Assembly (NCBI GenBank): GCA_964564405.1
Contig: CAZMCW010000004.1
Location: 1-35,061, forward strand
Length of the DNA stretch: 35,061 nucleotides
Direction of reading: 5' to 3'
From: an uncultured bacterium
Lineage (GTDB): Bacteria > Deinococcota > Deinococci > Deinococcales > Trueperaceae
The notes under the pieces were generated by a model. It was not told where the DNA came from. It searched no databases and was given only the letters and a program-made list of their open reading frames with translations. The position numbers and the translations under genes are program-made. Position 1 is the first letter of the stretch. The number at the start of each line of letters is the position of its first letter. This document shows positions 1 through 35,061 of this stretch, in pieces.

Positions 1-60
1 GCGACCTAGGGGAGTAGAAATCGACCCACTCAGTGTGGGGGAACCAATTCTGGAACTGCT
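1..60 (+). repeat. Copy 1 of the ~100-nt dispersed structured repeat family, 5'-truncated by the window edge
   Basis: GCGACCTAGGGGAGTAGAAATCGACCCACTCAGTGTGGGGGAACCAATTCTGGAACTGCTA aligns almost base-for-base with the copies at 12994-13090(-), 19462-19558(+), 23108-23204(+), 31424-31523(+) and 33479-33578(-). Confidence 0.9.
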
Positions 61-115
61 ATGTACTAGCTCAGCTGCGCTTGGCATGCTGGTGTTAATT
101 GCTGCTACTAGCATC

Positions 116-140
116 TAACTAGTCAGAGATTGACTAGTTA
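116..140 (-). terminator. Perfect 10-bp hairpin immediately 3' of tRNA-Arg (possible terminator or processing hairpin; no U-tract)
   Basis: TAACTAGTCA-gagat-TGACTAGTTA. It lies 4 nt downstream of the tRNA 3' CCA on the minus strand. Confidence 0.35.
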
Positions 141-144
141 ATCT

Positions 145-221
145 TGGTGCGCCCGACAGGATTCGAACCTGTGACCTTTCGCTCCGGAGGCGAACACTCT
201 ATCCGGCTGAGCTACGGGCGC
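145..221 (-). tRNA. tRNA-Arg, anticodon CCG, with encoded CCA
   Basis: The reverse complement is GCGCCCGTAGCTCAGCCGGATAGAGTGTTCGCCTCCGGAGCGAAAGGTCACAGGTTCGAATCCTGTCGGGCGCACCA. It folds as a cloverleaf: 7-bp acceptor stem GCGCCCG/CGGGCGC, anticodon loop CTCCGGA, and a GGTTCGAATCC T-loop. Confidence 0.93.
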
Positions 222-303
222 ATGAATGCTGGATGACCAACCTGTAACTGCACATGTTGCAGTTAGCACTTTGAAAGTAGCACTGTCTTAGGAGGAAGTC
301 AAG

Positions 304-2847
304 TTGAAAGCTAGCAAACGTTCAAAAAAACGCCCACCAGCTAAGAAAAAAATGCGCCGCCGCAACGTGGTGGTGTTGTGGTTGGTGGCTATTGGTCTAC
401 TTGTCAGTATGGTGATTTCGTTTACACCTACAATGGGTAACTTTGGCAATCAACATGCGCTTAATGAGCCAGCATTTTTTGTCAATGGTGAACCCATTAT
501 GGAATTAGACGTTAACCGCTCGAGACAAGGCCAATTATTCACTATCACCGAAGGCGAAGTTGCTGAAGATGCTGAGCTACTTTTGCTAGCCCAGCTTATC
601 GACAACGAAGTGCTCCGTCAAGCAGCAGAGGACACGCGGGTAAGCCGTGGTGAGGTCAGTGAGGCCATCAGAGACTACCGCGAAGCACGGGGTGTTTTAG
701 GCGGTACCAACGATACTCAGTATTTACAACTCATTGCCAACCAAGGCTTTACAGACCAAGCGTTCCGTGACTTCCAGCGTGAGCAAATTCGCCAACGCAA
801 GTTTATTGACAGCTTGGTTGAAGATATTGAAGTTACCGATGACGAAGTACGTGACTTTTATGAAGCTAACAAGTTTAATTACTTAAGCGATCCTCAACTT
901 ATCGCCCGGCAAATTGTTGTTGACGACGAAGAACTTGCGAACACGTTGCTTGTCCGCATTGCCAGAGGTGAAGATTTTGAGACATTAGCAACAGAATATA
1001 GCCTCGAGCTTGCAGACGTTGCTGGTGCAATCAACGCAGATGATGACGGTAATCCTCAGCCCATTGGGCGCATTGGTCTGCCAACGTCGGTTGCAAGTGC
1101 AGCACTTGGGCTTGAGGGACGTGGTACCACGGATGTCATCTCTACTGGCGGTCAGTATTACATCGTCAGGGTAGAAGATTATCTAGCTCCTGACGTACAA
1201 GCTTTTGAAGACATTGAAACTGAACTACGAGAAGCAACGCTAGCTGCCAAAGAAACAGCACTTTTGCAAGACGCGCTCGAGCAACTTCGCAATGAAGCTG
1301 AACTCGAGTTCCCACCAGAAAGCGACTACGACTTTACCAACGAAGTTGTCGCTACCGTAGGTGACCGTGACATCTACGAACTTGACCTAGCCGAAGCAAC
1401 TTACCTCAATCAACAAGTCCAGCAGTTTTTAAGTCCCGATACCGCAGATACTGTTGCATCGTTTTTTAAACCAACCTTTTTAGAGCAACTTATTGAGCAA
1501 AATTTAGCATTGCACGGTGCCGAAACGCTAGATGCTAATTTTGTAGGTACCGACGCCCTTGTTGCTAGTAGCGCACTCAACTACATTGCCAGTGACATTG
1601 ACCTGACCGAAGCTGACCTAGAAGAGTATTACCAAACCAACCTAGCGCGTTTTACAATTCCGGCAAGCGCAACAGTTGTGCAACTGGATTTTGCAGATCA
1701 AGACGCTGCCCAGAATTTTAGAGCAACCATCTTAGACGAAAACTTGGACTTTAGTACGCTCGCTGAGCGCGCCCGCAATGAAGAACTTATTTACAACGAC
1801 TTAGGCAACGTGACCCCAGGGCAGCTTGAAAGCGAACTTGACCGCTACCTTTTTGGAACTGAAGCGTTTGAGCCCATTAACGATGAAAGCTTGCTCGAGG
1901 TTTCTGACGTTGTTGTCATTGAAACTGAGGTCGACGTGCCTGTTGTCAGCGATCCAGCAGATGACGGTTCAACGGACGGTTCAACGGACGACCTAGCACT
2001 TGGTGATGATGCAAGTGCAGTAGATACTGACAGTACCGGTGAGGATAGTGCTGAAGCAGATACTGAAACTGCAGAAGCAGACGCCCCAGCAGATAACGAT
2101 CTGGCAGATGACGATCTAACGGATGAAGCGGAGTCCGCAGATAGTGCTGAATCGGTAGCACCGGAAACAGAAACTATTACCGAGACAACTTACACATTAT
2201 TAGTTGCCATCCGTATGCCGGAACGCGTGCGCAGCTTAGATGACGTGCGTTCACAAGTAGAAGAAGCAGTTTTAGCAACACAACGCAGCGAATTGCAGCA
2301 AAACTGGCTCACCGCTTTGCGCGAAACCGTGCCAGTAGAAAACTTGATTGCTGAAGAACCAGCCACCATGACCCCTGCAACGCCCAGTGTCGAGTTTACT
2401 ACTGAACCTGTTGAAGAAACACCAGAAGCGACACCTGAAGAGGCGACACTTGAAGAAGTGACATCCGAAGAAGATGGTACGAGTGACGCTGAGCCTGACA
2501 CAGATGGTGAAATTAACGCCTCTGATGAAGCAACTGATCCAGCAGATATAACCGAAAATACACTTAACGAAGTATCTGACACATCTGAAGGCACAGCATC
2601 TGAAGGCACAAGTGATACTGCCACCTCCGAACCTATTGACACTGAGGTTGCTGAAGACACTGAAGACGGTGCAAATGATGAAGCCGAAGCTAGTGATGAA
2701 GCAGCTAGTGATGAAGCAGCTAGTGATGAAGCAGCTAGTGATGATGATATCTCTACTGACGACACATCACCTGATGAAAGTTCTAGTACAACTGGAGATG
2801 ACACTTCTTCAGAAGATACTGAACCTGACTCCGACGATAGTCCCTAG
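304..2847 (+). CDS. Membrane-anchored PpiD/SurA-like peptidyl-prolyl isomerase (parvulin-type) chaperone with a ~300-aa acidic low-complexity C-terminal region
   Basis: 847-aa ORF with a TTG start at 304, preceded by GGAGGA 7 nt upstream. It has a basic N-terminus plus a TM helix, and a parvulin-like segment (IARQIVVDDEELANTLLVRIARGEDFETLATEYS). The C-terminal third is rich in D, E, S and T. Confidence 0.8.
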   Translation: MKASKRSKKRPPAKKKMRRRNVVVLWLVAIGLLVSMVISFTPTMGNFGNQHALNEPAFFVNGEPIMELDVNRSRQGQLFTITEGEVAEDAELLLLAQLIDNEVLRQAAEDTRVSRGEVSEAIRDYREARGVLGGTNDTQYLQLIANQGFTDQAFRDFQREQIRQRKFIDSLVEDIEVTDDEVRDFYEANKFNYLSDPQLIARQIVVDDEELANTLLVRIARGEDFETLATEYSLELADVAGAINADDDGNPQPIGRIGLPTSVASAALGLEGRGTTDVISTGGQYYIVRVEDYLAPDVQAFEDIETELREATLAAKETALLQDALEQLRNEAELEFPPESDYDFTNEVVATVGDRDIYELDLAEATYLNQQVQQFLSPDTADTVASFFKPTFLEQLIEQNLALHGAETLDANFVGTDALVASSALNYIASDIDLTEADLEEYYQTNLARFTIPASATVVQLDFADQDAAQNFRATILDENLDFSTLAERARNEELIYNDLGNVTPGQLESELDRYLFGTEAFEPINDESLLEVSDVVVIETEVDVPVVSDPADDGSTDGSTDDLALGDDASAVDTDSTGEDSAEADTETAEADAPADNDLADDDLTDEAESADSAESVAPETETITETTYTLLVAIRMPERVRSLDDVRSQVEEAVLATQRSELQQNWLTALRETVPVENLIAEEPATMTPATPSVEFTTEPVEETPEATPEEATLEEVTSEEDGTSDAEPDTDGEINASDEATDPADITENTLNEVSDTSEGTASEGTSDTATSEPIDTEVAEDTEDGANDEAEASDEAASDEAASDEAASDDDISTDDTSPDESSSTTGDDTSSEDTEPDSDDSP
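2686..2745 (+). repeat. In-frame 15-bp tandem repeat, 4 units, encoding (A)SDEA within the acidic tail
   Basis: gaagctagtgatgaa, then gcagctagtgatgaa twice, then gcagctagtgatgat. A 12-bp duplication (ggttcaacggac x2) is also present near 1966-1989. Confidence 0.9.
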
Positions 2848-2891
2848 TTAAACGCTGCAGGTCATCAGTTAGTAAGGGGTTAAAGCAATTC

Positions 2892-2928
2892 AAAAGTGCC
2901 TCGAGTATCACCTTGAGGCACTTTTTTA
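2892..2928. terminator. Bidirectional rho-independent terminator between convergent genes
   Basis: aaaaGTGCCTCgag-tatcac-cttGAGGCACtttttt, with an A-run and a T-run flanking the stem. The stem contains a CTCGAG site. Confidence 0.75.
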
Positions 2929-3699
2929 TTCATCATGCAAGTGACTTGCTTTATCAACATCTGCAGCTAGAGATGGATACGAACTTACCTGCACATGTGC
3001 AGGTAGGTCCAAAAGGTAACTTGCCCTTGCTTCTAGACTGACAAGTGAGAGCTTACCCAGTAAATAGCGAACAACTGCATCAACACCCGTAAGTTGCGCC
3101 AAAAACAGTGGGTTTTTGCGGTGTCTGTATGCGCGTTCAACAAATGGCATCACACGTGGTAGGGCAGCTTTGCTAAACACAAACGCGTTGCCACCGGTGA
3201 CCTCGGCGTCTTGTAACCGAGCGTATGTACGTACCTGCTTAGGAAAATGTGCTTGCATGGTCGTTTTAGGGATAACTGGGTAGGTTGCCGCAAAACCGCT
3301 AGCAGCCGTAAGTAGATCATCAATGGCAGCTGTGCTGAGCCAAGGTAAGTCAGCGGCAACAGCTAAAATACGACTTGTATCAAGCGCAACATGCTGTAAC
3401 CCTGCTTGTAAGCTGTCTAAGAGGCGTTGACCAGCTGGTACGCACTTGTGAACCTGCGGTTCGAGGTTAGCCGTAAGCGTACCTACATAAATAATTTGAC
3501 TAATCTGAGGACAACCAACAAGTGCATCTAAAACATAACTCACAATAGGCTTACCATGGTAATCAAGGAGCGCTTTACTGGCAACATGCGCAGGTAGCTC
3601 GAGCGCATCTTTATCTTTGACACTACCGCGCTTACGTGCCTCGCGTTTACCTATATCGTGCCCACCGAGGACAATGGCTGTTACTTGATCAGATGTCAC
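2926..3699 (-). CDS. MobA-like NTP-transferase (GT-A fold nucleotidyltransferase) family protein
   Basis: 257-aa ORF. The N-terminal AIVLGG...KALL...GKP and the later AADLPW resemble the NTP_transf_3 / MobA-like signature. The assignment rests on remembered motifs only. Confidence 0.55.
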   Translation of the reverse strand: MTSDQVTAIVLGGHDIGKREARKRGSVKDKDALELPAHVASKALLDYHGKPIVSYVLDALVGCPQISQIIYVGTLTANLEPQVHKCVPAGQRLLDSLQAGLQHVALDTSRILAVAADLPWLSTAAIDDLLTAASGFAATYPVIPKTTMQAHFPKQVRTYARLQDAEVTGGNAFVFSKAALPRVMPFVERAYRHRKNPLFLAQLTGVDAVVRYLLGKLSLVSLEARASYLLDLPAHVQVSSYPSLAADVDKASHLHDE

Positions 3700-4034
3700 A
3701 CTGTGCGGTTATACCATACTGTGCAGTTGTACTACGAGGCGCTAGCTGATGCGAATTTCGGTCAAACACGTCGTAAACTCTAGTCTGCTTGTTCCTTTGG
3801 AAGCGCAATCCGTATCTTTTTCTATCCACGAGTTACCTCACCTAATTCCGATTAAATGTTTCGCACTCCCCTATGGGCTTCACTTCATTCCCATCAAAAC
3901 TGACAGCCATCTTTACCTTTCCCAGATAAATTAATTCTTTATGTGTGATATTAATCAAAAAAAGTATTATTGATACTCGAGTTAACTCTTTCAGGAGTCA
4001 ACTAAAAACGGTAAGATGAGCACTTTTGCAGTAC

Positions 4035-4083
4035 CTAGCAAAGCGATATTACTTCCTGTAGCAGTTACGCGTGGAAACGCTAT
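4035..4083 (-). repeat. Solo or decayed fragment (5' end) of the dispersed repeat family
   Basis: Plus strand cctgtagcagttacgcgtggaaacgcta matches copy 6 (cctgtagcagttactcgtggaaacgcta) at 27 of 28 positions. Similarity decays beyond that, and the second hairpin is missing. Confidence 0.7.
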
Positions 4084-4202
4084 ATCTAGCAGGGCAAAAT
4101 TACTTAGATCATCATCAAAAACGAGGACGCAGTTACGCGCCCTCGAGACAAACTTATTAATTGTACAAGTTAAGCTTAGCAGTCTAAGCAGTGGTTCATA
4201 AC

Positions 4203-5462
4203 CTAACGGCGTACCAGATCAATGCTAAGTTCAGTCGTTCGCCCACCACGAATAATAAAGTCGGTGAGGAAGGTATTGTACCCGTCTGCAACGACGGTTA
4301 ACTGGTGGGTACCAGACGGTAAATCGTCAACACTACCGCGCCCGGTTTGCAAGTTACCATACGACGTACCGTTGATAAATACCCGCGCGCCACGCACGTT
4401 GGTGTCGATGACCAAGTCACCTTGTAAGCTAGCTAAGCTGGTGTTGACAGTTTGAGCGCGCCCACCTACTACAGAAAAACTTACATCTGTTTCTTGGAAA
4501 CCAGCCAGACGGTACTGCGCTTGATAGTTGCCTTCATCTAGCGCCACGTCACCAGTAGGCGTAACGCCAATTCGTTGACCGTCTACAAAGACCTCAGCAC
4601 CACTTGGTGAGCTTGTAAAACTAACTGTACCCGTACGGCGAATGGCATTGAGTCCGGTAGAAATGGTGACCGTACCCCCACCAGCTAAATCTACAACGCG
4701 GCGAAAGGACTCAAATCCACTTGCTTCAATGACAACTTCGCGGGTGCCCGCGCGCGCGCCGTAGCTTACAGGTGTGGTACCTACAAAACGCCCATCTACA
4801 AAGACATCTGCACCTTGCGGGCTCGAGTCAACCCGAATCGTCCCAAAAGTTGGCGTTGCCGGAATGCTACCTACATAAAACAGCGCTGTATCTGTGACCC
4901 AGTTTTCAGGTGCAATAGGTTCAATAACAATAGACAACTGGCGGGTAAAGTCGTCACCAGAATAAGTTCTCGAGGCAAAGTTAGGATCAGCTTCAAAACT
5001 TACGAGTTCGCGAGTGCTGAGTGGATTGCGGCTAGCAACTGCAATCACTTTATCTAGACCCAATGGGCGGTCAACCGTAAAACGGTAGTTAGCGTTGCTC
5101 GGCGGGAAAGTTTTGGTTTCACCAGCACGTAAAAAGTTGCTGCGTCCAAAATCATCAAGTTCATTGGGCAAAATTTGAGTCACTTCGCCGTTACTGCGCA
5201 CGTTAAATAAGTAAACATAACTATCTTGTGTCACGCTGACACTGATCGTAATGGCTTCACCAGGTTGGTAACTAGGTGTTGCTTGACCTGAAGGGTCTTT
5301 GTTAACTGAGACATCAACCTCAAAACTGGGGGCGGGGTTAACAATAATGGACCGGGGGCTAACCACAATGCTACGACTTTGTGCCAACGCACTCGAAAAG
5401 ACACTTGCAACGAGTGTGAGTAGCACAAGCATGGCGAGCCGTTTTGTAAAGATGGTATTCAC
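4203..5462 (-). CDS. Secreted PEGA-domain protein (N-terminal DUF4384-like region plus 3 PEGA repeats)
   Basis: 419-aa ORF with a signal peptide (LLTLVASVFSSALA). PEGA-like repeats: ADVFVDGRFVGTTP, AEVFVDGQRIGVTP, ARVFINGTSYGN. Confidence 0.8.
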   Translation of the reverse strand: MNTIFTKRLAMLVLLTLVASVFSSALAQSRSIVVSPRSIIVNPAPSFEVDVSVNKDPSGQATPSYQPGEAITISVSVTQDSYVYLFNVRSNGEVTQILPNELDDFGRSNFLRAGETKTFPPSNANYRFTVDRPLGLDKVIAVASRNPLSTRELVSFEADPNFASRTYSGDDFTRQLSIVIEPIAPENWVTDTALFYVGSIPATPTFGTIRVDSSPQGADVFVDGRFVGTTPVSYGARAGTREVVIEASGFESFRRVVDLAGGGTVTISTGLNAIRRTGTVSFTSSPSGAEVFVDGQRIGVTPTGDVALDEGNYQAQYRLAGFQETDVSFSVVGGRAQTVNTSLASLQGDLVIDTNVRGARVFINGTSYGNLQTGRGSVDDLPSGTHQLTVVADGYNTFLTDFIIRGGRTTELSIDLVRR

Positions 5463-5663
5463 GACTTGTCCTCCTAAAATTTAGCTTTCATGATGCTACC
5501 ATGAGCACCTGCGGGTCGCGTGAAGTTGTTGTAAAGGTGCGTTCACATGCGCGTTTACAGGACACACTCAAAGTTCATCAGATGGCCATAATGAGTCAAC
5601 TGAGCAGGTTGGCGTTACACCTCACGCTGCTTTTAAACAAGGATTTGCTAACATACACACACA

Positions 5664-6488
5664 ATGACTCACTTACTTACCCCTGTTTTTATAAAACGCA
5701 CTGCAACTTTTGGCGCTAGGCTACTTAATATTGCACTACTGTATTTACTGACGTCTAGCCTGTTGACACTTGCCATAGCGCAAAACCTGTCCGCAGACGA
5801 GGTACTACAAGAGCTCGAGACCGCTGCCAGTACAACCGTAGACAGTCAGTTTTTACTCACCGGCGACATTCAAGATGCTGATGGCACCAGCTATGCGCTC
5901 GAGATTGACGTACAACTTATTACTGATGAGCAACTTGCCTATGTTTACATCATTCAACCAGATGCTATTGCAGATAACTTTATCATTATCGATGACGACG
6001 TTGTCTACAACTATCAGTACCTTACCAATCAGGTGATTATCCTTAGTGCTAACGATCCTGATGCTCTAGGTGGGCTATTACCTAGTGACGCTAACGTTGG
6101 TGATGAAGTTGCCAACGCCGAACGCGACATCGATATTCGCCTCGATTTGAACATGCTTTTTGAAGGTTGGCAACCTGCTATGGAGGGTTACACAGAGACA
6201 GCAGAGGGCAGTGCCTATATTGTCCGCTTTGACAATGTGGCAATGCAAGACAACGTCATCATTGACTACGTGCGCGCGCAAATCCTTGACGGTAGCCTAG
6301 CTGGACAAATGTGGGCACCTTATCAACTGGAATTTTTCAGTATGGTTGATGGTGTTGACGTTCCTGAAGATGATACTAGTGACCCTGTGGCTACACTCAT
6401 CTTTACCGGCTTTGAAACTAACGTGGGCTTAAACCCAGACGACCTGCGTTATTTACCGCCGGATGCTGAACTTATTGACGAACGCTAG
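5664..6488 (+). CDS. Secreted acidic hypothetical protein (possibly a LolA-like fold)
   Basis: 274-aa ORF with an N-terminal signal-like segment ending AIAQ. Function is not recognisable from sequence alone. Confidence 0.65.
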   Translation: MTHLLTPVFIKRTATFGARLLNIALLYLLTSSLLTLAIAQNLSADEVLQELETAASTTVDSQFLLTGDIQDADGTSYALEIDVQLITDEQLAYVYIIQPDAIADNFIIIDDDVVYNYQYLTNQVIILSANDPDALGGLLPSDANVGDEVANAERDIDIRLDLNMLFEGWQPAMEGYTETAEGSAYIVRFDNVAMQDNVIIDYVRAQILDGSLAGQMWAPYQLEFFSMVDGVDVPEDDTSDPVATLIFTGFETNVGLNPDDLRYLPPDAELIDER

Positions 6489-6604
6489 CCACAAACCTGT
6501 ACAATAGAGTCCTCAAGCTATTATTATGCTTAGCGTTTTGTAGACCAACACAAAATTAGTTATGGTCACAGCTAATGCCGGCGTGACCAAGAAATGGACC
6601 CGTC

Positions 6605-6979
6605 TTGGCAAAAGATCAACCACACCTATCAGATGACTTACCAATTGAGGTTACGGGCAGTAATACTGTGCAAGACGAAATCCAACACGTGGTTATGGCC
6701 CTAGCTGAGCCACTAGGCTTAACCGTGCAGTTTGCCACAGGCAAGCGCCGTAGCGACGTATTTACCATGCAGTTGCGCGGCGACCGTCAGCGGGCTATGG
6801 CGTTTTATGAGCACGTGAACAGGGTTCTGCCGCATTTGTCAGTTGAGCTATTTAACATAGATGACCCTGAACACTTTGGCATGATTGCTGCGGTGACGAA
6901 TCCGAACGTGCCAAGCTCGAGCATTCACAACGAGCGCCGCAAACGCAACCTGCATAGTTACGTGGCTAAGCGTGATTAG
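6605..6979 (+). CDS. Hypothetical protein
   Basis: 124-aa ORF with a TTG start. It has no recognisable motif. Its stop overlaps the stop of the convergent OsmC gene. Confidence 0.45.
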   Translation: MAKDQPHLSDDLPIEVTGSNTVQDEIQHVVMALAEPLGLTVQFATGKRRSDVFTMQLRGDRQRAMAFYEHVNRVLPHLSVELFNIDDPEHFGMIAAVTNPNVPSSSIHNERRKRNLHSYVAKRD

Positions 6980-7410
6980 GCCGGTGTTTCGGTACTTTCC
7001 AAAACAACCTCAAAACTAATGTCCGACTTGAGGCTCGAGGCTACCGAGCAGTACTTCGTCATACCTAGTTCGACAAAACGCTCAGCTGTTTTTTGGTCTA
7101 GACCAGGTACATTAAAAATGTGCTTAGCATGAATGTGGGTATAGTAACGAGGAATGGTATCTGCCCGCTCACCAGTTAGTTCAATACGATACGCATGAAG
7201 CTCGAGGCGGCGTTTTTTCACCATTTCAGCAATGTCAAACGCAGCACAACCGCCTACCGCGTTGAGCAGTAAGTCCATTGGACTCATGCCTGTTTTGGCC
7301 GTACTTGCGCCATCGATCATGACGCGCTGCTGGTCGGGGGTAATGCCGACGTAGCGTTTCTCGGCAATTTGCGTGACGGTTGTTTGTTTAGGGAGTGTTG
7401 TATCAGCCAT
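6976..7410 (-). CDS. OsmC/Ohr family peroxiredoxin-like protein
   Basis: 144 aa. LLNAVGGCAAFD and KYCSVASSL contain the two conserved Cys contexts typical of the OsmC family. Confidence 0.8.
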   Translation of the reverse strand: MADTTLPKQTTVTQIAEKRYVGITPDQQRVMIDGASTAKTGMSPMDLLLNAVGGCAAFDIAEMVKKRRLELHAYRIELTGERADTIPRYYTHIHAKHIFNVPGLDQKTAERFVELGMTKYCSVASSLKSDISFEVVLESTETPA

Positions 7411-7442
7411 GCCCTTACGCTATGACGTCTTGAGGTAAGCGT

Positions 7443-8051
7443 ATGTCAACAGGGAAACAGCCCGATGCAGATGTTATCAGGCAAAAGCATATTCAGGTCA
7501 CTAAACGCGCGTGGCGGCGTTGGGCAAAACAAACACGTCAGAAGTTACCTTTGGTAGAGCGCAGTGCTGCTGTATGTGACATGCTAGTGGGCTCGATCCT
7601 TATTCACGAGGCAACGCACATTCTAGCGTATTTGCCCACAACTCTCGAACTAGATATCACACCTTTACTTAGAGGCTTGCAACAACAAAGCAAGTATATT
7701 TACGTGACGCGAACCTGGACTGAGCACCGTCAACTCAGTGTGCATGAATTAGATATGACTAGGCTCGAGTGGCATCCCTTTGGCTACCTACAACCGCCAG
7801 TGAGTGCAGCCGTTGTTGACCCTAGAACTATCGACCTCATGTTATTACCAGGACTATGCTTTGACGTGTTAGGTGGGCGCTTAGGTTACGGTATGGGTCA
7901 CATCGATAGACTCCTAGCAACTAACCTACCCGCGTGCAAAGTTGGCGTGGTCGCGCGTGAGTTAGTTGTCCAGCGGCTTCCCCAAGAAACAACGGACGTC
8001 CGTATGGACGCCCTAGTAACAGACCAAAAGATAGTTATAACTAAAAATTAA
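7443..8051 (+). CDS. 5-formyltetrahydrofolate cyclo-ligase
   Basis: 202 aa. LLPGLCFDVLGGRLGYGMGHIDRLL matches the C-terminal G-x-G-x-G-x-x-D-R signature of the MTHFS family. Confidence 0.75.
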   Translation: MSTGKQPDADVIRQKHIQVTKRAWRRWAKQTRQKLPLVERSAAVCDMLVGSILIHEATHILAYLPTTLELDITPLLRGLQQQSKYIYVTRTWTEHRQLSVHELDMTRLEWHPFGYLQPPVSAAVVDPRTIDLMLLPGLCFDVLGGRLGYGMGHIDRLLATNLPACKVGVVARELVVQRLPQETTDVRMDALVTDQKIVITKN

Positions 8052-8665
8052 TTTTCCGGCTTAATAGCCAAACGGCGATCTGCGCCCTCACCTGTTGATT
8101 CGCTGTAAACACCAGGTTCATTGGCAATAGCCATGTGCACAACCCGCCGTTCAGCTGCAGACATAGGGTCAAGTTCAACTGCCATGTTGGTGCGGCGTAC
8201 TTTGCTTGCAAGCTTTTTAGCGATGTTGCGCAGTTTGTCGTCGCGGCGTCGCTTGTAACCACCCACGTCGATGTTAACATGAACGCGCTCACGGTTGTCG
8301 CGGTTAATAACCGTGTTGGTGATGTACTCGAGCGCTGCTAGCGTACGCCCGCCACGCCCGATAATTTTGCCAGCGCTACCCCCTTGAATGTCTACATAAA
8401 CTTCATCTTCATAAACAGCACCCATTTCAACGGCAAACGCTGGGTCGATGTTCAAAAGTACATTGACCAAAAAAGATTCACAGCGTTCAGCCATAGTACC
8501 ACCTGTAGACACAAGCGGTTGCGCTAGACCAGCAGTCATTGTGTCACTGTCAACTGAGTTATCCTCAGTGAGTGTCTCATGATCTCGAGGGGGCTCAAAG
8601 GACTCATCTTGGTCATCCATATTGATGCCGATGCCCTCGAGGTATTGATCTAAATCACTTGCCAT
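8048..8665 (-). CDS. jag: Jag/KhpB RNA-binding protein (KH plus R3H domains)
   Basis: 205 aa with a KH-like GKIIGRGGRTLAALEYI and an R3H-like LDPMSAAERRVVHMAI. It lies downstream of yidC, as in the canonical rpmH-rnpA-yidC-jag cluster. Confidence 0.85.
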   Translation of the reverse strand: MASDLDQYLEGIGINMDDQDESFEPPRDHETLTEDNSVDSDTMTAGLAQPLVSTGGTMAERCESFLVNVLLNIDPAFAVEMGAVYEDEVYVDIQGGSAGKIIGRGGRTLAALEYITNTVINRDNRERVHVNIDVGGYKRRRDDKLRNIAKKLASKVRRTNMAVELDPMSAAERRVVHMAIANEPGVYSESTGEGADRRLAIKPEN

Positions 8666-8991
8666 AGTTTATTATAGCCCTTCAACTTACAAATTCCCGT
8701 ATGTGTCCCCGCTGTGTCCCCGCTGTGTCCTTGTACGTGTCTATATGTGTACAAATGTCGTTGTTCTAAATTAGATGTACGGTCGATCACCGATGACAGC
8801 GCTAGATAAGCCACAATCGTCAGTTTTATTCTAACTTTTTAAGCTACTGCTAATGATCGTAACCCAAAAAAAGATATCTACCAAAAAGATATCGAGACAT
8901 GTCGTAATGCCTCGATGAACCGTACAAACGTATTGATGTTACTAGCTACTGCTCAAGCTTTGCTTTGAACACGCTTGGTGATCATAAAAAG

Positions 8992-10656
8992 CTAGGTTGT
9001 GGCAGGTTGTGCGTTAACGCTACGCTGGATAATATACTGCTGTCCAACTTGTACCAGCATCGAAGTAACTAGATAAAGGGCAACGCCAGACGGAAAGTTG
9101 ATAATGAAAAACACAAAGATCATGTTGATCATAAGTTGTTGGCGTAAGGTATCTTTGTTGCCTTTAGCACTCAGCAAAGATTGACCCACCATAACACCCA
9201 CATAGATAATGGGCAAAATGAAAAACGGGTCCGCTTGACCAAGGTCAGGAATCCACAAAAATCCTTGGTTAAACTCAAAGTTCATAAACACCCGCCACAA
9301 AATAATAAACAGTGGCATCTGTAGTACCATGGGCAAGCACCCTCCCATTGGGTTGACGCCTGCTTCCTGGTAGAGTTTCATGGTTTCTTGAGTAAGCTTT
9401 TCGCGGTTATTTTTGTATTTCTTTTGTAGTTCCTGAATCTTTGGCTGAATTTTTTGCATTCCCACCATGGATTTAGTTTGAGTTGCCATAAGCGGCCAAA
9501 TAATCAGTCGGAAAAAGAGGGTTAGTAATATAATGGACAAACCCCAACTACCAATTACATTTTGCAGTTGCTCGAGGATAAAAATAATCCCCAGTGACAA
9601 CTGTCCCAAAATATTGGGTGTAAATAAGCCAGGCAAATCTTTATAATCTTCTTGATGGTAACGCACAAGCTCGTTGGGACCCGTGTAGACTTCCAAGTTG
9701 AGCTCGCTTGTACCCTCATTTAAAGCTGCACCCAAGCTGACGATATCAGGCGGTAAGTAGGTGGCCATGTAACCATTTGCAGCTTGCTCTGGACGCAAGA
9801 TAATAGCTTGCCCAGTATTGCGATTGTTGCTTTGCAACGACGCATAGAGGGGATCGTCGATCGGTTGAGAAATAGGGTTAAGTGCAAAAGTTGTACCTTG
9901 ACCCACTTTGACGATAGGTTCTTCTTGTCTAGCAATGCCAGGAAACGCGTAGCGAATCATGTCTATATCACTTACGGTTAACGCGTCAGTATCTTCGTCA
10001 TTTTCTGCACTGGTATCTTCTGAAGGACTCTCCTCAGCGGGAGTATCTTGTGCTTCAGAAGATGTTATAAGAGCAGCATCATTTAAAGGGCTAACCTCGA
10101 TAGACACATCAAACGTGTTGCTAACGCCACTAACCAAAATAGACTTGGTAACCGCAAAAGGACCAACTGCAAGTTCAAACTCACCTAACAAATCAGTACT
10201 ACTAATTTGATCCCAGCTCGAGGCAAGCACCTCGGGCTTAACGTAAGTATCTCCTAAGAGGAGTGCGCCCCCAGGAATACTGGAACCAGCAGGAATTAAG
10301 TTTTGAGCCGCAGTCAGGTTGTAATTATTTAAGTTTTGCCCGCGCTGCTGCTTAACGTAAATGGCTGCCAACTCGCCAGCGTCGGTAATAAACAGATCCA
10401 TACTCTTGGTGGTGATAAGCGTGAGGTCATCTTGCCTACGCGCACACCAAAACGAGCTATCGGTAATACACAATTCGGACAGACTATCGCTAGCGTTGCG
10501 AAAATCTTCTACTGCAAACTCGTTAGCTGCAAAGGTAACTCTGGCAAGCGCCACAGTACCAAGCGCCAACAAGCTTAGCGCAATTGCGCTAGCTAATAAA
10601 CGTGTAACACAAGGTTTCAACATTCCTCCGAAAGTGTAACAAGTAGTTAAAAACAT
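8992..10656 (-). CDS. yidC: Membrane protein insertase YidC (long form with a large periplasmic domain)
   Basis: 554-aa ORF with the conserved C-terminal core (KMQ..QPKIQELQKKYK, GVNPMGGCLPMVLQMPLFIILWRV). The start is uncertain: ATG at 10656, or ATG at 10623, which is preceded by GGAGG but with only a 1-nt spacer. Confidence 0.9.
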   Translation of the reverse strand: MFLTTCYTFGGMLKPCVTRLLASAIALSLLALGTVALARVTFAANEFAVEDFRNASDSLSELCITDSSFWCARRQDDLTLITTKSMDLFITDAGELAAIYVKQQRGQNLNNYNLTAAQNLIPAGSSIPGGALLLGDTYVKPEVLASSWDQISSTDLLGEFELAVGPFAVTKSILVSGVSNTFDVSIEVSPLNDAALITSSEAQDTPAEESPSEDTSAENDEDTDALTVSDIDMIRYAFPGIARQEEPIVKVGQGTTFALNPISQPIDDPLYASLQSNNRNTGQAIILRPEQAANGYMATYLPPDIVSLGAALNEGTSELNLEVYTGPNELVRYHQEDYKDLPGLFTPNILGQLSLGIIFILEQLQNVIGSWGLSIILLTLFFRLIIWPLMATQTKSMVGMQKIQPKIQELQKKYKNNREKLTQETMKLYQEAGVNPMGGCLPMVLQMPLFIILWRVFMNFEFNQGFLWIPDLGQADPFFILPIIYVGVMVGQSLLSAKGNKDTLRQQLMINMIFVFFIINFPSGVALYLVTSMLVQVGQQYIIQRSVNAQPATT

Positions 10657-10903
10657 ACTTGTCTTGTATCAACTCAACTGTCTTCACCGAGTCTTGTTTT
10701 AGCGTTCACAGTTGGCAGCGAGTACAGGATTCAATAATCAACAAAGTAGGTAATAGACCAGCAGCAAGATATTGGAAGGCGTATAAAAAGCGCGCTCAAC
10801 AAGGGCTCAAAGCCAAATCTGCATATCTTGGTTGTGTGTAGTAGACGTCCTCTGTGGCTCGAGCAAACCTATCAATTCAAAAACGCTTGACTGTGTTTAA
10901 AAA

Positions 10904-11395
10904 CTATGGATAACTGCGTCCAGATTGAGGGCGCTGCTCGAGCAATTCACTTTTGTAAAGCGCAGACGCCAGACCAGCTTTGAGTTGCCAATAGTCAGCT
11001 TGGGCAGCATCTGGCTTAGCAATGATCATCACGTCAACCAGCTTGCGCTTGGGGGGTTGCTCGAGCCACAACGCGTACAACCCTTCGCGCAATCGGCGGC
11101 GCACTCTATTGCGCACAACAGCATTGCCAACCTTTTTACTCACCACAAAGCCAACACGACTCACTGGTTGGGACTCTGGTTGGAACTTTGGTTGGGACTT
11201 TGGTTGGAACTGAGGGTGATGTGCAGAGCCATCAGGCTTACTAGCAGAAGGTGTACGGCTAGCCTGCGTATAACGCGGTTTATAGGGCAACCAGCGTACG
11301 CTTACAAACTTGTGATGACCACGGTAGCCCCTACGTAAGCGAGCAAACGCACGTTCGCCGCGTAAAGATACAAAGCGTTGCGCGGATTGAGTCAC
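10904..11395 (-). CDS. rnpA: Ribonuclease P protein component with a ~35-aa Pro/Gln-rich insertion
   Basis: 163 aa with the RNR motif VSKKVGNAVVRNRVRRRLRE. It sits directly downstream of rpmH. The insertion PSASKPDGSAHHPQFQPKSQPKFQPESQP interrupts the usual ~120-aa fold. Confidence 0.85.
   Translation of the reverse strand: MTQSAQRFVSLRGERAFARLRRGYRGHHKFVSVRWLPYKPRYTQASRTPSASKPDGSAHHPQFQPKSQPKFQPESQPVSRVGFVVSKKVGNAVVRNRVRRRLREGLYALWLEQPPKRKLVDVMIIAKPDAAQADYWQLKAGLASALYKSELLEQRPQSGRSYP
11166..11213 (-). repeat. 12-bp x4 (24-bp x2) in-frame tandem repeat inside rnpA
   Basis: tggttgggactc tggttggaactt tggttgggactt tggttggaactg. It encodes QFQPKSQPKFQPESQP on the minus strand. Confidence 0.9.
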
Positions 11396-11465
11396 AAAAG
11401 CCTCGTCTAAAAGTCCTGCCTAGAAGCCTATCTGCACTTGGAAGCCTTAGCCCAACGGGGTTAAG

Positions 11466-11618
11466 TTAGTGACGTGATTCGTCTGAGACGCTTAAACGTG
11501 TGCGACCTTTGACGCGGCGGCGCTTCAAGATATTACGACCTGCCGGGCTGCTCATGCGGGCGCGAAAGCCGTGCGTTTTAGCCCGCTTGCGGCGGTTAGG
11601 TTGATACGTGCGTTTCAT
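11466..11618 (-). CDS. rpmH: 50S ribosomal protein L34
   Basis: Hand translation of the minus strand gives [50 protein letters not shown]. This is the classic L34 sequence. It falls below the ORF-track length cutoff. Confidence 0.92.
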
Positions 11619-11951
11619 AAATAACTCCTTACAAAATGTGGGTTAAAGGTTGACTGGATATTTACCAAGCTGTCAGCTATTAATAAACTACCTTACCCAA
11701 GGTAAAGGCTAATTAATTGCCGTGTCAAGGCAGTAGGGGATTGGCTAGGTAAACGCCAAAAATTTAAGGTGATTGAGGGGTCTCATTCATCTGGTTGATG
11801 TCGTTTGATTAAGTTTGTAACCTAACTTAGACGTCTAGCCATGTGCAACCAAAAGACTTTGAATTTTAGCACAACCGTCAAGAGAACTTACTTCACCACA
11901 TCACTATGGAACCTAGCTAAAGAGCAGGTACGCACGTGAGGTCATATATAG

Positions 11952-12773
11952 CTAACGCCCAAAGCGACGCTGACGCGCTTGAAAACTGCGAATCGCCCGC
12001 AAAAAGTCGAGCTTGCGAAAACTAGGCCAAAACACGTCGCAAAAATAAAATTCGCTATACGCCGTTTGCCACAGCAAAAACCCACTCATGCGCAGTTCGC
12101 CGCTGGTACGAATAACAAAATCAGGATCGGGGAAGCCAGCTGTGTACAAGTGACTTTCAATAACCTCGCTACCTAGGTCACCAATGACCTGCTCGAGTGT
12201 TTCACCTTGGTCTAGCTTGGTGCGTAACCAACTGCGGACTGCATGGGTGATCTCTTCGCGGCCGCCATAGCCAACGGCGATATTCAAGAACATTTTGTCG
12301 TAGTGAGCAGTGACATGCTCGAGCTTGCGCAAAGAATTTACCACGTGCTCGGGCATGCCCGCCAAATCGCCAATAATTGTGGTTTTGACCTGATACTTGT
12401 GGAGGTCGCCTTCTTCGGTTTGTTCAACAGCTTCACTGGCAAGCAAGTTCAAAATATGTTCGACCTCAGCCTGATCACGGTTTTTGTTGTCGGTACTAAA
12501 AACCCACAGGGTAACGTGCTGAATATCTAATTCACGACACCACGTAAGTACCTCATGAACCTTTTCTGCGCCCAGATCATGCCCGCGAGACGTGTGTAGT
12601 CCGAGGCTTCTGGCAAAGCGGCGGTTGCCATCTAAAATGAGCCCCACGTGGTTTGGCATGGTGTTTTGCTCAACAACCTCAGCAAAAAGTCGCCGCTCGT
12701 AAAACCAGTAGAGCGGCTGGGTAATTCTGTGCCACATATGCAAAGCGCGAGTTAAACGGGACAACCGTGACAT
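11952..12773 (-). CDS. uppS: Isoprenyl transferase (undecaprenyl-diphosphate synthase family, cis-prenyltransferase)
   Basis: 273 aa with HVGLILDGNRRFA near the N-terminus and RTSGELRMSGFLLWQTAYSEFYF near the C-terminus, both hallmark UppS motifs. Confidence 0.88.
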   Translation of the reverse strand: MSRLSRLTRALHMWHRITQPLYWFYERRLFAEVVEQNTMPNHVGLILDGNRRFARSLGLHTSRGHDLGAEKVHEVLTWCRELDIQHVTLWVFSTDNKNRDQAEVEHILNLLASEAVEQTEEGDLHKYQVKTTIIGDLAGMPEHVVNSLRKLEHVTAHYDKMFLNIAVGYGGREEITHAVRSWLRTKLDQGETLEQVIGDLGSEVIESHLYTAGFPDPDFVIRTSGELRMSGFLLWQTAYSEFYFCDVFWPSFRKLDFLRAIRSFQARQRRFGR

Positions 12774-12993
12774 AACTCATAGTTTACCTGTAGTTGCCGC
12801 TTGATGTTGAGGGTTGCTCACATCATCAGCATATTGGGGTAGGAGTTTGATGTACATGAGAAGGTTACAAACAAGCAAATTTGGGTAGTTATTAATGTGT
12901 GTGTATTGATAACACAACTTCATCTACTAAAGATCTAACCAACTAACGTTACAGATGACATCGTTTTGTTGAAGCGGATAATTGCTACGGTTT

Positions 12994-13090
12994 GTAGTTC
13001 TAGGATTGGTTCCCCATACTCAGTGGGTCGATTTCTACTCCCCTAGGTCGCGTGCGCAACTGCCTGTGGCAGCTACTTGTGGAAACGCTA
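12994..13090 (-). repeat. Copy 2 of the dispersed repeat family
   Basis: The reverse complement is TAGCGTTTCCACAAGTAGCTGCCACAGGCAGTTGCGCACGCGACCTAGGGGAGTAGAAATCGACCCACTGAGTATGGGGAACCAATCCTAGAACTAC. Confidence 0.92.
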
Positions 13091-13188
13091 GGTAATGTGA
13101 TCGATGGGACTATCTCGAGCTTGCTAGAGATTATGACAACAAAGATTTGGTAGAAGGATAGTACCTGATATCTATGTCTAAAACGTGC

Positions 13189-14205
13189 TTAGTTGCGCAA
13201 CTCCCAAGTAAATCCTAAGACAGATTGGCGCAGGTGAAAGCCTCGAGCCTCGAGCACCTTACACGCAGCCCGTTCGTCGTCATGAGCGCGGGCAATTACC
13301 ACCTCAACGTTGTCGTTCTCAAAAGCAAGGTCAATGCCGGCTTGTACTAAGCGTTTGCCAATACTGTGCCCACGTGCGCCAGGTAGCACGCCAAAGTAGG
13401 CAATTTCCGCTTCGTGAGTTACCACTTGGGTAGCATCTGAGTCTGCTACATCCGAGTCCGCTATAAGCGCTTCAACAGGGATAAGTTCTAACTCTAAATG
13501 CCCTACCAGCTTATCTTGCTGACACGCTACCAAAAGTTGAATATCGTCTTGTGCAAAGTGGTTGATGAGGTCGTCATCTGACCAGGTAAGGCGGTCGTGC
13601 CAGTCTTCGGTTGTGTCGCGGTAGAGGTCGCGGTAGAGCGCAACGTCTAGGCGGGACGGATGGTTGTCATCCGGACTGGTTGTAAGGCTACGGATAAGCC
13701 GCAGCTCGGTCTCAAGATGCTTAGCTAACCGCGCCTCGTCTGCGTTTTGTGTACCTCGCTCGAGCTCGTAGAGGTAGGTGGTCCGAAACGCTTGCATACT
13801 GGCTTGACGCAATACATTTTGGGCGTGGCGGTTTTCTTCATCTACAAACGCGTCAATAAATTCATAGTGGCGTTGCGGTGCAAACTTCAAAACGCGTTTG
13901 ACGAGCTTGGCAACAGCCTCAGTTGGCGCGTCCGCCGTCATGACTGGACCCTCCATAACATGCTCGCCGTCTTCGCTCCTTAAATTGACATAGGCAATGA
14001 CTTGCTCGTCTTGCTCGAGCACAAAGGCAAGCGATTCGTGCTCAGGGCTGTCGTCGCCAAGTTCAAGTGCAAGTTCATCTACGGTGCGGCTGTCTGGCGC
14101 AAAGGTACGCAAGCTAGCATCAGCGTCAGCAGCTTCTAGTAGCGAAATGAGGGCAGGGTAGTCTCGAGCGTCTAAGGGGCGTATCATGCTGCCCCTACTA
14201 TACAC
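13189..14205 (-). CDS. Tandem-GNAT N-acetyltransferase (MshD-like two-domain architecture)
   Basis: 338 aa. The C-terminal half carries the acetyl-CoA motif (GVLPGARGHSIGKRLV) and the N-terminal half is a degenerate GNAT. The start may be the internal Met at 14187. Confidence 0.7.
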   Translation of the reverse strand: MYSRGSMIRPLDARDYPALISLLEAADADASLRTFAPDSRTVDELALELGDDSPEHESLAFVLEQDEQVIAYVNLRSEDGEHVMEGPVMTADAPTEAVAKLVKRVLKFAPQRHYEFIDAFVDEENRHAQNVLRQASMQAFRTTYLYELERGTQNADEARLAKHLETELRLIRSLTTSPDDNHPSRLDVALYRDLYRDTTEDWHDRLTWSDDDLINHFAQDDIQLLVACQQDKLVGHLELELIPVEALIADSDVADSDATQVVTHEAEIAYFGVLPGARGHSIGKRLVQAGIDLAFENDNVEVVIARAHDDERAACKVLEARGFHLRQSVLGFTWELRN

Positions 14206-14280
14206 AACCGCGCTAGGAATTTTGTCCTCAAAGCGATTTTATGAGGGAACAATAGGAGAAAATGACAAGCTAAGTATCTC

Positions 14281-14307
14281 CTATCTGTATCTTGCAGATA
14301 CAGATAG
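14281..14307. other. Perfect 12-bp-stem hairpin (27 nt), the first of a related pair
   Basis: CTATCTGTATCT-tgc-AGATACAGATAG. Confidence 0.85.
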
Positions 14308-14340
14308 CGGTAGCGGTTAAGGAAAACAGCCCTGAGCGGC

Positions 14341-14367
14341 AGGTATCATCTTTGACAGATGATACCT
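14341..14367. other. Perfect 11-bp-stem hairpin (27 nt), the second of a related pair
   Basis: AGGTATCATCT-ttgac-AGATGATACCT. It shares the ATCT..(t)tg(a)c..AGAT apex with the first hairpin. Confidence 0.85.
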
Positions 14368-14428
14368 CTGGCTAAAGGCTTTTTGTGATTCATTCACGTT
14401 TCACGTCGCGAAGTTACTATGGAGCCAC

Positions 14429-15574
14429 TTAGAACACACTGGGTGGATCAAAACGGTGATGAATGCGCATAGCACGGTCGTAGTAGCCTATGAGCGTTTG
14501 GGTGCTGGCCCGCCAACTCCACGGTTCGCTGCTGGCGCGAGCAGCGTTCGCAAGTTGGGCGCGCAACGTGTCATTGAAGAGGAGTTGCTCGAGCTTTTGC
14601 GTCAAGTCAGCTGTATCGCCAGGTCGAAATAGCAGACCATTCACCCCATCTTCAACGACATCTGGAATACCGCCCGCGTTAGCGGCTACAACGGCTACAC
14701 CTGAGGCCATCGCCTCCATGGCTACAAAGCCCAATGTTTCTGTGTCAGACGGAAACGCAAATACATCTGCACTGGCGTAGGCGGCAGCTAGGTCGTCGCC
14801 GCTTAAGTAGCCAACAAAGGTCGTGTTAGTGCCGGCAAAGCGTTTTTTAAGATGGTCTGCAGCTGGGCCAGAACCCACAAACGCAAGTTGGACACCGGTT
14901 AGGGTTTGTATGGCAGGTAGGAGCCACTCGAGCCGTTTTTCATGCGAAAGCCGTCCCACATAGACCATCAATTTAGCCTCAGGTTGACCGCCACTAAGCC
15001 GCACGCGCATGTCGTGTGAGCGGTACTGAGGATGATAACGCACGGTGTCTACCGCTTTAGGCCAAAGTCTCAAACGCTTGATGCCTAAGTCTTTAGCGGC
15101 GTCCACCATGGGTTGCGACGTACACAAGTTAACGTGAGCTTGGTTGTGAACATCCCGAATCCAGGTGTGGGAAAGCGGGCGCAAAAAGCCAAGTTTCAGG
15201 TGCACCACGTACTGGGGCAGGTCGGTGTGAAAACTAGCCAGCAGCGGCAAGTTGCGTTGTTTAGCAATCGCAGTGCCCCACATGCCTAAAATGACAGGAT
15301 TAAGCACATGGACGACATCCGGCGCGAAGTCGTCTAGTTCCCGCCCTAGACGCGGCCTGGGCAACCCTAAAATGAGTTCGGGATACCACGGACGAAACGC
15401 AACGCCAGGCACGTTCACCACCTTGTGACCTGCATAGCTAGCTGGTGGATTGTGCGGGGCAAAGACCAACGCTTCATGACCAAGGTCACTAAGTTGCTCG
15501 AGCGTGCGCGTAAGTCGCGTCACAATACCGTCAATTTTGGGTAAGAACGTTTCTGTAAAATAGGCTATGCGCAT
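14429..15574 (-). CDS. GT4-family glycosyltransferase (SqdX/SQD2-like)
   Basis: 381 aa. The N-terminus MRIAYFTETFLPKIDGIVTRL and the C-terminal E-x7-E region (PSDTETLGFVAMEAMASG) are typical of GT4 retaining glycosyltransferases. Confidence 0.8.
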   Translation of the reverse strand: MRIAYFTETFLPKIDGIVTRLTRTLEQLSDLGHEALVFAPHNPPASYAGHKVVNVPGVAFRPWYPELILGLPRPRLGRELDDFAPDVVHVLNPVILGMWGTAIAKQRNLPLLASFHTDLPQYVVHLKLGFLRPLSHTWIRDVHNQAHVNLCTSQPMVDAAKDLGIKRLRLWPKAVDTVRYHPQYRSHDMRVRLSGGQPEAKLMVYVGRLSHEKRLEWLLPAIQTLTGVQLAFVGSGPAADHLKKRFAGTNTTFVGYLSGDDLAAAYASADVFAFPSDTETLGFVAMEAMASGVAVVAANAGGIPDVVEDGVNGLLFRPGDTADLTQKLEQLLFNDTLRAQLANAARASSEPWSWRASTQTLIGYYDRAMRIHHRFDPPSVF

Positions 15575-15844
15575 AGGGCAGCGCTAGTATAACGCGGCTG
15601 GTACTGTGCTGACGGTTGGGGTATGCACGGTGTTGATCCAAGCTTCAAAAAGCGTCTATTTTGATGTCAGTGTCCTGATTGTATTGATATCTTCGTGACA
15701 TAGGATGTCTTGATTAGCAACCTCACAAATATTTGATACAGTTCACCTTCATGCTCCTAATTGGTGTATGGGAAAGGTCATTGCCTGATGGTATTGAGAA
15801 AACATCGTGGCTTTAACAACATCTCGTGAAATTGTTAAATATTA

Positions 15845-15878
15845 CTCGAGGCCGCCACTTCAATATGGCGGCCTCGAG
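15845..15878 (-). terminator. Perfect 13-bp GC-rich hairpin downstream of the EamA gene (terminator candidate)
   Basis: CTCGAGGCCGCCA-cttcaata-TGGCGGCCTCGAG. Both stem ends are CTCGAG. The flank on the minus strand is AT-rich (taatattt), but there is no clean U-tract. Confidence 0.55.
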
Positions 15879-15923
15879 CTAAAACGTCACGTATTGGATG
15901 AGTCAACTACAAATTAGCTGATA

Positions 15924-16904
15924 CTAACCTACTGCAAGTAGCATAAGTGCCAAAATGAGTAGCAAGGCAGCTACAACTGATGTTAGGGCAAGGCGTTCAG
16001 CAAGCAATATCCACGCTAAGACGGTCGCTGTCAGTGGCTCGAGCAAAGTGATGATACTAGCTGCTGTCACTGGCACGTGCCGCATTCCCAGCACAAACAA
16101 ACTGTAGGCACAAGCTGTTGGCACAACGCCAAGGTAGATCAGCAGCAACCAATGCTGATACGACAGGCTGTTGATACTCGTCAGTCCACTGTGCAAAGCA
16201 GGCACGAATAACGTCAAGCTGGCACAAATCACCATAAATGTGGTGGTATGCAAAGGTGGGTAGTGCTGTGCTAGATGCCGTCCAAGTAATGTTACAAGGG
16301 CATAACCCAAGCCAGAGCAGCTTGCGAACATTAACCCTAGTCCCAAATTGCTGACGACCCCACCAGGCTGACTTAGTAACGCTGTGCTAATTAATGCCAA
16401 GCCCAAAGCACTCAACGTTTTATTCGTAAGCCGTTCACGCAAGATAAACCACGATAAAAGCGCGACAAACACAGGCCCACTACACAACGTAATGAGTGTG
16501 GCAATAGCTACCCCCAAGTGATCGATGCCAATGACGTAAAACAGTTGGTAAAGGGCTAACAGAATCCCCATCAATGCAGTGAGGTAGACGTCACGTGGGC
16601 GCAAGCGAAAACTGCGATCACTGGGCTTATACAAGCTGTGCTGATACAAAAGCGTACACACTAGAACAGGTGTAGCCAAGCTCATCCGGTAAAAGCTGAT
16701 AAGAGTCGCGTTTAAGGGTGAGTTTGCATAAAGGAAACCTACGATTACGCCGACGGTACCCCAAAGTAGAGCTGCACTGGCAATTTGGACCATACCGATA
16801 CGCTGTACACGTGTAATACGTGTACGCGGTTTTTTTAATGATGTCATGAACATGCCTTTCCAAAATTTGTTGACAACTAGCCAAATGAGGAAAGGCCACA
16901 ACAA
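15924..16904 (-). CDS. EamA/DMT-superfamily transporter
   Basis: 326-aa polytopic ORF with two EamA-like halves. The true start is probably an internal Met (MFMTSLKK, about 16853). Confidence 0.8.
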   Translation of the reverse strand: MLWPFLIWLVVNKFWKGMFMTSLKKPRTRITRVQRIGMVQIASAALLWGTVGVIVGFLYANSPLNATLISFYRMSLATPVLVCTLLYQHSLYKPSDRSFRLRPRDVYLTALMGILLALYQLFYVIGIDHLGVAIATLITLCSGPVFVALLSWFILRERLTNKTLSALGLALISTALLSQPGGVVSNLGLGLMFASCSGLGYALVTLLGRHLAQHYPPLHTTTFMVICASLTLFVPALHSGLTSINSLSYQHWLLLIYLGVVPTACAYSLFVLGMRHVPVTAASIITLLEPLTATVLAWILLAERLALTSVVAALLLILALMLLAVG

Positions 16905-16948
16905 CCCTGCACGCGTAAGCCACGCGCGAATTAAGGTGTCATGTTGCG

Positions 16949-16975
16949 CAATCCTCAGCGGTTAACTGAGGATTG
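16949..16975. other. Perfect 10-bp hairpin downstream of the PASTA gene
   Basis: CAATCCTCAG-cggttaa-CTGAGGATTG, with no U-tract on either strand. Confidence 0.5.
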
Positions 16976-17171
16976 GTGGGGGAAGTATCATGTGAGTTGG
17001 TATGACGTTCATGGGCTCGAGCTTACCATGGGTTCCGTATCCTTTGAGAGCCTCAAAAGCATCATTAAAACGAAGTGGCCCCAGCTAATCCATCTTGCCG
17101 AGAATCATAGTCGCCATCAGTGTTGATAAAGTATCTTTGTGCGATAACACACCGTGAAGGTACTAGAGGAA

Positions 17172-18905
17172 TCAAGGATTGAGTCGCAAAGGCTCACCAT
17201 AGCTGAAGCCATTGAGCGTGAGTGACACCGTAATGGGTCCAGCAATATCTGTCGTCCACTCTCCTTCAACCACGTCACCACCTTCAACCATGGCCCGGCT
17301 GAGCAAGATACTTTCGCCGTCTAAGCTGCTAGCCCGTACCTCGGCAATTTGAGCAGAAATGCCTTGCTCAACGTTCCAGCGGTAGCTAAACGTGCGCGGC
17401 TCGAGTGGGTTGATGCTAACGGCAACCTGCGGCACAGGAATAACTTCAGGTTGGGCGTTGATGGTAAGTTCCACGGTGCTGTTGGTGCTGTTGCTGTTGG
17501 GTTCAGGCGTTTGAAAGATAATCCCAGCAGGTAAGTTGGCGCGGCTCACGTAGCTAAATACCGGGTTGAGCCCCTGAGCGCGGGCTAACGTAATAGCCTC
17601 AGCTTCACTCATGCCAATAAAGTTGGCAAAGCCATCTTCGGCAATAACCTCACTTGCAGATGAAGCTACCAGCAACCGCACAGTTGCATCTGTTTTGAAC
17701 GGAACAAACGGTTTGTGATTTTGCTCGAGCACCGTGCCAACTTCAACACTAGCTTGCTGGCGGTCAATGACCAAGGGTGTTTCAATACCGGCAGCTAACA
17801 CAATGGCTCTTGCCGCGTCTTCAGATAGACCCCGCAAATCTGGAAGTACTGTCAATGCAGATGCTGGTCCAAGGCTGACAAGTACGTCTACGGTACTACC
17901 TTGGGGCAAGGTGGTTTGGCTCGAGCTAGCTTGGGCAATAATAGTGTCGGGCTGAATATCAGCATGGGTTTCTAGAAGACGGCCCAGTTCAAGCCCTTGT
18001 TGTTGCAAAGTTGTGCGTGCTTCATCTAGGCTTAAACCACGCAGTTCAGGTACCGTCTGGGGTGATAACTGCGCTGCTGGCAGGGCGTAGCGCAAGGTGA
18101 TTTCGCGTCCGGCCCGAAGTTGATTGCCAGCTATTGGGCGCGCTTCAATGACCTGCCCAGCAGGTTCGGTAGAGGGGACAGCCTCGAGCACAGTCTGCAA
18201 GCCTAGACTGTAAAGCTGGTCAGCAGCAGTATTAATTTGCTGACCGCGCAGTTCAGGAATAACTACCCAAGGTGCTTGCGTGCGTACAGCGGTAAGCAGT
18301 AATAGCACACCCAAACCACTTAGGGCAAAAGCAATGAGCCAGTCGAAGTTAGGGGTAATGTATTGCCAGCCCCGTTGCCACCAAGGTAAACGCCGTACAT
18401 GTCCTGTTTCTGCAGCACTACCAGCTTGCCAGCCTAAACCGTAGAGCATAAGGTCACCTGTGCGTTTGTCACGTCTTAACAGGGCGTCTGCTAGGTTGCG
18501 TTGATGTGCTGCCAACATGTCTTTGAGCGCTTCGTAACGTGCGCTTGTTAATTTGTCTCCCCCGGCTACAGGCTGGCTTGTTGTGTTGTCTGGTCGAGCC
18601 CACACAACATAGTGCGCGCCAGGCCGCGACACAACATCGTGCACAGCAGCAAGGCGCTTGCGCTTAAGCCCTTTAAGCAAGATGCGATAACGCTCAAACG
18701 CATCTTCTTGAGCAAGTGGCAACCGGTACCAGGTGATAGTCACCCACGTACCGTCAGATGTTTTGGCATCTAGTAACGTGCGCTGGCCGTCATAGACGTG
18801 TTCAGCGTAAACACGGTACTTACCGTCGATGAGACGGCTAGTTGCTTTGGCATCATCTTCAGGTGATGTTACTGGTGTAAGGGTAGGTGATGATTTAGAA
18901 ATCAC
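17172..18905 (-). CDS. Single-pass membrane protein with 4 extracytoplasmic PASTA repeats and a short degenerate kinase-like cytoplasmic head
   Basis: 577 aa with a TM helix (LIAFALSGLGVLLLLTAV). Four repeats of the PASTA pattern (PELRG..ea...L...GL). The N-terminal ~170 aa lack a Gly-loop and a VAIK Lys, and have HQRN and LYG where HRD and DFG would be. Confidence 0.75.
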   Translation of the reverse strand: MISKSSPTLTPVTSPEDDAKATSRLIDGKYRVYAEHVYDGQRTLLDAKTSDGTWVTITWYRLPLAQEDAFERYRILLKGLKRKRLAAVHDVVSRPGAHYVVWARPDNTTSQPVAGGDKLTSARYEALKDMLAAHQRNLADALLRRDKRTGDLMLYGLGWQAGSAAETGHVRRLPWWQRGWQYITPNFDWLIAFALSGLGVLLLLTAVRTQAPWVVIPELRGQQINTAADQLYSLGLQTVLEAVPSTEPAGQVIEARPIAGNQLRAGREITLRYALPAAQLSPQTVPELRGLSLDEARTTLQQQGLELGRLLETHADIQPDTIIAQASSSQTTLPQGSTVDVLVSLGPASALTVLPDLRGLSEDAARAIVLAAGIETPLVIDRQQASVEVGTVLEQNHKPFVPFKTDATVRLLVASSASEVIAEDGFANFIGMSEAEAITLARAQGLNPVFSYVSRANLPAGIIFQTPEPNSNSTNSTVELTINAQPEVIPVPQVAVSINPLEPRTFSYRWNVEQGISAQIAEVRASSLDGESILLSRAMVEGGDVVEGEWTTDIAGPITVSLTLNGFSYGEPLRLNP

Positions 18906-19461
18906 AAATCAAAGTTCCTCGAGGTTCACTGCTACAAAATTCTGATATAGCGTTAGCCGTAAGTATGGAGCTAGCTCCATGCTTACCGAACTAAGCGAGT
19001 ACCAATAGACCCGCTCCGTTTACAGACCAATGTTTATGCATATCGCTATATATGCAAATAAATTGAGTGTCTCAACAAACAAGATGCTATCTCTGAGATT
19101 ATCCGAAACAATCAAGAAGCGTGAATTCTGGGTATTTCAAGTGTCCCATTTGAGAACGTCTTTGGATTTTTAATGTTGGATGCTGATAGAAACGCATCAA
19201 TTTGGATGTGTTATACCAAGTCCAAAAAACACATCATCAATCCTTGTGGGATTTCCATCTGTCTGGCACGGACTTGATATCTGTTTCTACTCATGTCGCT
19301 CGGGTTGCTTTGTTACCAAAATAACCGAAAATAGTATTAGACAGTCTTTCTGAAAGACCATAGCAGACTCGCTTCAGTATTATGCGCTAATTATAGAGCA
19401 TGAGTATGAGACAGCTACCGTCACAGCCTGCAGATTGGGAGATGATGAAGTCTGATATAGA

Positions 19462-19558
19462 TAGCGTTTCCACGAGTAACCGCCACAAGCAGTTGCGCGT
19501 GCAATTCAGGGGAGTAGAAATCGACTTACTTAGTATGGGGGAACTAATCCCAAAACCA
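19462..19558 (+). repeat. Copy 3 of the dispersed repeat family (most decayed full-length copy)
   Basis: TAGCGTTTCCACGAGTAACCGCCACAAGCAGTTGCGCGTGCAATTCAGGGGAGTAGAAATCGACTTACTTAGTATGGGGGAACTAATCCCAAAACCAAT. Confidence 0.85.
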
Positions 19559-19579
19559 ATAAGATAATTTGAGATTGGT

Positions 19580-19622
19580 GACGCAAAACAAACATAAAAA
19601 ACGCGGGGGTTAGCCGCGTTTT
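19580..19622 (-). terminator. Rho-independent terminator of ftsH
   Basis: Minus strand: AAAACGCGG-ctaaccc-CCGCGTTTT followed by ttatgtttgtttt. It starts 14 nt after the ftsH stop. Confidence 0.8.
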
Positions 19623-19635
19623 AGATGCACTAAAA

Positions 19636-21630
19636 TTAACTGCTTGAGCCCGAAGGTTCTGGACGTGGGTCAATAGGCGGACTACTATAGCGCTCAGCTT
19701 CACGGCGCTTGGTTTCTTCGGCTGCGGCTGCACGCCTCGAGGCTTCCTCGAGCAGTCGTTCAGCTTCACCCATTTCACGGTTGATCATGTCGGCAATTTC
19801 TTCAGCACTAGCACCTTCTTGAGTGCGGTTAAACGCATTGCGAATAGCTTTCCCATCGAGGGTTTCGCGTTGCAAGAGCGCTAGCGAAATCCCTTCAACA
19901 GCAACCCAATGGCGGTCAATAAGTGCTTCGGTTTCTTGATAAGCTTCTTGCAAAATACGAGTCACTTCTTCTTCCAACTCGCGGGCAGTTTCTTCACTAA
20001 AGTCTTTGCGGCGGCTAATTTCGCCCCCTAAAAAGACCGGACCATCGTCTGACCCCCACGCAACGTACTCCTCGCCGCCCATGCCAAAATCTAGCACCAT
20101 GCGCTTGGCAAGTCCGGTGGCTTGTTTAAGGTCATTAGCAGCACCCGAAGAGATGGTGTCGGTAAGGCGTTTTTCGGCGACGCGCCCACCAAAAGCAACA
20201 ATGATTTGCTGCCTAAAGCGTTCTAGGTTGGAAAACATTTCTTCTTTTGAAAGTGGTGCCATATGCCCGCCAGCGCCGCCGCGCGGCATGATGGTCACCT
20301 TGCGGATTTCACCGAGGTTGGCATGAGCAGCAAACGCAACCGCGTGCCCCGCTTCGTGATACGCCAAAATTTTGCGTTCTTCTTCGCTCGGTACCAAACT
20401 GCCGCGCCTAAGCCCCAACACAATGCGGTCAAGGGCTTCGTTAAAGTCTTGTTTAGAGATGATGTTTTTGCTGGTGCGCGCTGCAACTAGAGCAGCTTCA
20501 TTGGTAAGGTTTTCAAGGTCGGCACCTGAAAACATTGGGGTAGCGCTAGCTAGTTCTTCTATGTCAATGTCATCAGCAATGGGTTTGTTTCGTACATGCA
20601 CGCGCAAGATTTGTTCGCGCTCACGGTGGGTTGGTAGCCCAATAGTGACTTGACGGTCAAAGCGACCAGGACGTAAGAGTGCTGGGTCAAGAATATCGGG
20701 TCGGTTGGTTGCGGCAATAATAATCACCGAGGTGTCTTTTTCAAAACCGTCCATCTCGGACAAAATTTGGTTGAGGGTTTGCTCGCGCTCATCGTGCCCA
20801 CCGCCAATACCTGCTCCACGCCGCCTGCCGATGGAGTCAAGCTCATCAATAAAAATAATCGCTGGCGACGACTTGCGGGCTTCTTCGAAAAGGTTGCGCA
20901 CGCGGCTAGCACCCACACCTACAAACATCTCCATAAATTCAGACGCGCTAACCGTTAAAAAGGGCACACCAGCCTCACCAGCTACAGCTCTGGCTAGCAA
21001 AGTTTTACCCGTTCCGGGCGGCCCTACCAATAACATGCCTTTAGGGATTTCGGCACCAATACGGAGGTATTTTTGAGGGTTTTTGAGAAAATCCACAACC
21101 TCTTTAAGTTCTTGCTTGGCTTCTTCGTGACCGGCAACGTCTTCAAAGGTGGTACCCACTTTGTTTTCTTTACCGTAGGTTTTGGCGCGTGATTGACCAA
21201 ATTGCATGACTTGGCTCGAGCCACCTTGGGCGCGCATGAAAATAAACCAGAAAAAGCCAATTAGAATCACAATAGGCAAAATAGAAAAGATAATCCCTAA
21301 CCACGGTGAAGGGTTTTGACCGATAACCTCAACGTTGTTTTCACGTAACAGCGAAATGAGGTCAGGATCGTCAACAGGTACGGTGCGGAAATTGCGAATA
21401 GCCCGAATCTGGCCGTCAATTTCTACCTGTGTTTCATTAAACAGTTCACCCTGAATGCTGCTACCGTCTTCAATGATAACGGCGCGTACGCGTCCTTCAC
21501 GAACCAGTTCTTCCGTGAAGGTAGAGTAGGGAATTTCCCGACTGGGTGTGTTGGAATTAAATTGATTAAACATAAAAATGCCCAAAATGATGAGCATAAC
21601 TAGTATCCAGGGATTAAATGATCGTTTCAC
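19636..21630 (-). CDS. ftsH: ATP-dependent zinc metalloprotease FtsH
   Basis: 664 aa with Walker A (GPPGTGKT), Walker B (IIFIDELD), the SRH region, and the HEAGH zinc motif. Confidence 0.95.
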
Positions 21631-21948
21631 AAGTCCTCCAAGCGGCTAAACGCACGCGCATTACCATACTCGTGTGGCAAAAATATCAATCATGCTAGCA
21701 CTTGCCCGAATCCTGCTGCTGTAAGCTAAGGGACGAATAGGACAGTACCTTAAAATGAGTTTATGAGCGCATTAAGCACACGCGCAGCTATTATGTATAG
21801 GGGTGACTATACGCATTCTGACATGATGCTAGTACATATTTGTAAACTGAGCGTGGATGTTTGCATTGTATTTAGCTGAGATTGCGTGAAACTAGTAGTT
21901 GGACATGAGAGCTGGTTAATCGCAGCGTTAAGGTTAAGCGCTTTGGGA

Positions 21949-22956
21949 TTAAGGTGAACTAGCTGCCTCGAGCAAGTCGTTTGTAAACAACGCAGACACA
22001 TCTAGATCACGTACAACCTCGCCATTAGCATTAGTAAATACACCTGCCTCGAGCAATAACCTAGGATATCCCTCCCATAACGCCGGGTCTTGGTAACCCC
22101 AAGGTTGAGACAAGGTCAGGTAGTAATTAGCAGCAAAAAGCTGGGAGGCGTTGACGAGTTCAGGGTTAGGAAACGTTCCTGGCGGCGTGCCTTCAATGAG
22201 GAGCTGGGCGGCTTCTGGGGGATTATCAGCAGCAAACATGTAACCCCGAGCAGTGGCTGCCAAAAACGCTTGCAAGGACTCAGGGGAAGCCTCAATTAAC
22301 GCAGGACTGCTGGCAAGGACAGGAGTGTAGTAGTCGGGCAAACCGTAATCAGTGAAGTTAAAGAGCCGCAGCTCAATATTCTCGAGCTCTGCTTGCACGC
22401 CCTGCACACCCTCAAAAATCCACACGATGTCGGCCGCACCCGAAAGTAACGCTTCAAAGCCAGACACGCTTAAAAGTGCGCTGTTGACGGTGCCTGCGCT
22501 GCCATCTGCTTGAATCAGTGTTTCTAAAATAGGCGTTTCATAAGCTGCCCCAAAGGCGGCATAGGTTTTGCCAGCAAAGTCGGCTGGGCGCATAATGTCA
22601 CTGTCTGCCAGTACCGCAAACGCAGCGGTGTTGGTGTGCATAAGCGTGGCAATCGACACAACTGGGTCGCCAGCGGCAGCCGCAGCCAAGACATTTTCAG
22701 TGCTCGAGACAGCCACATCTGCCCGTCCAGAACTGACCACAATTTCGGGAGCAACACCGCTGTAAGGCAAAATTTCTAAATTGATGCCAACCTCTTCATA
22801 CCAGCCTTGGGCATCTGCAACGTAAATTCCCGTGTGATGAGTGTTTGGTAGCCAGTCGAGTGCAAGGCGGATAGTCTCGAGGTCATCCTGTGCGTGCACA
22901 AGTGAACCGATGACGACAAGACTGAGTACTGCAATGAGGTTACGCTTGACGTTCAT
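21949..22956 (-). CDS. ABC substrate-binding protein, NMT1/THI5-like (ThiY-like pyrimidine-precursor binding protein)
   Basis: LDWLPNTHHTGIYVADAQGWYEE is the NMT1/THI5 signature. The start is taken at the internal ATG 22956 (MNVKRNLIAVLSLVV signal peptide, AAGGAA upstream) rather than the ORF-track start at 23022. Confidence 0.8.
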   Translation of the reverse strand: MNVKRNLIAVLSLVVIGSLVHAQDDLETIRLALDWLPNTHHTGIYVADAQGWYEEVGINLEILPYSGVAPEIVVSSGRADVAVSSTENVLAAAAAGDPVVSIATLMHTNTAAFAVLADSDIMRPADFAGKTYAAFGAAYETPILETLIQADGSAGTVNSALLSVSGFEALLSGAADIVWIFEGVQGVQAELENIELRLFNFTDYGLPDYYTPVLASSPALIEASPESLQAFLAATARGYMFAADNPPEAAQLLIEGTPPGTFPNPELVNASQLFAANYYLTLSQPWGYQDPALWEGYPRLLLEAGVFTNANGEVVRDLDVSALFTNDLLEAASSP

Positions 22957-23107
22957 AAAATTCCTTTCTGAATGTTGATCTTGGTTTGTGATAGCTGCTG
23001 ATGGCGGGTAAATAAATATCATTAGCGTGACAGAACTTAGCTTGAGGTTGCTATTAAATGAAAGTATCTGGCTTAAAGGCTATTTCTTGATATATGTTAA
23101 TTTCTGA

Positions 23108-23204
23108 AGCCTTTCCACGAGTAGCTGCCACAGGCAGTTGCGCGTGCGACCTAGGGGAGTAGAAAGCGACCCACTTAGTGCGGGGAACTTATCCTGGAAC
23201 TACT
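23108..23204 (+). repeat. Copy 4 of the dispersed repeat family, inside the thi-salvage operon and antisense to it
   Basis: AGCCTTTCCACGAGTAGCTGCCACAGGCAGTTGCGCGTGCGACCTAGGGGAGTAGAAAGCGACCCACTTAGTGCGGGGAACTTATCCTGGAACTACTA. Confidence 0.92.
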
Positions 23205-23274
23205 ACTGACGAGATAGATAGTGATAGTGTTGTAACTCACATGCTCGAGCATCCTAAACGTTGCTTGGATAAGG

Positions 23275-24090
23275 TCACTCATACCAGCGCGTAAAAATGC
23301 GTTCCAAGAAACTCACCAACGCAAAAAGCGCAAAACTGGTCATGCTAGTCACCACAATGGCTGCAAAGATAAGTGGCGTGGCCCTGGCGTTAGCGGCACT
23401 TTGAATGAGAATGCCCAAGCCTGCAAAGCCACCTACATATTCAGCAAAAATAGCTGCTGTGACACTGTACGTCACCGCGATTTTGAGCCCTGAAAAGATG
23501 CTCGGTAGAGCCGCCGGAAAGCGTACCAAGCGCAGCATTTGCCAGTAACTTGCGCCCATGGACCGAAAAACTTTGAGTAGCGCGGGGTCGTGTTGGCTGA
23601 GGCCGTCTACGCTAGCCACCACCATAGGAAAAAAGCAAAATAGTGCCACTAACAGCACTTTGGGCAGTAGCCCGAAGCCAAACCAAACCAACATAAGCGG
23701 GGCAAGGGCAACAATAGGAATCGTCTGGGAGGCCACCAGCCACGGATAAAGCGCGCGCCGCAACCAGTGTGATGCATCGATAACGAGCGCTAGCACAAAC
23801 GCACTGACGATGGCAAGACTAAACCCGAGAGCCGTCTCGAGCAAGGTCATGCGGGTGTGATGCACCAGCACGGGAAACTCGCGTACAAGGGTACGACCAA
23901 CGCGCCACGGCGAGGGTAACACCGTCACCGGAACCTCAGCTTGTTGGCTGTAAAGTTGCCACAGCAACATGACAACCATCCCAAAAAGTAGCGCGGGTAC
24001 GCTGCGGGCAAGTGGGGCTAAGATTGGGTTGGGGTTGCTCGTAGGCGTAAGCGGCTGGCTAGAACTAGATGTTGCATGAGATGTGGCCAT
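23275..24090 (-). CDS. ABC transporter permease (nitrate/sulfonate/ThiX-like family)
   Basis: 271-aa polytopic ORF. Its start overlaps the stop of the upstream ATPase (ATGA-type coupling at 24090). Confidence 0.85.
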   Translation of the reverse strand: MATSHATSSSSQPLTPTSNPNPILAPLARSVPALLFGMVVMLLWQLYSQQAEVPVTVLPSPWRVGRTLVREFPVLVHHTRMTLLETALGFSLAIVSAFVLALVIDASHWLRRALYPWLVASQTIPIVALAPLMLVWFGFGLLPKVLLVALFCFFPMVVASVDGLSQHDPALLKVFRSMGASYWQMLRLVRFPAALPSIFSGLKIAVTYSVTAAIFAEYVGGFAGLGILIQSAANARATPLIFAAIVVTSMTSFALFALVSFLERIFTRWYE

Positions 24091-24926
24091 CAGCCTGAAC
24101 CTGATTCTGCAGCCAGCAGGTGGGTGAGGAGGTGGTGCTCGAGCTGCTGCATAGCTGCGTCATGCAAGTGGGCAGGGTCTCTGGGGCGTTCAGCGAGGGG
24201 TACGTCGTAAACAGCAGTCACCGCCGCTGGGCGTGCGCTGAGCACCACAATGCGGTCAGAGAGTAACAGCGCTTCACGAATGTCGTGCGTAATCATCACC
24301 GTGGTTGCACCTAGGTCATTAATGGTACGGCTAAGCCACTGTTGCAAGCTAAGGCGGTTGAGGGCGTCAAGGGCACTTAAAGGTTCATCTAAGAGTAGCA
24401 AGGTGCGGCTTACCATGACGGTACGAGCTAGGGCAACGCGTTGGCGCATACCGCCAGAAAGTTGGGCGGGGAACGCGCGTGCTACATCTGCCAAACCAAA
24501 CGCCGTGAGGTGCTTATAGGCCATCTTCTTCGCCTCAGCTTTATTCATGTGCTGAATTTGTGCGCCTAGCAGCACATTGGCAAGCACGGTGCGCCACGGT
24601 AGCAAGCAGTCGCGTTGCGGCATGTAGCCGGCAAAGCCCAGCGGTGGGAGCGGTTGACCGTCTAGCAACACGCACCCAGATGTTGGGCTGAGCAGGCCTG
24701 CGAGGTGCTCGAGCAAGGTACTTTTACCCGCGCCACTGGGACCCAAAATACTCGTAAACGTCCCTGCTGGAAACTCGAGAGAGATGCCGTCTAAAACAAG
24801 CCCACGCGTGTCGTGTGGTGTGTAGCTGTAGCTGAGGTTATCAAGCTTGATGTCAGGCGCAGTCACAGACTTAGCTCGAGAGGATGTTTTGACAGGTGAT
24901 TTTCTAACAGATGATGTATGCAGCAT
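24090..24926 (-). CDS. ABC transporter ATP-binding protein (ThiZ-like)
   Basis: 278 aa with Walker A (GPSGAGKST), the signature LSGGMRQR, and Walker B (LLLLDEP). Confidence 0.9.
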   Translation of the reverse strand: MLHTSSVRKSPVKTSSRAKSVTAPDIKLDNLSYSYTPHDTRGLVLDGISLEFPAGTFTSILGPSGAGKSTLLEHLAGLLSPTSGCVLLDGQPLPPLGFAGYMPQRDCLLPWRTVLANVLLGAQIQHMNKAEAKKMAYKHLTAFGLADVARAFPAQLSGGMRQRVALARTVMVSRTLLLLDEPLSALDALNRLSLQQWLSRTINDLGATTVMITHDIREALLLSDRIVVLSARPAAVTAVYDVPLAERPRDPAHLHDAAMQQLEHHLLTHLLAAESGSG

Positions 24927-24931
24927 CTCAG

Positions 24932-25654
24932 CTAACCTGAAAACACGTGCGGATGGGCTAGCACCGTGTCATAAAACAGCAGCTCACAGTCGTAACACAA
25001 CTTCAGGGCAGTAAACGCAGCATTCCGCTCAGCCTCGGTTGTGACAAGCTGCGCTAGCAAGTCGTTGATGGCGTGTTCAGCGGGCTCGAGCACCTCATGA
25101 AAGCTAAAAAACACCAGCTCGTCGTCGCTAAAGCCGTAAACCTCTTTAAGCGGCTGCTCAATGCGCCCACAGATTTCTAAAAAGATGGTTTCGCTGGCGC
25201 TGAGTGCGGCTACAACCTCTACAAACGAACCGCGTGCCAGCTGATAATAAAACTGGGTCGTGAGGGCCGTACAACCTGCTAGCGGCTCGAGGCTGTCAAA
25301 GTCAGCATCCGTAAGCGCAAGTGCTTTGCCAAACGCTTTAAGACTATCCAGTGCATCTGCTTTGGGCGTGAGTTTACGAATCAGGTAGTCGGCGCTGACC
25401 GCGTCCGGTGCTTTGGCGATCGCGAGGCCATCTAAGCGGTGAATCTCACCGATGAGCCAAGCATCTTGCAAGGCAAACGTAGCAAGTTGGGCACGGCTAG
25501 TTGTACCTGAAATAAGCCCATACCAAAGTGGGTGATTAAGTAGCTCATCGCGCTTTTTATCCAGCACATCGCGTTGGATAGCTGTCAAGACGCCATCTGC
25601 AAAGCTTGCACCTAAATCTTGACCATAGCGTGCAGCAGGTGTCGGATTGGCCAT
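24932..25654 (-). CDS. TenA/heme-oxygenase-like family protein (thiaminase II-like)
   Basis: 240-aa all-helical ORF and the first gene behind a TPP riboswitch. FALQDAWLIGE resembles the TenA Y..QD..Y/F region. The family call is moderate. Confidence 0.6.
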   Translation of the reverse strand: MANPTPAARYGQDLGASFADGVLTAIQRDVLDKKRDELLNHPLWYGLISGTTSRAQLATFALQDAWLIGEIHRLDGLAIAKAPDAVSADYLIRKLTPKADALDSLKAFGKALALTDADFDSLEPLAGCTALTTQFYYQLARGSFVEVVAALSASETIFLEICGRIEQPLKEVYGFSDDELVFFSFHEVLEPAEHAINDLLAQLVTTEAERNAAFTALKLCYDCELLFYDTVLAHPHVFSG

Positions 25655-25660
25655 AAAAAA

Positions 25661-25696
25661 CTCCTTTCAACAACATTTAACTGCGTCAAAAGGAGG
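25661..25696 (-). promoter_or_regulatory. SD-sequestering hairpin (expression platform of the TPP riboswitch)
   Basis: Minus strand: CCTCCTTTT-gacgcagttaaatgttgttg-AAAGGAG-tttttt-ATG. The anti-SD is complementary to the SD of the tenA-like gene. Confidence 0.6.
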
Positions 25697-25757
25697 ATCG
25701 GAGCTATTGAGTGAATGCGGTTTTGGGCAGATAGTAGAACTGCTTAGTGTTAAACCG

Positions 25758-25848
25758 GCTGTCACGCTCCCTACGCTGGTGCTAACCAGGTCAGGTTCCT
25801 AGGGTTGGGCGGTCGCCCTCTCAGCTTATCTGCACCCCTGATGACGTT
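25758..25848 (-). promoter_or_regulatory. TPP (THI-box) riboswitch
   Basis: Minus strand: GTCATCAGGGGTGCAGATAAGCTGAGAGGGCGACCGCCCAACCCTAGGAACCTGACCTGGTTAGCACCAGCGTAGGGAGCGTGAC. It contains the canonical GGGGTGC, CTGAGA, ACCC, GAACCTGA-CTGG and CCAGCGTAGGGA blocks, and a P1 stem GTCAT/GTGAC. Confidence 0.9.
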
Positions 25849-25885
25849 ATATTTTAAGTTTATGCTTTTGTCAACACAATGTCAG
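25846..25885 (-). promoter_or_regulatory. Two overlapping sigma70-like promoter candidates upstream of the riboswitch
   Basis: (a) TTGACA (25869-25874), 17 nt, TATAAC (25846-25851). The -10 abuts the P1 strand, so the transcription start would cut into P1. (b) CTGACA (25880-25885), 17 nt, TAAACT (25857-25862). This one leaves P1 intact. Confidence 0.4.
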
Positions 25886-26175
25886 CACACGTGCCTACAA
25901 ATGGTGGGATTGCGCGATGCTGTTGTAGATGCTTGAGGTTTAATATTGCCTTTTAGAAAGGGTGAAGGGGTGAAAGGAGATGGGGAGATGTTATCAGACG
26001 GCGCACTACTGCTTCATGCAGGATGACTCTTGTGAGGCTCAGGTGGTTCAACATCTAAATTTATAGAATGTAATGGCATCATTTAACAATCTCAAAGGTA
26101 AGCATAGCAATAGCATCCAAAACTAGGCTGATGTTTCCAGTTTATGCCTGCTTGACATCTAAAGATGACAACGTC

Positions 26176-26646
26176 TTACACAAGTTTATTTTGACTCACA
26201 ATAATGCCATCTTCATCGGCATAAACATACTCTCCTGGCCGCCAAATCACGCCACCAAACCCGAGGATGCCATCGCGCGTGCCGTCACCACGTTTGAAGC
26301 TCTTTTTCGGGCAGGGCGCTAAGGCAAGCACGCCCACGTCAAGCTTACCGAGTTCAACGGTATCGCGCACCGCCGCGTTGATGATGACGCCTGGAATACC
26401 CCGTGTAGTGGCAATTTTTCCTAAGCGGTCACCCATGAGCGCGACCCGAGTTGAGCCGCCACCATCAACCACAATAACCGTGCCAGCGGGGACGGACTCG
26501 AGCGCCTCCAAATAAAGCACATTATCTTCATAGACCTGCACTGTGGCAATAGGCCCACTAAAACTTGCCCGTCCACCAAAGTTACGAAACAAGGGCGCAC
26601 AAACTTGTACATCGTGAGCATCACATAAATCGGCTGTTTGGAACAT
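26176..26646 (-). CDS. rraA: RraA family protein (RNase E regulator / HMG-CHA aldolase family)
   Basis: 156 aa. MFQTADLCDA...VVDGGGS...ALMGDRL...GVIINAAVRD follows the RraA family pattern. Confidence 0.85.
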   Translation of the reverse strand: MFQTADLCDAHDVQVCAPLFRNFGGRASFSGPIATVQVYEDNVLYLEALESVPAGTVIVVDGGGSTRVALMGDRLGKIATTRGIPGVIINAAVRDTVELGKLDVGVLALAPCPKKSFKRGDGTRDGILGFGGVIWRPGEYVYADEDGIIVSQNKLV

Positions 26647-26676
26647 GCTGCAAGTCTACCTGTGCAAGCTAGCTGC

Positions 26677-27633
26677 CTACAAGTTTGCCTCGCTGAGGAA
26701 CCTCGAGAGACGCAGGCTGCGGGTAGCTTGTCCGGCACTGTTACTTTGAGCGTTATTACTTTGCGTACCCACAGGCTCGAGTATGACCTCAACTTGCTCC
26801 AGTGAGCGCGGCGTTGGTGTGCGGATTTGGTAGCTACCTGAACGCTGTGCTGCATCACCTTGCCCTAAATCTTCTTGCAGTGCCAAAAAGATGTGTGAAC
26901 TGCGGGTGGATATGCCGATGTTGGGAAAGCGTCCGTCAGCAAAACTGTAAACACCTGTGACCTGCCCGGTTGCCAAATCACCCTCGCTAAACAATGCCAC
27001 ATTGACCTGTCCGTTGAGGTAGTCGTCGTAAAGCTCGAGCACCGCACCTAAACTAGTGGCACCGTTGCAGCCAGGGTCGTTGACATCTAACTTGAGCGCG
27101 TACCCAAACGACAGTTGGACGCTTGCATCTGTATTAAAACGCTGGCTGCAGGCACTATTGTCATCGTTATCGAGAATGTCAAACGTAGCGCTGGCCCGCC
27201 ACGCAGGAAAGTCCATCTGTACATAACGCGCGCTCATCAGCTCATCCGCTTCAATACTAAAGCTGATTTGACCCGCTTGCACGCTGGTACGCGCAACAAC
27301 CTCAGGCGTACGAACCAGCCCACTCACCTGCGGGTTACCATCAAAAAAGGTGAGCTGAACCTCGCCGGAGAATCCTTCGCTGGAGAGTCTTGGTGATGTT
27401 ACCTCAGACGCTGTACTAGCTGTTGTGCCAGATGCTGTGTCAGATGCCGTATCAGTGGATGGCGCACAAGCAGCAAGGGTAGAAGCGATCAACACAATGC
27501 TAATGAACTGCAACTTGTCCCATAACTTTGAATCAAGCAGTTTTGAGTCAAGCAACTTTGAGTCAGGCAACTTTGAGTCAAGCAACTTTGAGTGATGGAG
27601 CGTATGCTGCAAATATTTGCGAATAATGGTCAT
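26677..27633 (-). CDS. Hypothetical lipoprotein with a repetitive (SKLLD)n pre-signal N-terminus
   Basis: 318 aa with a lipobox (STLAAC) after a hydrophobic stretch. The start is ambiguous: ATG at 27633 has no SD, and several in-frame TTG codons lie inside the repeat. Confidence 0.65.
   Translation of the reverse strand: MTIIRKYLQHTLHHSKLLDSKLPDSKLLDSKLLDSKLWDKLQFISIVLIASTLAACAPSTDTASDTASGTTASTASEVTSPRLSSEGFSGEVQLTFFDGNPQVSGLVRTPEVVARTSVQAGQISFSIEADELMSARYVQMDFPAWRASATFDILDNDDNSACSQRFNTDASVQLSFGYALKLDVNDPGCNGATSLGAVLELYDDYLNGQVNVALFSEGDLATGQVTGVYSFADGRFPNIGISTRSSHIFLALQEDLGQGDAAQRSGSYQIRTPTPRSLEQVEVILEPVGTQSNNAQSNSAGQATRSLRLSRFLSEANL
27524..27598. repeat. 15-bp tandem repeat (~4.7 units) carrying a near-palindromic TTGAsTCAA core
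   Basis: aactttgaatcaagc / agttttgagtcaagc / aactttgagtcaggc / aactttgagtcaagc / aactttgagtgatgg. Confidence 0.9.
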
Positions 27634-27642
27634 GGCGCAAGT

Positions 27643-29169
27643 TTAGCCGATGTTACGACCTTGGAGGGCGTTGAGGGCTTCAGCAGCTTCATCCCACGTT
27701 AAGGTTTCATTGGCGCGCTCGAGGCTTGTTTCATGACCTTTGCCGGCCAGTAACACCAAATCGCCAGGTTGAGCATAGTTAATGGCGTGATGGATAGCCT
27801 CACGGCGGTCTTCAATCCTTGTAAAGTCTTTGCCCTCATCACCATATTGATTGGCACTCTGAACAATTTGGCTGAGGATGTCTGCAGTGCGTTCTGACCG
27901 TGAGTCTTCCTCAGTAAACACCGCATAGTCAGCGTGCTGAACAGCCACTTGACCAATACCTGCGCGTTTGCCGGGGTCACGTTCACCGGCTGCACCAATC
28001 ACCACGATGAGCTTGCCCGTCACTTGTAATCGCAATGCGTGCAGGGCTTTCTCGAGGCTGTCTGGCGTGTGCGCAAAGTCCACAATGACGCTAAACGGCT
28101 CACTAGCAATCCGCTGCATACGCCCTGCCACGCCACTAAAGGTTGTGATGCGTTCTAAAAGGACATCTAGTGGAACGCCCGTGTGATGTGCCGCCGCCAG
28201 TGCCGCCAGCGCGTTTTCGACGTTGTAACGTCCCACCATCGGTAGAAAGACTTCAGTTGCAACCTCGAGTTGAGGCACTCGTAACATCCACGTAATGCCG
28301 CTGGCATCTTCGCGAATAACCTCGGCTTGCCAGTCGGCGTTAATGGGTGCATCCGCTTTTTGTAGGGCGTAGCTGATGACCTCACCTGAGGCATGGTGAG
28401 CAGCGTCTAGAAACCAACTTGCGTTGTCGTCTGCTAAGTTGATGATGCTGACTTTGGCGCGCTGTACCAGCTCGAGCTTTGCTTCCCTATACGCCTCAAA
28501 TGTCTTATGAAAGTCAAGGTGTTCAGGCGTCAAATTGGTCCAAACGGCGAGGTCGTAGTCAACTTCCGCTAAGCGTTTCATGGCGAGGCCATGCGAACTT
28601 GACTCGAGCACCACATGGCTCGAGCCGGCATCGCGAAATTTGGCCAGCAACATTTGCACTTCGCTGGCTTCGGGCGTGGTGAAGTGTCCCTCGAGCTGCA
28701 TTGGTTTAGCGAGCACACGAATACCTGCGGTCGACAGTAAGCTCGTCGGATAGACTCCATTCAGCAAGTGGTACAGCATAAACGACGTTGTGGTCTTGCC
28801 ATCTGTTCCCGTGATGCCGGTTACATGCATAGCTTTGGACGGGTGTTCGTAAACTTGCGCCGCGAGTTGAGCTAGGGCGAGTTTATCGTCTGGTACGTAA
28901 ATATAAGGAACCTGCTGGGTCCAGCTAAAGTTGGCTTGCTCAGCCTCAGATGCACTGCCGACAATAGCAACAGCGCCTTGGGCAAGGGCTTTGTCTACAA
29001 AACGGTGGCCGTCGTGTTTGTCTCCGCGCCGGGCGATGAACACGCTGCCGGGGCGAACCCGCCTCGAGTCCTGCACAACATCATGCACAACCCCTAATAA
29101 AGCATCTTTCGATGCTGTCACAGGCAGGGTTAATCCCGCACCAACGAGCAGTTCAGCTAAGGTCATCAT
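27643..29169 (-). CDS. murE: UDP-N-acetylmuramoyl-L-alanyl-D-glutamate--diamino-acid ligase MurE
   Basis: 508 aa with GITGTDGKTTT (P-loop) and a Mur ligase middle and C-terminal pattern. The amino-acid specificity is not assignable. Confidence 0.9.
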   Translation of the reverse strand: MMTLAELLVGAGLTLPVTASKDALLGVVHDVVQDSRRVRPGSVFIARRGDKHDGHRFVDKALAQGAVAIVGSASEAEQANFSWTQQVPYIYVPDDKLALAQLAAQVYEHPSKAMHVTGITGTDGKTTTSFMLYHLLNGVYPTSLLSTAGIRVLAKPMQLEGHFTTPEASEVQMLLAKFRDAGSSHVVLESSSHGLAMKRLAEVDYDLAVWTNLTPEHLDFHKTFEAYREAKLELVQRAKVSIINLADDNASWFLDAAHHASGEVISYALQKADAPINADWQAEVIREDASGITWMLRVPQLEVATEVFLPMVGRYNVENALAALAAAHHTGVPLDVLLERITTFSGVAGRMQRIASEPFSVIVDFAHTPDSLEKALHALRLQVTGKLIVVIGAAGERDPGKRAGIGQVAVQHADYAVFTEEDSRSERTADILSQIVQSANQYGDEGKDFTRIEDRREAIHHAINYAQPGDLVLLAGKGHETSLERANETLTWDEAAEALNALQGRNIG

Positions 29170-29205
29170 GAGGTGAGGCTATGACCTAATCCAGCAGTAG
29201 TGCCA

Positions 29206-30264
29206 CTAAGATTTTTGACCATCTGACCACCCTTTAAGGCGACGCTTTGACCAACGTTGTGAGTTTCTCTGCTGTTGTTGTTGGCGCGTTTGCCAATCAT
29301 CGTCACGGTAGGAATGCCAGATGGTGCCTTCAGAGGTTGCTGGCTTGGTTGATTCAGAAGTTGGTAAAGACGTGTCAAGGCTGGTTTGTTGTGATGATGT
29401 GCTGTCGTCTCTAAACGCATTAGTATTGTCAGAGAGTGCAGTGGAAGCATCCTCTAAGACGTTATCTAAAGAAAAGCTGGTAGGAATAGATTGTGATGCT
29501 CGAGCTTGGCGAGACCTACTGGCATCCGTACGGTCTGGCTGGTCAGCATCGAGCAAGCTTGCTGGAGGATGTTTGTGAAGCGGTGGCGCGTCATCTACAT
29601 CGTCTACGGGTTGGACAGCTAACGCTGTAGTGGGAGGTCCTGAGCGCAACATAGGCGTGGTTAAACCGTGTTGCTCGAGCAAGCTCAAAACGGTATTTAA
29701 ATCGACGCAGTCGTTCATAAAATCAAGTTTATCCACGTTGATGGTGAGTACTTTAGAGTGGCTGTAGCGGCGAATCCAGTCTTCGTACAAGGCGTTGAGT
29801 TTAAGCAGATAATCGTTGTGAATGCCCGCTTCATAGTCGCGTCCACGTTGGTGAATGCGCGCGCGCAAAGTAGGCAAACTAGCTTGTAAATAAATCAGTA
29901 AATCTGGTGTCCGAAGCTCACGACGAATAGCCCGGTACATGCGCCAGTAGGTGCTAAAATCACGCCGCGACATAATGCCTTCGTTGTAGAGGTGGCGCGC
30001 AAAAATCTCAGCGTCTTCGTAAATGCTGCGGTCTTGCACTATGTTGTTGTTGCCTGCAATGTGCGCTTGGTACTGCTCCAAACGTCGGGTTAAAAACACC
30101 ATCTGCGAGTGAAACGCGTAGCGAGGCATATCGTTGTAAAAGTCCTCTAAGTAGGGGTGGTCGTCTACTGTCTCGAGCATAGGTTGCAGGGCGCAGCGGG
30201 CGGCCAGCACCTTGGTGAGGCTCGACTTGCCTACGCCGATATTGCCCGCAATTACGACGTACAC
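29206..30264 (-). CDS. Deoxynucleoside kinase with a ~140-aa low-complexity C-terminal extension
   Basis: GTG start with GGAG 5 nt upstream. It has a P-loop (GNIGVGKSS), a DRS motif (VQDRSIYED), and an Arg-rich lid (RIHQRGRDYE). The kinase-like region ends near residue 210. Confidence 0.85.
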   Translation of the reverse strand: MYVVIAGNIGVGKSSLTKVLAARCALQPMLETVDDHPYLEDFYNDMPRYAFHSQMVFLTRRLEQYQAHIAGNNNIVQDRSIYEDAEIFARHLYNEGIMSRRDFSTYWRMYRAIRRELRTPDLLIYLQASLPTLRARIHQRGRDYEAGIHNDYLLKLNALYEDWIRRYSHSKVLTINVDKLDFMNDCVDLNTVLSLLEQHGLTTPMLRSGPPTTALAVQPVDDVDDAPPLHKHPPASLLDADQPDRTDASRSRQARASQSIPTSFSLDNVLEDASTALSDNTNAFRDDSTSSQQTSLDTSLPTSESTKPATSEGTIWHSYRDDDWQTRQQQQQRNSQRWSKRRLKGWSDGQKS

Positions 30265-30749
30265 GCAAACTCCATAGTGAGTGTTGATGCTGTCACAAGT
30301 TCAAGCTGAGATGTTAGGTCACGCAACATAATAGCCAAACATTGATTAAAGAACGGGGATAGAGGGTGTTGACGAGACTCGAGCTGTTGCAGTTCAAACT
30401 GATACATCCTTAGTAAATACATTTTTAGTAGGGGGTAATGTATAAACCGACAATATAGATGTTGACACCATAGCTGATGTGTTAGACAATCACGTTTAAG
30501 CTGACGAGACACATCTATTCGCTGGAATACGCTGGCATTGCCCCATAAATTATGGGGGTGCAGCTTGTTGAGCTTTGTCCAAGCATCATAAAAACTGAAA
30601 GAAATATCATGACAAACATGACAAAAAAGCCTTAAACAGTAAGACTGCCAAGGCATTAACCAAGCCGCGCTGCGGTGAGGTTTAAGACAAAATTCATTAA
30701 GCTGTCGCACGTCTCTCACCATGAACACATGATGATTATAGGCTTTCAA
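30252..30749 (-). CDS. Doubtful ORF: Cys/His/Trp-rich hypothetical protein
   Basis: 165-aa ORF in a lower-GC stretch with atypical composition. It has no recognisable SD or domain and overlaps the dNK start by 13 nt. Confidence 0.2.
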   Translation of the reverse strand: MKAYNHHVFMVRDVRQLNEFCLKPHRSAAWLMPWQSYCLRLFCHVCHDISFSFYDAWTKLNKLHPHNLWGNASVFQRIDVSRQLKRDCLTHQLWCQHLYCRFIHYPLLKMYLLRMYQFELQQLESRQHPLSPFFNQCLAIMLRDLTSQLELVTASTLTMEFACTS

Positions 30750-30931
30750 GGCAGACTTGAGTTGTGTGATTTTCTGCCGATGGTGACGTGTTTTTTCTAA
30801 CAGTTACCGCAAATCTGAGAGGGTAGCGCACAGTGTCATTATGAGTTGGGGCGCAACGTGAATGTCTTCATAACATGGGGGTGTAGTGCGATGTTAGGTC
30901 GCTGGTTTGGTGTGAATTTTAGTTGCGGATA

Positions 30932-31315
30932 TTAACCACTTAATACTGCAATCGCCTCAATTTCAATAAGTACATCTTTGGGAAGGCGGGCGACCTCAAC
31001 GGCACTGCGGGCAGGTGGGTTCTCACCCGCAAACTCGCTGTAGACACTATTCATAGCAGCAAAGTTGTTCATGTCTGACAAAAAGCAGGTGCATTTGACA
31101 ACATCATCAAAACTAGCGCCTGCAGCAGTTAATACGGCTTGCAAATTAGTTAGTACTTGGCGCGTTTGGGCGGTAATGTCACCCTCGAGCAAATTACCAT
31201 CTGGTAACAAGGGAATTTGCCCCGAGGTAAATAGCATGTTGCCAACTTGGACAGCTTGTGAATAAGGACCAATAGCAGCAGGGGCTTGCTCGGTGTGAAT
31301 AATTGCTTTTGCCAT
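30932..31315 (-). CDS. ridA: RidA/YjgF/TdcF family reactive-intermediate deaminase
   Basis: 127 aa. AIGPYSQAV...LFTSGQIP...[22 protein letters not shown] is the canonical family pattern. Confidence 0.92.
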
Positions 31316-31423
31316 GAGGTAAGTACTCCTTTGTTTGAAATTAGCATTTGTTTGAAACTAGCATTTTTATGTGATGCTGACACAGACAGGATTAATAAAA
31401 GTGTGTCTGGTAATTTCGACTGG

Positions 31424-31523
31424 TAGCGTTTCCAGGAGTAACTGCCACAGGCAGTTACTCGTGCGACCTAGGGGAGTAGACATCGACCCACTCAGTGTGG
31501 GGGAACCAATCCTGGAACTACTA
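31424..31523 (+). repeat. Copy 5 of the dispersed repeat family (perfect 11-bp inner helix in hairpin A)
   Basis: TAGCGTTTCCAGGAGTAACTGCCACAGGCAGTTACTCGTGCGACCTAGGGGAGTAGACATCGACCCACTCAGTGTGGGGGAACCAATCCTGGAACTACTA. Confidence 0.93.
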
Positions 31524-31793
31524 TGAATTTGCGGTGTGACAACATATCGCGGAACTTCTAAAAGTACGTATTTCAAACATGTATTTTGCAAGATAATTTG
31601 TGCGGTTAAAACTGACAGTCTCAAGTCACTTCAGTCGCCAAGTCAGGAAATGTACTAATACCAAATTGACTCTTGAATGTCATCGTCTAAATCATCTAAG
31701 GGTACGCTCGAGCTGCGCTGTACTTCGTAAACACGAGCGATTTTGATGCCGCAAAGCGACATCAAAACATCACTTAAGTATAAGTACACAAAC

Positions 31794-32786
31794 TTAGCGG
31801 AAGAGCAACCACAAAAGCAGCACGACGAGAAGCGCACCGCCACCAATGAGCCAATTACGATAGCCATGCCAAAGCTGTAAAGCAACTTGTTTACTGCGTT
31901 GTTGTTGTGGGTAAGCAGCCTCAATTTGGCGAATACCGCTTAAAGTGTCTTTAATTTTGACAGTTGTAAATTCATAGTGATTCTGGGTGATGTAGGCTTT
32001 TACCTGCGGCTCAATCGCATCAACTGACACAATGACCGCAGTGACATTGTCAGGACTACCTTGCTCATTCGCCCGGTCAATAAGTTCTTCAACCGCTTGC
32101 TCCGGTGAGTACTGGCTGACAATCTGGGCTAGCGCGCTATCTTCAATAAGACTGGTGATGCCGTCACTACAAAGCAAAATGCGGTCTTGCGGCATAACCT
32201 CAAAACTCATCATGTCCAGCTTGATTTCCGGGTTGGCTCCCAGGGCGTTGGTAATGACGTTACGCCAGCGGTGATTGCGCGCTTCATCTTCGGTAAGAAT
32301 GCCCAAGCGTACACGTTCAGCAACCCAACTGTGGTCTTGCGTGAGTTGGCGAATAGTGCCTTCGCGAATTAAGTACGCCCTCGAGTCACCAATATGGGCA
32401 ACTAAGCCTACTTGGTCGTCGATAAACACCGAGCTTAGGGTTGTCCCCATACCTTTGTGTTCAGGGTTATCTAACGCGTAATTAAAAATTTCTAGGTTGG
32501 CGGCTTGTACGGCTTTGGCAATTGCGGTTGGGGGCACTTCAGTGCTGTGCTCGAGCGTCTTACTCATTACTGTGACAGCTTTTTGACTGGCGATTTCGCC
32601 AGCTTTATGCCCGCCCATGCCGTCTGCCACAACCGCCAAAAACCCTTTATCCGCAATATAGTCTGCCCAAAAACTATCTTGATTCACCGCTCGTACCTGA
32701 CCTACTTCGCTCAGGCCAGCGTGCTTGACACGTGTTTTGGGACTGTCTTGTTTTGATTTTGTGGCATTGGGTAAGGTCATGGACAT
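31794..32786 (-). CDS. PP2C-family Ser/Thr protein phosphatase with a C-terminal TM anchor
   Basis: 330 aa with VADGMGGHKAGEIAS, CSDGIT and GSPDNVTAVIV motifs, and a C-terminal hydrophobic helix. Confidence 0.9.
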   Translation of the reverse strand: MSMTLPNATKSKQDSPKTRVKHAGLSEVGQVRAVNQDSFWADYIADKGFLAVVADGMGGHKAGEIASQKAVTVMSKTLEHSTEVPPTAIAKAVQAANLEIFNYALDNPEHKGMGTTLSSVFIDDQVGLVAHIGDSRAYLIREGTIRQLTQDHSWVAERVRLGILTEDEARNHRWRNVITNALGANPEIKLDMMSFEVMPQDRILLCSDGITSLIEDSALAQIVSQYSPEQAVEELIDRANEQGSPDNVTAVIVSVDAIEPQVKAYITQNHYEFTTVKIKDTLSGIRQIEAAYPQQQRSKQVALQLWHGYRNWLIGGGALLVVLLLWLLFR

Positions 32787-33478
32787 AGAGTTTTTAGGGT
32801 GTTGGAGTCCTAGCTCCGCAAAAAGGTGAGGCTTGTTTTCTACAACTCTTAGTGTAACCCAAATGCACGTTAAAAAGGTTAGTTATCTTGTCTTGTAGCG
32901 CAACCGTAGTCACATATGCTTTACCTAGTTCAAATTGCCTCATGCATCACCAATGCTATTCCATTAACTTTTTAGTTTATTTATCTTCTATAAAATAATC
33001 CACTGAAGCATTCAGTAAGCCACGAATTTACGATCGGGCGAGACTTCATTTAAGCACAACTTTACACTGAATCAAACATAAAAACCAATCTTGCAAGCTT
33101 ATGCTTAGCGTAACGCACTGGCACATTGTAGTTGATGCCAACCTAATTGACGAGGTTACCTTCATACTTTTTGACGTCATTAGAATTGGTGAGTATGTTG
33201 ATAAACAGCTCCGTATGCTTAGGTATAGGCAGTTATCAAGATTGCAGATTATATCGTCATGGACTTATTTAAGGACAAAACTTTTGCAGTGGCCAAACTT
33301 GGGTTGGAGCGTCTAAACTCTACCAGTCAACTCTGTTGCAACGGTCCAAAAGAGATGCTGTTAACGACACTTTTAAGATATTAAGACATATGGTCATCAA
33401 ATATCATTAGCACAAAACTCAGCAACTTGCGTTTCAGGTTAACAGACACCTTGTTAACGTGGTTTTTGAGGGTTTAAG

Positions 33479-33578
33479 TAGCGTTTCCAAGATTGGTTCC
33501 CCCACACTAAGTGGGTCGATGTCTACTCCCCTAGGTCGCACGCGCAACTACCTGTAGCAGTTACTCGTGGAAACGCTA
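33479..33578 (-). repeat. Copy 6 of the dispersed repeat family (perfect 11-bp terminal inverted repeat)
   Basis: The reverse complement is TAGCGTTTCCACGAGTAACTGCTACAGGTAGTTGCGCGTGCGACCTAGGGGAGTAGACATCGACCCACTTAGTGTGGGGGAACCAATCTTGGAAACGCTA. Confidence 0.93.
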
Positions 33579-33881
33579 AAGGTATCAAATAAGATGTTCT
33601 GCGTGACAAGTTCAACAAATGTTAAAAATAACACCACAGACAAAGAAACCCATAAGCAGTCGACAAAGTCTAGTATTTTCATCCTAGACAAAACAAGTGA
33701 AATTGTTTATACCTTATTCACAAACAATTTATGTGCTGCCAAATTATCTAAAACATATATCCGCTAGACAGTCAGATGGTGTATACAGTTTGCATGGCAC
33801 GTCTTCGCAATCTTTAAAGATTGTTAGCCAGTATGCTATCTGCTTGACTGAGCACTGACATAAAATGCGTACACTTAAGGA

Positions 33882-34544
33882 ATGTTAGGATCACAAGCTG
33901 AAACGGTTTTAGAAAGTAATCTTCAAGAAATTGCCGCATCAATTGTGCGCATGTTGAGTTTAACGCGCGAGTCTACCGAGTTTGCTAAGCGTGCGCTCAT
34001 CTATAGTGAGGCTGATGCTGCTGAGCGCTGTATAAGTAATGACAAACAGATTGACGCAGCTCAGCTCGAGATTGAGCAAACCATTCTCACGGTCATTGCA
34101 AGATATCAACCCAATACAACCAACTTGCGGTTTTTGGGAGCTATGCACCGGGCATTAAGCGATATTGAACGCGCAGGTGACTACGCCGAGCACGTAGCTC
34201 GAGCAGGTGTAGACTTAGCAAGCCACCCTCAACTCAAAAAATACACCGATCTGTCGCGCATTTTGGACGTGCTCGTTCACATGCTCGACAAAACCAGCAA
34301 AGCTGTTGCCGAGGCTGATTTGCAAGTCGCCAAAGAAGCTAGTGCCATGGACGATGAAATTGATGAGCTTTACCAACAAATTCAACGCGAACTGCTCACG
34401 TACATGATGGAAGACCCTAAAACCATCAGCACAGCTATTAAGCTTTTGAATGTAACACGTTACCTCGAGCGCCTAGGCGACCATCTCGAAAACATCAACG
34501 AGCACATCATATTTTGGCTTACTAGCGAACGCGTGCAGTCTTAA
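33882..34544 (+). CDS. phoU: Phosphate-signalling regulator PhoU
   Basis: 220 aa with two PhoU repeats, each with E(D)xxxD-type motifs (IERAGDYAEHVA and LERLGDHLENINEHI). Confidence 0.88.
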   Translation: MLGSQAETVLESNLQEIAASIVRMLSLTRESTEFAKRALIYSEADAAERCISNDKQIDAAQLEIEQTILTVIARYQPNTTNLRFLGAMHRALSDIERAGDYAEHVARAGVDLASHPQLKKYTDLSRILDVLVHMLDKTSKAVAEADLQVAKEASAMDDEIDELYQQIQRELLTYMMEDPKTISTAIKLLNVTRYLERLGDHLENINEHIIFWLTSERVQS

Positions 34545-34616
34545 GGTCGTTTGCATAATCCCCCTTGCCAAATGTGACACGTTTTAGCTTGCCGACTAAA
34601 TGGTAGCCTAATAAGC

Positions 34617-35061
34617 GTGTCACAGCCGGAGGTACGACAAACTGCACCTATATTGCTAGCGCGTGAGCAACTAGCAGCGCAGGTAGGTCGCAAAGCAAGA
34701 CGCCGGGGATTGGCTACGGCACTTTTGCTAGCCCTGTCCTGTTGGTGGTTGCTGGCTGCGCGTTTGCCTGCAGATAGTGGGGGTGGGGCTCGAGCTTGGT
34801 CGGAAACAGCCTCCGCAACCTCCACAAGACGTTGGGGCTGGTACCCGGCAGCCCGCTTGTGGCCGGCTAGGCGCGCCCCCAAGGTGGCGTTACAGATTGG
34901 TCATGAAGCTGTACAAGACCACCCAGAAGAACTGCGCAACTTGCGTTGGAACACGGGTGGCTATGCCAATGGCACCAATGAGTTAGACATCAACAGAGCG
35001 GTTGTCGCAAGATTGCAAACGCGCCTTCAAGAAGCAGGTGTTGAGGTTGAAGTGCTACCTG
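34617..35061 (+). CDS. Membrane-anchored N-acetylmuramoyl-L-alanine amidase-like protein (3' partial, runs off the window)
   Basis: The frame containing 34899 is open from the stop at 34575-34577 to the window end, and it is not in the ORF track. Candidate starts are GTG 34617 and TTG 34653. It has a TM helix (LATALLLALSCWWLLAA). The segment LQIGHEAVQDHPEELRNLRWNTGGYANGTNELDINRAVVARLQTRLQEAGVEVEVLP resembles the start of an Amidase_3-type domain. Confidence 0.5.
   Translation, partial: MSQPEVRQTAPILLAREQLAAQVGRKARRRGLATALLLALSCWWLLAARLPADSGGGARAWSETASATSTRRWGWYPAARLWPARRAPKVALQIGHEAVQDHPEELRNLRWNTGGYANGTNELDINRAVVARLQTRLQEAGVEVEVLP

Follow-up and report, generated by a model that had tools for sequence, protein, structure and literature searches.

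CTCGAG, a HIP1-like highly iterated palindrome in a Trueperaceae-related bacterium of the Deinococcota

Known iterated words and CTCGAG methylation

To our knowledge, hyper-abundant palindromes have until now been regarded as peculiar to cyanobacteria, and their function is still debated after three decades. The over-representation of HIP1 is 15–300 fold at about one site per kb, and it goes along with cognate orphan methyltransferases (PMC5861425 and PMC4390886). The window analyzed here is the whole stretch of 35,061 bp; its source is an uncultured Trueperaceae-related bacterium of the phylum Deinococcota that is represented solely by a metagenome-assembled genome. HIP1 and the alternate HIPs of cyanobacteria (Elhai 2015, PMC4390886; Xu et al. 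2018, PMC5861425) share the following features with the CTCGAG array of this window: a short GC-rich palindrome in an excess of an order of magnitude or more; a density of about one site per kb or higher, inside and between genes; occurrence across a clade with conservation beyond neutral expectation; and a word that is targeted by a known class of orphan methyltransferase. The host and the word are different—cyanobacteria and GCGATCGC for HIP1, Deinococcota and CTCGAG here. In addition, HIP1 is a strict octamer, whereas the present word is a hexamer core with a soft G/C flank. [quoted passage not shown]

Methylation of CTCGAG itself was described by Blow et al. 2016 (PMC4752239, tables S3/S4). 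Type II m6A cTcgAg methyltransferases, for which no partner endonuclease is listed, occur in three Thermales species, namely Marinithermus hydrothermalis, Meiothermus chliarophilus, and Meiothermus ruber (M.Mhy14884I, M.Mch9957IV, and M.Mru1279II), with 94–99.5% of the sites methylated. These enzymes share the 6-bp word and the phylum with the window; the paper reports methylation, not over-representation. The same study lists a Nocardia species with cytosine-type methylation of CtcgaG and a Vsr-like partner, Methylocystis with m4C methylation of CtcgaG, and an orphan CTCGAG methyltransferase in Nocardia, where the motif clusters at the replication origin. In contrast to Nocardia, no CTCGAG was found at the origin in L004, a relative whose 388-bp dnaA–dnaN spacer holds 10 or more DnaA boxes; the window is devoid of dnaA.

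Uptake sequences and repair-enriched methylation targets are further comparable systems. The DUS of Neisseria and the USS of Pasteurellaceae resemble CTCGAG by their density of about one site per kb, their low-cost coding positions, their lineage-specific dialects, and the possibility of accumulation by drive alone, and perhaps by their inverted pairs in terminators. However, they are 9–12 nt long and non-palindromic, and for them a receptor is known or an uptake bias has been demonstrated, whereas CTCGAG is a palindrome of 6 bp and a candidate uptake word. Dcm/Vsr of E. coli (CCWGG versus CTWGG) likewise features a methyltransferase target enriched by repair bias; however, the E. coli effect is small, and the one-off spectrum of T:G repair is absent here.

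Abundance of CTCGAG in the window

Exact counting yields 85 CTCGAG and 29 GCTCGAGC, the same numbers that the original prediction had obtained by hand. Both words are their own reverse complements, and no other 6-mer or 8-mer, respectively, is as frequent in the window (GC content 48.7%). The CTCGAG sites are dispersed over positions 1–35061 with a mean spacing of 408 bp and a density of 2.4 per kb. They start at 519, 1003, 1276, 1303, 1894, 2900, 3598, 3976, 4142, 4822, 4969, 5814, 5898, 6916, 7034, 7201, 7764, 8327, 8584, 8636, 9571, 10217, 10858, 10937, 11060, 12192, 12318, 13114, 13242, 13249, 13759, 14014, 14163, 14588, 14927, 15497, 15845, 15873, 16038, 17016, 17400, 17724, 17920, 18183, 18918, 19736, 19747, 21215, 21967, 22048, 22381, 22703, 22876, 23244, 23836, 24138, 24708, 24774, 24875, 25085, 25286, 26497, 26702, 26776, 27034, 27718, 28051, 28264, 28471, 28603, 28619, 28690, 29063, 29499, 29674, 30172, 30378, 31184, 31707, 32380, 32550, 34065, 34198, 34464, and 34789. 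The octamer GCTCGAGC starts at 1275, 3597, 6915, 10857, 10936, 11059, 12317, 13758, 14013, 14587, 15496, 16037, 17015, 17723, 17919, 21214, 23243, 24137, 24707, 25084, 27033, 28470, 28618, 29498, 29673, 31706, 32549, 34197, and 34788.

The expected number of CTCGAG in the window is 8.1 for an order-0 model, 5.1 for an order-1 (z about 35), 4.9 for an order-2, and 18.7 for an order-3 Markov model; models of order 3 and above give inflated expectations because they contain sub-words of CTCGAG itself. For GCTCGAGC, 0.5–0.7 copies are expected at orders 0–2. A codon-aware null, for which the synonymous codons of each gene were permuted within that gene 1000 times, gives 10.7 ± 3.1 coding CTCGAG with a maximum of 23, versus 74 observed, and 1.4 coding GCTCGAGC versus 25 observed. 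Overall, the hexamer is 7–17 times commoner in the window than predicted from base or codon usage, so that both the Markov comparison (85 versus 5–8 at orders 0–2) and the codon-aware one exceed the 2-fold margin named in the original prediction.

The control palindrome GAGCTC, made of the same two codons, has only four copies in the window, CTC-GAC is likewise without any comparable effect, and GCGATCGC is present once. The immediate flanks carry a preference of their own: G at −1 is found in 72% of the frame-0 sites versus 21% in the background, and C at +1 in 51% versus 24%. Beyond ±1, there is no comparable preference. Restriction-type avoidance means that a target word is under-represented, and the window features the opposite.

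Reading frames and protein effect

The excess is 6–16 fold in each of the three frames and in non-coding DNA. The frame CTC|GAG holds 53 sites (9.1 expected), xCT|CGA|Gxx holds 7 (0.77 expected), xxC|TCG|AGx holds 14 (0.86 expected), and non-coding DNA holds 11 (0.93 expected). The two frames that do not encode Leu-Glu and the non-coding DNA are thus enriched 9–16 fold, the latter alone about 12-fold at a density of 1.5 sites per kb. Leu-Glu accounts for 72% of the coding sites because this frame is the cheapest place for CTCGAG. As many as 53 of the 88 Leu-Glu dipeptides (60%) are written CTCGAG, versus about 5% expected, and in the other two frames, the word fills 13–18% of the positions able to carry it. 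In this genome, the log-odds shift at Leu-Glu positions, the presumed equivalent of population-genetic strength, amounts to about 3.3. The word distorts not only codon but also dipeptide usage, with Leu-Glu itself enriched about 1.3 fold: the median observed/expected ratio of the dipeptide is 1.32 in loci with a log-odds S ≥ 2 and 0.99 elsewhere (p = 1.6e-4).

Confinement to one frame, the hallmark of a codon-pair (translational) bias, is not found, and a preference for one dipeptide or its codons does not account for the counts in the other frames. Hence, the original prediction of a DNA-level process acting in several frames holds; its frame for the NRSRQ site does not, since this site reads xxC-TCG-AGx (Ser-Arg) rather than nCT-CGA-Gnn. 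CTCGAG is best explained as a genome-wide word that stands far above its neutral frequency because of a force on DNA, not on protein or translation.

Local arrangement of sites

Two intergenic hairpins bear the word and hold 3 of the 11 non-coding sites. The first (2892–2925) lies between convergent genes and features a 14-pair stem, AAAAGTGCCTCGAG/CTTGAGGCACTTTT, with a folding energy of −21 kcal/mol; CTCGAG is found in one arm and its one-off variant CTTGAG in the other, and a T-run follows, which gives the element the look of a terminator. The second (15845–15878; −31 kcal/mol) features a 13-bp stem, CTCGAGGCCGCCA...TGGCGGCCTCGAG, that opens and closes with CTCGAG (sites 15845 and 15873) and is located downstream of an EamA-family gene on the minus strand (15924–16904). 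Both had been pointed out beforehand, as had two close pairs of sites that are also present. The direct doublet CCTCGAGCCTCGAG (13241–13254) in a GNAT-domain gene consists of sites 13242 and 13249 with a start-to-start gap of 7 bp. At the 3′-end of ftsH on the minus strand (19736–19752), sites 19736 and 19747 lie 11 bp apart in two different frames, namely Leu-Glu (CTC GAG; LLEEA) and Ser-Arg (xxC TCG AGx; EASRR).

The longest site-free stretch (32556–34064; 1515 bp) is mostly a 1.1-kb AT-rich stretch without an ORF of 100 aa or more (32787–33881). At 1.5 sites per kb, about 1.6 sites are expected there; hence, the absence alone is not significant. The second longest (19753–21214, minus strand; 1468 bp) covers the conserved core of ftsH; FtsH is 77–97% identical to its homologues in relatives, so that little of the sequence can vary. 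These two had been named correctly, whereas the stretch at 1.88–2.90 kb, which had been ranked with them, is real (1006 bp) but only about the sixth longest; the third-longest gap measures 1211 bp. Spacing in the window is at most marginally more even than random, with a coefficient of variation (CV) of the gaps of 0.82 versus a Poisson mean of 0.98 (2.5% quantile 0.80). In the other loci, the CV ranges from 0.76 to 1.06.

A dispersed repeat of the REP/MITE kind was rejected, since the copies have no extended flanking sequence in common beyond ±1. Word-seeded repeat families of 20–21 nt with 75–90% identity (D9, D17) are consistent with chance, and the copies of the repeat families that were found lack CTCGAG, as had been noted earlier.

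Conservation and distribution in the Deinococcota

The sites are conserved between the window and its relatives. Compared with L052, 10 of 11 frame-0 CTCGAG are identical, versus 25–35% of other in-frame hexamers; compared with L001, 11 of 23 are identical, versus 15–27%. The conservation is 2–3 times that of comparable codon pairs. Four-fold degenerate sites of the window and L001 are only 39% identical—near saturation—and the occupancy of Leu-Glu by CTCGAG is about 0.6 in both. Hence, the word is actively kept across the clade despite near-saturated synonymous divergence.

The sampled loci of relatives all lie around two housekeeping neighborhoods, ftsH and tuf. Among the Trueperaceae-related loci of low or mid GC that are longer than 10 kb, 10 of 12 have CTCGAG among their six most frequent 6-mers, at 1.2–3.2 sites per kb and with CTCGAG:GAGCTC ratios that range between about 4 and more than 50. 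The two relatives of lowest GC (38–39%) have 0.7–0.9 sites per kb, yet this is 11–14 fold above expectation. The CTCGAG-rich Trueperaceae-related lineages span 38–63% GC. In many low-GC lineages, the occupancy of Leu-Glu reaches 0.5–0.6 as the neutral expectation drops from about 0.35 to 0.02–0.08. The signal is weak in high-GC Trueperaceae, with about 1.1 sites per kb and a CTCGAG:GAGCTC ratio of 1–2; CTC-GAG makes up 40–65% of Leu-Glu in high-GC relatives, which is near the codon-usage expectation.

Further members of the phylum cover the range from top word to avoidance. In two Meiothermus genomes, CTCGAG is the top 6-mer with 2.7–2.9 sites per kb and a log-odds of 2.3, next to three copies of GAGCTC. 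Marinithermus features a weak excess (log-odds 1.1), and the megaplasmid of Allomeiothermus silvanus, which is without CTCGAG methylation, has a log-odds of 0.8. In Thermus, no excess of CTCGAG was seen and TCGA is avoided. Deinococcus lacus has 1–2 sites per 21 kb with an observed/expected ratio of 0.2–0.4—an avoidance. The preferred flanks vary by lineage: in L016, 88% of half-sites have G at −1, and GCTCGAGC makes up 21 of the 26 sites, whereas L062 has no flank preference. The excess is, hence, a trait of the clade and not of one genome. Together with the codon-aware null and the conservation, this sharing backs the prediction of a HIP1-like iterated palindrome with a different word: CTCGAG is a highly iterated palindrome of that kind in a new phylum, and a published description of its hyper-abundance in Deinococcota was not found.

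Origin of the excess

We favor, at a probability of about 0.5, a fixation bias tied to a partner-less CTCG(m6A)G methyltransferase, which is a putative enzyme in this lineage. CTCGAG would be the target of an adenine methyltransferase of the type known in Meiothermus and Marinithermus, and methylated sites would be fixed slightly but systematically more often, perhaps because self-tagged DNA is preferentially taken up or recombined, or because repair favors the intact site; in the long term, every tolerable position would be driven toward CTCGAG. In favor of the link, the two Meiothermus genomes, from a genus with the enzyme, feature the same excess. Searches of the window and of 1.67 Mb of related loci turned up no methyltransferase gene. 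Marinithermus has the enzyme and only a weak excess; hence, a CTCGAG methyltransferase is not sufficient, and the correlation is loose. Natural selection on each site and a bias in transmission or repair are not separated by the present data.

Natural competence is known in Thermus and Deinococcus, and Campylobacter jejuni marks DNA for transformation by RAATTY methylation via CtsM. As a less probable alternative, CTCGAG may mark DNA for uptake or self-recognition in natural transformation—possibly only when methylated—and accumulate by molecular drive like DUS and USS; it would be the word preferred by the competence machinery or by a step after uptake. This overlaps with the favored fixation bias and places the bias specifically in transformation. 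It is suggested by 1–3 sites per kb within and between genes, by the paired copies that build the two terminator-like hairpins, by the dialect-like flanks of L016 and L062, and by the push of protein sequence toward Leu-Glu. In addition, HIP1 raises transformation efficiency in dependence on homology and methylation, as reported in a 2024 preprint (10.1101/2024.09.10.611283). However, a 6-mer carries little information compared with the known, longer, and non-palindromic uptake sequences, Thermus as the best-studied competent member of the phylum lacks the excess, and competence, receptor, and uptake bias are hypothetical in these uncultured lineages.

It is unlikely that CTCGAG is selected site by site as the target to which an abundant chromosome-organizing or regulatory protein binds. 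A palindrome would fit a dimeric DNA-binding protein, the sites are conserved, and their spacing is a little more regular than chance (CV 0.76–0.86 in five of eight loci); however, about 7000 sites per genome, mostly intragenic, have no parallel among known regulators, the sites do not cluster at promoters, the L004 origin has none, and no candidate protein is known.

Cytosine methylation with repair of the very-short-patch type would turn T:G in the target into C:G, so that near-sites become sites, as for Dcm/Vsr at CCWGG. The depletion of TTCGAG/CTCGAA, the products of deamination of the first C, to about 0.37 of expectation agrees with such repair, and so do the cytosine-type and m4C methylation of CtcgaG in Nocardia—there with a Vsr-like partner—and Methylocystis (PMC4752239). 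The one-off variants do not carry the signature of simple deamination and repair: depletion is least for the transition products CTTGAG/CTCAAG (0.9) and greatest for transversion neighbors (CTGGAG/CTCCAG, 0.2–0.3; CTAGAG, 0.4), which T:G repair cannot remove. The methylation documented in Deinococcota is m6A and not cytosine methylation. This route is quite improbable. The effect of Vsr in E. coli is also far below 7–17 fold.

A legacy of a high-GC ancestor together with a translational codon-pair preference, in which CTC-GAG is the default Leu-Glu that is retained or favored by the ribosome, would suit the share of CTC-GAG in high-GC relatives and the predominance of the Leu-Glu frame but is already largely refuted here: the unchanged occupancy at near-saturated four-fold sites excludes passive retention, the other frames and non-coding DNA are enriched, the density of 2.4–3.2 per kb exceeds that of high-GC relatives, GAGCTC and CTC-GAC show no such effect, and the preference for G before and C after the word fits a palindromic site.

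Wider context

Truepera radiovictrix, three genera of Thermales, and many Trueperaceae-related lineages all have a Leu-Glu occupancy of 0.5–0.65, over GC contents from 74% to 38%. We know of no MutH and no uptake sequence in these bacteria. CTCGAG may conceivably be an ancient methylated "self" word of the Deinococcota—kept by a force strong enough to alter proteins and serving as a tag for uptake, recombination, or strand discrimination—although we regard this wider reading as doubtful. If true, it would be the first counterpart of HIP1 as well as DUS that is palindromic and based on methylation, and it would add a second, independent system in which to address the 30-year-old question of the purpose of HIP1.

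CTCGAG is an independent case with a different word, in a different phylum, and over a very wide GC range, and the candidate m6A is already documented in the cultured relatives Meiothermus and Marinithermus. For weighing methylation, repair bias, and uptake against each other, the phylum offers a comparison set that reaches from the strong low-GC Truepera relatives and the two Meiothermus over the weak Marinithermus to Thermus with none and Deinococcus lacus with avoidance. On the practical side, CTCGAG offers a sharp k-mer signature by which these MAGs can be binned, and digestion of this DNA with XhoI would yield a cut every 400 bp.

Abundance and reading frames of CTCGAG

Exact counting in the 35,061-bp window (48.7% GC) yields 85 copies of CTCGAG and 29 of the 8-mer GCTCGAGC, i.e., CTCGAG preceded by G and followed by C. 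These numbers match those of the original prediction, and the two words are the commonest 6-mer and the commonest 8-mer of the window. Markov models predict 8.1 (order 0), 5.1 (order 1; z ~35), 4.9 (order 2), and 18.7 (order 3) copies of the hexamer—expectations above order 2 being inflated because sub-words of CTCGAG itself are included—and 0.5 to 0.7 copies of the 8-mer (orders 0–2). The control palindrome GAGCTC, which features the same two codons in reversed order, occurs four times, and the highly iterated palindrome (HIP) of cyanobacteria, the HIP1 word GCGATCGC, occurs once. The sites are, if anything, spaced marginally more evenly than random: the gap CV is 0.82 compared with a simulated mean of 0.98 and a 2.5% quantile of 0.80, and in other loci it ranges from 0.76 to 1.06.

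Coding regions hold 74 of the 85 sites and non-coding regions 11, the latter with 0.93 expected from a per-compartment null. The same null gives 9.1 expected sites for the CTC-GAG frame (Leu-Glu; frame 0), where 53 are observed, 0.77 for the xCT-CGA-Gxx frame (7 observed), and 0.86 for the xxC-TCG-AGx frame (14 observed). Shuffling of synonymous codons within each gene (1000 shuffles) leads to 10.7 ± 3.1 sites with a maximum of 23, as compared with the 74 observed; for the 8-mer, 1.4 are expected and 25 observed in coding sequence. Leu-Glu dipeptides are encoded by CTCGAG in 53 of 88 cases (60%). Outside the Leu-Glu context, CTC accounts for 15% of Leu codons and GAG for 35% of Glu codons, so that only ~5% would be expected. 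In the other two frames, 18% and 13% of the possible word positions are occupied. Frame-0 sites are preceded by G in 72% and followed by C in 51% of cases (backgrounds of 21% and 24%), and the two flanks act independently (0.57² ≈ 29/85). Codon usage, or an effect confined to a single frame (the Leu-Glu frame being the most populated one), is rejected as the cause on the basis of the synonymous shuffles, the per-frame nulls, and the GAGCTC control. The original prediction had named a count near the codon-aware expectation and a single-frame origin as the outcomes that would speak against it; the shuffles and the per-compartment results give neither, with an excess in every frame and in non-coding DNA. 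The excess resides in the DNA itself, the word being placed where coding constraint makes it cheapest.

Distribution in Trueperaceae-related lineages

Judged by its FtsH, which is 77% identical to that of Truepera radiovictrix, the contig belongs with uncultured Trueperaceae/Deinococcales. It is 35.4 kb long and almost entirely contained in the window; looking up the window's own proteins by exact sequence gave no recorded contig. An exact-protein look-up and a scan in which each GTDB species was represented by one genome provided 80 further loci of at most 22 kb each, all taken from the housekeeping surroundings of ftsH and of tuf and with simple ORF-based gene calls. CTCGAG is among the six commonest 6-mers in 10 of 12 lineages (38–63% GC, locus >10 kb), at 1.2 to 3.2 sites per kb and with a CTCGAG:GAGCTC ratio of ~4 to >50. 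The two lowest-GC lineages (38–39% GC) carry 0.7 to 0.9 sites per kb, yet this is 11 to 14 fold over expectation. High-GC Trueperaceae (65–74% GC) have 0.4 to 1.9 sites per kb and a ratio of 1 to 2. In a neighbour-joining sketch of FtsH with midpoint rooting, the CTCGAG-rich lineages cluster and are separate from the high-GC crown.

The most informative statistic is the occupancy of Leu-Glu positions by CTCGAG. It amounts to 0.5 to 0.6 in many low-GC lineages and equals that of high-GC Trueperaceae, while the neutral codon-usage expectation goes from ~0.35 at high GC to 0.02 to 0.08 at low GC. The log-odds shift of the occupancy relative to this expectation, S, is ~0 to 1.4 in high-GC genomes, 2.6 to 3.9 in low-GC genomes, and 3.3 in the window. 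The flank preference varies between lineages like a dialect: one related locus (L016; 52% GC) features the full octamer at 21 of 26 sites, another (L062; 44.5% GC) at 3 of 56, with flanks showing no preference.

Maintenance of sites

The window and L001, a locus from a related genome, share 70% amino-acid identity, and their four-fold degenerate sites are 39% identical—near saturation. Thirteen of 28 aligned CTCGAG sites are common to both, and 20 conserved Leu-Glu dipeptides carry the word in both genomes (10), in one (8), or in neither (2). In the comparison of orthologous sites that the original prediction proposed, CTCGAG proves better conserved than control hexamers: frame-0 sites are identical in 10 of 11 cases for a second relative, L052 (25–35% for other in-frame hexamers), and in 11 of 23 cases for L001 (15–27%). 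Many sites of the window align with a different dipeptide in L001 (LD, LA, IE, VA, and others). The observed/expected ratio of Leu-Glu is 1.32 at loci with S ≥ 2 and 0.99 at the remaining loci (p = 1.6e-4); for the Glu-Leu control, the difference is much smaller (1.0 versus 0.89), though nominally significant (p = 0.007). Taken together, site conservation, dipeptide shifts, and Leu-Glu excess show that the word is kept by purifying selection or a continuing conversion-like drive, that it turns over, and that it nudges protein sequence. A metagenome scan for close strains, aimed at polarised gains and losses, returned one distant relative only.

The word could also be a passive relic of a high-GC ancestor. 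This reading is rejected, since occupancy is unchanged relative to L001 with synonymous sites near saturation and the density of sites exceeds that of high-GC relatives. Translational and relic explanations are largely excluded.

CTCGAG in other Deinococcota

Two Meiothermus genomes (L092 and L097; 64–65% GC) have an S of 2.3, and CTCGAG is their top 6-mer with 2.7 to 2.9 sites per kb (GAGCTC, n = 3), encoding 65% of Leu-Glu compared with 16% expected; the phenomenon therefore extends beyond the Truepera lineage. The excess persists across 38–65% GC. It is weak in Marinithermus and Oceanithermus (S of 1.1 each) and in T. radiovictrix and the Allomeiothermus silvanus megaplasmid (S of 0.8 each). 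Deinococcus lacus (L102, L103; 61% GC) has an S of −1.6, with 1 to 2 CTCGAG per 21 kb and an observed/expected ratio of 0.2 to 0.4, so that the word is avoided. In Thermus thermophilus (L098, L099), S is −0.6 and TCGA is strongly avoided too, with 21 to 29 copies per 21 kb versus 140 to 230 in other Thermales. Both CTCGAG in D. lacus and TCGA in T. thermophilus thus resemble cases of classical restriction avoidance, contrary to the excess in the window.

A candidate methyltransferase partner

Type II m6A methyltransferases for cTcgAg are listed for three of the four Deinococcota sequenced by Blow et al. (2016, PMC4752239, tables S3/S4): M.Mhy14884I of Marinithermus hydrothermalis (Marky_0034, annotated as Eco57I-type; 94.6% of sites methylated), where cTcgAg is the sole motif detected in the genome, M.Mch9957IV of Meiothermus chliarophilus (94.1%), and M.Mru1279II of Meiothermus ruber (Mrub_2385; 99.5%). 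A partner endonuclease is listed for none of the three, and M. silvanus lacks a cTcgAg methylation motif (PMC4752239). Given these enzymes, and by analogy with HIP1, which has cognate methylases (PMC4390886), an orphan CTCG(m6A)G methylase is the obvious candidate partner of the excess.

Pfam and NCBIfam scans revealed no methyltransferase among the window ORFs, and neither did tblastn across 1.67 Mb of related loci, whether the queries were M.TaqI, Dam, and M.HhaI or, in a second round, ~290 TaqI/Eco57I-family proteins. In a homologue search, M.TaqI—of the same Eco57I/TaqI family and verified as 100% identical to PDB 1AQJ—recovered nothing but close orthologues of TaqI, which came from Thermus and from metagenomes of hot springs. 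A search of 50%-identity representatives and two cluster look-ups gave TaqI orthologues or unnamed metagenomic proteins and zero matches named Deinococcota, and tblastn against plasmids gave no Deinococcota match. Within Thermales, the link between methyltransferase presence and excess is suggestive—loose rather than clean: Marinithermus has the enzyme, yet an S of just 1.1, and the A. silvanus plasmid reaches 0.8 without CTCGAG methylation.

Interpretation

These results establish CTCGAG as a hyper-abundant palindrome that is shared across a clade, acts at the DNA level, and is actively maintained—a HIP in kind. Its excess probably goes together with m6A methylation at CTCGAG, and intact sites are probably kept via a small systematic fixation advantage. 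Such an advantage could arise if tagged self DNA were preferred in uptake or recombination, or if repair favoured the intact site. A recent study reports that HIP1 enhances transformation in a methylation-dependent manner, increasing its efficiency (10.1101/2024.09.10.611283). The advantage need not reflect a per-site benefit for the cell. Relatives within Deinococcota are naturally competent, which, together with the HIP1 report, makes the transformation variant attractive.

Very-short-patch repair, which would restore the word after deamination, is disfavoured. All one-off words of CTCGAG are at or below expectation, with small counts and expectations somewhat inflated by the word itself; the least depleted are the transition products CTTGAG/CTCAAG (0.9), and the most depleted are CTGGAG/CTCCAG (0.2–0.3), TTCGAG/CTCGAA (0.37), and CTAGAG/CTCTAG (0.4), a spectrum that does not fit T:G mismatch repair acting by itself. 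A function as DNA-binding-protein site is likewise disfavoured. In Nocardia, the motif of an orphan CTCGAG methylase is described as clustering at the replication origin (Blow et al. 2016, PMC4752239). The oriC of one relative (L004, dnaA–dnaN spacer at 4455–4842; 40% GC), with at least 10 TTATCCACA-type DnaA boxes, lacks CTCGAG, and a Dam/SeqA-like or Nocardia-like origin role is therefore unsupported. A REP/MITE-type repeat as carrier of the word is ruled out because a conserved flank is absent.

Compared with HIP1, the phenomenon is the same; CTCGAG differs by its phylum, its hexamer core, its soft flanks, and a probable link to m6A. The alternate HIPs of Elhai do not include CTCGAG (PMC4390886), and full-text searches turned up no paper that connects an excess of this word with Deinococcota or with highly iterated palindromes.

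Gene content and further features of the window

The window is an ordinary housekeeping region with genes for a PrsA-like isomerase, yidC, jag, rnpA, uppS, ftsH, murE, and phoU, and with an ABC transporter preceded by a TPP riboswitch. The riboswitch (25750–25849, minus strand; Rfam RF00059, 62.7 bits) lies upstream of a TENA/THI-4 gene and genes for the ABC transporter ATPase, a permease, and an NMT1/SsuA-like binding protein, an operon that probably serves thiamine-precursor salvage and transport. Cumulative GC skew is lowest at ~9–12 kb (rnpA–yidC–jag region) and climbs steadily until ~32 kb. The minimum may correspond to an origin of replication or to a switch of strand; the window contains no dnaA.

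Three of the 11 non-coding CTCGAG sites sit within two strong hairpins, a bidirectional-terminator-like stem containing the word (2892–2925) and a 13-bp stem with CTCGAG closing both arms (15845–15878). GCTAGC is the second commonest palindromic hexamer of the window (n = 31 versus 12.6 at order 1 to 22 at order 3 expected), and in L006, the closest relative, it ranks first among all 6-mers. GGCGCC, CCGCGG, GGGCCC, CCCGGG, and GGATCC have zero copies in the window versus 1.4 to 12 expected.

In-frame tandem repeats occur in the tail of the PrsA-like protein (15 nt; 2661–2738), in the N-terminal region of the rnpA ORF (12 nt; 11165–11212), and in an unannotated 318-aa ORF (15 nt; 27524–27598). 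An AT-rich stretch of 1.1 kb (32787–33881; ~40% GC), with no ORF of at least 100 aa and no Rfam match, lies within the longest CTCGAG-free stretch and holds one copy of a dispersed intergenic repeat. This family of ~70 to 100 nt, with copies 61–91% identical and GCGACCTAGGGGAGTAGAAATCGACCCACTCAGTGTGGGGGAACC as a typical stretch, occurs in one orientation at 1–70, 19462–19570, 23107–23215, and 31424–31532 and in the opposite one at 4051–4091, 13012–13099, and 33500–33587. CTCGAG is absent from every copy, and the family has no Rfam match at the gathering threshold; it could represent a small RNA or an element of the REP/MITE type.

Follow-up and report, generated by a model that had tools for sequence, protein, structure and literature searches.

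The locus considered here raises a simple question, namely what the sequence of 97-100 nt is that recurs between the genes of the window (the whole stretch of 35,061 nt that was analysed), and by which means it came to lie there. The gene content of the window is of the ordinary housekeeping kind and includes the genes for tRNA-Arg and a parvulin-type isomerase, jag, yidC, rnpA, uppS, a gene for a PASTA-domain protein, ftsH, murE, a Rid-family gene, a PP2C phosphatase gene, phoU and a transporter operon led by a TPP riboswitch. As judged from the encoded proteins, the host (G+C about 48%) is an uncultured Trueperaceae-like Deinococcota bacterium, since its FtsH has 77% identity with the Truepera radiovictrix protein and the nearest proteins are encoded by metagenome-assembled genomes (MAGs) of Deinococcota and Trueperaceae. 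Other repetitive stretches of the window are tandem 15-nt repeats in two ORFs (2661-2738 and 27524-27598, in a parvulin-like protein and a 318-aa protein whose family is unassigned), which probably encode repetitive peptide stretches; one JGI contig stops at 27563, within the second array. A 36-nt stretch (89% identity) also occurs in two intergenic regions of this lineage that are otherwise unrelated (window 25964-25998 and L010 1522-1557).

The recurring sequence, referred to as family A, is represented in the window by five full-length copies, by a further one that is cut at the edge and by a truncated one (Table 1). Self-comparison retrieved all copies that an earlier note on this DNA had listed, with identities of 82-95%, and every one of them falls between ORFs, as the note had stated; several of its boundaries, in contrast, had to be shifted once they were placed where the similarity between copies ends in an alignment including the flanks, and a fragment given as 4035-4083 (-) was thereby reduced to a homologous part at 4051-4082 (-). 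The similarity runs from the T of TAGCG to the A of a terminal CTA, beyond which the copies have unrelated bases. The window has six matches to a 23-nt core pattern, AGGGGAGTAGAMAKCGACYYACT, while 0.00 were expected from 100 shuffles. Together with the complete versions of c1 and c7 in L009, with c8 in L010 and with J1 in the MAG JBCCBI01, the five intact window copies make up a set of nine full copies, whose pairwise identity is 76-95% (mean 85%) and which have no ORF in common. Copies occur in both orientations, follow no orientation rule with respect to the neighbouring genes, and reach a density of about one per 6 kb, the figure already put forward in the earlier note, with about eight full copies in 49 kb of the window lineage.

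The window starts inside c1, while a second assembly of the same genome (L009, 99.9% identical) reads through this point and contains c1 as a complete copy of 100 nt at 833-932. The same arrangement of copies is found in separate assemblies from other samples (L002, L006, L008 and L009, 99.9-100% identical), so that family A is not an assembly artefact. Over 1762 nt, the window differs from L008 solely by 1 nt in the length of a G run of c3 (window 19532-19536), and the column concerned also varies among the family A copies. Next to c8 in L010 lies a degenerate partial copy (10211-10266, +), arranged tail-to-tail with the full copy, which suggests an insertion beside, or into, the end of an older copy.

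Table 1. Positions, strands and flanking trinucleotides of the copies of family A and of its sister family B.
Feature	Locus	Position	Strand	Flanks (before/after)	Flank repeat	Remarks
Family A, c1	window	1..61	+	ATA/TGT	none	3' 61 nt, cut by window start; nhmmer match to model positions 40-100; flanks from full copy in L009
Family A, c7	window	4051..4082	-	ATA/GTC	none	truncated; 5' 32 nt of element; flanks from full copy in L009
Family A, c2	window	12992..13090	-	ACC/ACC	perfect	between uppS and acetyltransferase gene
Family A, c3	window	19462..19561	+	AGA/AGA	perfect	most diverged copy; downstream of ftsH terminator
Family A, c4	window	23107..23205	+	CTG/CTG	perfect	in ABC transporter operon led by a TPP riboswitch; antisense to the permease and binding-protein genes on either side
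Family A, c5	window	31424..31523	+	TGG/TGA	2/3	copy named by the coordinates of the earlier note
c5, inverted repeat arms	window	31424-31434 and 31513-31523
c5, hairpin A	window	31435-31461
c5, conserved core	window	31462-31486
c5, hairpin B	window	31487-31501
Family A, c6	window	33479..33578	-	CTT/CTT	perfect	divergent spacer between PP2C phosphatase gene and phoU
Family A, c8	L010	10277-10375	-	TTA/CTA	2/3	full copy outside window
Family A, J1	L001 (MAG JBCCBI01)	7714-7813		AAT/TAA	none at 3 nt; TAAT/TAAT at 4 nt	copy from core scan of one genome per species
Family B	window	18946..19048	+			TATAGCGTTAGCC...GCATATCGCTA, ~103 nt
Family B, second copy	L002	1032-1133				91% identical to window copy
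Family B, third copy	L030 (MAG JBCCOX01)	7197-7299

The ends of family A, as defined by the loss of homology (TAGCG...CTA), form a terminal inverted repeat, which had been proposed from the outset together with two internal hairpins, A and B, all three being present as sequence features. The inverted repeats are imperfect and extend over 11-13 bp (TAGCGTTTCCA ... TGGAAnnGCTA), with columns 1-11 of the alignment pairing with columns 90-100 in 76.5% of cells over all copies; the best example is c6 (TAGCGTTTCCA / TGGAAACGCTA), perfect over 11 bp. Flush with these ends, four of the nine full copies are flanked by perfect 3-nt direct repeats, each of a different sequence, whereas none of the 72 non-cognate pairs of left and right flanks matches at 3 nt (binomial P of at least four in nine, about 7e-6), and shifting the boundaries within +/-3 nt never gives more than two matches. 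Direct repeats of this kind at ends defined by homology point to the insertion footprints of a transposase with a 3-bp target stagger. The duplication is absent from three of the nine full copies, namely c1, c7 and, unless its 4-bp repeat is accepted, J1. An inversion between c1 and c7 was considered as the cause of their missing duplications and rejected, because the exchange of flanks that it predicts is not seen.

Comparison with related genomes provides a second line of evidence. In L003, L004 and L005, whose FtsH is 89% identical at the amino acid level, the gene order is kept from the PP2C phosphatase to the PASTA protein, and 17 kb of this species contain no copy of family A or of its sister family B. 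Individual sites give the same picture: the matching site of c2 is without a copy in L030 (MAG JBCCOX01), that of c3 in the ftsH-PASTA kinase spacer of L003 and L004, that of c4 in L003, L032 and L033, where the spacers are short, that of c5 in L007 and L003, and that of c6 in L007, with the consequence that the MAG JBCCBI01, to which L007 and L032 belong, lacks copies at the c4, c5 and c6 sites. The DNA of JBCCBI01 shares 72-85% identity with the window (about 81-85% in most segments), and the overall range for L007, L032 and L030 is about 72-86%. This genome nevertheless carries a copy of its own, J1, at a different locus; J1 is 95% identical to c1, which is above the genome-wide identity, and it is the only family A copy in the 31 kb covered by three JBCCBI01 loci. 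In the alignments of empty sites (L003, L007 and L030) the coding flanks align while the intergenic spacers are too diverged between these species to be aligned, so that the insertion points are unreadable at the nucleotide level.

Within the species of the window one polymorphism was found, a deletion. Where the window keeps only the 32 nt of c7, the 99.9% identical L009 strain has a full 100-nt copy (4939-5038), and the difference corresponds to an 82-nt deletion in the window relative to L009 4925-5006, which took away 68 nt of the element (its 3' two-thirds) as well as 14 flanking nt and whose junction (window 4051-4053) shows a 3-nt microhomology. Near-identical strains from three samples share the same insertions, and current activity of family A is therefore not demonstrated. 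A larger difference involves a 2.7-kb segment of JBCCBI01 (L001 5094-7824), encoding two FMN-reductase-like proteins and others, which is missing from the window lineage (L010 1-110). The right edge of this segment in JBCCBI01 is the family A copy of that genome, and the junction in L010 keeps only TAGCGTT, offset by about 12 nt, possibly a remnant of the element end.

Taken together, non-coding length well below about 500 bp, terminal inverted repeats, target duplication and dispersed copies that differ between genomes are the features by which miniature inverted-repeat transposable elements (MITEs) are recognized, and family A probably is one, mobilized in trans by a transposase with a 3-bp target duplication. 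The suggestion of a non-autonomous mobile element was thus well founded, given the uniform size, the inverted repeats, the intergenic sites in both orientations, the target duplications and the absence of copies from the sites of relatives. According to this model, a transposase encoded elsewhere in the genome would bind both ends of the element, excise or copy it and insert it at a target site whose strands had been cut 3 bp apart, and after repair of this stagger the element would be bordered on either side by a direct repeat of 3 bp, which may have any sequence; the family would have spread in this manner through the intergenic DNA of one uncultured Trueperaceae-like Deinococcota lineage, and its copies would then have decayed by point mutation and deletion. 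Duplications of 2-4 bp are typical of IS3, IS30 and some subgroups of IS5 (ISL2/IS1031/IS427). The mobilizing enzyme would accordingly be expected among DDE transposases of these types rather than among those of IS630.

The enzyme itself was sought in several ways. The window contains no transposase gene, as had been noticed before, and none was found in 16 related loci, which likewise lack any full-length insertion sequence with family A ends. When metagenomes were scanned with the 5' end of family A for a parent insertion sequence, the 19 matches obtained were all confined to the search pattern, and are thus attributed to chance. An exact-core scan of one genome per species gave the single match in JBCCBI01, and the same scan gave no match among JGI metagenome contigs and none among viral contigs; BLAST of family A against plasmids and phages was also without a match. 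Literature searches on MITEs in Trueperaceae and on these accessions returned nothing, those combining Deinococcus and MITE returned nothing concerning a Deinococcota MITE, and the element end sequence appeared only in unrelated contexts.

The sister family B, with one copy in the window and two elsewhere (Table 1), bears on how the ends of these elements are built. A global alignment (z = 5.9) shows that families A and B share their termini (TAGCGTT...CGCTA), an ACCAAT box and a similar central core, and the 12-bp 5' hairpin of family B occupies the same position as the family A hairpin but has a different sequence. The copy of family B in JBCCOX01 lies between convergent genes; those genes overlap in the window genome, meaning that the site is empty there. 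No clear target duplication was found in family B (n=3). The same MAG carries a mosaic variant (L034, about 13753-13882), whose last 62 nt match family A positions 39-100 and whose 5' part, with different hairpins, is another 5' module than that of family A. The 7-nt termini TAGCGTT/AACGCTA, an unpaired core of ~32 nt, CGAnCTAnGnGAGTAnnAATnGACCCnCTCnG, and the ACCAAT box are common to A, B and this variant, and the elements are therefore modular, combining a common core with different 5' modules. Since A and B have the same termini and a conserved unpaired core with a swapped hairpin, and since no transposase was found, there is an outside chance of a new mechanism: it is unlikely, but conceivable, that an undescribed transposase reads a structured end made up of the TAGCG termini, the hairpin and the 3-bp duplication, or that the host has recruited the core as an RNA site or a site for binding proteins.

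Additional repeats accompany these families. A third one, family C, is partly palindromic, measures ~130 nt and occurs at window 19207-19336, L009 129-258 and L007 10348-10479 (79% and 69% identity), and from the coordinates the ftsH-PASTA kinase spacer (18906-19635) holds three elements, namely family B, the ~130-nt repeat and c3. One copy of family C lies in the 830-nt non-coding contig end of L009 (1-830), upstream of window position 1, where a short tandem repeat, GAAATGCGGTT(A/G)TGTT, is also present at about 705-740. A candidate for a further element in L010 (TAGCGTTATAG...AACGCTA, 89-353) was discarded, as its interior and far end are ordinary homologous sequence.

Two descriptions of the element ends compete with regard to the TA dinucleotides, which had been interpreted as a target-site duplication of the type made by IS630/mariner transposases, as in Correia- or Nezha-like elements. 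Under that interpretation family A would be a MITE mobilized by an IS630/Tc1-mariner enzyme that inserts at TA and duplicates it, in the manner of Correia, Nezha, RUP or ERIC elements. TA is indeed present at most ends, as had been reported, and in family B, if its ends are taken to be TAGCG...CGCTA, it flanks two of three copies on both sides. However, at both ends of family A the TA sits inside the flanking duplication and within the homology, as part of the inverted repeat; it thus belongs to the conserved element end and not to the target. The direct repeats lie outside the TA, are 3 nt long and vary in sequence, and when the ends are moved one dinucleotide inward the cognate 3-nt flanks never match better. 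With TA belonging to the inverted repeat and a target duplication of 3 bp, an IS630/mariner-type origin is unsupported, and we regard it as very unlikely.

Next in order comes the view that family A is a structured small RNA family, or a cis-acting RNA, terminator or insulator module kept for a function in the host. Single copies do fold on either strand into a terminal inverted repeat stem and the hairpins A (12 bp) and B (5 bp), with stability z-scores of about -2 to -3.3 for the best family A copies on both strands and -5.4 for family B. Over the nine full copies, 83.9% of cells pair in this structure, versus 32-44% after a displacement of the 3' partners by 1-3 columns; most changes in hairpin A leave its pairing intact or strengthen it, and the unpaired core is well conserved and common to families A and B. 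Conservation reaches 97% at the 5' end, 96% in the centre and 84% in the 3' inverted repeat; MITEs do not usually have a centre that surpasses the 3' inverted repeat in conservation, although with nine copies the difference is not significant. Against these observations, covariation does not exceed that of shuffled controls, the observed pairing being reached by 234 of 500 shuffles, and the covariation term of RNAalifold for family A is only -0.2 kcal/mol. Shared ancestry, and not demonstrable selection, accounts for the structure, since shuffles reach the same pairing and do no worse in covariation score.

This also applies to c5, in which two substitutions (GCGCG to ACTCG) had been read as a hint that the helix of hairpin A is under selection: the substitutions are real, but the hint finds no support, with covariation not above that of shuffles. 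ACTCG recurs in c8, and c7 mends the same mismatch through the other arm, so these changes read as subfamily structure with no statistical signal. As for a known RNA, Rfam gave no match to family A at the gathering score, nor, for copy c5, at E <= 10, and only noise (E 0.4-4) across 18900-19640, in agreement with the earlier statement that no named ncRNA family was recognized. The five copies scanned contain no promoter-like or terminator-like site. These results, together with the missing orientation rule and the lack of a RAYT gene in the window and the related loci, speak against the small RNA, terminator, insulator and RAYT options that had also been offered, and the target duplications and the copy-free matching sites of relatives indicate insertion; an RNA or cis-acting module is accordingly highly improbable. 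The hairpins are inherited parts of the element, for which a host function is putative at most. Copy c4, if co-transcribed within its operon, would be predicted to form a stable stem-loop in either orientation. The TPP riboswitch of this operon is located at window 25750-25849 (-, 62.7 bits), upstream of a TenA-like gene and the ABC transporter genes.

Finally, it is scarcely credible that family A is an element recognized through a hairpin in single-stranded DNA, whether a REP/REPIN with its RAYT or a palindrome-associated derivative of IS200/IS605, elements of the latter kind being common in Deinococcus, because neither REP/REPIN nor IS200/IS605 elements possess terminal inverted repeats or duplicate their target, and those of IS200/IS605 insert beside a fixed 4-5-nt target, whereas family A has inverted repeats, 3-nt duplications and variable left flanks, and no Y1/HUH transposase or RAYT gene was found in any locus examined, even though subterminal hairpins do lie close to both ends and are retained at the same place, with unrelated sequence, in families A and B.

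Family A, as a MITE, would thus add a new family to a well-known type of element, judging from Rfam, plasmids, phages and the literature, none of which holds this sequence, and it opens no new class of biology. Its interest lies rather in enlarging, by a dense and well-delimited MITE family and its sister family, the repertoire of a phylum whose short repeats are known mainly from D. radiodurans, and in indicating that such repeat expansions are lineage-specific within Trueperaceae-like bacteria. Repeats of this sort may break metagenome assemblies, as the start of the window inside a copy illustrates; they adjoin deletions, both the 82-nt one in c7 and the 2.7-kb one with a possible remnant of an element end at its junction; and they may matter for gene expression, one copy (c4) being placed inside a riboswitch-controlled operon. 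The 3-bp duplication, in turn, narrows the search for the mobilizing transposase.

When considered beside known systems, family A resembles, in its general build, Correia/NEMIS of Neisseria, RUP of Streptococcus pneumoniae, ERIC/IRU of enterobacteria and Nezha of cyanobacteria, which are MITEs that duplicate TA and are linked to IS630-type transposases. Like these, it is non-coding, of the ~100-150 bp size class, bounded by terminal inverted repeats and present in many intergenic copies of either orientation; they also fold into a long stem-loop when transcribed, often inside operons, and family A can be listed with them in this respect. In contrast, its target duplication is 3 bp long and variable, TA is part of its end, and it has no sequence similarity to any of them. 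The 3-bp duplication and short inverted repeats are instead shared with MITEs of the IS3, IS30 and IS5-subgroup (ISL2/IS1031/IS427) types. Yet IS3 ends are TG...CA and IS1031 duplicates TNA, unlike the TAGCG...CGCTA ends and the ACC, AGA, CTG and CTT duplications of family A, and, going by general features of these families, the TAGCG ends would match no typical termini of IS3, IS30 or the IS5 subgroups. Within the same phylum, a parallel is offered by the small noncoding repeats (SNRs) of Deinococcus radiodurans, which comprise 295 copies of at least nine types with a mosaic structure and are absent from D. geothermalis (PMC1978522). Both cases represent a lineage-specific expansion of short intergenic repeats of modular build from which near relatives are free, and family A, set beside the SNRs by their description, differs in that its host is a Trueperaceae-like bacterium of ~48% G+C and not a Deinococcus.
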